Source: Negaprion brevirostris
Lineage: Eukaryota
NCBI GenBank assembly: GCA_030324005.1
Contig: JARDVH010000031.1
Location: 38,234,442-38,298,441 of the forward strand
Direction: 5' to 3'
DNA: 64,000 nucleotides
In this document: in pieces, positions 1-64,000 of the stretch
How the letters are laid out: each line of letters starts with the position of its first letter
Numbering within the stretch: the stretch's first letter is position 1
Made by a program: the position numbers and the translations under genes
The notes under the pieces: generated by a model
The model's input: only the letters and a program-made list of their open reading frames with translations
Databases searched by the model: none
What the model was told of the DNA's origin: nothing

Positions 1-589
1 GTGGCTAGTGGGACATGGCGGAGGCAGCTGATCAAGTGGTCTGAATGTTGGTGACAAAAATCCATGAGCTCCTCGAACTTGTTTTGAAGATGAGATTAGA
101 GGAGATGGGGAGAGGGGCTAAAGAAGGCTATTGGAAAGGATTACTAATGATGGTAATTGTTAGGTGACGTAAACCCCAAAGATGAGAGGGATGAGAGGAT
201 CAGAAATGTTTATTTTGGGGGGTGCAGAGGGAGGGAGCTGGGGTTGGGTGGGTGGGCATGTTGGTTTTGAAGCATTATCCTTTGCATAGCCCCTCCCAGA
301 TATCTTTCCCTACTCATGCAACCACATAGTTCCCCAGGGTCTCCAGGACTGCTGCTTCATAATGTGTCAAAGGTCTATTACGTGTTCCCAATTATTATGA
401 GCAAAAGAGCAGATAGTCTACTTGTATCCTAGTGGCAACTGTTGATGAAGGGAAGGATTTTAAGGTTCAACAAGAAACTTCTGTTTGGAAAAATGGCAAC
501 ATATAAATTATAAAATCCTGAGTCAATGAACTCCTGTGGGAGCAGTTTGGTCAAACTGACTTTTTGCCTTATGGATGTTTAGTGTAAGG

Positions 590-1085
590 CTGATGCTCTC
601 ATTTGCCTCGATCAAGGTGTTAAAGATGGCTCGGAGTTCGATCTCCGGCTGTGCACCGATGCAAACATCATCTGTGTATTGTAGTTCAGTGAAGAAGATG
701 GTACGACCTTGGATCTGGCCTGCAGGCTGCAGAAGTTGAACAGATTCCTATTTGTTCAGTAGCTTAGCTCCACTCCAAGGGAGCTGGCTAAGGATGAGAT
801 GGAGCATAGCAGCAAGTAAGATCAAGGAGAGTGTTGATGCAATGACACAGCCTAGCTTGACTCCAGTTTGCATGCAAATTGGGTCAGTGGTGGATCGGTT
901 AGTTAGGATGATGGCTTGTCACCAACCTGGCACGGGGTAGAAAGATCATTCGACAAATAAAGAACAAAACATCTGGAGAAGATGGAATCCCTGCTGAAGC
1001 ACTAAAAAATGGCAAAAAAGCACCATTGGCATGAATATATGACCTAATTTCCCTTATGTGGAGGAGGAGAAGGTGCCTTCCCAAG
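590..1085. mobile_element. Degenerate RTE-clade LINE RT fragments in two opposite orientations
   Basis: Minus strand about 590-937 translates to QTGVKLGCVIASTLSLILLAAML...ELQYTDDVC; plus strand 940-1085 translates to KIIRQIKNKTSGEDGIPAEALKNG...IYDLISLMW. Confidence 0.75.
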
Positions 1086-1240
1086 GGTCATCCAGATTTG
1101 AAACAATGGCTCTGTTCTCTCTTCACAGATGCCATCAGACCTGCTGAGATTTTCCAGCATTTTTGAGCTTTGTAGGAAATTTGGCATGATGGTCCATTAG
1201 AGAGGAGTGACATGGAAGAAGCAGTGAACCAGATAGTCTA

Positions 1241-1668
1241 AATATTAATCAGAAAGAATCTATGAGCTCCTTGCACTTATTGCTTGAGGTGAGGGTGGAT
1301 GGGATGGGAAGAGAAGTTTAATAAAATGGTTTGCAGGAGGGAAAAGACCTCTAGTGTTATCTTTCCATACTAGGGTAATCCTGGAATATTGTGATGGCAC
1401 AGCATGATGCTGATTTGAATGGATATATTAAATAAGAAGTTCAGCCATTCATTACTAGATCTGGCTGAACCACACAAAGCACCATTGAATCCTGCTCCCG
1501 CCTATTGAAAACATTCAGTATTCCAAGATCATCCTAGAATGGAAAAATAATCCCAGACATCTTTTCCCTACCACAAACTATCTGATTAAATTTTTCATCC
1601 CATCCCATCCACCCTCATCTCAAGCAATAAGCGCAAGGAGCTCATGGAATCCTTTCTGATTAATATTG
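1241..1668. repeat. Imperfect inverted repeat built from a LINE (probably L2) fragment
   Basis: aatattaatcagaaag...gagggtggatgggatgg (from 1241) is the reverse complement of ccatcccatccaccctc...ctttctgattaatatt (to 1668); similarity extends about 150 bp per arm; related sequence at about 55-120. Confidence 0.75.
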
Positions 1669-1939
1669 AAGCCATCATTAACAGAGTGGAAATAAAGGCT
1701 GTATCGGGGGGATCAGCCAGATTGACAGAGTAGTGGTTTTATTGCAGATTAGAGTATCAGAGTTGATGAATCTGCTGGTTGCAAAAATATTGTGGAGAAT
1801 GCAGGACCAAAATGTGGATGATTGGAATTTTGAAAGTGCGGTTATCAGTGAATTGGGGATAGCTTTTTCCAGTGTTGGACTCAGAAGGAAGTAGGGTTAA
1901 GACCTGGAAGGGGAGGTGAGTGGAGAGTAATATAAGGTA

Positions 1940-2816
1940 TCATATAGCACAGAAGAGGCCCCTCGGCCCATCAAGTCTGCGCCGACAATTAGAAACACCT
2001 GAACTCGCACCTAATCTCATCTGCCAGCACGTGGCCCATAGCTTTGAATGTTATAATGTGCCAAGTATTCATCCAGGTACTTTTTGAGGGATGTGAAGCA
2101 ACTTGCCTCTACCACCCTCCCATGCAGCGCATTTCAGACTGTCACCACCCCCTGGATAAAAAGGTTTTTCCTCATCCACCCTTCACCTCCTGCCTCTCAC
2201 CTTGAACCTAAGTCGTCTTGTGATTGACCCTTCAACTAACAGGAACAGCTGCTCCTTATCCACTCTGTCCATATCCCTCAATTTTGTACGTGTCACTCAG
2301 GTTGCCCCTCAGTCTTCATTGCTCCAACAAAAACAGCCTAAGCCTACTCAACCTCTTTTCATAACTTAAATGTTCCATCCCAGGCAACATCTTGGTGAAT
2401 CTCCTCTGCAACTTCTCCAGTGCAATCACATCCTTCCTATAGTGTTGTGACCAGAACTCACACAGGACTTCAGCTATGGCCTCAAAATGCTATACAACAT
2501 CCCTGCTTTTGTAATCTATGCCTCGTTTGATAAAGGCAAGTGGTCCAAATGCCTTTTTCACCATCCTATTAATATGCCCTTCTGCCTTCAGAAGGACAAA
2601 CACGCCAAAGTCCCTTTGTTCCACAGAACTTCCTAATGTCCTACTATTCATTGAATACTTCTTGTCAGATTACTCCTTCCAAAGTGTATCACCTCACACT
2701 TTTCAGGGTTAAATTCCATCTGCCATTTATCTGTCCATTTGACCATTCTGTCTATATCTTCTTGTAGCCCAACACACTCAGCCTCACTGTTAACTATCTG
2801 GCCAATCTTTGTGTCA
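1940..2816 (-). mobile_element. CR1/HER1-like LINE 3' fragment
   Basis: Typical shark CR1 3' end (gaagaggcccctcggcccatc) followed by antisense RT C-terminal sequence; runs into an assembly gap. Confidence 0.75.
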
Positions 2817-3248
2817 NNNNNNNNNNNNNNNNNNNNNNNNNNNNNNNNNNNNNNNNNNNNNNNNNNNNNNNNNNNNNNNNNNNNNNNNNNNNNNNNNNNN
2901 NNNNNNNNNNNNNNNNAAAATAAAAAACTGGCTGTAGTTCATTTCTACATTTGAATTGTTCTTGGAGCCCCTGTCTGAGAAAACGCTTGCCACAAGTCTT
3001 GTTGCACTATTTTATGGATGTTCTTGCATTTGCGGTCCCATAAACAAAAAGTAGGATGTAAGATCTGGAAAACATTCTCTTTTATATCATTGCATTGTTT
3101 ATGATGGGTCTGCATCCTGTGCCAAGAACAGGCTCATCTATAATCCATCCAGGGTGTTCCAGAAAATCATGAAGCAGTGTTGTCGAGTTGAGAAAGGTAT
3201 TTCCCCTTTTTATTTCTCACTATGCCTGGGGATGGAGTGTACATGTAT

Positions 3249-3436
3249 GATGTGGTGATGCCGACGTTGGACTGGGGTGGGCACAGTAAGAAGTTCTACA
3301 ACACCAGGTTAAAGTCCAACAGGTTTATTTGGAATCATAAGCTTTCGGAGCGCTGCTCCTTTCTCAGGTGGCTCTGAAAGCTTGTCATTCCAAATAAACC
3401 TGTTGGACTTTAACCTGGTGTTGTGAGACTTCTTAC
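3249..3436. mobile_element. Short palindromic (Penelope-like terminal) element with 11-bp flanking direct repeat
   Basis: Inverted arms about 3283-3351 and 3371-3439 (aacaccaggttaaagtccaacaggtttatttggaat / attccaaataaacctgttggactttaacctggtgtt); tgtacatgtat at 3238-3248 and 3437-3447; related copies at about 5200-5327 and 39520-39770. Confidence 0.7.
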
Positions 3437-4427
3437 TGTACATGTATTGTTACTGATCACGAACCAAAGTAATTACAAAAGTCTTTCAAGTTCTCTTCAG
3501 GTTAGGCCTCTTATTTGTCAACATATTGGGCAGGATTTTCTGGCAACACATGCCCCAAGGCTGGAAATTCTCACCTGATTTCAATGGACCTACAAATGGT
3601 CTGCCAAATTTTCTGTCTCACCCCTATGATTCCTGCAGCAAGACAGGAGAATTTTGGCCAATAACATACTAAAACTATACAGATCAAACATTCTGAATAT
3701 GGTAGAAGTGTCTACCCTATCCATGCATGTATAGATTCCTTCTTCAACAAAAGATCTGTGCATAGTTTTGAATATATTTGGACTTTTGTACAAATCAGCC
3801 ACACTAACCAACAAGCATTTTCAGAGTTAAGCATATTTGATCAGTAAATGATTTGCTGAGGATGATGATACAGCTGGTTGCTACTTTACAGTGGTCTTTG
3901 TCAAGTAGATATTTCAAGAGAAATGTGGGGAATATGAAATTTGTGCTTACTTTTGAATATTGATCTGTCAACCTTTCAGAAAGACAGTAAACTTCTGATT
4001 TGATTTGCTTTAAGTACATCAAAATCATCTTTGAATGAATTTTTACCTTAGTTTTTCTGTTCCAACTGATCTTAATCCTAATACTTCTTCCAGATCAATA
4101 ACTTCAAATTGTAAGAGAATGTTGCTTTATAACTGTCTTAATTAACTTAGAAATGCCACTTTGATAGTAAATTTTAATGTGGACACGTTTGCATAACATC
4201 TGTTGCTGATGCGGAGATATAAAGATTACTTTATGTAGTAAAGTATTGGTAATTTGCCACCTGTAATTCAAAGATTAAACAAGCACTCTATTCAATTTAA
4301 TCGTTACAATATATGGTAAATAAGAATTAAATACAACTAGAGAAATGTATATTTGAAAATAGAGTTAGATTTGCCTTCCTTTAATTTGGAAGCCAACACT
4401 GGTTGATGTTTGTATTCACATGTAAAG

Positions 4428-4546
4428 GTCCTGAAGAAGCAAAGAAACTTGTGAAGAAAATGGTAACAAAGCACAATGAAATCCTTGAATCAATAAAGGA
4501 ACTATGCAATGGATTAAGAGAACTTGAATTAAAACTCCATAATGTG
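4428..4546 (+). CDS. CCDC141: CCDC141 internal exon (end of coiled-coil/spectrin-like region): (G)PEEAKKLVKKMVTKHNEILESIKELCNGLRELELKLHNV
   Basis: AG acceptor at 4426-4427, GTAAGC donor at 4547; phase 1 start, phase 0 end. Heptad-like peptide resembles my recollection of vertebrate CCDC141 (K..VTKH.E.LES..ELC..L.ELE.KL). Confidence 0.85.
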
Positions 4547-4794
4547 GTAAGCACAAAAACTATTCAAGTAGGAATTTTCAGTTTTATTGATGACTATGGT
4601 GGATGTCTCTACACATTTCTCATGTATGCATGCTCTACCTCACCACCATTGTTACCGTTACCCCTCCAATGTCTGGTATTGGAGAGCAGAGGTTTGTTCG
4701 TTTGGGCCCTCAACTTGTCTGCTACTGAAACCTTATCCTTTCTTACTTGTAATGCTCTTTTGACCAACCTTCCCTCTTTCTCCTTCATATAATC

Positions 4795-4994
4795 CCTTCA
4801 GTGCAGAAGGAGGCCATTCAGCCCAATGAGTCTGCACTGACACCAATCCCATCTAGGCCCTATCCCTGTAACCCCACATATTTGTCCTGCTAATCCCTCT
4901 AGTTTATGCATCCTGGGACACTAAAGGGTAATTGAGCATGGTCAATGCACCTAACCCGCACATCTTTGGACTGTGGGAGGAAACCAGAACACCC
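4795..4994 (-). mobile_element. HE1/V-SINE-type tRNA-derived SINE, 3' part
   Basis: Reverse complement of the core seen at 6181-6440 (catctttggactgtgggaggaaacc); truncated by a gap. Confidence 0.75.
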
Positions 4995-5326
4995 NNNNNN
5001 NNNNNNNNNNNNNNNNNNNNNNNNNNNNNNNNNNNNNNNNNNNNNNNNNNNNNNNNNNNNNNNNNNNNNNNNNNNNNNNNNNNNNNNNNNNNNNTTTAAG
5101 ACTTGAACAGCAGGTTAGGTGTAAAGATTCACATTCTAATCAGTAATCTGTAAACTGTCTGTGCTGTTATACGCTCTGTCTGAGGCCAGAACTCTCCATT
5201 CACCTGACGAAGGGGCAAACCTGAAAGCTTGCGAGTTTACTATCAAATAAATCAGTTGGACTTCAACCTGGTGTTGTCAGACTTCTTACTGTGTTTACCC
5301 CAGTCCAATGCTGGCATCTCCACATC

Positions 5327-5545
5327 AGTGTACCCGAACAGGCGCCGGAGTGTGGCGACTAGGGGACTTTCACAGTAACCTAACTAGCATGTCTTTCGGA
5401 CTGTGGGAGGAAACCAGAACACCCAGAGAAAACCCATGCAGACACGGGGAGAACATGCAAACCCCATACAGACTGTGATCCAAGCCGGGAATCGAACCCA
5501 GGTCCATCGAGCTGTGAGGCAGCAGTGCTAACCGCTGTGCCACCC
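5327..5545 (-). mobile_element. HE1/V-SINE-type SINE
   Basis: Antisense B box (gggaatcgaacc) and A-box region (cagtgctaaccgctgtgcca) plus the conserved core. Confidence 0.8.
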
Positions 5546-6179
5546 ATTACATAAAATTGAACTCATGCAAAAAATCTGCAGCCAGTATCCTAACTCAGAT
5601 CAATTCCTATGTAAATATGTCCCCTGTGCTCACTGACCTACATTGCCTCTCAGTCCTGCAACACATCATTTAAAATTCCCAATCTTGTGTTCAAATCTCT
5701 CCATGACATCACCCGTCCTTATCTCTGCAACATCCTCCAGACTTCTGTCTAATTAAAGAAAGGTAACTGAACTGAAACAGCAAAGAAGACTGGTTTTATT
5801 AAAATGCCAAAGGAAGTGATTGATTGAGAAGTTAAGACTACCCTAAAACATGGGACTGTTGTATTGAGTTTGAATGAATTGGGCAGCCAGAGAACCAGAA
5901 TATTGTATTTTCAAGCACTGAATCAAATTTGTGATCAATTGCTCTCGAGGATTTTGACAGTTAATGTAGACATTCATTAACTCAGGAGTCATGTTTATAT
6001 TAATAGGGAAATGAAAATCATGTCAAATCACAGTGTCATACCAGTTTTGTAAAGATAATACAATTTCTGGTTCAGTAGAATTTGGGAAACAGAAGACAAA
6101 AATACATAAACATGCCCCCAGCTCAAGTATGCAAGTACATTTCATGTTTTTCTCACCATTTCATTTAAGGGCAACCTGT

Positions 6180-6440
6180 TGGCACAGTGATTAGCACTGC
6201 TGTCTCACAGCACCAGGGACTCGGCTCGATTCCTGCATTGGGTGACTGTCTGGAGTTTGCATGTTCTTCCCTTGCCTGCGTCAGTTTCCTCCCACAGTTC
6301 AAAGATGTGCAGGTTAGGTTGATTGACCATGCCAAATTGCCCCTTAGTGTCCCAAGGTGTGTGGGTTAGGGAGATTAGTGGAGTAAAGTGGAGTCGATGC
6401 AGATTCGATGGACCAAATGGCTTCCTATTGCACTGTAGGT
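6180..6440 (+). mobile_element. HE1/V-SINE-type SINE, near full length
   Basis: Pol III A box tggcacagtgattag, B box ggctcgattcc, core tttcctcccacagttcaaagatgtgcaggttagg, CR1-like tail. Confidence 0.85.
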
Positions 6441-6742
6441 GTTATATGGAAACTTTTCATTGTTTTGTAAAAGTTCAATTTTATTCATGTCAGTATGATG
6501 TCAGTTTGGCAATACTTTTCATACATCCTCCAAAAAGGTTAAATTGTTATAGTAAGTCAATCTATTCCAAAAATAAACCTTGTATTTGGCTGACATTAGG
6601 ATGTTGACATTATACCAAGTAGCAAAAATGCTCTCTGTGCCAGAACTGAGCTGATTCAAAGGAAACATTCTGCAAATGATAGCTGAGTGCCTTTAACTCA
6701 CATATTTTGAAATAGCTTACACTGAATGTCAATGTCAAACAG

Positions 6743-6817
6743 GCTGAAGCTGAGCAGAAGCCAATGGAAAGTTCGAGTCAATCAGATGGAACAAGCAATG
6801 TTCAGGAGGAAAAACAG
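6743..6817 (+). CDS. CCDC141: CCDC141 small internal exon AEAEQKPMESSSQSDGTSNVQEEKQ (75 nt)
   Basis: aaacag| acceptor, CAG|GTAAAT donor, open frame, phase 0/0, compatible with the flanking exons; lies in unique sequence. Inferred from splice signals only. Confidence 0.65.
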
Positions 6818-8526
6818 GTAAATATTTATATATTTATTAGAAAAATAACTAAGTAATTTAGAAATTGATTATCTCGGGGAATGATCACAATGTGAGAATC
6901 TATTTATTCCATTTGTTTTTGTTCCATGCAAGGCACTCAGTGGTACATTGACATGAAGGACTCATGGGGAAGGCCATTGACACAAGGGGAAATCCCTCCT
7001 GGACCAAAGCGCATCCAAAAAAGGAGGGTGTTCCCATTATCCCACCCTGTAGAATCTGCTGGGAGGTTGTCAGGTTTCATTGCCTGGTGTCCTCATGCGT
7101 CAGCAGCACCCAACCTTCCCAGTCTGGCCAAACTGCTTACAGAGGTGGCAAGTGGCCCCTAACTGGCTACTTTAAATGGCTCAGTTTGATTTATTTGATT
7201 TGATTTATTATTGTCACATATATTAGTATACAGTGAGAAGTATTATTCCTTGCATGCTATACAAAGCATACCCTTCATAGAGAAGGAAAGGACAGAGTGC
7301 AGAATGTAATATTACAGTCATAGCTAGGGCGCAGAGAAATATCAACTTTGTGCAAGGCAGGTTTATTCAAAAGCCTGACGGCAGCAGGAAAGAAGCTGTT
7401 CTTGAGTTGGTTGGTACATGACCTCAGATTTTTGTATCTTTTTTTTCTGACGCAAGAAGATGGAACTATGTCCAGGGTGCATGGCGACCTTAATTATGCT
7501 GGCTGCTTTCCAAAGGCAGCAGGACGTGTNNNNNNNNNNNNNNNNNNNNNNNNNNNNNNNNNNNNNNNNNNNNNNNNNNNNNNNNNNNNNNNNNNNNNNN
7601 NNNNNNNNNNNNNNNNNNNNNNNNNNNNNNNNNNNNNNNNNNNNNNNNNNNNNNNNNNNNNNNNNNNNNNNNNNNNNNNNNNNNNNNNNNNNNNNNNNNN
7701 NNNNNNNNNNNNNNNNNNNNNNNNNNNNNNNNNNNNNNNNNNNNNNNNNNNNNTGTGTCGGTATGGGAAGGGATCAGAACAGTTTGTTGATGATCTGGAC
7801 ACCTAAAAACTTGAAACTCTTGAATTAGGCACCTGGCAGGTGACACACATGCCAACCTTCCTGCTGCTGGCAAATAGCACCTCCCAGTCTATCCCAAATA
7901 GATGGTAAAATTCCTACCAATCTTCACCCTTATAACATCCATCTTACTCCACAAATACCGACTAAGCTGTTTTCAGCAACGGTACCATGTTTCTGTGCTG
8001 TTGGAGCAAAATTTGGAAAGATGGAAGCTTTACTGAAGGTAGGATCTTCATGTGAAAGGAGTCGTATGGATTCAATGTTAACTCTGTTTGTCTCTCTACA
8101 GATGATGCCAGACCGGCTGAGTTTTTCCTGTTTTTATTTTAGATTTTAGGTAAGCAGAGAGCCCAGCACTCTGCTTTTATTTTAGCAATAAGAGAGGGTG
8201 GGAGGGAGGGAAATAAACATAAAGAGGACAAATAGAAAGCATTACACTGAGAAAAAGAAGACAAACTGTGCAGTATACAGTGGTCCACTCACAACTCTTT
8301 GATATCTGCGTTCCATGCATACTATCTGTAAATAATTGTAAGGCAAAGATAAGTGCAAGTGGTATCAGAGTAACAAGATGGAGACAGCAAAATGTACTTA
8401 ACACTTTTACATCAGTGATTTTATTGCCCTCTTAATCTCCTTGATGTTGATACTTTCATTAACTCTTTTCAACAGCTTATTGCCAAAAGTAAGCTGATGT
8501 CTATCTACCTGACTATCAGACATATG

Positions 8527-9950
8527 GGACTGAAATTTCCCAACAGATACAACAGCGGGCTAGGCATTGTGAGTGGTGCCGCTCAGCTTCCCACCACCAT
8601 GACATATTGCCAGCAGCAGGAAAGTTGATGGCTTGGGCATGCACCTGGTGGCCAATGTACCCACTTAAATGCACAATTAAGGACCACTTCTTGCCTCTGC
8701 ATGAATTATGGCTATTTCAGGNNNNNNNNNNGTATGTATGTACATTGCCAGAATATGAACTGGGAGCTACCAGCGAAAGATCAAGTGATAATGTTTTATC
8801 ATCATCAGTCTCTTCTTCCTTTGGGACTTTACATTCCAACACCACTGCCCGAATAGGTGGCAACTCTTGGGTATCTGAAAGAAGGAAAGCATAATGGTAC
8901 AGTTCTGGTGAGGGAAAACAGGGAAAGCCGGAGGTGCATCTTTATGTCATCTGAAGCTTGTAAATCAAAAGAGACCGTAGGATTGTTAGATAGGGACATA
9001 CAGCTATCTTTAATGGTCTGTGCCCCACCACTGGACACAACTTTAGTCATGGCCACTCAAAGTTGGCAATCCTGGTCTCCTCCAATGGGGTGAGGACCTA
9101 CATTTGCACCTATGCCCTAGTGGTTAGTTATTGCTGCCTGTGATTACTTGCCACTTTGTTCTGCATGGAAGAGAGAAGTGTGCAAGTGAATGTGGTAAAT
9201 GTGGTTGGGTGATGTGATTGTTGAGTAACTGCGAGTGTGTGTATGAGGTACGGGTATGACGTTTGCAGCAGTGTTAAGTGTGTCAGGATCAGTTGAAGCT
9301 AAGAATGTGAAGGATGAGCTGTGGTCAACCAAAAATTTCGGGTGGATGAGTGAAGGGGTATGGAGTAGTGTGTGAGGCCAGTGGTTTATTTGTAAGACGT
9401 CTGAATTTGCATTCACACTCCTAGATTACTTGCGTAATGTCAGTGAATTTCTTGCATGACTGCATCCACGTTCTAGAGGCTACAATGCTGCAATGATAGT
9501 GATGGCTATCTGCTCCAATTACCTTCACATTGTCTGACCAATGAACTTCCTGGCCCTTTGTATAGAGAGAATCTCTCTCCTCCTGTACACCTCCAGCACC
9601 AAGTCCTCCAGTGCAGCACCAGAGAATCTTGAAGTCCATGTTCTCCAACATTGCATCATATTCATTCTTCTGGCACAATTCCCTAACCACTTCCAACGCC
9701 TGCTGCAGCCAGAATACGCATTTACTTTGAGACTCAGACAGGCTTTAAGCAGTACATTGCTAGCTTTAAGTGGTGCTAATCTTGCATAAACTTGGGCCCC
9801 TGCTGAGGATAGCAGCAACTCAGCAGCATGTTTAGCACTGGGTTGCTAATGCTTTCATTTAAATTAACGAGCAGTTTGTCTGCTGCCTGTATTGAAACAA
9901 ACAGGTGTGACTTATGCATACATTATGATCCTTGCACCTGTTTTTGGGCC
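8527..9950 (-). mobile_element. Decayed PIF/Harbinger-type element with Myb/SANT-like accessory ORF remnant (about 9420-9640)
   Basis: Frameshifted peptides SRFSGAALEDLVLEVYRRREIL and VASRTWMQSCKKFTDI match the Myb/SANT-like pattern (RFS..EL..L..V...R.W.QC.KKF.D); TIR-like ends gggactgaaatttcc / gtttttgggcc. Confidence 0.6.
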
Positions 9951-10138
9951 TTATTTACCTTCCTCTCTCTCTCTTTTCTTCTATCCCCCCGTTCCCCCCC
10001 TCTCCCCAGTATCTCTACATTTTAATTGTGGCACATTACTTCTTTAATATTACTTGTAAAGTTATAAATTAGAAGCAATTTTAAAACCTAGTGTTTTGCT
10101 ATGTAGCTAAAATCATGTTAACAATGAATAAAACTCTT

Positions 10139-10930
10139 TGGCCCAGATCTTCTGGTCTCTGGAGCCCCGAGATACACATTGGGACTCCTCGGAGATCCAG
10201 TATGCTGACTGTGGGATTTGTCTGAGAGATTTGACCTTCCGATGGCCAATTCCCCTACTTTTCAGTGGCCTGCAGAAAAAAACCTCCAGCTCTGAGATAG
10301 AGTTGGAGATTTTAAAGTTCTGACATAATTATCTGGATAATTACGTAGGAAACGTTAGACAGAAAAATCCTAGTCCAACACCTAGGTAGCTATATAACTG
10401 ACCCCACTGACCTCCTGCCACCCAATGCACCTACCTATGTGCTATCCTACCCACCTACCACCATTTGCAACTACCCACCTTCCATCCTAGCACCCTATGC
10501 ACCTATCCACCTGCCACTCGACCTCCTTACCCATTTATCTCACCTACCTATGCCCTTACCCGTCTACATCTGCACTCGTGTACTAACACACTTAAAAGCT
10601 GTTTAAATGTTCCAGCTTTTTCAATGTGTTAGTGAATGTGTTCAATCGTGCCAGAAGAATGAACACTAAAAGAGCAGTATGGACAAGTTGGGCCATAGGG
10701 CCTGTTTCCATGCTGTAAACCTCTGATTCTCTATGACAGCTAGTGCCATAAAAGGGGGACATGGTTTGTCTTCACCGGACACTCCAGCACTAAGAAGCAG
10801 TTCCATTTCGGGTATGCTTCATATTCCTGGAGAAGCAGGGTTCAGAAGCCTTGGCCAGAGACGTGAAGCTCCGACATGGTGCAGTGAAGATGGAGTGGAG
10901 CAGCAACCTGACATTGATTGCTGACTGTGA
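10139..10930. mobile_element. Non-autonomous repeat family with C-rich interior (other copies about 24745-25550, 50880-51555 reversed, 54130-55230)
   Basis: Shared start ggccc(a/t)gatcttctggtctctgga at 10140 and 24746, C-rich low-complexity middle, shared gctagtgc(c/t)(a/g)taaaa motif; antisense end ccagaaaggccagaa near 51540. Confidence 0.5.
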
Positions 10931-11067
10931 ATCTCCTGAAAATTTGGGCATTTGTGCTATGGTGAATGTTAAAAATGAAATAATTGTTTTCTTTAAATTG
11001 AAGAACCATGCCAATTAACACTGAAGTTAAAAGTGTCTTAATTTTATGTCTGTTTAACTACTGTTAG

Positions 11068-11619
11068 ATGGAAGCTGGTGATTTACAATCATCATCTGAA
11101 GATGCAAAGTTGCAAATAACAGACCAAACAACGGACAACCATGAGCAAGAAAAAGTGACCACAGCTTCATCAAAACCAACTGTGGACTCAACTAAAGGGA
11201 CAAAAGAAAACAAGAACCTAAGGCCATCCTCGATACATGTTGCCGATCCTAGTCATGTTCTTGGACTACCCACAGATGATGTCCAGACAAGAACAGTTGG
11301 TGCGAAGAACTGCAGTGGAGGAGAGATATGTGTTCAGTGTTATACCACCACCTTGTCCCAGCCATTTCAAATCAAGCAGTCCCAGAAAAAATCGGTCCTT
11401 GCATCAACATATTCCACTAATTCAGAAAGAAGGGTCTTTGCCCTTCAACTCATAGGAAACACGTCAGAAAATACTAAACTTTTCATGACTGCTCTTGGGA
11501 ACAATTCAGAGATATCAGTGTCAAATTCTTCCAAAGAGGATCAAATGGAGGAAACAGAAAACAGGGGGACACCGAGCAGTCAGACTGAACTGCAGAAAGA
11601 CACATTGTTATCCAATCAT
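11068..11619 (+). CDS. CCDC141: CCDC141 large Ser/Thr-rich, low-complexity internal exon (184 aa)
   Basis: ctgttag| acceptor directly before ATG at 11068; 552 nt open frame; CAT|GTATGT donor at 11620; phase 0/0; non-repetitive. Confidence 0.75.
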
Positions 11620-13721
11620 GTATGTATTCCTTTAGAAAATTCCTAAATTAACAATGTTGCAGCAAACGTAATGACTGTATCACCAGGCTCTGAACTCATT
11701 TAGTAAATTTGCTGAAAAATTCCTCTGCTTACAGAAATGATTAATATGAATTATTTCAAAACCGTATTTTCAATTCACAAGAGAAGAATAGTTTATTTAG
11801 TTCAATCACGTATTCTCTGCTTGAATGCAGGTCATTGGCTCATCACTATTGCTTCATCTTGAGCTACTTTCTTAGCAATTTGTTTTTCCCCAGTGGTGGC
11901 TTTGTCATTGCCTTCCACTCTCGGAGGCATGACAAGGAGATGGCTCTCAGGTCTATTTCACCTCAGATCAGAATCAAACCAATACCACGGATATTTTTCT
12001 GAATCATATGCTAGCCATCTGGGTAATTGAGCTAACCAGCGCCATTGAATTTAGTTATATAAAAAGGCTCATGACAATTTTGAGCGGTTAGGAATATTGA
12101 TAGGTGTACGTTTTTAGCTTGATTGAATGTAAATAAACAGCTTTTTACAATGTAAATATTATTCTAACAAATTGCAATTATAAGGCACCATTCATGTAAA
12201 TCACGCCAAGGTGTTTCAATGTAGTGTTATTAATTAAAAAATTGACTCCAAACTACATAAAATATTTGGACAGGCAATACAAAAGCTTGGTAAAAGACCT
12301 GGAAAGGCTTTGGAAGGGATCTGGTGGTGGTGGTGGTGGCGTTGGTTACTCAACTACTTATGCTCCACGGTTTGGAGAGTACGTTAAGTAGTTTAGTAAA
12401 TTCAGAGAAAATACCAACGGCTCAGGGCCTCGACTGTCGGACTTGGAGCAATGTAAAGATCTCAAAGGGTGGTTTTGGTTGGAGGAAGTCACAGACATAA
12501 GCTGGAGCAAGGCCAGAAAGAGATTGGAAAACAAAGCTAAGAATTTTAAAATCAAGGTGTTGCTGGGCCAGCAATCAATGCAAACCAGCAAACACAAGGA
12601 AATTAAGTGAACAGTGGGTTAGAATATGGGCAGCAATGTGGAAAATAGGTGGCGGGTCAGATCAGCATTGGAATAGCCTAGTCTAGACGCAACAAAGTTT
12701 TTCCAGCTAGATGGAGAAAGATTCCAGTGTGTGTCAAGTGGGAAAGTCTCAGTAAATGTTGTTGGACATTGAAATCCTGGTGTCATAATATCCTCTTCCG
12801 TCTTTCTCTGAGAAACCCCTTTAAGTCGGCAGGAAAGCATTTAAGGTACTGAAATGGAAATGTTTCTTTCCCTAAAGTTCACGGCATCCACGGCTGTGTC
12901 TAGACCTTGCTAGGGTGACTGCGGTGAATGCACTGTGGGAAGAGCTACTTCAGTGAAACTGACAAGCTGGAAAGGTTTTGATCAGTTACACTGAAGGGGT
13001 TCCAGTCCTGACCATTGAGAAATTTGTTCAAAGCCCTTCTTAGCCATGAGTCTTTTCTGGTTGAAGACCTGTGGCTGCAGAATGAGGCCCTCATGTGGCC
13101 ACTTAAGAGCTTCATTTGGCTTCTGGGCAGGAAAGCTGTTCACAACCCTTCCCACTCTGGTCAAATCACAGAGAGTCAGGAAGGCAATGGAGTCTCTTCC
13201 CAAAGTCTCTCTGTTCCTGCACTGTCTCTAATATTGTACTATATATAGCCTCTGCCTCGTTCTTGCTTCCAAATGCATGACTTCAAACTTCTCTGTGCTA
13301 AGTTTAGGCTCCATGTGTCTGCCCATTTCAGAGGAAGCCTTTGTCCTCTCGATGTCTGGGACTATCCTCCTCACTGTTTACTACTTTCCTGAGTTTTGTG
13401 CCATCTGAAAACTTGTAAATCATTCTCCTTATACTCACCACAGGTCACTCATAAGTATCTAAATGATGAGTAGTTCTAATCCCATCTCAAGTGAGCACCA
13501 CTGTCTGAAAAATATTCACACTTACTCTCTGCTTTTTGTCCCTCAGCCAATCTGGTATCCTTACCACCACTGCTCATGTAATCTCTTGGGCTTCACGTGT
13601 TACATAGAAGGTTTTGTCATTTTATGCAGTTTTTGTCATACAGGTGTTCTTAAAAGAAATATGTTTGAAACCAAGCACATTATGAATTTAATATAATTAG
13701 CCTGTTGGTCAATCTCCTATT

Positions 13722-13990
13722 TTAAAGTTTATTTATTATTGTCACACATAGTTTTACATTAACACTGCAGTGAAGTTACTGTGAAAATCCCCCGAGTCGC
13801 CACACTTTGACGTCTGTACAGGTACACAGAGAGAATTCAGCACCAGTATGTCTTTCAGACTGTGGGAGGAAACTGGAGCACCTGGTGGAAACCCACACAG
13901 GCACTGGCAGAGTGTGCAGACTCCACACAAACAGTAATTGAACCTGGGTCCTTGGTACTATGAGGCAGCAGTGTGAGTCACTGTGCAGCC
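13722..13990 (-). mobile_element. HE1/V-SINE-type SINE
   Basis: Tail taaagtttatttattattgtcac..., core gactgtgggaggaaactggagcacc, antisense tRNA-like head. Confidence 0.8.
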
Positions 13991-14298
13991 CTTTCTTTCT
14001 TTGTTATTTTCTTTGTTCTTAGATGTTACCACCATTAAATTTAACAACAGCCATGAAATGACCTTACTTCCTCTGCTGTCTGGTTTTCTGACGGAAGAAC
14101 AGTATTGTGAATTGCTATGTTTATTTGTTGAAGAATTCTACAGTAGAAACTGCAGACTTGATGGTGAAAAACAATACTGGGGTCGTTATCAAAGTGCCAC
14201 CTAGTGGTACAGCAGTAAAACTAACACTCATAAGGGGAGCATGGTGTACTTAACAAATTCAATATATTATAAATACTGTTTGTTTTTTGTTTTTTAAG

Positions 14299-15281
14299 GA
14301 ACCCTTAAATGTCAACTTGGATGGATTAATGAGCAACCAAATCACTGATTCAGTTCCAGAAGATCCATATTCACAAGAAGCTACAGAGTTATTTCATCCG
14401 TCCACTGAAGGCAGCACAGTGACTGATGGAGATGTACAAAACGAATCTTTAGTAGATGAAACCCTATCTGTCGAAGAATATGAATGCATGTCACCTGATG
14501 ACATTTCTTTGCCTCCACTTCCTGAGACTCCAGAATCGAATATACTCCATTCTGAAACAGAAGTGGATAAAATGTCCAGGTTGAGTTCCCACAGTCTATT
14601 TGCTGGGTCTTACAGTGGCCAATCACAGATGCAAGCAAGCTGTAGCAGAATGACTGACAACTCTGACCTGCCGGCACCTGTTGGCACTGCTGATACCATA
14701 AATCACTCAAGATCACAAGTTCATAGTGGGTCAGATTGTCGTTCCTCATCTCGTCCAAATCACAGCACTGAGCCCTGCACAAAATACAGATCTGAGTCTT
14801 CCTCATTTATCCACAGCCCACTGACAATTCCTACACCCAATATTGTTTCGAGCATGCATTTTATAAAATCCCAGTCGGTAACTAATTCATCAGCCTGTGA
14901 TTCTTTCTCTGAAGTGCATGAGACACAGCTACAGACTTACAATATGCATGAAAGTGTGACTGAAACTCAGGAGTTGCTGCATGGTCATAATCGGAGCTGT
15001 TTTGGAAAAGAATTGAGTTCTAACAAAAATAGCGTATATGCTTCACCTGAACCACTAACAGTGCCCTGCAATATAGATCAATCAGTGCATGATACAAGCT
15101 TTCGTATGGATACTGTGGTCGGAGAGGAAATCAGACGTACGTCAAGAAGCACAACCACGTGCAACCTGGCTAGCAACACACCCAACTTCTCCAAGCTCTT
15201 GTCTAATGTCAATGTGCTAGAAGGTTCTCCTGTGACCTTGGAAATAGAAGTAACAGGATTCCCAGAACCAACTTTGACGTG
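14299..15281 (+). CDS. CCDC141: CCDC141 penultimate exon: Ser-rich region plus first half of the I-set Ig domain (PNFSKLLSNVNVLEGSPVTLEIEVTGFPEPTLTW)
   Basis: Polypyrimidine tract plus taag| acceptor; ORF 14287-15309; contains EEYECMSPDDISLPPLPETPES and the Ig start that I recognise from CCDC141; TG|GTGGGT donor at 15282 (phase 2). Confidence 0.93.
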
Positions 15282-16139
15282 GTGGGTAACATATAACAAG
15301 CAACAATAATTCAAAGTTAAATTGCTTCCATTTGGGAACATTTCATATTACATGAAGATACATTTAGCTCCTCAGCATGAGCTGTTGACCATAGGTCTGA
15401 TGCTTTTTTGTGTTATTATAACCTAAGTCTAGACATAATTTTTTTCACTATTCAGTTAAGATCATTTTCTAGAAAGCTTGAAGAATATATGAGAAGTTTA
15501 ATAACCCATGAAACCACAAGATAAATTAATTGGAAATTGAATAATATAATTACATGATTAATTAAAGCACATTAAGGATGGCATAGCAGATGACATGAAA
15601 ATAGTGCAGCCTGTGGGTTCTCCTGGATGCTGTTGTGACCTAGAGCAAACGCATCTGCAGTTAGTGTTTCAGCTGGAGGAGCTTCAACTCAGTTATTGAG
15701 CTGGAGGCCGAGGTGTAGACACTCACATCAAGGAAGGAGAATGTTACCTGGATTTTTTTTACCAGGACATAGTCACTCCATTTAGAATATGGTCCTCTGA
15801 TTTGGTCAGTGGTCAGGGACTGGATAGTGTGACTGGAAGTGAAGCAGGGAAGGGGACTCAGAGGGAAGCAGTGCTGGAACTTAAGCTTTTGCAATTGTCC
15901 ATTAGGTTTGAGGCTCTCTCAGTTTGTTTGGGTGAGAGTGGGGGCTGCAGGGTGCATGAATGAACTAACCAAATATCCGTAGTACAAGAAACCATCCAAG
16001 TGGAGGAACAGTTAAAAGGAACATAGTGGTTGTAGGGGACAGTACAGTGACGGGATTGGCACTGTTCTTCTCAGCAAAGAGTATGAAGCCAGACTGCTAT
16101 GTTGTCTACCCGATAGCAGAATTTGGGATGGTCTTTAGG

Positions 16140-18772
16140 TAAGTTCTGGAATGGCACATCATTGCTTCAGACAATATAGAGGGAAGCCATGGGATAGGAG
16201 AGAATATGTGATGAAGCAGAACAGTGCTTTTCTTTAGCATTGAAGGCTTCATGTTACCTGGTCATCTTGGACTTTGCGAGTGCCCAGGGTGGCTATGAGG
16301 GCACATTGGTTGTGTGGAAGAGGAGACATTTCGATATCAGGCAGTCAAGTGTTTGAACCCATCATACTCATGTGCTCTGCCCCCATATTAGGATTAGGAT
16401 AAATACAGCTCAAGATCCTTAACTTAAACTGCTGACTGAGTTATTTCTAAGTGTAGTCACAGTAGCAATATTTTACCGGCTGCCTTCTCCCATGTATTAC
16501 ATTTCTGCTTCAACTTCACTCTAACACATTGTGGAATATGCATTGGTTCTGATGGAACTCCTTGAAGAGGCCTACCAGATGAAGACATGCAGCCACCTGG
16601 TTACTGAGGACTGTGCAGGTGCTCCTAAGTCTTGTAGGGTGCTGTTGCAACTGGGATGCTGGAGACATGTATGAAGAAGCACTACTTTTTGCCATCTGAT
16701 GCTGGGATGCCCTTCTCCAGGTAGCAACTCATCTCTGCACAGACACATACCCACGAAATTTGTTCATCCTTCAAAGAATCGGTGTCATGGGAGCATTCTG
16801 TGCAATGTTGCTTTGTCATCTGGAAGTTCTTGGGTGAAATCAGAGAAATAACAATGCTGTTGGTCATGCTGGCCCATGATGGAGGTGAGTTGTTCCAGAA
16901 AACCCTCAGTGCATCTCATCATTCTGGAATCTGCTGGCAGTGGGGGCTTGATGAGCATTCCTGTCTCTTCTGGCCTGTGAAATGGCCTCTTCATCTGCAT
17001 CCTTAACTTTCACAATCTCAACTTCATCAACACAGTGGTTAGCACTTCTGCCTCACAGCACCAGGGATATGGGTTCGATTCCTGGCTTGAGTCACTGTCT
17101 GCGTGGAATTTGCACATTCTACACGTGTCTGTGTGCATTTCCTCTGGGTGCTCTGGTTTCATCCCACTGTCCAAAGTTCGGTGGATTGGCCATGCTAAAT
17201 TGCCCCTTAATACCGGGGGACTAGGTAGAGTGTTATGTTGTGCATGGAGTTATGGGGATAGGGCCTGAGTGGGATTATGGTGGGTGCAGACTTGATGGGC
17301 TGAATGGCCTCCTTCTGCACTGTAGGATTCTATCATCCCCTTTAAGGTCCTCCACAACAGAGGAGGCCTGTAGCTCCACCATCTTATCATCTGCCAAGTC
17401 CTCCCTACTTTGTAGTGCCAGGTTGTTAGTGAGCAGCAAGCCACAATGATGCTTGAGACCTTCTGGGAAGTGCACTGCAATGCTCTGCCAGATCTGTCCA
17501 GGTATCATAAATGTATTTTCAGGATCCTTATGTTGTGTTTCATCAGTGTTCGGGTTGATCCACGCTATAGCTTCTCTCAGCAGGTGTCTGAGGACGCTGC
17601 ACAGGCATCATCCACCATGTCCTTTGTGGGTAACCCTTGTCCCTGAAGAGCCAGACCTGAATCCAGTGTGGCTACTCGAAGATGTCAGGGATCTTGAGAG
17701 CTACTCATTATGTACAAGTCATGGAGACTTTGAGTACCTGGCACAAACCTGCATGATAAGTTTGTTACGGTTACTCATCAGCTGCACATTGATCCAGTAG
17801 TAGCCCTTCCAGTTGGCATACTGGACTGACTGTTGCCAGGGAGCTTTTATAGCCACATGAGTGCAGTCAATGGCACCCTGTACCTGTAGGAAATCAGAAA
17901 TCTTATCAAAGCCCAATATTGTTGCGTCCTGGTTTACTAGATCTCTCTTGACATTGACAAAATTGTGTTCCTTTGTAAAAATGTCTTCAGTANNNNNNNN
18001 NNNNNNNNNNNNNNNNNNNNNNNNNNNNNNNNNNNNNNNNNNNNNNNNNNNNNNNNNNNNNNNNNNNNNNNNNNNNNNNNNNNNNNNNNNNNACCTCTTG
18101 TGGACACTGGGGAGATCCTGCAGAGGTCCCTAGTAGAGCCCAAGAAGGAGCCACAAGCATAGAAGTTGAGGGAAGCAGTTACTTTCACAACCACTGGCAT
18201 TGGACGGGATGCCCTCCAACTCATCTTTGCATCAAGACCTGCAAAATGTGGCAAATGTGAGTCAGCAGACCTCTTGACATACAAAAGCATCTGTGACACT
18301 GGTTCTCGCTCATCTACAGCTAACATGTGCAATGTCTATACACCCTGGATCACGCAAGACACGTATGAATGTTTGAAGATCATACTCTGTCTTTGGAGGA
18401 GGACCTGCTGCTGCTGATCCCTGCAGATGATGCGCAATCTGAAGAGGATTTAAGCGGCCACTGCGCAAGATATGCAAACTGACATTGGAGTCCTGAGCAA
18501 AGCTACATATCATTTAATTTCTGTTGTGAAACACGTTGTTCTAATTACTCCAGCATGGAGAAATGAATCCTGTGAGCAGATATCATAATGAGATGCTACT
18601 TTCTGCTAATTGCATTCATGATGGTCGGCTGTGAAAAACATGGCCCACCATTGGCAGGTGAACTGCACAGTTGCTTCCTCATTTTACATTGCCATAAAAC
18701 TGTTTTTGGGCCTTCTCGCGCGAATGAGTTCATTACGACACCAGCTGCGATCGGGAACGGAAAACTGCAGCC
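16140..18772 (-). mobile_element. Decayed PIF/Harbinger DNA transposon with HARBI1-like DDE transposase pseudogene (about 17400-18480)
   Basis: Peptides VKVTASLNFYACGSF, QVQGAIDCTHVAIKAP, NWKGYYWINVQL and QVCARY are diagnostic of DDE_Tnp_4/HARBI1-type transposases; TIR-like end ggaaaactgcagcc at 18772. Confidence 0.88.
17030..17335 (+). mobile_element. HE1/V-SINE-type SINE nested in the Harbinger element
   Basis: cacagtggttagcact...gggttcgattcc head, core and CR1-like tail. Confidence 0.85.
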
Positions 18773-21700
18773 AAAGACTGGTGCAGGAGATGTGGGTTCT
18801 AGTTTGTGGTACAGTGGCACCAGTATTGGAGAATGTGGTGGCTATACTGTTGGGATGGTTTCCACCTGAAGCCTGTTGGGACCAGCTGAACTGCATAACT
18901 GGGAAAGTACAGAGAGTTTTAAACTAAATAGTGGAGGCAAGAGATCAAATTTGAGAAGATGTGGTAAATTAAAGAGTAGAGTAAAGGAAAGAGGGCGAGC
19001 TATTAATCTGGGAAGTACTGATCAAACTGCGACAGGGTGGGACAGAGGATACAGGGAGAACAAATCCTAGAGTAAATCAGCATAAAGATACAAAAATAAT
19101 ATAAGGACAAAAACTAAAGACTCTGTATCTGAATGTAACATTGAAAACAAAACTGATGAACTGAGACAGCAAATAGAAGTAAATCAGTTTAATCTGATAG
19201 CCATTACAGAGACATTGTTGTAGGATGGCTTAGATTGGAACCTGAATATTGAAGGATATGTGGAAGGACAAGAAGCTAGGAAAAGGTGGAGGAATGGCTC
19301 TGTTAATTAATGGTGTAATTAGCTCATTTGTGAGGTACAACCCAAGTTCAGGAACCAGGATGTAGAAATGGTTAGTGATCAAAAATGATAGAGGCAAGAA
19401 GTCACTTGTGGGAGTAGTGTACAGGCCCCTTAACAGTAACCATATGGTAGGGTGGGGTACAAAGGAAGAAATGATGGGAGCTTATCGGAAAGATATGGTG
19501 ATAATCATGAGGGATTTTAATCTGCATATAGATGGGCAAACCAGATCGGCAAAGGAAACCTAGGTGAGGAATTCATAGAATGTTTTTGTGATAGTTTCTT
19601 AATATACCACATCTGGCACCAACCCAGAGGACAGGGCATACTAGAGCTGGTATTGTGTAACAAGATAAGACTGATGAATGACTTAATTGTGAAGGTGCTC
19701 CTAAGTAGCAGCAATCATAATATGATTGAAGTTTACAATTAGTTTGAAGGAGAAAAGAATGAGTCCAAAACTAATATTTTAAACTTAAATAAAAACAATT
19801 ATGAGGGCATGGGAGCAGAGCTAGCTAAAATAAACCGGAAAATTAGATTAAGGGACAGGTCAGTGGAGATGCACATTTGGTGGCATATTTCAGAATATAT
19901 ACAATAAATATATTCCAACAAGAAAGAAAAATTCCAAGGGCAGGATCACCATCAGGAGTCAACTAAAATAAAAGATAGTATCCAACTTAAANNNNNNNNN
20001 NGTAACAGATCAGATGATTAGACAATATAAAAGCAGCAAAGAATAACCAAAAGATTAATAAGGAGGGAAAAATTAGAGTACGAAAGAAAGATGGCTAGAA
20101 ACATAAAGGCAGATAGTAAGAGTTTCTATAGATATTCAAAAAAGGAAAGCGTTAACAAATTGAGCATTTAGTTCTATAGAAAGTAAGTCTGAGGAATTAA
20201 GGAAAATGTGGAGATGGCAGATGAATTGAACAGATATTTTGTATCTGTCTTCACTATAGATGATTCAAGTAACATCCCAGAAATCGCTGTACATCAGGAA
20301 ACAGGAGGGGGGATGTCTGGAAAGTTACCATCAGCAGGGAAGTGCTACTAAGAAAATTGTTGAAACTATGGGCTGGGAAGTCACAGGTGCTGTGGATTTT
20401 ATCGTCAAAAAAGGTGGCTAGTGAGATAGTTGATTGTGGGTTTTAATTTTCTAAAATTCCCTAGATTCAAGGAAAATTCCATTAGATTGGAAATTTTACA
20501 ATTTATGTCAATAAGTTAGATGAAGGGACCAAAGGAATGGTTGTTAAATTTGCAGAGGACAAAAAGATTAATGGGACAGTAAGATATTAAAAGGCTACAT
20601 CGGTTCAGGGCAAAGATCTGGCAAATGGAGTATAATTTGGGACATTGTCAATTTTGGCAGGAAGAATAAAAAAGTAGTTCATTATCTAAATGGTGAGAGA
20701 TTGCAGAACACGTGTGCTGCAAAGGAATCCAGGTTCCTGGTGCATGAATCACAAAAGGCTAGTATGTAGATGCATCATGTAATTAGGAATGTTAATAGAA
20801 TGTTATCATTTATTGCAAGGGGAATTTAATACAAAAGTAGAGAGGTTACGCTGCAGTTATACAGAACATTGATGAGACTGTATCTGGAGTATTGTGTACA
20901 GTACTAGTCTCCTCATTTAAGTAAGGATGTATTTGAAGCAATTTAGAAAATGTTTACTAAACTAATACCTGGAATAGATGGGTTATCTTTTGAGGAGAAA
21001 TTGGAGAGGCCAGGTTTGTATCCGCTAGACTTTAGAAGAGGTCTGACAGGGTTGATATGGAGAGGATGTTTCCTCTTGAGGGAGAATCTAGTACTGGGGT
21101 CCACTGCTTAAAAATAAGTTGTCGCCTATTTAAGATGGAGATGAGGAGAACTTTTTTCTTACAGCATTTCAAGTCTTTGGAACTCTCTTCCTTAAAAGGT
21201 GATGGAAACAGAATCTTTTAATATTTTTTAAGGCTGAGGTAGCTAGATTCTTGATAAGCAAGGGGGTGAAAAGTTATGGTAGACAGGAATGTGGGGTTGA
21301 AGTTTGAATCAGATCAGCTATGATCTTACTGAATAACAGAATAGGGTTGAAGGGCTCCTAATTCATATGTTAATTTTACAATTCTCCTGGCATGCACAAA
21401 ATTGTGTGTAAATTGTTACAGGACAATTACTGTTTAAAATCTTCCAGCAGCCATTGGATTTTGACATCTTCAGTACATAGAATTATTAGGACAGCTGAAT
21501 AACTTGTCTGAACAGCTATTACAAGATGGCCTTGGCTGCCATATATTACACTTACTATGACCAGTAGCTTCCTCCACAAGAGAAAGGTGGAAATGTGGTA
21601 GAGGGAATGTAACAGACAGTGACAAGGAAGTCTCTTAAGCTCCTCACACTTATTGGAGGTGAGAGTTTTGGGTGCAGGGAATACAAGTTTACAGAAATGC

Positions 21701-21889
21701 TTAGTAGTCAAGAAAAAAGCTCTGAGTTATCTTTGTATTCCCAAATAATCCTGATCAGTTTTGTTAGAACAGAGCAGGTGCCATAGTACTTGAGTTAATC
21801 CAGCCAGACCTAGTGATGAAAGGCTATATCAATTGTGTAACTTTTGCATTGAAGTGTGTCCCCTTCAACTAAAGGGAGCAGAGATGAGG

Positions 21890-22375
21890 GTGGTTTACAG
21901 AAAAGGTTTACCAGGATGTTGCCTGCTTTGGAGAGTATTAACAATGAGAAGAGATTGGACAAACTTGGTTTGTTTTCACTTGAACATTGGAGGCAGTGGA
22001 GCAACCTCAAACTACAATTTACAAAATTATGAGGGGCATGGATGAAATAGATAATCGGTGTCTTCTTCCCAAGATAGAAATGTTAATTACTAGGGCAGAT
22101 AGGTTTAAGGTACAGGGGGGGAAAGTTGAAGGAGATGTGAGAGGCAAATTTGTTTACACAGAGTAATAAATGCCTGGAATGCATTGCCAGAGGAGATGGT
22201 AGAAGCAGATGAAATAGCAACATTTAAGAGGCATCTTGACAGACACATGAATAGGCAGGGATTAGAGGGATTCGGACTGTGTAGAGGCAAAAGATCTTTA
22301 GTTTAGAAAGGCTTCAAGTGTCAGCACAGACTTGGTGGGCCGAAGAACCTGTTCTGTGCCATACTGTTCTTTGTT
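21890..22375 (+). mobile_element. CR1/HER1-like LINE 3' fragment
   Basis: RT C-terminal relic and 3' end ggtgggccgaagaacctgttctgtgccatactgttctttgttctt. Confidence 0.75.
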
Positions 22376-23629
22376 CTTTATCCTTTGATACCAGTTGAAA
22401 GGCCAAGGTGAGAGAGAAAGTTAAGGGTCTAATGAGTGCATTGAAAATGGAGTTGAGGGAGTAGATAAAGAGCTGCAGAGTTATTGTGGTAAACAAAGTG
22501 CCAATGGATGGCTGGAAGTTTGAATGTGTCATTATAAGTGACTTGGAGGAGAGTTTTCTTCAGGGGACGATGCAGAAACTGGAAGGGAGATGTGAATGGT
22601 GAGTAATACAAGGAGTTGATGAGTAATGATCCTTTGCCTGAAATTTACATGATGAAAATTGAGATGACATAGTCAAGGGGATAGTGTGAATATGGGTAAG
22701 TGAATTTTATATGGAGAAAAAGATTAAAGGGGAAGACAGAAAAGGGGGTATGGTAACTTGGCACAGTGATTGAAATCACCAAGGATGAAAAGTCACAGTG
22801 TAGAGGCTGAGGTTGAGGAAATGAGTGAGAAACTTGTGTGGGGCCTCCCTGAGCTGCAGAAGATGAACATTTAAATTGAAAGTTGTTTTAGTGCAAGATA
22901 ACATGCTGAGAAAAGGAGAATGTGTCAAAGAAATAAAGCAACAGACCAAAATGAGATTTGGTGGGAAGGACAACAATGTCACCATGGTGCTGGTGCAGGT
23001 GGACGAATGAATTGTCAAGTATGGCACAGTAAGAGGAAAGGTGTCAATGCCCATATGCCAAGTTTCCATCAAAGCCCATGACATCAATGAAATCATCCAG
23101 AATGGGGTCACGGATGTTGTATACTATGGATGGGATTTTGCACATCCGTCACAGGAAAATCTGTCACGAGAATGGGAGCCTGGAAAATCCCAGCCTATAT
23201 CTAACACACACCAAGAAAATGAGTCTTGTAACCAATCATCATCTAAGCTGTAGAGCGTTTTTTTATGTACACTACTTGAATAGACCTAATGCTTTTGACA
23301 GTATTTAGATTTTGTAGAAGCAACAAGATCAGATGTGGAGACAAAATAATACTATATCATTCCAGTCATTGTCACTTTGAGTTTTCATTATCAGTTTTCA
23401 CTCATCAAAAATTGATAATTCAAGAAACTCAATATGGCAGAACAAAGAAAATCATATTCATCCAAAATAGAAAGGGTGATCTTTACTGTTAATGGAGAAC
23501 ATGTCATCTGAGAAATTATAACTGAAAAGTTTTCAATGAAAACTAGGACCTTGTAATTGCATTACTTTAGAACATTGAAAAGCTGATCTCAATTATCTTG
23601 TTATATCAATCTGACTTCAAGAAAATAGA

Positions 23630-24720
23630 ACATATGAAATAGAAGCAGAACTTGCAGCCTGTTACTCCTGCTTCGTCATGCCATAAGAATGTAACTGATC
23701 TTCTCCTTTAACTTCACTTTGCATCCTACCATCATATCCTTTGACTTCCGTCGTCACCAAAACTCTGTCAATCTCAAATATACCTAATGTCTGAGCATCC
23801 CTCTGGGATCAGAAAGTCTAACGATACATAGCTATGTTGATGAATACATTTCTCTTAATTTCAGTCCCAGAAGATTAAAATTCTTATACTGAAAATATAG
23901 TTTGGTCCTAGACTGCAACTTCTCTGCACCTACCCTGTCAAGTCCTCTAAGGGTTTTATATGTTTCAATGCTATTACCTCTCATTCCTCTATAGACTCAT
24001 TATACTTAATTTCTTCCCATTGGACATCACTCTCATTGTAGGAATCAATCTGGTGAACAACATTGCAACCCCACTTGGGCAAATATATCCTTTCTTAGGT
24101 ACAAGACCAATTCTCTACTCACTATCTCAGGTGTGGGCACACCAAAGCCCGATATAAAAATAACAAGATATTTATCCTTACTCTTGTATTCCAAACTCCT
24201 TGTCGTACAGGTGAACATAGTATTTGCCTTCCTAAATGCGTGCTGTACCTACATATTAATTTTCTAAGCCTTATGAATAAAATCACCAAAATCTGTTTAC
24301 ATCCTAACTTTTACTAGTATCTAACTTCGTAAAATGAATTTGGCTTTTCTTACTATCAAAGTGAAAAATATCAGCCATGATCTTACCATTCACACCACGC
24401 TCCCACTGCAGTGAGATTGGAGAATCTGGCACCCAGCCAAATCTTTGTTCACTACAGCGGGATGGGAAAATCCTGCCAGCGAGAATGATGGCTGGAAGCT
24501 TACAGCCATATTTACAACATCATCCTCCCCATTTTCCATCCCCACTCACTTAACCTGTCTCTCCTTTGCAGCCTCTTCGAATCTTCTTCTCAGTTTACTT
24601 TCCCACCTTTGTATTGTTGGCAAGCTGGAATATACATGATCCCCTTATCTAAGTTTATTCATTTTACATTGTAAATAACTGAAGCCCAAGCTCTGATCTT
24701 TGTTATGCCTTATTAGCACA
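23630..24720 (-). mobile_element. CR1-like LINE fragment containing a ~130 bp MITE (about 24374-24507)
   Basis: Antisense CR1 3' end (agaacatatgaaatagaagcag); the MITE is shared with 50528-50663 (gatcttacc...gggatgggaaaatcctgcca). Confidence 0.6.
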
Positions 24721-26187
24721 GCCAGCCAACCCTAACTGATACATTGGCCCTGATCTTCTGGTCTCTGGATCATTGGAGACTGGATGTACTTTCCAAAGTG
24801 GACTACAGGGCCTCTCTGAAGTTCCAATCCACTGACTTCAGGGAAATAGCTTGGGAAGTTTGAACTTCTGATGGGCAATGACCGTGTTCCCAAGGACCCT
24901 CCCAAAACATCTCTGAGTTAGAATTGAAGACTTCGGATAGTTCCAACTTGCTTACCTGAATTATTAAAAATTCTAGTCTAATTTCTGTGCAACTATACAA
25001 CTGACCCATTCTCTCCTTGGCTACCCCTTCAGTCTCTCGACTACACTTCCAGAATCCCCTTCACCCCTGATCTGATCTGATTAGCCCCACCTCAACTTTC
25101 TCTGACTGATCTGACTAGTCCTACCACCCGAAACCCCCAAACTCAAACTGACTACTCCCACACCTAATTCTTCTCATGACCCCCAATATCCCCTCTGACT
25201 TGCTCCAACCTGATCTCACCAATCCAAATCACCCAGCTCCAGCTGCCACCCTATCCCCTTACCCACTTAATGTCACCCACCTTACAACACATAGCTGTAA
25301 CACATTGAAATGCTGTTTAAAGATCCTTTATAGTGTGATAGTGAATGCTTGCCAGAATATGGTAGCTGGTGCTGTAAAAAGGGGCATGTCTGCTGCACAG
25401 ATTTCCTTCACTGATGTCTCTGAGATTTCCTGCGCTGGCTGATTCCTACAGCAGTTTCCATCGGAAGATTGGCTGGTAACATTTGAGGAAGATAAGCCCA
25501 TGCTTTTTATCTGATCAGGGTTGGAAATCAGGGGTTCCAAGACTGATTTGGGGCCATTCATTCCCACTTGCTGTCTTCTGTTCCGTGTTGGTGTTAGGGT
25601 GTTGCTGGCTGACCAGCATTTATTGCACATCCCTATTGCCCTACAAGATCCAATTTCATTCATTTCCATTCCAAAGCTGAATGATTGAATTGTTTTCTCA
25701 TTGCTTAGTATTTTGCTAACAAGAATTAATCATCAGCTTCTTTTTGTAGAGTTTCAAGAAGGCATACACTTAGGAAAATGACAAAAAGAACTGGAAGTGA
25801 TGTTAGGATTTTTATTGCTTACAGATAATTAGGATGTGGAATTCAAGCAGAATCATTAAATATAATTAAAATGACATGAGATAGCTGCTTGAGCAAGAAT
25901 ATTAGAACATGAGGAGCAAGTAAGATCATATACAGGAGTAAAACACTGGACTGTGATTTTTCTATGCTAATACATTCCATGCTCCTGTATACTTGTGAGA
26001 CTTGAAAATGTTTTGAAAAGCGTGTTCTTAGTCACTTAAGATTAGGTAACAATATTTTGCCTTAATACAGAGAACTCTTTTATATAAAATTCATTTTCTA
26101 ATTTTGGGCTAATTATTAAAAATAAAAATGGTATTATTAAAATGGTGCTGCACGTTGCTTGACTTAAAAATACACTCTTTACTTCAG

Positions 26188-26473
26188 GTACAAGAATGGA
26201 CAGCAGCTGACAACAGATCAGCATTTAAAAATTTCAAACAAGGAAGGCAAACACATTCTTTTCATTGACAAGGTGTCTGATAAAGATGCTGGCATTTATG
26301 TTGTACGAGCTAAAAATTCTAATGGTACTGTCAGTTCCAGTGCTATCCTTCAAGTACAAGGTAACTGCAGTCTCAGCTGTTTCCACACTGGTGATGTAGA
26401 CTGGTTCACCTGTCTTGGTTTGTTGTGTACACTATATGTTAGCTTTTTTCTTGTGTATATGCTGTTGATCTAA
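26188..26473 (+). CDS. CCDC141: CCDC141 terminal exon: second half of the Ig domain (YKNGQQLTTDQHLKISNKEGKHILFIDKVSDKDAGIYVVRAKNSNGTVSSSAILQVQ) plus hydrophobic tail (DWFTCLGLLCTLYVSFFLVYMLLI*)
   Basis: ctttacttcag| acceptor; G at 26188 completes the split Trp codon (TG+G), giving the canonical W-Y-K-N-G; D-x-G-x-Y Ig motif; TAA at 26471-26473. Confidence 0.92.
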
Positions 26474-28510
26474 CCATTGCAAATATATGTTCCTGCCACA
26501 TGGCTGCCTATCACTGTCTGTTCTGCAATATCTGCACTTACCACAATCACATATATTATTGTACAATTTTTCGGGTAACTTTAGTAATGTGTTTTTATTG
26601 CTGACTTTTTCAGGGATTATTTCTTTGCTGTTGCTCAAAATGAATACATGGAAAATACTAATGTTATAATTTAATATTTTTCAGTGAAATAGCTCTTTAG
26701 CAATTGAACAACACTAACTTGAATGTTGCTTGTAATCAGTAACATTAGTGAGAATTTAACTGTCTGATTATAGTGATAGAAGTGGAAATGAGTACAGAAA
26801 CATTATTTGCAAAAGACTGAAAAAGGATAATGACTTGAATGGCTTTTTCATTGCTATCTTTAAAATGTTCATAGAGAAACAGTTTTGAAGTTATTTACAG
26901 ACAAATATGGACTCTTTAATTACAAGGGCAATTTTTGCTATTCAACATTTTTGAAACAGAGACATTGCAAAAACATGTGAAAATTGTAAATGAATGGCTG
27001 GTACAGTGGTATGGCATGCTGGCACACGGATATGTATGATGTGTTATTTTCATGCATGATCAGTTCTCTGTCTAAGATGTCTGTGGGGGAAGATATCGAG
27101 GAGAGACTAGATGGTTTCCAACAGTGAAAGAGAGAAAATCAAAGGGCAATTGCCCTTGGTGAATACACGCAATATCACAACACACTAGTGGAAAAGCAAA
27201 GATAGCATTGGCCAAGGTTGGCCCACACTTAGTCAGAGAATAGAGTATTGAATTATAAATCTAGCAGTTCGAATGGTTAAGGAAAATAGAAGTATCACAC
27301 AGTTTTTAAAAAATCTTGCAGATGAAATGTGCATTGTTTTAATGATGTTTAATTGATTCCAAATAAGGACTTGTTATGTTCAGCAGATCTCTACTGTTTT
27401 CAATACTTTCTCGCTGGATCACTTTAAAACTACAATGGGGAACTTTCAGAAGTGAATTTTCCAAAATAATTTTATATTTATTGGAACAGTGTGTATTAAT
27501 AATGACTTACATTTCACTATATTTTACTTGTACAATTATGCCAACAAATCACAAGTTACAATGTATTGATAATACAAACAATTATATTTGTCTTTCTTCG
27601 TATTACCATAAACATTTAGAATTAAGAATATTTCATTGTCATTACCTACTTTTGATTCTTCTCTATGGTACAAATGAAATTCATATTGCTGTAAGTTGTA
27701 CCAGTGCAGTCATGCTGACCAAGAATCAGTGAGACAACAATTTTATGCTGACTGAGATGCATGGAACACAATGTCTGTTGGATGACTGAACTATATTGTG
27801 GGTCACACTGAGGTCAACCACAAAGGAACATTGTACACAATTCCCTCCTGACAGTTCATTTTTAAAACTAGGGAAAAAATAGGTCAGAGAGGTGATTCTC
27901 TCAATATTTAACCCGATGTCCAAAAGACCAGTTGAGCACCATCTTAATGTAGTTTCATACCAAGAGTCCTGAAACAGCTAATGTGAGCCTCACATCACTT
28001 ATAGAGCCATAGAATCATTTAATTTGCTTGGAAGTCAGGTGGACATTTGCTATGAGTTATGCTGTATTTTGCATATTAACTCATAACTGAAACCACACAC
28101 ACAAGTGGTATTAGAACTGCACTATGAAACATTTGGGATCAACTGATTTATTTTTACTTACTGTAATGTGTATTTACAGTATATTGGAGATGAAACAGTT
28201 TCACAAGGAGATTAATATACAAGGTGGTTCTATTTTGCATGTTTTATAGCAAAACATAACTGATTAGCAATGTAGAATTTAGTTATGCATTGCTAAACAT
28301 TGACAGTTTAAACAGTACATGCGTTCTGGTAAATCTGTGGCTGGTGATTCTGTGTGGTGTCAAATATATCAGAAGAAATGTAAGTGAAATAAAATGCACT
28401 CTGGAAAAATAATCATTTCTTTCAGTTAAAAATGATTGGTTAGATCAAAGAATGTTTTCACAATCACAATCAAAAAACAGAACAATAAAAGAGCACTTAG
28501 AACAAATCCC
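26474..28510 (+). other. Putative CCDC141 3' UTR with polyadenylation signals
   Basis: About 2 kb of AT-rich sequence with no recognisable repeat after the stop codon; AATAAA at 28388-28393 and 28484-28489; repeats resume after about 28580. Confidence 0.5.
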
Positions 28511-29169
28511 TTCAAAAATATCTTTATTATAGTGTACAGACATTAACTGCAAATGTTTGAGGCTGCAGGGGGAAATATGTGGCCCATGTATTTTAAGAGT
28601 TAATGGGAGGAATATTCCCAGGCTTTGGAGGTGGGTGTGGGGGAGGTAGGGGAAAACAAATTTGGTTTAAAAAGGATGCATTTGACCAGTGGAAAGGTCA
28701 ATATCAGCCTTGCTGCCCATAAGTCAATGAAGGCCTTTAAGTGGTCAATTAATTGGAATCCACTCCATTTGGGTAGTTTGCCAGGTATACCATGTTGGGA
28801 CTGTTTGCAGTCAGAGGAGGGGTGCCTTCTGCTCGACCACTTCGTGCATCAGAGAGGGCCATATGGCAGCAAGGGCTTTCCTTGTAATAAGACTCTTCTG
28901 ACTTCACACTGACCGGATCCTCCCTCCCAATGCCAGAGTCTTTCTGACTAGCCCTAATGAGGCCACCCCACTTGCCTGGGTTCTGGGCCTCCACACATGA
29001 TTGCGGTGATTGGCCGGATCTTCCTGGAGCTGGGATTCTCAAGCTGAAAGTCCTAGCAATCCTGACAGCTGACAGCTAAGTGCCTGACAGGAATTTAATC
29101 CCATTGGAGCTTTCAGAAATGACAACAGATGCATTGCCATCCCCAAGTCATTAAATTTGGCCTATCATG

Positions 29170-29940
29170 CCAAAAATTATTATCCAGCCTCACTTTCCAG
29201 CACTTGATTCATTCTCTTGTAGTTATAGCATTTTAAATGCGTATCTAAGTATTTTTTAAATGCATTGAGACTTTCTGCCTCTGTCACTCTTTCAGACAGT
29301 GACTTCCACATGCCCACCACCTTCTGCGTGAAAAAATATCTCCTTCAATTCTTCTACCGATTACTTTAAAGCTATACCCCTGATAATAATCTCTCTGCTG
29401 AGGGGAAATAGGCCCTTCCTATCCACTTTATCCAGACTCTTCATTATTTTATATACCTCAATTAAATCTCCCATCAGCATCCTCTATTTGAAAGAAATCA
29501 ACCGCAATCCTTCCTTAAATCTAAAATCTTCCACTCCTGGCAATGCCCTTGTAAATTTCTGCTGTAATTTCTCTAGTGCGATTGTTTGACTGGAATTGTA
29601 TGGAGTTCCCTAGCTTTGGCCCAACTAGGATTTTTTATAGTTCTAGTGTAACCTCCTTGTCCTCCTGTTATGTGTCTCAGCTAGTAACATGTAAGCCTTC
29701 TTAACTGCCTTAACCATCTGTCTGGCTAGTTTCAGGAAATGGTACTTCAAGCCATTTCGCCTGCACTCCTAAGTATCCACTTATTTGCTATTTCCTTGTC
29801 TTGTTTGTCCTCCCTAAATGCTTTACCTCTCATCCCTCTGGATTGAATTCCATTTGCCACATTTCTGCTGATCTCTCTCGAACATTGATATCTCCTTGCA
29901 GTCTGTAGCCTTGTGTCATCTGAAGATGTGTTCATCATGA
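29170..29940 (-). mobile_element. CR1-like LINE 3' fragment
   Basis: Similar to 1940-2816 in the same orientation. Confidence 0.65.
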
Positions 29941-32900
29941 TTCCTACATTTAAGCTTCAATCAAAGATTGTCTCCCACAGAAAGCCAAAAAAAAAGCTGG
30001 TATGGAGCTAATACATCAACTTCCATTGCCTCTTCATTACTGTGGTAGTAATCATTACCACACTGAATAAATCAGAACGAAATAAGCCTTTTAATTACTA
30101 AGAATAATAAAGTGTTTGCCTAGAATTCTGCATAGAATTCTTACCTTTTGTAAATAATGGACATTGCATTTTTCCAAACGACAGGGACAAAAGGTGAATC
30201 ACAAGACCTCCCTGTTAAATAACTCATCCAATTTGCATCCTATGGAAATGAACAGCTAAAGGATCTGCACTGCAACTTTACATTGTGATGTTGAAAATTA
30301 ATTCCCAATTTTTCAAATTGTCACTACATCCAAGGAGTGGGAGATTGCAATAGGCCTTTACAATGGAGTTGGATGAGTTCTTGCAAATGAAATATAGCTC
30401 AACTTAGAGCATGTCTGTAGGTTTAGCTGGGTTTAGTGATACCAGTTACCATGGTCTCTAGCCTTCGCAATTGCCTTTAGAGATTGGAAAAACATTTTCC
30501 AGAATCATTTTCCTGAATCAAACTAAGTATTTTTTCCATTGTGTTTTGTCCTTCCCAGTCATTGTGTGACTGTGATGAGGTTATGTTGCCTCCATATTAT
30601 CCAAGCCTTGTTTCCTGTAATCAGTACAAAGAACCAGAAGTTTGTTTGAAGGGAAGAGCGAGATTGACAGAGAGAAGTCCAGAACCTCGAGGCATGCAGC
30701 TGAAAGCACAACCACCAATGACAGAGTGATTATAACTGGAATTGTACACAATGCCAGAGATGAAGGAATGCATGAATTTCAAAAGCTGAGTGAAGGTTAA
30801 AAAGATAGGGTTAATTTTAAAATTGCAATGTTGCTGGACAAGAATCATAAAAAATAGAAGCAAGCTATTCCGCCATTCCTATAGCATCAGTGGCTGGGAT
30901 TCTGTCAGTTAATGAGGGTCTTGTCCATCAGTCAAAGAACCAGCGGGAACCCCACCCTGGGCTTTCCCCACGGAGGGGAACCATCCATGGGGGAGGCCCG
31001 ACATAATCAGTGCCTTCTGGCACTTAAGCAGCCAGCATATGGCCTACCCTGTGGGAAAGTCCTGCAGTTTCCATTTAATCCCTGATCCATCACCAAATTA
31101 ATGGGGGTTCAGGGATAACTGGTGTCAATTAGCCCATTAATGAACCAGCCCACTGTAAATTAAATCCAGCCCACTGTAGGTCAGTAACCACATGAATGAT
31201 GGGGCTAGTCAGGGGAGCATTGAAATGGTCAAGGCTAGAATTGAGAAAAGTGTGGATGAAAGTTCAGTTTATGAGCCGAGACAGGGTTGGAGTCAGATAA
31301 TGGCATGGAGGTGGGACAACTTAGTCGTGGTTATTAGCTTATTATACGTTTCATTTGGACCATTCGTTTACTTGTGTCATCATGATGTTCATTTAATTTT
31401 TTTTGGCACTGTTAAGTCCAGCTTTGCACAGAGGCTGTTGAAATGTGACACTAGTGCAGCACCAGCTGATTAGTGACTCTCAGCAGCAGAGTAGTTAAAT
31501 CAGAACTTGAACTGGGAGATTTACATCAAATTTAATTGTTTGGACATACATATTGTAAAAGAAATATATGGTACCCACAGTTATAAGGAACAGTTGTCCA
31601 ACTTTGTCCAACGTTTTTAAAGATATGGAAAGCAAAATTTTGATTGGTGTGTTGCCGCAAAAGGTGAATTGGAAGCCAGGAGCTGTCCCAGTGCAGAGCA
31701 CTATGTCTCCAGCTGCTTTTGCCACAGCACCCATGCTATGAAGCACCCTCATGCAGGTCAGCCACACGTGTGGAAGAAGCCATTGAACGAGTGCTGACAT
31801 CACTCAGCCCTAGCTGAATGCCCTTTTGATTCTTTATTTGTGAACTCAGGTCATACAAGCAAGAGGGATCCACCACTAGTATTTTGTAAAGGCTGAGCAA
31901 TCAGTTTGCAGATAAGGCAATTTTGGAATAACTTTTGCCATTGCAAAGCCTCTGGAAGTACTATGCAGTGTTTCTGTGGATGCTGCGGTGAGTTCCTGGA
32001 GTTGACGCGGAGTGTGGCTGCATACTCACAGAGAGGGCAGATGATTTTATGACAGCAGCAAATATTAGGGCAGTGGTGACAGTGTCCTTTAGTCAGCATT
32101 ACAACAGGGAGATGACCCTGAAGACAAGAAAAATTCTCCATGATACCCTGTCCAGGACAGAGCCAATAGAGTGCATCCTACAGAACCAATGATGGCTCTC
32201 CACCAGTTCACCTCCACTACAATGGCCTCCAGCATCACACCTGTGAACCTGGGAGCCCTCACTCTTATTCTGAAGTTCCATTTTCCTCTTTAAAACTGAA
32301 ACTATGGCAGTCAGCAGCAGTGTTCTGTGATTCATTGCAGCTTCCCCTGAATGGAGAAACCATTGCCGTGACAGTTCATCCTCTCTGTTCCTATCCAACC
32401 CATTTATAACCCTCTTCAACCTCTTTATGTCCTCATCACTTACTTATCTATCATCTTTTGTATCATCAGCATTCTTGAATATGTTACACTCAGTCCCCAA
32501 CACTTAAGGCACTAGCACAGATTGTAAATAGCTGATGCCCAAATACTAATGTTTGCAGAGCCTCATAAGTTGCAGCCTATCAACCCAATAATGTCCCTGT
32601 TCTTACAATTCTTTGTACCTGTCCATTAAGCAATCTTTAAATCATGCTAATACATGAGCAGTCTCATGAATCCATTTCTGTGTAACAATCTCATATGTGG
32701 CACCTTATCAAATGCTTTTGGAAAATTGCAATACATGACNNNNNNNNNNNNNNNNNNNNNNNNNNNNNNNNNNNNNNNNNNNNNNNNNNNNNNNNNNNNN
32801 NNNNNNNNNNNNNNNNNNNNNNNNNNNNNNNNNNNNNNNATTCACTGGTTCCCCTTTATCCATCTTACTACTTACATCCAAAAAAAGATCTGATAAATAT

Positions 32901-34959
32901 GACCAGCACATTTTCCCTTTCATAAATCTGTGTAGATTTGGCTCAATAATGTTATGATTTTCTATGTGCACTGTTACCATATCCCACATGGGTAGTCAAG
33001 AGCAGCGAATGCATCATTAAAAAGACCTCACCTACTACCACCAACTCCAATTACCAATCACTTGCTGCTTCCAGATAACTCCAGCTATTTAGCTGCAGCA
33101 GACTCATCACACAAACACAGTGGAACACAATCAGTCTGTTTCCTGCAGGACAAGGTTGTATGTAACTGCTGAGAGCAGAGAAGACTTGATGGATGAAAAG
33201 TTCACTGCATCTCTTGAACAATGTGAAGGAGATGATTCTCTGTATTTTGGGGCCTGCTACAACAGAATCCATGGCATCAAGTATCACCAAGGCCATTGAG
33301 GATAAAAGATGTTCCTGCATTATGATCCTTCTCAACTTCTAACTCACACTCATTCTACTATTTGACATGATGAGCAATCTGCTGATGGTGTGGCCATGGA
33401 CCATGGACTTTCTACTCTTACCGCCTCCCACGCCCCAACCTTTCCCTTTAGATTTATTATGTTCAGGCAGCCAAGAATTGCTGCTTTTCCAGCCATCACA
33501 GCTGAAGAAGGAAGAGAGAGAACAGCACCACAACACTGATCTTGACTACCCATGTGGGATAACGTAACAGTGCACATAAAAAAATCATAACATGACTGAG
33601 CCGAGTCTACACATATATATGAAAGGCAAAATGTATTTGTCAAATCTTTCAGAGTTTTTTGAAGATGTAGTAGTTAGATTGATAAGGGGAGCGGAGCCAG
33701 TGAATATAGTGTCACTTCATCTGACACTTGCAGCCATCAATTCAAATACCAGCACTGCAAGTACCTTACAGGCAAATATAGAATAGGGATCTACATGTGG
33801 TAAGTCCCAAGGCATGAATGGCATCTCTTCCACAAACATTCACTCACTCTACTACTGACACACAGCAGCAGCAGTGTGTGCCACCTACAAGATGTGCTAC
33901 TGGAACTCACCAAGCGTCCTTAGGCAGTACCTTCCAAACCCACAACCACTGTGATCTCAAGGGAAAAGGGCAGCCAATACATGGGGATACCATCAGCTGA
34001 AAATTCTTTTCCAAGCTACTCAAAACCCTAACTTGGAAATATATTGACACACATCTATCACTTGCTTTAGTGTCAACTTCTCATCTTTTAATGGACTTTC
34101 TCTCACCAGAACTAATCTATCTGTAATCAAGTCATTTTTAGCTGTCTAAATATGCATGATTAAGCAAGTTTATTACTGCTATCATGTACTGTTCAATGGG
34201 TTTCATATGCACCATGTTCTCTAGTGTTGAAAACATAGCGTTCATACATAACATTCACTTGAGGTCAAAGTGTTCATTCAAAGCTTTCAAAATCTCTGTT
34301 GTCTTTTCTCTTTGCTCATTGTTTAGATTTATGGTGGAGTATACATTGTAGCAGTGTTAGAAGTATGGCTACTCTTATCAGGTCAGGCTTGTTAACACCA
34401 TAGTTTTGCCAATCTAAATGAAAAAAACTGCCAGGTTTGCCACATATCACATTTTGTATCTACTGGAGCTGGGATTGGAAAATTTACTGCAGCCATTTTA
34501 CTCAGTATTCATTTACAGCCTTCAGGATGTATTTGCTCTCCTTTTGTCCTTTTGTGCATATTTTTCCATTGTCTCTTTTTTCTTAGCTTTCTGCAGATTT
34601 TAAACTTTTCTATGTGCCTTTCTTAGCTGTGGCTTTACTGCAGCATCTTATTTGCAGGCATTGTCCTTTGTCCTTGTCTCAGCAGCTTTTTTGCACATTT
34701 AAACCTTTCAGTGTGCTTAAATTCTCAGTGTCTTATCTGCAGCATTTGCAGGATTCAAAAATCTGATTTATCCCCACTTCTGAACACCATGTTTCATGTA
34801 TAAGGCCTGCAGTACTTCATCAGTGCTGTTCAGATGTGACACGTAGGCATTTCCCTAACTCCTCCATATTGTCCTCCTTCTGCACAGCTGTGATGTGCTC
34901 CTTTACTAACAACTCCAGCCCACCCCCTCTCTTCAACCTTCCTCTGTCACGTCTTCATC

Positions 34960-35560
34960 GGCCAAGGTACTGAGTTTAAAAAAAAATGCAAGTCATCTTG
35001 CAGCTTCATAGAACTATAACTAGGCTGCATTGGAATATAATGTTCAATTCTGGTCGCCACACTACCGGAAGGATCTGGAGGCTTTGGTGAGGCTGCAGAC
35101 AGGATTTGCCAGGGTGCTGCCTGGTATTGAGGGTATTAGCTATGAGGAGAGGTTGGAGAAACTTGGTTTGTTCTCATTGGACCAACGGATATTGATGGAA
35201 GTCTACAAGATTGAGAGGTGCGTGGACAGAATGGATAGTCAGAAGCTTTTTCCCAGACTGGAAGAGTCAATTACCAGGGGGCATACGTTTAAGGAGTGAG
35301 GGGCAAGGTTTAAAGGAGGCAGATTTTTTTTTCCACACAGAGTGGTGGATGCCTGGAACTCGTTACTGGGTAAGGTAGTGGAAGTGGATATAGTCATGAC
35401 TTTGAAGGGGCATCTTGACAAATACATGAATAGGATGGGGATAGAGGGATATGGTCCCAGAAAGGTAGGGGGTATTAGTTCAGTCGGGCAGCATGGTCGG
35501 TGCAGGCTTGGAGGGCCGAAGGGCCTGTTCCTGTGCTGGAATTTTCCTTGTTCTTTGTAA
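34960..35560 (+). mobile_element. CR1/HER1-like LINE 3' fragment
   Basis: EYNVQFWSPHYRKDLEALVRLQTGFARVLPGIEGISYEERLEKLGLFSL is the typical CR1 ORF2 C-terminus; 3' tail gggccgaagggcctgttcctgtgctg. Confidence 0.88.
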
Positions 35561-36584
35561 TTTCTCTCCAATAGAGAGAGACAGCTTGTTCCATGTCGCT
35601 TCAGGGACACAACTTAGTAAACATGGGGCACTGGGAGGAGGTGGGACTCCATGAACCCCACAGCCGTACAAGGACCAAACCCTCAACATTAGCATCATTC
35701 CACATCACANNNNNNNNNNNNNNNNNNNNNNNNNNNNNNNNNNNNNNNNNNNNNNNNNNNNNNNNNNNNNNNNNNNNNNNNNNNNNNNNNNNNNNNNNNN
35801 NNNNNNNNNTTTTTTAACTGGTCAGCGCAACATCGTGGGCCGAAGGGCCTGTTCTGTGCTGTAATGTTCTATGTTCTATGTTCTATTTCAAAATCTAAAC
35901 ACTAAGTCTGATGACATGCTAGTCTTCAGATTGCACCCAAGCCAATGCAATGGGTAATCTCATTGTAGAAAAATAAATTTGAAGGCACTTCATTCGGCCA
36001 ATAGAAAAGAAAATGGTTGCAGAGCCACATATTAGAGGGAATGATCAAAAGTATGATCATAGAGTTGGGGTTCAAGAAAGGTCTTTTGAAGTAAATGGAG
36101 AGATTTAGGGAGGGAATTCTAAAATGTGAAGCTTAGGCTGAAAGGAATATACGCAGACTGAGAGTTTGGGATGTGTGGGTAGATTGCAGCATTGGCAGAT
36201 GTTAGATAGTGAAGGATAAGGCCATGTACATACAAATTTAAAGACAATAGAATTTTAAAGTTTGGGTGAGGTACATTGAATCAAAGCAGGACAGTAAATG
36301 ATGTTGAGTGGGGACTTGGTGTGGGATAGGATATGGTTAACAGAACTTTTACATGAACTAAAATTTTCCAAGAAGTGGAGCATGGAGACCGGCCAGCAAA
36401 GCATTCAAATAGTCAGTTTTTGAAAGAATAAAGGCATGAATGAGAAAAGGCCACAATATGGCTGAACTGGAGGCAGAAATGAATGATGTTATAGAGATAG
36501 AAATAAAGTCTTTGTGATGGTGAGAATACGGCTTTGATTTATTTTTGTAATGCTTAGCTGGAGGAAATTGTTGTTCACAGCAGC

Positions 36585-36985
36585 AGTGGCCAGCATTGCT
36601 GCCTCTCAGTGCCAGAGACCTGGGTTCGATTCCCAGCTTGGCTCACTGTCTGTATGGAGTTTGCCATTTTTCCTTCCACAGTCCAAAGATGTGCCGGATA
36701 GGTGAATTGGCCATGTTAAATTCTCCCTCAGCGCACCCGAACAAGCGTGGGAGTGTAGCGACTAGGGGATTTTCACATTAACTTCATTGCAGTGTTCANN
36801 NNNNNNNNNNNNNNNNNNNNNNNNNNNNNNNNNNNNNNNNNNNNNNNNNNNNNNNNNNNNNNNNNNNNNNNNNNNNNNNNNNNNNNNNNNNNNNNNNNGT
36901 GGGAGTGTAGCGAATAGGTGATTTTAACATTAACTTCATTGCAGTGTTCATGTAAACCTACTTGTGACTAATAAATAAACTTTAA
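36585..36985 (+). mobile_element. HE1/V-SINE-type SINE spanning a gap
   Basis: B box gggttcgattccc, core, tail ...cttgtgactaataaataaacttta. Confidence 0.75.
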
Positions 36986-37919
36986 AATTGAACAGTCTGA
37001 GTTCTGAGAGTCGAGGAGAAACTGAAAGAAGGAGTAGAAAAGATGACAGTGTTTTCAGTGTTCATTTGGAAGTTGGTGTATGTTTGAAATCATCAAAGGG
37101 CAACAAGAGATGAGGAGGGGCTGTAGATGGGAGGATTCGAGAAGTTATGATGAGTGTGTGGGACTTTGCTGGGTATGCTCTGGTTCTGATTGGATAAGTA
37201 GGAGTGAAATAAAAAGGGAAGCCAATTGAGCTGACCAATAGAGAAGACAAGCCCTTGGAAAACCAAATAGTTATTTTGTGGGAAGGAGTTTCCTCGCCTT
37301 TGCATCCATAGTACATTCATTCCTTGATGTAAAGGTGACAGAAATTTGCTTCATAGTGCCTCAATGTATTTGCATTACCTTGAAATTTCCATTGTTTGTC
37401 TTGCCTCTTCTCGAAGTGATAATGCAGAAGTAGGAAGGGAAGCTATTGCTGGAATGTTTCTGGCTTTATTGGATAAGTAGGAGAAGAATCAAAGAAGGGA
37501 AGCTTACAGAGCTCAAATATGGGGAAGGTAACTATTCAAAGCAAGCTTGTTAAGGGAAAGGTACATTTTGGTTGCAACAGGTGCTGGAAGTGGCTGAGAA
37601 AAGAGAGTCATAGCTACTAGAAGAGAATGCATCAAGGTTTTCAGATGTAGTATTGGAGGCCTTGATGCAAGAAGTGAAAAGAAGAAGAGCTGACCTCATC
37701 CACAGCGGGCCAAGGATGCCCTTTGGACAAACTCTGAGAAGGCAACAAGAGCAGAGACCCATTGTGGTTAATGCAAATAGCCTCAACAACCTGATGCTGT
37801 GCTGCGAGAGGCTTAATGGCCCCACACTGTGGGAAAGATCAATAGATGCATACCCTTATAACTGAAGTACTAATCTCACACAATGCTTACAAACTATGTT
37901 ATCAATCATGCTTCACAAT

Positions 37920-39112
37920 CACGGTTTTACATCATTTCTAACAAATTTGATTGAATTTTCTGAGGAGCTGGTTAAGTGTGCATACGACAGCAATGCAATT
38001 GATGTATCTATGTGGACTTCAGTAAGGCTTTTGACAAGGTCCCGCATGGGAGACTGATCAAGAAGGTAAGAGTCCATAAGATCTACAGCAATTTGGCAAA
38101 TTGGATTCAAAATTGGCTGAGTGGTAGGAGACTGATTGTTTTTGTGCCCAGTGGTGTATTACAGGGATTGGTGCTGGGTGCCTTGCTGTTTGCAATGTAC
38201 ATGAATGATCTAGATGTGAATTTGGGAGATGTGATTAGTAAGTTTGCAGATAGCACAAAAATTAATGATGTGGCAAATAGCAAAGAGAAAAGTCTTGCTT
38301 TACAGGATGATATAGATGGGCAGAACAGTGGCAAATTGAATTTAACACTAAAAATGTGAAGTGATGCATTCTGGGAGGACCAACAAGGCAAGGGAATGCA
38401 CAATGAACGATAGGATGCAAGGAAGTACAGAGGATTGGATGGACCTTGGGATGCATGTCCAAAGATTCCTGAAAGCAGCAGGACAGATGGATAAGGTTGT
38501 TAAGAATGCTTCTGGGATTCTGTTGCCTTTATCAGCCAAGGCATAGAATATAAGAGCAAAGATGTTATAATGGAGCTATATAAAATATTTGTTAAGCCAC
38601 AGCAGTTCTGGCCACTACACTATAGGAAGGATGTGATTACACTAGAAAGGTTGCAGAGGAGGTTCACTAGGATGTTGTTTGGGCTGGAGCTATGAGGCTG
38701 GGTTTGTTTTCCTTAGAGCAGAGAAGGCTGAGGGCTGACATGGTTGAGGTGTACCAAATTATGAGGGATATAGATCGGGTAGATAGGAAGAAATTTTTCT
38801 CCTTTTCTAGATGGGTCAACAACTAGGGGGCATAGATTTATGGTGAGGAGAAGGGGATTTCAAGGGAATTTGAAGGAAGTCTCTTCACCCAGAAAGTAGT
38901 GGGAATTTGGAGAACGCTGTCTGAAAGGATGGTAGAGGTGCAAACCTTCACAACAAAAGTGATACATTCAGATGAGTGCTCAAAATGTCATAGCATGTAA
39001 GGCTATGGACCAAGTGTTGGAAAATGGGATTAGAATATATTGGTTCTTGATGGCTGCAGCAGACACATTGGGCTGAAGGGCCTCTTTCTGTGGTGTAAAA
39101 TGCTATAATTCT
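37920..39112 (+). mobile_element. CR1 LINE RT pseudogene plus 3' UTR
   Basis: DFSKAFDKVPHGRLIKKV, WIQNWLSGRR, SGVLQGLVLGALLFAMYMNDLD, ISKFADSTKI. Confidence 0.92.
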
Positions 39113-40639
39113 CTGACCTCACCATGCTGTTAGTAGATCGTGCTGGTCCTGGAGAATAGCATGCGGGCCTAATAATCATCAGTTTTGCACCCAGCCCCTT
39201 CCTATTGGCATGACTAGATTGCGTCCCGGAAGGGTACTAGTCCGATTAGTGTAAGTAAAGTAGTATTTAAATACGCATAGCCAGTTCAAATCCCAGTGCA
39301 TTTGAATTGCAGAATTCACCGGCCTTCGGGCACAGCAAGAATCATGCCTGGTCTCCATTAGTAGAGATCTGGCATGATGGTCTCTCCAGGGGGCTCAGAG
39401 GCCACTGAAGTCACCAGGTGGTTGGGGTGTGGCTGGGCAATGCCCACCTTGCACACCATCAGTGTCCAACAGTGGCCAATGGACAGCCTGGTAGTGCCAG
39501 CTGGATATCTCCAGGGATGATGTGGATATGCCGGCATTGGACTGGGGTAAACAGTAAAANNNNNNNNNNNNNNNNNNNNNNNNNNNNNNNNNNNNNNNNN
39601 NNNNNNNNNNNNNNNNNNNNNNNNNNNNNNNNNNNNNNNNNNNNNNNNNNNNNNNNNNNGGATATGCCGGCATTGGACTGGGGTAAACAGTAAAAAGTCT
39701 GACAACACCAGGTTTAAGTCCAACCGATTTATTTGAATGTTGTCAGACTTTTTACTGTGTTTACCTCCAGTGAACCAGCACAATGCCAAGGGTGTGGGGC
39801 ATAAGTGGGGTCACGATGAGGGGGGCTCGGACTGGTGAGGGGTCATGCAGGGGTAGATCACGATAGCGTCCCAGTGAGGGGCAAGCCAGGAGTCCTAATG
39901 GTGATGCATTGGGAGTCCTGAGATGAGGCAAGTTGGGAGCCCTAAAAGGGGCATGTTGGGGGTCGGGCAGCAGGGTCCATTGGGAGGGCGTGGGAGAACA
40001 TCCCCATTGATGAGGGAGGAGTGAGGTCCTGATGTCTGTGGGGGAGGGAGGGGACCTATTGCACTATCAGGATGCCTTTGTGAAACGGTGCCCGAGTACA
40101 GTGCAGCCAGGCTCATCATTGAAGAACAAGTAGAAGCTACACAGTATCTGAAGCATAGGATCAGCTTGTTCCAGCAGTGGCTCAGACTGCCACCCTCACA
40201 GCTGCAAATACCAATGCTTAAAGGGACCTGTCACTTGTCACAATATGCAGAGTCTTTCCTTCAGTGGATTACTAGGATTGCTGTAGTGTCACCGTGGTGT
40301 ATGAACCCGCTATCCTGTCTGAGAGATAGCGTTCATTCCCCCGTGACTGCCACTTCACCATTAGCAGTTCATGAATTCAAAGATGAGATCTACTGAAGGT
40401 CACAAGCTTCAGCAATGAGTCTTAATGTGATTGAACAGACCAATGTTCGACCCGTAGATCTTTGGGCACATGGGACAGGATATCCCACAAAGTCTGGAAT
40501 CTGGAGTGCAGGATTTGCTTCCTTTTCTTTCCTTCTCTGCCGCCACTCTGCCTCATCATTAAGGTGTTTGGACTAAAAGCATGATGCAGCTTGCTGAACA
40601 AGTTGTTGCCATTTTGAAGCACTGGTACTAAGCTCATCC

Positions 40640-41900
40640 CAGACATTAATGACAACACTGCAATGCTTCAAGAAGAGCTTCAGTGTGCCTTTGAAGGTTT
40701 TCCCTTGTTCTCACCTAAAACTGTGGCAATTTGAAACATGACCAAACCAGACTTGGTGGGGGAGATTCTTTTGATGATTTTCAGCCATCTGGATAATGTC
40801 TAGTCCTTTAAAGTTGGTTGATTTTGAAGGAGTTTTGTCTGGAGGGAGCTGGCTTCTGTTAACGTTTGTTCAATGGTCATCTGATTGAATCTGGTGAACG
40901 TGGCAGAGGCATTGCTGGCGGAACATCTCTAGTGCTCTTATGTGTCTTTGATACACATTCCAGCTATCACTGCAATATAAGAGTTTGATAATGACCACAG
41001 TTCTGTGCACTATGGGTGGGACTTTCTCACTGTGCTTGCCCCAAGACCAGAAAATCCAGCCCGAGGTCAATGGACCTTTGCATGGTCCGATTCCCTTCTA
41101 CGATTCCCATGGTGAGCAGGATAGGAAAATTCCGCCCAATGACTTTTGGCTTTGTTGTCAAACACTTGCTGTCGTAGCTTGTAGAAGGATGGGCAAGCTT
41201 GTGATGGAACTCTTTGTCAATAATGGCCTTTGGAGAGAGTTGGTTGTAAAGGTATGCAAAATACTTAACATGTTCCAGATTCTCTCCTTCAACATATATG
41301 CAGGTTTGGCTGAGCAGGCGTGAGTTGTTTGATTTGGCAACATTAAGACAGGCCCAGTTTCTTGAATGAAACTGAAAATTTGAAGAGATCGGGATTGGAT
41401 TGGAAATCTGGTGCAGAGTGGCATTGCAGTCATCCTCAAAATGTAGATCATGTACGTGTATAGGTTCAGTTTACTTTTGGCATGGAGGCAATTGAGATTG
41501 AAAAGTTTACTATCTAAGCCGTACATAAATGCAGCAGAAGACAGTTGAACTTCGATGAGGTAAAACAGCCACTGTCAGGTAGATTGTAAATAGTGTGGGG
41601 GCTATCACACAGCCTTGCTTTGGCAAGCGTGTGGATTTTGAACATGTCTGTTTCCCACTTAAGACAATTGTAGTCATGTCATCATGAAGCAGTTGCAGGA
41701 TTGTGATGGAGTTCTTTCACATCCAAGTTGTTGGACTACAATTCGCAAAGCCTCATGGTTTACTGAGTCAAGTGTTTTGATCACATCAGTGAAAACAATG
41801 AAAAGTTCTTGGTGTTCTTGACATTTTTATTTAATTTGTCTGGCAGCAAAGACCATGTCAGGGATTCTTCTGAAAGGTCTAGAGCCATTTCATTGGTGCC
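40640..41900 (-). mobile_element. Decayed RTE-clade LINE with a nested MITE (about 41014-41137)
   Basis: Peptides DSKLFNLNCLHAKSK and LLYCSDSWNVYQRHIRALEMFRQQCL; MITE with TIR-like ends gggtgggactttc / ggaaaattccgccc, related to 3528-3660 and 63645-63769. Confidence 0.75.
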
Positions 41901-43789
41901 CCTGCTGCTGCCTGTCAGCCAACCAGTCAGACAGCTACCACCCACATCAAGATACTGCCCTCAATCTGAAATTTAGGTCTTCTAGGAGCAGAGTTGATCA
42001 AAATCCTTCCACAAAGCCACCTACAGTCTCCCCCATTGAAAATCAACAGCCTTCTGCCAATTCTGGTTCAGCCCCTGGGGATACTCCACAGAAGCATTAG
42101 AACATGCAACAGCAGAAGACAAGCACAAAGGGAATACATGAGAGTAATTAGTCAACTTTTGGATTTTGCTTTATAAATTTGGTTTGGAATATTTATTTTG
42201 TGGTGGCTTTTATTTTTATCATTGTGGTCAGGAGAATGCTGTGTGTGTCAGTGACAAAGGAATGGTGGTAAGGTGACTATTGATAAATGAGGATTAGGAG
42301 TTGCATTCATTGATGCCGTAGGCCATTCCTCCTTTTTCTTCATGATGGTGAGCTCCTGAAGTATGCATGTAGATCACCTACAAATGTTATTACGCACTCT
42401 CTTAAATATAACAGGGCCCCTTCAGAGCCCTCCAAGTAGTAGAAGTATTGTTCCAACATGCTAATAGTTTCTTGATCATGTGACATGTGGCTGCATGGCT
42501 TTCTTTATACACGTAGGTCTGGATTTTCATTCCCACGGCCAGGAAGTTCCCCAGCTCATTGCATTAATCTCAGGGAAACATACCCAGAATGGCAGGATCT
42601 GTGATCTGACTGGTGGAATGAGGAGGATGCTGAATGGAATCAGGCCACCATTCCCAGAGGTGGACATGAGGGCTGCCAAATGCCAGTTGGGTAGCTAAAA
42701 GGCCTGCCTTGGTATTCTGAACTTTGCCCCAATTGTTTTCTTAACCATTAGGCCCTCTAATCCTCACCCCTCATTCTGCAACTCATTCCCCATGCCCATA
42801 GATAACAACCTGTGCCAACACACAACTATCATCCACCCTCAATGGTCTCTCATACTCTCCATGCCAACTCATGCTCTCCCCCCCATAGGTCCTTATAAAC
42901 CCTATGCCAACTTAGTGCTAAATCATGCCCCACCCACCACTCTTTGTCTTCACACCCTCCATGTCAACTCACCCAGTATCCATCATGGGCAGACCTCAGG
43001 AGCAAGGCTAAGATGAAATAAAATAAAGTTCTAAATATCTATCCCACACTTTACATTAAAAACTATAATTCATGAAAGCCAATTTAATACATTTAGATCC
43101 CTCAAATACTTAATCCCATATTAAAAAAAAGTCGTATTCATAACATCCCATCAAAGGCAGCTAAGCATTTATAACCTCTTTGAGCAGCCAATCAAACTAC
43201 GAATTTACATCCCCACCTCAACTCTTTCCCACTGTGATGATAATTGGTTGTAGAAAGCAGTTAAGCATTAATAATGCTATAATGATAAGACATAGGGTTA
43301 TGGAAACAAAAAGCAACTGAAACTGCTGAAACAGTTTTTTCAACTCTCTCTACAAAGGCAGTTTGTTTTCATTTTTTGAAGGCTTGGCTATTTAAATCTT
43401 GACAGATTGATGCTTCTATATACCTTATCCTTCTTTCGTGAATATTTACTCCTTGCTCTAAAGGTACAAACTCCCACAATTTGGGGTAAGGTCCTCACTG
43501 CAACAAAAATACGGTCTGTTTCATCTCAGCACCAAGTTTAAATGGTTCTGCTAGCTTTGGGTTTTCCACATCTGGGTGTCACATCCCACCCCCATTTCCA
43601 TCTTCCCACCGCCTCCTTGCACGGAAATTTGTTTTTGCCAGGCATGAGGGGCAAGGTTTTGGAACTGGGAAGTCCATTGCCATTTTGGATACTTCACAGA
43701 GTATCCATGAGTCTGCAAATATCCAGCCCATATTGTCCACACATGCTCAATGATGCACTGGAATCATATAAACCAGCTGATCAGCGGAT

Positions 43790-44070
43790 AGCATTTGTCA
43801 TTAAGTAACTATCCTCTGGTTTGCCCTGGTGGCTGAAATATGTAAAGTGGACTGCCAAAGAATGAAGGCAACATGATTACTGCCAGATTACCAAGTGATG
43901 ATCTACATGATATTCTGAGTATCAGAATGTACCAGCAGGACATTGAGTGAAATTCCTTTTGGCTGTGGTACATCTCAGAATTGATATACAGAGTGACATG
44001 TATCCAGTTAATGTCAGCCTGCACCAAGAGGAAATCTATGATCTTGGTGGCCACTCATGCATGTTCCACC
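43790..44070 (-). pseudogene. Second, highly decayed Harbinger-type transposase relic
   Basis: Minus-strand VQADINWIHV..., SQKEFHS... and the following sequence parallel the GAIDCTHV...RKGFHS..VQ layout; frameshifted. Confidence 0.5.
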
Positions 44071-47000
44071 TGTTTCTCTCTAGTAAGAAAGAATAGAATG
44101 GAATGCTTTACATATAAAGCCTCAGTGCCCTCCCTAGAGCAACACTGCATACTGATTTGGCTGTCTGAAGTAACAACTGTTCCGGCTTGAAAGGAGTCCG
44201 GTGCATAATAGTATAGGGTCATGATCATGTTCATAGCCTTTGGCAGTGCAGTCCTTGCCCTGTTTTGGGGTTGAGGTTACGGCAGCAGTGGGTGCTGGGT
44301 TTCAGGGAGTACCTTCTTGATGAAATGGAGACTTCTCAGACAGATATCATTCCTCACTGAGGTTCAGTTAGAGAGTTGCTCCCTCAACATTTGCGAGGAT
44401 ACAGACTGCTGCTCAGACTCCTTATCCCCTCTTCCTCACCCCACTTTGAACAGCCTCTCCTCCTTTACTGTGAGCATATCTAAGAGTAAATGTTTTGCCC
44501 AGGCTTAACACAATGGGTTAACAAAATTTGAGACTCATGATAAATGAGGGTTAGTGTAAGCTTGGATAATAAATATGGCTTGAAGATAGAAAATAGCAGT
44601 GTCTGGACCTGATGGAAGCCAGTGGTGTTTCCTGAATGTCAGAGCTGGGATTGTTGCTTTTTTAGCAATATAGACTAAAGGACAAAGTTCTAAAGTGTGT
44701 CAAGGACAAAGTGACCTGGGGGTGCATGTGCATAGATGTTTGAAGATGTCAGAATATATCGAGGGAGTAGTTAGCAAAGCATATAGAATGTTATCCTTCA
44801 TAAATAGAGGCATTGGATAGTAACATCTGAGCTCCAGTGCCAGGACAGTGTAACTGGGGATACACCACTTATGCGCTGGNNNNNNNNNNNNNNNNNNNNN
44901 NNNNNNNNNNNNNNNNNNNNNNNNNNNNNNNNNNNNNNNNNNNNNNNNNNNNNNNNNNNNNNNNNNNNNNNNNNNNNNNCGCTGGGAAATCATTTTGCAT
45001 CCCCAGATGTTTCCAGTGAGTTTTGCACGGCAATTGCATGTGCAATCTTCCAATTGGCAATTGCCCTGAACTGGGAACCATGTAATTTAGATCACAATCT
45101 TCACATGGTTCCATCTCTCTTACATCAATAGTTCCCCATAAAAAGTTAGAAGAATTAAAACCACTTCTAGTTTTTGGGTAACTATTGTATAGACCAATAC
45201 CAACACCCCCATGGGACTCCCCTGACAAACATCCCCACATGATTCTCCTATCCTCCAATTAACATTCTCCAACGGATCTCCCCACACAGCACCTGTCATG
45301 GCTTGCTGAGCCTCCCACCCCACCCCTAACCCATTGACAGCCCCCTGTGTGCCCACCTTCCCTAACCCACTAAATTCTGATCATTTACCTGAGAAACCTA
45401 CTTTCCCCTGGCTTGTAAGTTCCTGGAACTTTAATCCTACCTGATTTTTGGCAGTTAGTGCAGTAAAACAGGGAGCGTGACTTTCTTGCATCCTGCTCTG
45501 AAGTCCACAACAGAACACTCCAGGAAGGCATTACCCTGCACTGTTCTTGCCTGGTCTGAATCAAAAGGTTGGGTCAGAAAAGAATAGGAAGTTTTCAAAG
45601 TAAAATTGAGAGATAATCCAACTCTGATTGCCACCCATTAAGTGCAGGAAAGTTATTCTGAACCACAATGAGAGCATGCATTTAGTTGCAATTAGCACTC
45701 TCATTAAGGATATGAATGAGGGTCCTTGACAGGGTGCAGAGGAAATTTACCAGAATAGTTCCGAGGATGGAGGATTATAGCTATGAGCTGAAGGTGGGGA
45801 AGCTGGGGCTGTTCTCCTTGGAAATAAGAAGTTTATGGAAAGATTTGATAGATGTGTACAAGATTGCACCCGGTTTAATGAGACAAAGAAAAACATTTCA
45901 ATTAGTTGATAATAGAGGGACTCAGATTTAAGATTTTGGGAAAGAGAAGGGAAGACTGTGATTCCAAAGGAAACAGGAAGGGTACTTGAAGGATTTATGG
46001 AGATAGAGTGGAAGAATGGGATTGATTGCATTATTCTCCAGAGAGTTGGTATGGACTAGATTAGCCAGTGACCCCTTCTGGCTGTGCCTCTTTGATTCCA
46101 CAACTCCCTTTAGACTATGGAAACTTTAAATAACAGTTCAAACTCCAAAGCTCCTCTATAAACTCAGCAACAGCAGAAAGAAATAAATCAGCAACAGACC
46201 TGAAAGTAACTGATGATCCCTTTAAATACTGCAGATGAGGGCATGCTTCCTACTACTGAACACATATTTAGCTGTGCAAGGTTACGTGAAGGTATCAGCG
46301 GGCACCACTGGTGTCAAATCAGCGTTACATGTTGTTTGTTATCATTATNNNNNNNNNNNNNNNNNNNNNNNNNNNTTTTGCATACTCCTGGCACATTGTC
46401 CTTGCACCCGCAACAATGTCCAACTCAAGATGGTCCAGCATTGCCCATGTCATCCGTGTGCATATGCATCAAGGACACAATTTGGTAAAAAGAAAACATC
46501 TAGAACTGATTAAAAAAAAAATGACTAAACAACCAATTTTGATTGCAGCACTAACCTATCACTGCTGACTATGAGTGCAAGTAGCCAGATCAATCTTTAA
46601 TACGATGGTGAGATGACGAGAGTGTGGGATTGGTAGACGGTATAGACAACCTGAAGAATTCTACCAGATGGGCTGGATTTTACTAGTCCTCCAGGAGGCA
46701 TTGGCAGCCCGTAAAACATGAGAAAGTGAGGGGTGGCATTATCATCTCCTTCCTGCCATCAGATCATTTTTCAGCAGTGGGGAAGCTGGCGATGGTCCTC
46801 CTACCCAGAGGGAAATTGAGGGAAGGTATGTTTCTTTTCAATCTATTCTTTCAGACAATATGAACATCTATGGCTCAGCCAGCATTTATTGTTCATCCAG
46901 GTGATGTAGGTACACCCACAGTACTATCAGTGAGGGAGTTCCAGGGACAGTGAAGGAACAGTGAAATATTTCCAAGTCAGGATGGTATGTGGCTTCGATG

Positions 47001-47381
47001 CAGTGGCATTTCTTTGCATCTGCTGTCCTTGTCCTTCTCGATGGTATTGGTCACGGGTTTGGAAGGTTCTTTTGACGTATGCTTGACAAGTTACTGCAGG
47101 ATGTCTTGTATATGATAGATACTGCTGCCACTGTGTTGGTGATGGAGGGAGTGAATGCGGGGTGCCAATCAATAACAAATTCAGGGCCTTTCCCACCTCT
47201 ACTGGCATTCATTCAGTAGTAGGAAGCTCTCTGCAATATGAGGAGATGACCAGGAAAACCTTGGTAGCTTCCCAGGAATTTCAGGAAGGGAAACCTTCCT
47301 ATTCAGGCACTCTTTGGCTACAGAGGCACTCTCCTTTGGCAATGACCACTCAGCAGCAGCAGGGCTGTCTGCTGTAACCAT

Positions 47382-50300
47382 TGTAATATAAGTGTGCTAC
47401 AGCATAGCAAGGGTTATGTGGGACTGAAGAACAGTATGATATAGAGATACATGATCATAGACTGGAGTTGAGTTGTAGAGAGCCACTTGAGCAGGACTCA
47501 ACATGCAGTTAGCTCTTAGTTCAGGCCACACCTTAGAGATGGATGCTACTCAGTGTTACCAATAATTACTACTGTCAACCTTACAAGCCTCTGAACCTCT
47601 TTGAGACCTACTGAACAAACATTTACAACATAGTCCAAAAACAGAAAATGCTGGAAAATCTCAGCAGATCTGATAACGTCTATGAAGCGAAACAGAGCTA
47701 ACATTTGAAGTCTGGATGTCTCTTCATCAAAGCTGGCTCCCCAGTTCTGACTTATCCAGACTTGAAACTTCTACCTGAATTTTACCACTTCACCCACCTG
47801 AGGCTCATAAGATCCTGCCCGAGACGAAGTGAGAGAGCTAGCAAAAATCCGGCGATTATCTCTTTTCACTCTCCACAGGTGCTTTCAGAACTGCTGAGAT
47901 TTTCCAGCATTTTCTGTTTTTTGTTTCAGATTCCAGCATTTGCAGTAATTTGTTCTTAACTTGCAACATGGTGGCAGCTAACAAAGGAACCCAGAACCAA
48001 CGAAGCTGGGAAGGACCTTGGAATCTGAAAGAATGAAAGCAACAGCATCTTAACTTGACTGAAGTGCATCTGGACTGAAGAGACAGCTGGAGGTCGCCAG
48101 AAAGGTCCATTGCAGACATGGAGGCTGAAGGGGAGAAGAAAAATCAATTGTACAGCTGAAGGACTCTACCAGAGTTTGTAGAGGCTCATTGTGAATCCCC
48201 AGCAATTACAGAGTCAAGGATGAGCAAAAATTCAGTTCTAAGGATGAACTAGCCTTTAAAAGTGTTCAGGCTATGAGTCATCTTGTTAATCACTGTATGC
48301 AGCCTAGGTTCAGGGTCAGCGCTGTACCATGTAGCAGCCGAGCTCATCTGAAAGCAAAGTATTGAAAACTCAGTCAAAGCCAGGAATTGCTTTTTAGTTG
48401 CCCTAACATGGTCCAAAAATGTTCTAAAGGGACCAATTCATTGATTAAAAAATTTGCGACAAGAAATTGATCCCTTTGATAGGTTGTGGGAGCCCACCAA
48501 AACCCAACAAGCAGAGCAAGAAACATTGAAAAAAATGGTTAGTGCCTCATCATGAAATGAAACAACATTTAAAGCTTTATTTCTCTGAGCTGAAAATCAG
48601 CCCTAACAGATCAATTTGGGAAGGGCCAGACCAAGTGCAGAATTTTGCTTTGGCAAAAAAGATTTTGAAGATACATGTAGGCAGCAGGATTCAATAAAAA
48701 TACAGACGCTGAACAAGCGAAAAGACTACTGTATACTCAGTGGGTTTGGTAGCCAATGACATTGTGAGACAAGGAATAAATGAATCTTCAGATATATTTG
48801 AAAATGTTCTGAAATCCTTTGATATCTTTTTTAATTTAAAAAGTAATATCATTTTAGAGCAAGAAAAGTTCAGAAAGCGAGTTGAACAACCTGAAGAACC
48901 CATTAACTCTTCCATAAGCAAATTATACATATTGGCTGAAGGCTGTGACTCTGGCAGCCTTCAGTCAGAGCTCGTATGAGAGCGAATAGTCATCAGAGTG
49001 GCAGATAAAGACCTTTCAGACATACTACAGGCAAAAGATGATCTGACTCTCGGAAGGAAAATCCAAATAATTGGGTTGTCTGAAATTCACCAACAACACC
49101 AGTTCATTTCATGTGGTGAGGTTAAACCATGATGTGAAGTAACCCCACCTGTCCAACTCATTAGGCAACTGAGGTGCAGGGAGATTCCAGGTCAGAGAAG
49201 ATATATCCATCAGATCACATAAAGCATATTAACGCCGTGAAGCCGAAAGACCTCAGGCAAGAGCAATGTTTAGCAATCTCTTTATAGTGTTTCAACTACA
49301 ACCACTGGGACACTTTGGAAAACTGTGCAAGTCTAAGGCATTAGTGGGTTCTTTCTGGCCTCGTTGCCAACATGTATCATTGCGGACAGGACTGGAAAAT
49401 TTGGTGGGTAACTGGCCACTCTCTAAACTTTCCTGTCCTGCCTGTGACAATGTCCACTGCTAGTGGCGCTGGAAAATCCCAAAACAGTCCAGATGACTGA
49501 GATGTCAAACCAGGAAGAAATCCTTCTTGGGTGAGATCAAGGATCCTGGATTCTCCTTTTGCAATACATCTCTGTAAATGGTCACCTCACCTGTTTCAAA
49601 TTAGACACCGGAGCCCACGTTATGATCCTCTTGGATGAGGAACCATATCTAAAAGATCTACAATGACAGACATACGACTTAATAACCCTGGAGGAATCCA
49701 ACTTATGGTCATAGGTATGATCCTTGAACCATTCCGGTGCAGTGATAAGCAAGTTTTTGAAGTTCTGCACAACAATCTGAAATCAATCTGTTTCTCTCTT
49801 AAGTAAAGCTAACTGTGTTTCCCATTACGGCCTCAAAATGGCAGACAGTGTCAAAACAATCTCTGTTGTCAACTACATGGAATTGCAAATTCCTGGGAGG
49901 TTCACCAGTAAAGAGACTCTCAGCTGAAAGTTCAGTTCTGAATTGTCTTCGTTCTTGCAGGGTTGGCTTGTCCAACTCTCTTGCAGGTAGCTCAACTTTG
50001 GACAGACCAGCTAAATCTTTAGATAAGTACCATCATACTTTGAGCAGAAGACACACATAAGAAGGACCAGCAACAGAACGATGAGCCCAAACCTCAGGCT
50101 CCAATGGTTGCTGTTACACAACCTGGTAATACCATAACAATGAAACTGCAATTTCTAACAGAAGCACATGTCAGCACTGTAATGCTGGAACAGGAGAACA
50201 GCAACTATCAACTCGCCAGAGGTACAAGGGCACAAGAAGGAATGTAGTATGACAATGGAAGCCAAACTGTGGGTTGAAATCTTCAATGAGGAACATTCAA

Positions 50301-51717
50301 ACATAATGGATATATATCCCAGAAAGATCCTGGTGGGCCCCACAGAAAAAGAAAAGATGAATCTACCCAATGAATGAGCGAAGTGAACACCTTCTCCAGA
50401 AGGAACGCAACAAGCCAATGGTATCCGAACAAAGCAGATGGGTTGTCAATAAGGAAAGGCTCAACTCCAAGGTGTGCAAAAAATGAATCAGATGGAGACA
50501 ACTAAGTGCTGGAAACACAATACTAGAAGTGCGATCTTACCTGGTGTTCACACCACACTCTCACTGAAGCAAAGTCATCGAATTTGGCAGTCAGTCAAAT
50601 CTCCATTCACTGCAGTGGGATGGGAAAATCCTGCCAACATGAATGGTGGTAAGATTCTGGCCTACAATTTCAACTCCAAGCCAACAAAACTTGCCCAAAG
50701 CAATTGGGCCTAGCACTTCTTCAAACTTGACCAGAATATGTTGGGTGAAGAGTTGGGGGCAGTGTGATATAAGGGTGTTCAGCATAACAAAGGTTAATGT
50801 GGAACTGGAGAACAGTGTAGAGAGACACGTGACAGTAGTCAGTAAACAGAGGGCTGTAACTTCTAATTGATGTCAAAAGGTGATGGCCCGCTGGAATGAC
50901 AATACTTTTTTCCTCCTCAATTACCTGCTCTTGAAAATTTCACTGAAATGTCCAATGGCCGAAGCTGCTTCGAGCCTTCAGAGCTCAAGGCAGTAAAGCA
51001 GCATTAGATTCAGGAAGGTCATGCCTGTATTTTTACTGCACTCGCCACTGTGAAGTTTATAGGGCTCAGTGAAATTGACAGGTCAGGGAGAAGATTAATG
51101 TCCAAATTAAGTAGATGAGATTTGGGTGGTTGGGACGTTTTGAGGTCAAGGGGGTTTGGAGAGGGTGGAGGTCAGGATGCTGGGGGAGGTCGGAGAGACA
51201 GGAAGACTCAGATGTTGGGGGCTCAGGTGAAAACCCTTGGGGAATACCATGGGAAGGCTGATGAATTGGGGAGTGGGAGTGTTCCATGCAGGAATCTATC
51301 TGGGTATTTAAAATAGTTATGCAGAAGTTAGGAGGTATTGTTTCTTCTAATTTTTCTTGAGTAGCTATTAGCGTAACCTTGACAGAACATTCTGAAATTA
51401 GCTACTTAAATCACTTTGCAGTGCAATTACCCAGGGGGATGTTAGCACTTCTGGACAATTATCACAAACACTTAACTGGAAACTTCTCCGAGGATTCCCC
51501 AACGCATTTTTGGAGTCCCCCAAATATAACACTGGGGAGCCAGAAAGGCCAGAATTGTATGGAGTGACTCAAGTAGGAGTCAACAAGGAGTGAGCTCCTA
51601 TTTTGACCTATACTTTTTATATTGGTATATAGCTATCTATTATCGGTGAACGCTATTATTCAACCTTACAAGCCTTTGAACCTCTTTGTGAGACCCGCTG
51701 AACAAATCCTTACAACA
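47382..51717 (+). mobile_element. Decayed Gypsy/Ty3 LTR retrotransposon with both LTRs (5' LTR 47382-47630; 3' LTR about 50763-51717, split by an insertion)
   Basis: TG...CA termini; LTR similarity (ttacaagcct.tgaacctctttg...gaacaaa...ttacaaca at 47581-47630 and 51666-51717; tgt.atataag.gtg...cagcata at 47382 and 50763); PBS-like tggtggcagc at about 47969; gag-like 48740-48979; protease FKLDTGA at about 49595; purine-rich tract before the 3' LTR. Confidence 0.8.
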
Positions 51718-54700
51718 TACAAAACTGGCCAACATCACCCCCAGACCAACATAACTGGTTGTGAGAACACATGTCCATCATTGTTCCCTCCTCCTCCAAG
51801 TCCAGCCCCAGTGGTGGCCACTACTCCTGGATACTGCTGAATGCTGACCTCATGATGAGCTGGCAGCTCTTGGAGGTGAGCAGCTGTGCCACTAACAAGA
51901 TGTGGCTATGGGTTCTGCTGACCATCAATGTGGGGTTTCCCTGCCCCTCTTTCAGACCAGTTACATGATTCCCATCATCAGATCTAAATTCAGCCCGCAT
52001 GTGTTTGAGGAAAACACAGAACTAGACTTGTCACTATGCCATCAGTTAGTAGGACAATCCATATACAGGATATTTGCAGTTGTAAAAGCCCATACCTATA
52101 ATAAAAGGAATAAAGACCATTCAATTATTAATTTGCAAGTGTAAAGTTAAATGATATATTTTTAATAACTTGTACTTCAAGTGGAGAGGTGTAATTAACA
52201 ATATGGCAAAGGGAACATGCTTTTGGACTCGATGTTAAATAAAATTATTTATTGTTCTTTGACATTACCATACTATATATCTTTGCCAATAAATATTTAA
52301 GTAATGTAATTATCAATTAATAATTAATTACAACTGCAATCTGTTAAAAAGCTTTCAGAGCTGGTAAAAGAAACTTGCTTCTATTTGTTAGTGTTTCCAA
52401 ACGTTTTCTTGTTCTTCAAGTTTCCTGTGAAGCCAAACAGGTGCTAGGGAATGTATTATTCAATCTGAAAGATTTTTCTGTGGCCTGAATTTTCCAATTA
52501 CCTGAATTTATTTGACTATAAATTATATTAATATTTTGTTATAATTCATTACCATTTATGATACCTTATATTGTGCTGTCAAAATGTAATAAATAATGAG
52601 TAAATAATTGTTAAAATTTGCTTTGTTCTTTGATCTAGTATTCACAATACAATTTCATAGCATCTGCTGTTGGAGAACTGAAACATATCCACCATTCTCA
52701 AGAAAATAATCACAAAAATTAAAACTGATGCCAATTGAATATACTGCATGTTTTGTTTTATACATCTCTAATTTCAGTTCATCAATTTATTTAAAAATTC
52801 CGTGGCTTACAAGTTTATGAAATGGATTCTAAATATGGATAAATCAGAAAAAAGAAACATTTAAAAATCTGGGGTACAAAAAGTTGAATCCCACTTCCTT
52901 GATGACATCTGCGTGTGATGGATAGGAAATAAGCAATTCCAACAGGAAAAAGGGGAGGGATATCCATTTTGGGGCAGGAAGCCAGCAATAGACTTTACTG
53001 TCGTGCCTTGCCCTATTTCTGCTACTGTTCAACCTAATGTTAGGTAAAGTATTCCAGCTCCCCTTACTTCAAAACCACTTAGTTTTAACTGGATTCTTAA
53101 TTATGAAGAAAAGCATATTACTCCATTCACTGTTCAACCGATGTTTAAATAAATGCCAGTACGAAAATGAAGTTTGAGCACAAGGAGTTATGTACAATCT
53201 GCAATTTTAGTTCTTGTGCAACTACATCTAATGGCCTGTTTTAGAATTTCTTTTTATGTTCCTTGTATCTGAGTGTTCTGAAATTCAATACTGAGTTAAT
53301 GCTAGTGATGGGTCAACAGACTCCTAAATTTAATCAAGTCATTGCAGCTGTTTTAAATGTCAAATAAGCACGCAACAGATTGACAGGAGCATTTGGGATG
53401 ATAATTCATTGCAGGATTTACTGTTCGCATAGAAGCGTTGTAAACTTATTTGGATGAGCAAAGAAGTTATCATAGTATGCAAACCTCTCAAGGTAATGGA
53501 AAGTAACAAGTTATAACTTCAGTCAGGTGCAAACACACCTTATCTCCAAGCCCATAACTCTTCCATTGTTTTATTAAGCAATGTCTAGATTTCTAAATTT
53601 TAATTCTTGTTTTCAAATTCTTGTATGGCCTTGCCNNNNNNNNNNNNNNNNNNNNNNNNNNNNNNNNNNNNNNNNNNNNNNNNNNNNNNNNNNNNNNNNN
53701 NNNNNNNNNNNNNNNNNNNNNNNNNNNNNNNNNNNNNTGGCGCCTGTGCCTTCAGTTGCTTAGGCCCTAAACCCTGGATTACTCTCCTAACACTTCTCCA
53801 GCTCTCTACTTTACTTTTCTCCTTTAAGAAACTCCTTGAAACCTACCTCTTCAAAAAAAGCCTTTTGGTCATCTGATCTAATATCTCCTAATGTGGCCCG
53901 GCTTCATATTTTCTTTGAGAAATACTCTGGGATGTTTTATTATGTTAAAGGTGCCATATAAATAAACATTATTGTTGTTGTACTATTGAGTTCAGCGTGA
54001 TATGCAGTTGGCAGATAATTTAGGCATGCTGTTGAAACTATTCAGAATCACTAAGCTGATTCCTGGGATGGAAGATTTTTCGTCTGAGGAAAGGTTGGAC
54101 CCATATTCATTGCAGTTCAGAAGAATGAGGAGTGATCTTGGGACACCTCACCCTGTCCAAGAGGTCCCCATGTAAGGACAGTGCAGGGGTTGGCTGGGAA
54201 GTTTTTAAACTTCTGACGGACAATTGCTTTGTACCGAGATCCATCTGATACTGTGATTTCAATCAGAGAATAGTTAATGAGAAAAAGTCAGAAGGAGTTA
54301 AACAATTTTGCTTCGTTGACAACTATGGTACTAATCCCCTGACCTGCCCTCTCCTCCACTGGATCCCTGATCACCCTGACCACTTGGCATCTGCCCCGCC
54401 CCCCACCCCCACACACCAACACCCCTGCCAACCTCTCAATACTCTCTTCGTTCTGCGACTACCCCAATCCCCTGAATATGCCCCCCAAGCCCCAACTATA
54501 CCCTAATCCCCTACCTACACCCCTAACCTCCATGACTATGTCCCATCCACTGGCTACCCTCCTGACAACCCTGACTATCCCTCTGCTAGCCTCCCACACC
54601 ACTGACTACAACCCTCACTTCTTGCCTATACCCCAAGCTGCCTGACAACAGTCTTGGCCCTCTGACTAAGGCCCTGACATCTAACTATCACCCACCCCAC

Positions 54701-55229
54701 TAGCTAAACGCCTGACCCTCATCTACCCACNNNNNNNNNNNNNNNNNNNNNNNNNNNNNNNNNNNNNNNNNNNNNNNNNNNNNNNNNNNNNNNNNNNNNN
54801 NNNNNNNNNNNNNNNNNNNNNNNNNNNNNNCCTTCTTGAACCCCCTCCCTGACCACCCAAATCACCCAAATCCCCTCCCCCAACCACCCAAACTACTCTC
54901 CTCAACCCTCTCTTGCCAACCACCCTAACCCCTATCCACATATCTTACAACTTACCTTCTCCAAGCTTCTCAAGGTGGCTGGGACCAATAAATGTGCCAG
55001 AAACTGGTGTGTACAAAGTGGGTATGGTTTCACTACCCCCAACACTGATGCCTCCAGGAGCTGCGTTACATTTCTCACTAGGCCTGGGATGGAAGATCAG
55101 GTGGAAAATGTGCAGCACCTGACTTGGTTATGTGAAAAGGTGTGTAGTGGCAATCCAATGATGAGTGCCAGTCCGCTGAGGTTCTGGCTTATAAGTTGCG
55201 GAGGTGGCTTGGCAGGACAGATGCTGCAA

Positions 55230-55515
55230 GATGGATTCCCCTTGTGACTGAATCTAGAACAATGGGGACACTGTTTAAAAATAATGGGTCGCCCATTTAA
55301 ATTAGAGATGCGGATAATTTCTCCCTTCAAAGGGTTATTAATCTTTGGAATTTTCTTGCCAAGAAAGCAGTGATTGTGGGGTCATTGAATATATTGAAGG
55401 CTAAGTTAAGAAAGTGGAGTTAAGGCTACAGTCAATCAGCCATGATCTTACTGAATGGTGAAACAGACTCGAGGGTCACATGGCCTCCTGCTCTTATTTC
55501 TAATGGTCTTATGAT
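55230..55515 (+). mobile_element. CR1 3' fragment
   Basis: Similar to 21065-21370 (gaatctag..c..gggg..cactg.ttaaaaata; atcagccatgatcttactgaat). Confidence 0.7.
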
Positions 55516-56371
55516 GTTGCACTGACACATACCAATCTGAGATCATCTGTTTTTAAAAAAAGAATTGTTCTGAAGATGTGGGTGATGTTGGCAACATCAC
55601 ATTTAATCATCCATCCTTGGTTGCCCTGAGTAGGAATTGGTAGAACTTATCTTTGAACCACTGCATTTTATGTAATGATGGTCACATGGTGGTATTAGAC
55701 AAAGAATTTGAAGATAATGATCCAACAACAGTGTCCAAATCAGGAATTCATGTGATTCAAAGTTGAAGGTGTTCCCATGACAATGTTACTGTGATTTTAC
55801 CTGGGTCGTCCAGGAAGAATCCCTTGTGAAGGGGATTGTCACAGTATAGGTACAACTTTATTTTCTACCAGCAAAATCTCGCTTCATTTTAAATTAGACA
55901 TTAACTAATGCATGTCAAAAGTGCATCAAATCTCTTCCATTAAAATAATTTAATACTGTTCAATTTATCATCACAAGCTGTGATTTTACGTTATCCAAGA
56001 GATATTTTATTATTGCAATAACTTGAAACTGTTACTCAATTTCTCAATTTTCTATATGACTTCCTTGTATAACTTTGAGTTTCTTTCAAAATAACTGGAC
56101 TAGATTCCCCTCCTGTTGGCAGGATAGTAACAGAACAAGACAAATGCCTGGCCACATCAGTCCATTACTAACCTGGCACAATTCCTCCTCAACACCCTCA
56201 ATTGGTATACAAGACAGAAGTGGAGCAGGAAGACTGCTTGTAGCTTACCCTCTCTGGGAAGGATAGAAATTGATAGCTGCAGTGTTCAGATTACTGCAGC
56301 TACCCCAAAATCCACAAATCTATCTGGAAAGCAGTACTCAAACAATACAAAATTGCAGTAGTCTGAAGCAT

Positions 56372-56740
56372 CGGTAGTACAGTGGTTAGCACTGCTGCTT
56401 CACAGCTCTAGGGACTGGGGTTCGAATCCTGTGTGGAGTTTGCACATTCTCCCTGTGTCTGCATGGGTTTCCTCCAAGTGCTCTGCTTTCCTCCCACAGT
56501 CCAAAGATGTGCAGGCTAGGTTGATTGGCCATTCTAAATTGTCCCTTAGTGTCCTGGGATGCATAGTTTAGAGGGATTAGTGGGTAAATATGTAGGGATA
56601 TGGGGAGTGTGGTTGGTGCAGACTTGATGGCNNNNNNNNNNNNNNNNNNNGATTAGTGGGTAAATATGTAGGGATATGGGGATTGTGGTTGGTGCAGACT
56701 TGATGGCATCTTTCTGCACTGTAGTATTCTATGATTCTAT
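56372..56740 (+). mobile_element. HE1/V-SINE-type SINE
   Basis: acagtggttagcactgctg...ggttcgaatcc head, full core and tail ...ctatgattctat. Confidence 0.85.
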
Positions 56741-57399
56741 AATCTCAACAACTGGAAGAAGTTCCAGATTTTCCAGGCATCCATGGAGGTATTTTTTAGT
56801 AAGTGAGGACAAAAAGAGCAGCAGTGTTGGGTGTAATATTCAAATATACAGTTGTTTTGTGTTTGATTATATGAATCTGTTTACTATTGATGTTCACTGT
56901 GCTCGATTAATTAACCCTGGTTATGCACTCTGAGCAAAGTAAAAAAAACTGTAGAAATTGCTGGAAGAAAAGAACAGTAAGCATGGAGTAGACATTTTAA
57001 AGTACTATGAATAAAACTTGTTTTACATAACAGAACTGGTTTCATCTCTGCATAGCTTCAAAGTAGAAAATATACAGTACTGGGCACTTAAAGACGAGGA
57101 TGGTGCAGATTATATGGAAGTACATGATAGAGGTGAATGCTAGTTGTACCATTTTAAGACTGACACACAATGCAAAAGAGATTCAATTCCTCATACAGGT
57201 AATAAAAGTAAGTCTGAACACTGGTAACCTTACACATCTATATTGGTACTTTCTCCACTCATCCCCAAAAATATCAAAGTCTTTCTTTCTACTCATCTAT
57301 GTGCTAGGGAAACTTGGCAATACAACAAAAACATTTCTAAAAACACTCCCAACATCATCTTAAATAACATCTATTCTATCAACTCATAAGAGCTATAAC

Positions 57400-59910
57400 T
57401 GTAGTGTAATGGGTTAATATTAAATATGTAAGTAGACAGTCTATGTTAGCAGTAATGTAAGATCACATGACAATATGTCAAACCTCATGTTAAGCCTTAT
57501 ATTGTATACAATTAGAATGTTCTATAAAAGGTAAGGTTTACCAACAACCTAACCTCCTGTACTCTCAGTCAATCCAGACCAAGTGTAGTTTTATCTAAGA
57601 TCCACAACAATGATAACAGATTACAGCAGAAAACATGACGAAAAAAAACAAGTAAACAGCCCAGTAACTGGTAGAAGCACTAAAAGAAATGATTGTGGGA
57701 TGAGGACAGTCTGGGAAAATGCCAACAAAAATCAAAGGAAGGTTAGAATGAAAAAAGCCATGGAAAAAAATCTTATTTTTACCAGAAGGCTTCAGAGCCT
57801 GGATCAGCCAGTGAAATGGAAGAATTGGCATAGTAGGTTTGCCAGGTATAAAACCGTTTTGAGGCTAACAGAAGAGAATGACAAGGAGCAGGTCATTAAC
57901 CATCTCTACACCATAGGCAGAGATGCAGATGACATAATGTGCAGGCAGGGCCTAAACAAAGAGAGAGCACCATACAAAGAAGCAATAAAAGACTTCAACA
58001 ACACATTTTGCAACCTTAGGTGAAGGGTGACCTTCAANNNNNNNNNNGAAAGAAATTAATTTGGTATCACATTGTTGCAGGAGTTTTAGAAGATTATCAG
58101 ATGTTCTGCACTCAAGGGAGGATATGATGCTATCAAAGGCCATGCAATTAACAAGACATAGAGAAGTGAGAAAGCAAAATTGTGTATTTATTCAAGGTGA
58201 CAGGGAGATGAAGTGAAAAAGTGATTGACACTATGCAGGACACAAAAATAACAGTATCCCTGTCCAAAACAGGACAAGTACAAAGAAGGCAGTCACCACC
58301 ATTACTCCCTATCCTCACTGTGGCTGGAAAAGGCTGCACCAATGTGAAGAATGCCTCATCAAAATGTAGGGTGCCATTGTATACCCCAGCAAAAAACTCC
58401 TAAAACTAGAAGAAAAGGAGAAATCAATAAAATCATTGAGTATTCAGGAAATTGAAGATGAAAGAGACAATGATGTGCCATTCATGGGACAAACTCTAGG
58501 ATCTAATGGGAACTATTGGATTGCAGATATCTAATCAACAGACATAAAACATACTTCAAATTAGACACTGGAACAAGAGTTTCAGTTCTTTCAGACACAG
58601 AACAGGGGCTACAGCTAAAATCTCTCCTGTTATTGAACATATGACTCCATGAGATCNNNNNNNNNNNNNNNNNNNNNNNNNNNNNNNNNNNNNNNNNNNN
58701 NNNNNNNNNNNNNNNNNNNNNNNNNNNNNNNNNNNNNNNNNNNNNNNNNNNNNNNNGTTTCAGCATGTACATAAGGGGAAAAACTGAGAAAATATTGGAC
58801 ATCAAACATAGCACGAAGAGTTATTTCCTCTGGGCGTCTATCTGTTCTTTAAAAAAAAATGTTATTCCAACTATGAATAATAGTTCATTAGAATTTTTTA
58901 ATGAATTATAAATGACAGAAACCTGATATATGATCCAAAGAGTGTTTGCTGTTAAGCTGATGAAAAGCTTATAAGGATCTGCAATTCATCTATAATGTAG
59001 GGGAAGTCAAAAAAATATATAATTCAGGACAGAATTTCCAAAATTTTTCAAATGTCTTAGGAAAACTGAAACAAGAGTACAAAAGACCTGAACTTAATAG
59101 AGCCATTTGAAAACTGACAGAACATTGGCAAAAGAAAAGCAGGTGAAGGAATTACAAGCTCATTACCTGGAAGAGCAGCTTGCATCAAGCAAGAAACAAA
59201 TGGACAGACTTAAGCAAGATAAACAACAAGCAATGGCAGATGCATTGTTAAGAAATCTGTTGAAAATCCTGAATAAGGGGACATAAATTTATGATATATT
59301 GTCCTATATATCATTGACCACAAGATTTCTACCATCACAAACACAGAGACAAAATGAAATTCAAAAGGTGCCAAAGCAGGTGCTAAAAATAAGGAAGACT
59401 GGGAAAATGTATGGCAAGAATAATTCTTGACAATCTCACACTGAAGCAATACTTCAAGCAATGAAGATATTTTGGTGTTGTAGATGACCTGATTTATGAT
59501 CAGAGATTGGCCATAACAAGAGTCTTCAGACTCGAGATCCTTCAGAGAATACACCTGGGATACCTAAGAATGCAATTCTGTGTGGAGGCCAAGGATCTCG
59601 GAATCAGTAAAGGAAACAATTTTGAGCTGATTCACATGTGAAATCCATTGCCAGGAGCAAAGGGAACTGCTAATGGTATCTTTAATGCCATTCATGCCAA
59701 GGAGACACCTCAGAATGAATCTTTTCAAGCTCAAGGAGAAGATATTCCTCATTATTGTTGGCTATTAGTCCAGGTAGATTGAGGTTAAGTATCTTCATGA
59801 TCCAACCTCAGAAGCAGTCGTTAAATCACTAAAATAATTTTCTGCTACACATCGCATTCCAGATCTTGTCATTTCAGAAAATGGCCATATTTTGCAAACA
59901 TTAACTTTGA
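57400..59910 (+). mobile_element. Second decayed Gypsy/Ty3 element (gag, protease and integrase relics)
   Basis: gag-like WKNWHSRFARYKTVLRL...EQVINHLYTIGRDADDI (57610-58023), protease YFKLDTG at about 58552, integrase-like FSATHRIPDLVISENG at about 59838. Confidence 0.75.
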
Positions 59911-60896
59911 AAGATTAACTTTGTTTCTTTCTCCACAAATGATGCCAGACATGCTGAGTTTTTCCTGCATTTTCTGTTTTTATTTCAGATTTCCAGCATC
60001 TGCAGTATTTTGCTTTTATTTTAGTCTTTAAAGGAAAAATATATCTGACCCTTTTGTCAATATGGACAAATAAGGAAAATGTTCATGTGCCTTAAACATC
60101 CTCCTGCCTCTCCAAAGGAAAAACTTACTCATAACCATCATATTCAAGGAATATCAATCCATAAAATTCTGCGTCCATTATAAGAAGAAATCTTAGAAAT
60201 CATAGGCAAGAGAGGTTGCAGAGACTGGAAGCAGTGTGCAAGTAGAAGTTTGGTATATGTTAGATAGAGATCAGCATAAAAAATCTAGGTATCCTATGTT
60301 TGTTCAAAGTATACCCTCAATTGTCCTTACCCTTGACAGTTATTTCTTCAAGGGGAAATGGCCCTTTGTGCATAGCTAAAAATGCCTTCTTGTATTTTGC
60401 AACCTAGAAGGTGCCATGTTTGAAATGTATTAGTCATTACCTATGACTTGTAGAATACTCAGTGGCAGCCTGGAAAATTTCTTCAGCATCAAGCTACCAG
60501 GCACAGTTTCTGAGGATATTGATGGTTGGTGGGGAGGCAGTTCCTGGACTATCCTTGATTCACTAGGTGTCTTGAGGGTCATCCTAAAATAGATTTCCAA
60601 TACTTGAATGAAAGTATTCATCTGTGATAATTTCAACTAGTTGCATCTCTGAGCCTATATCCAGCAGAATCGATGCAGGCATCAATATCCCTCATTACAA
60701 GGCAATGAGACTACTGCCCATTAAGGGTAAAGTTTGAGTGAAATAATTGGAGAGGAATAGTCTGTCATACCCCACCAAAAGAATGCAAATAAAAGTAAAT
60801 TAGAAGGGATATTATGGCCACCCGAGAATATTAATGAAATGTCAGGGAAATGGAATCCCATTAATCTCTGAAATTCAGATTAAGTTGATTTCAGTC

Positions 60897-61225
60897 AATG
60901 TGTAATGAGGCGGGTAGAATTAGGGACCTTGTGGTGAAGGATCCTCTTGGGGAGAGTGATCATTGTATGGTTGAGTTTCTGGTGCAGATGGAGGAGGAGA
61001 AAGTGGGTTCCCGGACACGCGTCCTTTGTTTGAACAGAGGGGAGTACGGNNNNNNNNNNNNNNNNNNNNNNNNNNNNNNNNNNNNNNNNNNNNNNNNNNN
61101 NNNNNNNNNNNNNNNNNNNNNNNNNNNNNNNNNNNNNNNNNNNNNNNNNATTGAATGGCGGGGCAGGCTCGAAGGGCTGGATGGCCTACTCCTGCTCCTA
61201 TTTCTTATGTTCTTATGTTCTTTAT
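60897..61225 (+). mobile_element. Young CR1 LINE, collapsed across an assembly gap
   Basis: Endonuclease end (DPLGESDHCMVEF) before the gap and the CR1 3' tail after it; CpGs retained. Confidence 0.75.
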
Positions 61226-62186
61226 AAAGTAGAATAGAGTATGTATTATACATAATCCAAGAGTATTCAATGTTGGTAACTGCTGCCAAAGTGAAGAAGT
61301 CCTATAATTATTATTACTGGCATGAAATAACTTAATGAACACAAAAACTCAAAGGTGCATGTGTTCGTAGCCCACCCTTGCAAAACACTTATTGAATCAA
61401 TCAATTAATTATTTAAAGATAGCACGAACTTTCCTGAATGCTCTCTTTATTATTCTTTCATCATGTAACTATGTAATTTTATATGGAGCCAATTATATCA
61501 AATTCATCTTTTACAATATCTGGCGTACATGCATTTTCAATACAAATATCAACAGGAATAATTTTTTTGCTGATGGGTGGTTTTCTAAGTTATCAGTGTT
61601 ATTATTTGTTTTTGTGATGTGAATGACACAAGCTAGGCTACGTTTATTGTCCTTCCTTATTTGCTCCGAAATTCTCCTTGAACTCCTTGAACTCCTTGGG
61701 ATTCTCTTTGAACTGCTGCACTCATTGTGGTGATTGTACTCTGTGTCAGTGTTTAGTAAGAAAGGACTGAATACTGACCTAGAGGTATTACCAGAACATC
61801 AATACATGTCCAAGGTCCAAGTCAAGATAGTATACACCTGAGATTTGATAGTATTATCATGAAATTTCTGCTCATCTAACTCTTGACTGTAGAGCTTTGA
61901 GGAGAGGATAAAGACTTACATGTATTCACAGCTCCAAGACATTCCAAAATGCTTTACTACCACTGTATCTTTGAACTGTAGTTGCTGCTATAAAGTAGGA
62001 AAATGCTGTCGAGATAATCTGTGTAAGTTATTACAGTGCACCCTGTGTAACTCATGCACAATATACCAATTGATGGAGGCAGTTCTGATCAAGAAATGCT
62101 GTGCTCATAAGATGTCATCATAAAACATATTTTAACGTAGCTGAACGATCTGATACACTCACCAGTTGATATATTTTTATTTCTAG

Positions 62187-62341
62187 TACAAGACAAACCT
62201 CCAATTTTTGAAAAGAAATTTGGTGATTCAGTATTAATGACAGGGGAAGATCTGATACTCCATTGCATTATTTCAGGACAACCAAAACCAAGTATTACAT
62301 GGTTAAAGGATCACGTGATACTTTCACCCAAGAAATCCAAT
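62187..62341 (+). CDS. Ig I-set domain exon, N-terminal half: (V)QDKPPIFEKKFGDSVLMTGEDLILHCIISGQPKPSITWLKDHVILSPKKSN
   Basis: tttttatttctag| acceptor, AAT|GTGAGC donor; phase 1 start, phase 0 end; I-set hallmarks PPxF, G-E-D-L-I-L-H-C, G-x-P-x-P-x-I-x-W-x-K-D. Confidence 0.88.
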
Positions 62342-62453
62342 GTGAGCCATCTAAATTTGATTTTATTTGTTTTATTTCAGGCTATTAGAGTCTAATGGTT
62401 ATATGGTTTAATAACATATTTAATGTGCTTAATAAAGTGTTTTTTTAATTTAG

Positions 62454-62583
62454 AGAGAGCACTTTGGTGAAAATTATGTATTCAGGAAAAGAAATATAGG
62501 CTCAGCTGATACTGGAATATATAGTTGCATTGCCAGAAATGTAAAAGGAGAAGTGCACTGTTCGGCTTCAATAGTTGTTACAG
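62454..62583 (+). CDS. Ig I-set domain exon, C-terminal half: REHFGENYVFRKRNIGSADTGIYSCIARNVKGEVHCSASIVVT
   Basis: ttttttaatttag| acceptor after a 112-nt intron, ACAG|GTATTT donor; phase 0 start, phase 1 end; D-x-G-x-Y-x-C-x-A-x-N-x-x-G motif. Confidence 0.88.
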
Positions 62584-63229
62584 GTATTTGTATAATTGAT
62601 TTATTGCAATGTAAAACTTTCTAACATTGACCATATGATAACTATAAGCTACACAGGGCATAAAGTGTAAGTACATGCTAATGACTGGATTACGGTTTTC
62701 TATATTCAGAACAAAAAGTTAAGATTTATATGATATAATATAACCATTTTATTTTCAATAGCTAACAGATTTATCAAATTTGTAGCTCATGATAAATATC
62801 AGTTCTTCAATTAGTGTTATTACATATCGGCAAAGTGCAGCAAATATATTACTGGCACCCATTCAAGCTGAACAATAGCACCTATGAAATGGACACGCTA
62901 AAGTGCAGATTGCCTAGAACAACTTTGTTTCTAAATGCATTGGAGGTTCAGAAACCCATAGCTAAACCAGGTTCATGCTAATGCTTTAAGATAACATAAA
63001 AACATAACATCAACATAATGTAAACACTTCCAATGTATATTAATCTATATATTACTACATAGCTAGTAAAAATGTTTTCTCATTACAGCTGATAAACTTA
63101 AGACATTTTAAGCTTAATATGGAATTTTAACAAAAACATGAATTTACTTTACTATTACTGAGTACAATAATGCACGAGGAATTTATTTCTACATAGTTTT
63201 GAAACATTATTAATGGTGGTTGATTTCAG

Positions 63230-63380
63230 AAAAACATAAAGAATTATCCACTACCAGTAAGGAAACTCCAGAAAAGGATAAGGGAATTATGATCAAGAAA
63301 GTTAGACCTGATTCATTTATAAATACAAACAGACGTGGAGCATGTTGTGTAAATGATCAAAGATCAAAGACATGGTCAAG
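63230..63380 (+). CDS. Linker-type exon (E)KHKELSTTSKETPEKDKGIMIKKVRPDSFINTNRRGACCVNDQRSKTWS; the gene continues beyond the window
   Basis: gatttcag| acceptor, consensus AAG|GTAAGT donor; 151 nt open in exactly the phase (1) required by the preceding exon. Confidence 0.7.
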
Positions 63381-64000
63381 GTAAGTTGACCATTCTTTTT
63401 GTATGATGCCCTTATGTATGTCCTTACATTTGTTGCAATTGTGTAATACATAAGAAGTGCCATCGAATATTTTTACTTTTAACTCACTGTGCAGTTTCTT
63501 CCAATTTCCAGTTTCATTATTTTAATACAAATGCCAAAATTCGGTAACTGAAAATATGAACTTGAACAGTGAAATTGTTGTATGGTGAGATTGAAAGAAG
63601 GTGGAAGGAATCTTGAGCAGAGTGTAAGACCTAGACATAGACCTAGCGTGAGATTTTCTGCCCATGCTCAGCCCAAGGCTGAAAATTCCCAGTTTCAGGT
63701 CAATGGATCTTTGATGGTCCCGCTCCACCCCTCCCCCTGCTCCGTGCTACAATGGGAAAACTCTGCCCCTATTGCATTGAATGTCTTGTTTTGGTCTTAC
63801 GAATACCACATAATGCAATTCTATGTAATATGCATACAACATGGCAACATATTTCTCTACAGTGGCATACAAAATGCAGCATAACTTATGTAAGAAAAAC
63901 AAACAGCCAAATAGAAGATAATCAGAATTATACTTGAAGAATTTAACTTAATCTCATGTCTTTTTACAACTGTAGTTTCCTGAAGTTTAAACTCAGCAGT

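Follow-up and report, generated by a model that had tools for sequence, protein, structure and literature searches.

Our analysis indicates that the window, a 64-kb stretch of Negaprion brevirostris DNA, carries CCDC141 on the forward strand. A CCDC141 model from Mustelus (P0001) aligns in 25 colinear tblastn blocks at 78-98% identity, the last being the exon that starts at 26188; of these, the 20 blocks besides those in the window map up to 112 kb upstream of it. Four upstream coding exons lie at about 4427-4549, 6743-6820, 11068-11619 and 14299-15285 (+ strand; 89-95% identity to P0001); their bounds are the limits of the tblastn matches, and the splice sites may differ. The fourth ends in the first half of an immunoglobulin domain, Ig1, and Pfam Spectrin and I-set matches occur both on P0001 and on the epaulette-shark model P0023 (Hemiscyllium ocellatum, RefSeq XP_060684102.1). 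Titin follows 3' on the same strand, with Z1 and then Ig arrays from 71675 (in coordinates extended past the window). It has its own TATA-like box and a non-coding first exon. The earlier note had stated that in other vertebrates CCDC141 is the immediate upstream neighbour of TTN and shares its strand; this is also the case here, the first coding exon of titin lying 8.3 kb past the last long-form exon described below, in agreement with the published gene order (PMC12198301).

The second half of Ig1 is encoded at 26188..26360 (+ strand) and is common to two isoforms. A donor had been noticed exactly at the end of this domain, and we confirm it: CAAG|GTAACT, at 26360/26361 and in phase 1, falls within the top 2% of 1842 intronic GT sites. 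Splice-site scores in this work come from a small self-trained matrix, which must be crude since the true acceptor of titin exon 3 scores low. When the donor is ignored, the frame runs on through 26361..26473 (+ strand) into a hydrophobic tail, GNC...WFTCLGLLCTLYVSFFLVYMLLI-stop, giving a short form. The best 19-residue Kyte-Doolittle mean of this tail is 2.37, and on hydropathy we predict an anchoring helix. Tails of this type are also found in 29 of 49 chondrichthyan models and in bird models, and candidate poly(A) signals AATAAA lie 3' of the tail at 28388 and 28484. When the donor is used, an intron of 35.8 kb would be removed and a protein made of spectrin repeats, Ig1, a second Ig domain (Ig2) and a linker would result. 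The 26360 donor acts as a conserved switch that separates a short form, predicted to be tail-anchored, from a likely soluble long form with two Ig domains.

The long-form intron occupies 26361..62186 (+ strand), contains repeats and N-gaps, and is defined by a junction in a contig that we call X1. It leads into three exons on the + strand, through which the reading frame stays open: exon A (62187..62341, phase 1 to 0), with the first half of Ig2; exon B (62454..62583, phase 0 to 1), with the second half; and exon C (63230..63380, phase 1 to 2), which encodes a 50-residue linker, predicted to be disordered, that matches no Pfam family and is 44% identical to the epaulette-shark model. The acceptor of exon A, TTTCTAG|TACAAG, ranks in the top 1.4% of 2440 AG sites; as the earlier note described, the exon begins at 62187 in phase 1 and gives the joined protein ...SSAILQVQ-V-QDKPPIFEKK. 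The donor of exon C, AAG|GTAAGT, has the consensus form, and its score puts it among the best 0.2% of GT sites in introns. The earlier note saw no other credible exon in between; an Ig-profile search in six frames of 26-73 kb gave no Ig piece inside 26361-62186 (best match E=4.9), with the proviso that the 12 N-gaps in this interval might conceal sequence. Other shark models have alternative ends that are short, and comparing these with the intron gave no convincing exon.

Splice scores by themselves are weak proof, and we accept the junctions because the spliced contig X1 provides decisive evidence. X1 is one contig of 444 nt at a depth of 9.75, presumably derived from RNA. It begins exactly 30 letters before the 26360 donor, one below the 31-letter bridge rule; 28 loose letters match 26331-26358, a match that is unique within 264 kb, and then continue into exon A. 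Between A and B and between B and C it omits introns of 112 and 646 nt, each bordered by GT..AG, and it follows exon C to 63358. The predicted junction of 26360 to 62187 is present, with all three long-form junctions on one contig, in a close relative: X1 differs from the window at 18 of 416 aligned letters and is not from N. brevirostris itself. RNA support for the long form consists of this one contig, from one study of a relative, at a depth of about 10. Three runs were compared at the long-form exons; the other two, X2 and X3, include the two short introns without a break, the pattern expected of genomic DNA. Logan contigs may break at branches of the 31-mer graph, and if this is why X1 starts where it does, the short and long forms would both be present in the X1 sample.

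Could the downstream exons instead form a separate gene with its own promoter, or owe their position to a misjoined scaffold? The 12 N-gaps leave room for such a reading. However, the X1 junction is direct and unbroken at the acceptor of exon A, the identical join appears in shark, bird and turtle annotations, and the gene order is the published one (PMC12198301). We regard a separate gene or a misjoin as very improbable, and the corresponding objection raised in the earlier note, that the exons belong to an unrelated gene or a misjoined scaffold, is largely refuted by X1.

Exons A and B together encode a second I-set domain, with Pfam scores of 32.4 bits for exon A (cutoff 23.7) and 23.8 bits for exon B. 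Exon A is 41-57% identical to bird and turtle Ig2 by tblastn, and the whole shark Ig2 is 47% identical to turtle Ig2 and 44% to bird Ig2, compared with at most 35% for shark titin Igs and 26% for Ig1. Exon B carries a lysine at an E-strand position that is normally hydrophobic. This lysine, seven residues before the DxGxY motif, is found in 107 of 107 long models, while all 32 shark titin Igs have I, L, V or C there. On identity and the shared lysine, shark Ig2 is orthologous to bird and turtle Ig2. For the bird form P0066, the orthologue to which the predicted beta-sandwich fold of Ig2 applies, AlphaFold places two I-set folds against each other (block pLDDT 66-89), followed by a tail modelled at low confidence. 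The ESM Atlas gave only generic I-set clusters as Ig matches; matches in the PDB were generic Igs, with no CCDC141 entry in the best 60 of 143. Exon A alone, searched against proteins of 91-2000 aa, returned two candidates, neither significant, in what is a weak test given that P0023 contains exon A.

The long two-Ig CCDC141 is a real, database-annotated isoform, of which we found no description in the papers searched. The earlier proposal of a longer isoform through an internal donor is upheld by X1 and by the epaulette-shark model, in both of which the Ig1 donor is joined to the Ig2 exons; P0023 runs through Ig1, A, B and C and then stops at TWSST. Ig2 follows Ig1 in 106 of 107 database models, nearly all named birds or turtles (P0015 and P0065-P0170 among the 120 matches listed, the other 13 being multi-Ig proteins such as hemicentin), so the suggestion that sharks in particular retained the long form does not hold. 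Beyond X1 the support is automatic annotation. Intron-retaining bird models (P0201, P0188 and P0095) suggest shared exon phases, and in the goose a transmembrane form (P0224) and a long form (P0071) are both annotated in one species. Since Ig2 and its exon phases are common to sharks, birds and turtles, Ig2 probably dates from the jawed-vertebrate ancestor. Among the 49 chondrichthyan CCDC141 models fetched only one has Ig2, and the long form may therefore be minor or patchy.

Long models from Hemiscyllium, chicken, tinamou, turtle and others share the donor, Ig2 and a linker like exon C, and lack the membrane tail. The human and mouse protein (CAMDI) has, in its 24-exon form, spectrin repeats, an Ig domain and a C-terminal transmembrane tail, and its gene adjoins TTN as in the shark. 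In the portion of PMC12657953 available to us, one Ig domain is described and the isoform without the transmembrane segment, isoform 1, is a truncation (exons 1-23) rather than an Ig-extended form; that portion of this functional paper does not describe an Ig2 splice switch. Extrapolating from the mouse isoforms in the same part of that paper, which differ from the shark long form, donor choice would shift the protein from membranes to the sarcomere or cytosol. What is secure is a conserved splice switch, between a predicted tail anchor and a second Ig, in a locus with GWAS links to heart rate and arrhythmia according to the same source.

How does the long form end? A conserved last segment of their own (about 20-45 aa), followed by a stop, closes 101 of 106 long models of the bird/turtle type, none of which enters titin. 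In the shark interval between exon C and titin we found no homologue of this segment (best E=0.29 by tblastn and 1.5 by HMM) and identified no last exon; the tblastn match lies inside titin intron 1 and is taken as chance. The DNA that separates exon C from the titin promoter does hold candidates for such an end, with good acceptors (one at 69242) and poly(A)-type hexamers (69477 and 69890; extended coordinates), and the sole acceptor giving the epaulette-type end S-T-stop scores poorly. A short last exon of its own, placed ahead of the titin promoter, is the likely end of the long form. Overall, we consider it probable that splicing from 26360 to A, B and C yields a long form in which Ig2 replaces the predicted membrane tail, and which is likely soluble and likely ends ahead of that promoter.

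The proximity of titin nevertheless admits a more far-reaching reading, in which splicing from exon C passes over titin exon 1, together with the titin promoter, and goes to exon 2, adding about 1,860 N-terminal residues to titin in the order spectrin repeats, Ig1, Ig2, linker, RVPTK and the Met of Z1. Titin exon 2 (L002:7675) lies past exon C by 8294 nt of intron and begins with a 13-nt phase-2 leader. Computed from the DNA, a join of exon C, itself ending in phase 2, to exon 2 stays open through Z1 with 0 stops in 305 codons; exon 2 joined straight to exon B, or to the donor at 26360, is out of frame. In birds, too, the end of exon C seems to be in phase 2, and in other vertebrates the titin leader reads R-V-P-x-x-Met. 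Among 45 matches to the exon-2 peptide (cluster representatives), 20 have at least five residues before the titin Met: R stands at -5 in 16 of these, corresponding to an AG|A acceptor at -13 nt, and V-P is present in 17; one is a genomic ORF off the pattern and three are spliced teleost gene models, the taxa of the ORFs being assigned by likeness and ORFs with an upstream stop being invisible to this count. Leader length and phase are thus widely conserved, although this could reflect nucleotide-level splice or Kozak constraint; a literature check gave nothing on leader length in human titin. Against the join, phase and openness would match by chance in about 27% of cases, and the exon-2 acceptor ranks only fifth of 489 AG sites downstream of exon C. 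X1 ends 22 nt before the exon C donor, so that the junction lies beyond its reach. None of the CCDC141 models fetched, in searches limited to 2000 aa, carries a titin start, none of the 45 exon-2 matches is a vertebrate titin extended by CCDC141 or Ig2, and annotated long forms end before titin.

A human FLJ39502-TTN transcript crossing from CCDC141 into TTN was reportedly described by Labeit et al. in 2006. Transcripts spanning the two genes are cited for human and Drosophila (PMC12198301 and PMC12657953), which favours the join; the Fig. 2 legend of PMC12657953, however, marks a stop codon on the human transcript, whereas the shark DNA offers a stop-free route through Ig2 whose final junction is predicted. 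Such a stop would fit a non-productive read-through, in which the RNA spans both genes while exon C is spliced to a cryptic acceptor or into exon 1 of titin, so that an early stop follows and the outcome is only a long CCDC141, or else a target of NMD. All top-ranked downstream acceptors except that of exon 2 yield short dead-end peptides, and the epaulette model stops two residues past exon C. The AG beside the titin start site is poor, however (rank 282 of 489), no reads support this route, and we hold it to be improbable. A productive join of exon C to exon 2 seems to us somewhat less doubtful, if still unlikely. It is only tentatively that we suggest that sharks, and perhaps other jawed vertebrates, continue to produce a CCDC141-Ig2-titin mRNA in frame. 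The 13-nt "UTR" would then be where coding begins (R-V-P-x-x) in an internal exon inherited from the ancestral connectitin gene discussed below, and the product would be a minor titin isoform with a nesprin-binding, spectrin-repeat arm at the Z-disc.

An ancestral fused spectrin/Ig gene, "connectitin" (SESTD1-CCDC141-TTN), has already been proposed (PMC12198301), and the Ig2 exons would likely be a leftover bridge of it. Its bridging exons and an in-phase entry to titin exon 2 are now located in a living vertebrate, and a single pair of primers would suffice to test the idea. Should the last junction prove real, vertebrate titin has an N-terminally extended form that has gone unrecognised and could connect costameres or the nuclear envelope with the Z-disc, and the conserved leader of 13 nt would be explained. 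In connectitin, in Drosophila zormin/sallimus and in the titin-like protein of Saccoglossus, CCDC141-type spectrin repeats lie upstream of or fused to titin-type Igs on one strand, as in the shark; fusion is annotated or reported for these three, whereas in the shark, where titin has promoter features of its own, it is only possible. An attempt to match Ig order in Saccoglossus (shark Ig2 to its second Ig, Z1 to its third) was set aside, since the margins are 1.5-4 bits and Ig2 from birds and from turtles prefers another Ig. The Saccoglossus protein itself (XP_006823021.1, P0284, 6732 aa), a further point for the fusion, joins an Ig array to a CCDC141-like N-terminus that is 25% identical across some 1130 aa (E=1e-127); no last exon of the sauropsid type, which would close the long form ahead of titin, was found in this shark.

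Our analysis indicates that the long CCDC141 isoform is real and that a single shark exon has two mutually exclusive fates, a TM tail or a second Ig domain (Ig2). The Mustelus asterias CCDC141 model P0001 identifies the gene, aligning in 25 colinear blocks of 78-98% identity. These begin 112 kb before the window (38234442-38298441 of the contig, + strand) and reach 26470, the last block starting at 26188 (+). At the end of the first Ig domain (Ig1) lies the internal donor CAAG/GTAACT (26360/1, phase 1, +). If it is left unused, the frame continues for 37 residues as a tail whose end is strongly hydrophobic, and then meets a stop. The earlier note held that this donor is in phase with downstream Ig exons, and indeed the frame stays free of stops through exon A (62187-62341, +), exon B (62454-62583, +) and exon C (63230-63380, +). 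Exons A and B, which form Ig2, each pass the Pfam I-set cutoff, while the linker exon C matches no Pfam family. The note saw no other credible exon in between; a search of the 35.8 kb from donor to exon A, an interval containing 12 N-gaps, gave no Ig piece.

Presumably the internal donor competes with nearby polyadenylation, yielding either a tail-anchored or a soluble protein, and the long form would serve as an adaptor with two Ig domains and no TM tail. In mouse, PMC12657953 places the TM isoform at the nuclear envelope and close to the Z-line and a TM-less isoform close to the M-line or A-band; the CCDC141 Ig domain is reported there to bind titin.

The 26360 to 62187 junction was sought in reads and is present in a contig from a relative. 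Six runs matched in the run search, none on record as RNA, and three (X1, X2, X3) were compared with 61200-64000. X2 and X3 cross the short introns without a break. X1, RNA by the tool's guess, is about 96% identical to the window and hence from a relative; it holds two records, a 34-letter repeat match and a 444-nt contig of depth 9.75. This contig has 28 loose letters ahead of exon A, continues through A, B and C, and ends at 63358, its A-B and B-C joints skipping a 112-nt and a 646-nt intron, both GT..AG. The loose letters are identical to 26331-26358, a string occurring once in 264 kb; with the AG common to donor and acceptor there are 30 upstream letters, missing the tool's bridge rule by one. 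Thirty letters would be the remainder expected from a 31-mer graph branching exactly at the donor, and such a branch would imply that both short and long forms were present in the X1 sample. The RNA support is one contig from one study.

We compared 49 CCDC141 models from chondrichthyans. The TM tail is the C-terminus in 29, the donor is used in 11 that finish in other short ends, one has a different read-through and seven are without a full Ig1; A, B and C are present in one, Hemiscyllium XP_060684102.1 (P0023), which stops at TWSST. A profile search with Ig2 matched 224 proteins, of which 120 were listed, 13 of these being multi-Ig proteins such as hemicentin. Ig2 is present in 106 of the remaining 107, almost all of which are named as bird or turtle CCDC141, and 101 close with a conserved last segment and stop; the query leaned toward birds, and these listed matches carry no inference for mammals, amphibians or bony fish. 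TM-tail forms occur in birds too, and intron-retaining bird models (P0201, P0188, P0095) appear to break at the shark exon points and phases. Automatic annotation of several vertebrate groups already includes the long isoform. Some CCDC141 C-terminal fragments or cluster members (P0066, P0279, P0014) are publicly named myopalladin-like, unc-89 or VEGFR1-like, and such names may hide the long isoform from name searches.

Two further resemblances concern other models. Behind the short-form stop lies a segment (27101-27240) that aligns at 72-79% with the C-terminal end of the catshark draft model P0002; it holds a stop here and is probably either conserved non-coding sequence or a repeat, wrongly annotated in P0002. 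When translated, the exon A acceptor tract (62168-62185) resembles the short end D-V-F-L-F-L... of the Mobula model P0042 (5/6 residues, E=0.016); in rays, splicing may go to a displaced acceptor of an exon A that has decayed.

Shark Ig2 is 47% identical to turtle Ig2 (89 bits) and 44% to bird Ig2 (84 bits), against at most 54 bits for the shark titin Igs tested, and Ig1 is also more distant than the turtle and bird Ig2. A Lys encoded in exon B is found in all 107 long models and in none of 32 shark titin Igs, all 32 of which have a core hydrophobic residue (I/L/V/C) there; this Lys may be the sign of a binding surface or of a fold with lower stability. In a predicted model of the bird C-terminus, two Ig folds abut and the tail is of low confidence (mean pLDDT 59).

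How does the long form end? The downstream DNA, where the note wished to see whether exons continue into TTN, is occupied by titin for at least 190 kb. A TATA-like box comes about 6.7 kb after exon C, together with a first exon that is non-coding; we label it titin exon 1 from its position, its donor, the arrangement of human TTN and a teleost model (P0287) with an upstream peptide similar to one of the exon's frames. Titin exon 2 starts at 71675 (L002:7675; positions above 64000 carry the window's numbering on into the next stretches), its leader (L002:7675-7687) placing 13 nt ahead of the ATG. The donor that closes exon C is a consensus one in phase 2, and joining exon C to exon 2, as computed from DNA, gives ...TWS-R-VPTK-MATQAPTF, stop-free through the first titin Ig (Z1); the 26360 donor and exon B are each out of frame with exon 2. 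An exon-2 peptide search gave 45 matches, 20 with at least five residues ahead of Met. Among these, 16 have R at -5 and 17 carry V-P, with one exception in another phase and three spliced teleost models. Of 17 genomic ORFs running through the acceptor, 14 have R-V-P-x-x ahead of the start Met and in its frame; two others differ by one residue and one is in another phase. Leader length and phase are thus widely conserved.

In favour of a productive fusion of the long form into titin exon 2, the sauropsid-type last segment was sought in this shark and not found, and a CCDC141-titin-like fusion is modelled in a hemichordate (Saccoglossus XP_006823021.1). However, such a phase and frame fit arises by chance about 27% of the time, the exon-2 acceptor ranks only 5th among 489 AG sites, and other acceptors and poly(A) hexamers precede the titin promoter. 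Moreover, annotated long forms have their own stops, and no vertebrate fused protein appears among the CCDC141 models fetched (searches to 2000 aa) or the 45 exon-2 matches (cluster representatives). We regard fusion as rather unlikely and non-productive read-through into titin as quite improbable, and lean toward an own last exon as the main fate of the long form.

The Saccoglossus model (P0284) has 6732 aa, the first 1130 CCDC141-like and fused to an Ig array, and is an annotated deuterostome fusion of the connectitin type, the proposed SESTD1-CCDC141-TTN gene. The evolutionary reading, an ancestral fused gene, is already in print, and PMC1851013 has a passage on synteny. No description of a two-Ig CCDC141 isoform or in-frame vertebrate fusion was found by title or text in the literature searched, whose coverage mostly excludes subscription journals; CCDC141 and zormin had no match in five supplements of PMC12198301, and CCDC141 is absent from the main text of PMC12241362. 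Three points are new: the long junction was checked by RNA in a shark relative, Ig2 was recognised as orthologous between shark and sauropsids, and titin exon 2 was seen to offer an entry in phase.

The region also holds broken ORFs at 17722-18335 (-) and L002 ~2400-3700 (-), the second between exon C and the titin promoter, which look like PIF/Harbinger transposase remnants, and a 144-codon ORF at 57589-58020 (+), presumably an LTR-retrotransposon gag fragment. Further downstream, near-identical titin I-band Ig exon pairs at extended positions 171500-185000 (L012-L014; e.g. 171513/180241, 174854/182606, 177027/184492) suggest that an Ig super-repeat was recently duplicated in tandem; PMC12241362 describes duplication of a like kind in cartilaginous fish.

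What the first reader, a model, noticed from the sequence alone, without database searches (positions are those of the whole stretch)
62187..62583. Intact two-exon I-set Ig domain invisible to the ORF track and unlike titin Z1
Seen: two exons (155 and 130 nt, 112-nt intron) assemble into a complete ~95-aa I-set domain with both core cysteines, the core Trp and DxGxYxC, with no stops, in an otherwise decayed landscape. It has no start codon context and does not match the titin N-terminus as I recall it (MTTQAPTFTQPLQS...). Inference: a coding module under selection between CCDC141 and TTN that may be absent from mammalian gene models.
Basis: partly seen in the sequence, partly recalled or inferred. 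Interest (0 to 1): 0.7.

Follow-up and report, generated by a model that had tools for sequence, protein, structure and literature searches.

The report
Second Ig domain of shark CCDC141
The two exons are real and spliced, but they are not a new gene: they encode an extra immunoglobulin domain that gives the heart protein CCDC141 an alternative, membrane-anchor-free tail, already present in automatic gene models of another shark, old fish lineages, reptiles and birds.

Summary
Observation confirmed. Exons 62187-62341 and 62454-62583 join to an open 94-aa I-set domain. The domain is the second Ig (Ig2) of a long CCDC141 isoform: epaulette shark RefSeq XP_060684102.1 carries it right after Ig1 (61% over 145 aa), as do 53 of 120 CCDC141 proteins listed. 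Likely mechanism: a donor inside CCDC141's last exon (26360) either reads through to a transmembrane tail or splices 35.8 kb on to Ig2, giving a soluble form. That junction is inferred, not seen. Ig2 keeps titin-type B/F/G cysteines. It is absent from 43 teleost and 28 amphibian models, with a decayed trace in cyprinids. No mammalian sequence was tested; published human and mouse isoforms show one Ig. No titin fusion was seen. Ordinary gene anatomy with a modest, apparently undescribed evolutionary story.

The parts
14299..15281 (+). CCDC141 large penultimate exon; ends with the first half of Ig1 (phase-2 donor). Read-through of the donor stops after a few codons.
   Evidence: tblastn with Mustelus CCDC141 93%; Pfam I-set 1-35; splice sites read
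26188..26360 (+). CCDC141 last common exon: second half of Ig1, ending at an internal phase-1 donor (AG|GT)
   Evidence: other vertebrates' models switch to Ig2 at this residue
26361..26473 (+). Read-through part of the same exon: 37-codon tail with hydrophobic (transmembrane) stretch, and stop
   Evidence: matches the tail of most shark and ray models; TM isoform described for mammals in PMC12657953
26361..62186 (+). Inferred 35.8-kb intron of the long isoform
   Evidence: inference: phase match, epaulette-shark model order, no other Ig exon found here by tblastn with 150 multi-Ig proteins; junction itself not seen
62187..62341 (+). Ig2 exon A (155 nt, phase 1 to 0): residues 1-51, Cys26 at 62264, Trp38 at 62300
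62342..62453 (+). 112-nt GT-AG intron, phase 0
   Evidence: skipped by contigs of X1 and X2; same position implied by bird and alligator isoforms
62454..62583 (+). Ig2 exon B (130 nt, phase 0 to 1): residues 52-94, Lys63 at 62487, Cys76 at 62526, Cys87 at 62559
62584..63229 (+). 646-nt GT-AG intron
   Evidence: skipped by contigs of X1 and X2
63230..63380 (+). Exon C (151 nt, phase 1 to 2): about 50 aa of poorly conserved tail, open to a GTAAGT donor; the next exon was not found in the window
   Evidence: 24 of 43 aligned residues identical to the epaulette-shark tail

Best explanation
These are alternative 3' exons of CCDC141. The last common exon holds an internal 5' splice site just after Ig1. 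If it is ignored, translation runs into a short transmembrane tail and stops (membrane-anchored form). If it is used, the transcript splices 35.8 kb on to exons A, B and C, so the protein ends Ig1-Ig2-short tail with no membrane anchor (soluble, probably sarcomere-associated form). Shown: exon structure, A-B-C splicing in relatives, orthology to annotated CCDC141 Ig2. Inferred: the 26360-to-62187 junction in this species, the protein itself, and its role. The likeliest role is to extend or modulate the titin-binding C-terminus (Ig1 region binds titin in mouse, PMC12657953), with buried B/F/G-strand cysteines that could make it redox-sensitive like titin I67/I69.
For: Epaulette shark XP_060684102.1 has Ig1, Ig2, exon-C tail in this order and maps to all three exons. 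53 of 120 listed CCDC141 proteins have the domain one residue after Ig1, 75-105 bits for full-length matches, against at most 64.7 bits among 150 multi-Ig proteins. An HMM built without shark sequences scores the window domain 112.7 bits; the best of the other domains from 264 non-CCDC141 proteins scores 68.5. In a quick tree the window domain sits with 14 of 14 Ig2 rows (SH-aLRT 96), sister to the epaulette Ig2 (99). Phases match at 26360 and 62187. Both RNA-like contigs carry 30 letters before 62187 that are not the intron, which fits a branch at an alternatively used donor (inference from 31-letter words). No gaps in any exon in either contig; Ig exons differ less than exon C in X2 (17/281 vs 21/145, Fisher p=0.006). 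Cys26 and Cys76 in 39 of 39 distinct rows, Cys87 in 38 of 39, aligned with the triads of titin I67 and I69 (PMC5766482).
Against: The 30 upstream letters were not displayed, so the upstream exon is unproven. Only 1 of 54 long chondrichthyan models examined has Ig2, so the isoform is probably minor or tissue-restricted. Ig2 is less conserved than Ig1 between the window and epaulette shark (34/47 and 32/43 vs 32/35 and 50/56), about the level of the adjacent linker (199/269). The X1 contrast is not significant (p=0.12). The runs are only guessed to be RNA, come from relatives, and show one contig each. The careful tree did not finish. No protein or binding evidence exists for Ig2.
Confidence: 0.88

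Rival explanations
1. The exons are the surviving linker of a 'connectitin' transcript: CCDC141-Ig1-Ig2-exon C splices in frame into titin and gives a fused protein.
For: Exon C stays open to a strong donor; the X2 contig runs 46 letters past its last aligned base. PMC12198301 proposes an ancestral fused SESTD1-CCDC141-TTN gene and notes several Ig domains in Drosophila Zormin; it and PMC12657953 cite a human CCDC141-TTN spanning RNA.
Against: All 40 tails printed end in a stop within about 100 aa of Ig2's end, none entering titin; the epaulette model stops just after exon C. The legend for the human spanning RNA marks a stop codon. The elephant-shark titin paper has 0 mentions of CCDC141. Searches covered proteins only up to 2000 aa, so a fusion could have been missed.
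Confidence: 0.07
2. A decaying relic, still spliced at low level by read-through transcription but no longer making a useful protein in this shark.
For: Rare in shark models (1 of 54); faster evolution than Ig1; the equivalent exon has decayed in cyprinids.
Against: Intact frame and splice sites; the window residue matches the family's invariant positions, including an unusual Lys63 found in 39 of 39 rows; no gaps in two relatives' contigs; short terminal branch, 0.11.
Confidence: 0.04
3. A separate small gene, or 5' exons of TTN driven by their own promoter.
For: 35.8 kb from the previous CCDC141 exon; upstream partner not seen in reads.
Against: Exon A has an acceptor and no start codon; every full-length protein found with the domain is CCDC141.
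Confidence: 0.02

Closest known systems
CCDC141 long isoform, Hemiscyllium ocellatum XP_060684102.1 (automatic RefSeq model)
   Same: Ig1-Ig2-tail order; 61% identity over 145 aa covering exons A, B and C; Ig2 70% identical
   Different: Only species-level divergence; the exon after C lies outside the window
CCDC141 Ig2 isoforms of sturgeon, paddlefish, gar, bowfin, bichir, lungfish, turtles, crocodilians, squamates, birds
   Same: Same domain one residue after Ig1, 40-51% identity for uninterrupted full-length matches; same intron position implied by skipped and retained-intron isoforms
   Different: Tails after Ig2 diverge strongly; birds and turtles carry about 45 further residues
Human/mouse CCDC141 (CAMDI) as described in PMC12657953
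   Same: Spectrin repeats, one Ig, transmembrane tail; read-through short isoform; gene next to TTN
   Different: No second Ig in the described isoforms (24 exons); mammalian DNA not tested here
Titin I-band Ig domains I67/I69 (PDB 3B43)
   Same: I-set fold; cysteines at B, F and G strand positions align
   Different: Per-domain scores only 29-51 bits; not orthologous; Ig2 has a Lys at an E-strand position that is hydrophobic in these titin domains
Drosophila Zormin / 'connectitin' (PMC12198301)
   Same: CCDC141 orthologue with spectrin repeats followed by several Ig domains
   Different: Homology of Ig2 to any Zormin Ig not tested; no fusion with titin shown

Membership tests
I-set Ig domain (PF07679) | Pfam score at or above the gathering cut-off | tested here: met
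   32.4 and 23.8 bits for the two halves separately, cut-off 23.7
I-set Ig domain (PF07679) | B-strand Cys, C-strand Trp, DxGxYxC motif | tested here: met
   Cys26, Trp38, Asp70-Cys76
I-set Ig domain (PF07679) | Folded beta-sandwich | not tested
   No structure prediction run
CCDC141 Ig2 | Groups with annotated CCDC141 Ig2, apart from Ig1 and other Ig domains | tested here: met
   HMM 112.7 vs 68.5 bits; quick tree SH-aLRT 96
CCDC141 Ig2 | Downstream of CCDC141 Ig1, same strand, compatible splice phase | tested here: met
CCDC141 Ig2 | Spliced to the Ig1 exon in transcripts | tested here: inconclusive
   30 upstream letters in both contigs, not displayed; joined in the epaulette-shark model
Titin (TTN) exon | Orthology to a titin Ig domain | tested here: not met
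   Titin chains in PDB score 51 bits or less per domain shown; no titin Z1 sequence was in hand for a direct comparison
Titin (TTN) exon | In-frame continuation into titin | tested here: inconclusive
   0 of 40 printed tails continue; window ends at 64000; proteins over 2000 aa not searched by words
Titin-type cysteine-triad Ig | CysB, CysF, CysG at aligned positions | tested here: met
   39/39, 39/39, 38/39; alignment to 3B43
Titin-type cysteine-triad Ig | CysB-CysG disulfide and force-induced isomerisation | not testable with these tools
   needs single-molecule pulling

The most novel reading that the evidence does not exclude
Boldest: sharks still make an in-frame CCDC141-titin 'connectitin' protein through Ig2 and exon C, a living version of the proposed ancestral fused gene. 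A milder and likelier reading (about 0.5, interest about 0.4): a transmembrane-versus-Ig2 splice switch is ancestral to jawed vertebrates and was lost separately in teleosts, amphibians and mammals, which no paper found here describes.
Probability: 0.07. Interest if true: 0.7.

Novelty: already known. Interest (0 to 1): 0.25.

Why it matters
It corrects gene annotation: most shark and ray CCDC141 models lack an isoform that is spliced in relatives. CCDC141 is a heart protein whose C-terminus binds titin and whose isoforms localise differently (PMC12657953), so a soluble two-Ig form in birds, reptiles, sharks and old fish lineages bears on how the protein is placed in the sarcomere and on the connectitin hypothesis. 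It offers a simple test of that hypothesis (what follows exon C). It is not a new gene or a new kind of system.

Tried and rejected
No genome is held for this window, so the exon after C and TTN could not be located. Word search with exon A alone: 2 candidates, none significant. phmmer against 1.84 billion representatives and the profile search with alignment A1 were crowded by multi-Ig proteins; one search says nothing about mammals. ESM Atlas gave only generic I-set clusters. No RNA holder was listed on record; X1 and X2 are guessed RNA. A repeat at 61150-61222 filled the loose-end table, so the letters flanking the spliced contigs were not shown, and only 40 of 110 difference rows were shown, so no dN/dS was possible. 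Mapping other sharks' short alternative tails onto acceptors in the intron found nothing, but its positive control also failed, so the test is void. No convincing exon after C in 63381-64000. Rejected: Lys63 as a sign of decay (invariant in 39 of 39); Ig2 as a recent copy of Ig1 (not sister groups; about 30% identity). Earlier scan notes: none found. No structure or complex prediction was run.

Full report
Observation. Pfam I-set matches the halves at profile positions 2-44 and 53-90. tblastn with 150 multi-Ig proteins found Ig matches at only two other places in the window, both CCDC141 exons, plus one weak single hit near 55150.

Splicing. Of 11 runs listed (none on record as RNA) I laid 4: two guessed RNA (X1, X2; different coded organisms and studies) and two large runs (X7, X11). 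One contig each in X1 and X2 skips 62342-62453 and 62584-63229, both GT..AG, without gaps; X7 and X11 contigs cross the first intron unspliced. This reveals a third exon, 63230-63380, open in frame up to a GTAAGT donor. Both contigs have exactly 30 letters before 62187 that do not follow the intron. With 31-letter words this is what a branch at an alternatively used upstream donor would leave (inference); the letters were not displayed. Differences from the window were 17/281 in the Ig exons against 21/145 in exon C for X2 (p=0.006) and 9/284 against 9/132 for X1 (p=0.12).

Identity. The window holds the 3' part of CCDC141; its closest listed protein is from Mustelus asterias (93%), so the source is probably a ground shark. 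Of the 120 proteins listed out of 543 hits, 53 carry the domain one residue after Ig1; seven of these are half or interrupted forms. Cluster look-ups added the epaulette shark model XP_060684102.1, which matches exons A, B and C at 61% over 145 aa and stops just after, and bowfin XP_066543970.1. An HMM from 13 bony-vertebrate Ig2 sequences scores the window domain 112.7 and the epaulette domain 100.9 bits; the best other domain among 4426 scored in 266 sequences gets 68.5. In a quick IQ-TREE run (64 rows, 98 columns; the careful search did not finish and was not resumed) the window domain falls with all 14 Ig2 rows (SH-aLRT 96), apart from the 14 Ig1 rows. It is a CCDC141 exon pair, not a separate module.

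Mechanism. The last common exon (26188 on) has an AG|GT site at 26360, just after Ig1, in phase 1. Reading through gives 37 codons with a hydrophobic stretch and a stop at 26471-26473, the tail of most shark models. Splicing there matches exon A's phase and is the point at which other vertebrates' models switch to Ig2. The gene therefore most likely makes a membrane-anchored form and a soluble Ig1-Ig2-tail form. Bird and alligator isoforms that skip exon B, skip both exons or keep the intron imply the same exon boundaries there. PMC12657953 (passages, section 6, supplement search; figures not held, one scanned supplement unreadable) reports that the mammalian C-terminus binds titin's C- and P-zones and that isoforms with and without the TM segment localise differently; a role for Ig2 in that binding is my inference. 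Ig2 has cysteines at 26, 76 and 87 in 39, 39 and 38 of 39 distinct rows, aligning with the triads of titin I67 and I69, which PMC5766482 (passages) shows can isomerise under force. Whether Ig2 ever bears force is unknown.

Distribution. Among fetched models of 1000 aa or more, Ig2 (over 70 bits) occurs in 1 of 54 chondrichthyan, 6 of 8 non-teleost ray-finned, 0 of 43 teleost, 2 of 2 lungfish, 0 of 28 amphibian and 46 of 71 sauropsid rows; 19 shorter rows were left out, and rows are isoforms, not independent species. Absence from models is weak evidence, as the sharks themselves show. Eight of 50 distinct tails, all cyprinid, weakly match the start of the Ig2 profile directly after Ig1 (6-14 bits; best shuffle of one such tail 6.8 in 1000), which looks like a decayed exon A. 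No mammalian CCDC141 was retrieved, and the search meant to find one was crowded out. PMC12657953 gives the human gene 24 exons and one Ig; PMC12198301 (abstract and passages) also gives one Ig.

Results against my reading. The key junction is unseen; only one shark model has the isoform; Ig2 is clearly less conserved than Ig1 (72-74% vs 89-91% to epaulette shark) and no more than the neighbouring linker (74%).

Titin fusion. PMC12198301 proposes an ancestral fused gene and cites spanning transcripts (Labeit 2006 and Burkart 2007, neither seen by me). None of the 40 tails printed runs into titin, the epaulette model stops after exon C, and the elephant-shark titin paper PMC12241362 (first fifth read, term search) never names CCDC141. 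Proteins above 2000 aa were outside the word searches and the window ends 620 nt after exon C, so the fusion is unlikely but open. PMC1851013 (one passage) only confirms synteny in zebrafish.

Novelty. The exons are in public automatic gene models. Paper searches found no description of a second CCDC141 Ig domain or of this splice switch, but the library lacks most subscription papers. Verdict: real, already annotated elsewhere, modest interest (0.25).

Noticed in passing
   Followed up: yes
proteins P0439, P0435, P0438, P0451, P0457, P0459, P0461, P0250 (cyprinid CCDC141 tails): Alternative tails after Ig1 look like a decayed, still spliced remnant of Ig2 exon A (6-14 bits against the Ig2 profile).
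   Followed up: partly
window 62487-62489: Lys63 sits at an E-strand position that is hydrophobic in the titin domains aligned, yet is invariant in 39 of 39 Ig2 rows, followed by Arg in 38; possibly a functional basic patch.
   Followed up: no
window 15282-15309 and 15561: Read-through of the penultimate exon's donor ends after a few codons, with a poly(A) signal at 15561; this matches the half-Ig short isoform type seen in fish, amphibian and skate models and described for mouse.
   Followed up: partly
proteins P0156, P0158, P0283, P0285, P0286, P0291, P0294-P0296, P0299, P0301: Several shark and ray models leave the Ig1 exon at the same internal donor but end in short unrelated tails, so that donor is in use across chondrichthyans; I could not map these tails in the window.
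   Followed up: partly
amphibian CCDC141 rows such as P0176, P0209, P0255: Ig1 itself looks degenerate in several frogs and caecilians (low profile scores, altered tyrosine-corner motif).
   Followed up: no
window 61150-61222: End of a very high-copy repeat (summed depth in the millions in X7 and X11); window has 18 runs of N, mostly 100 nt, often beside such repeats.
   Followed up: no
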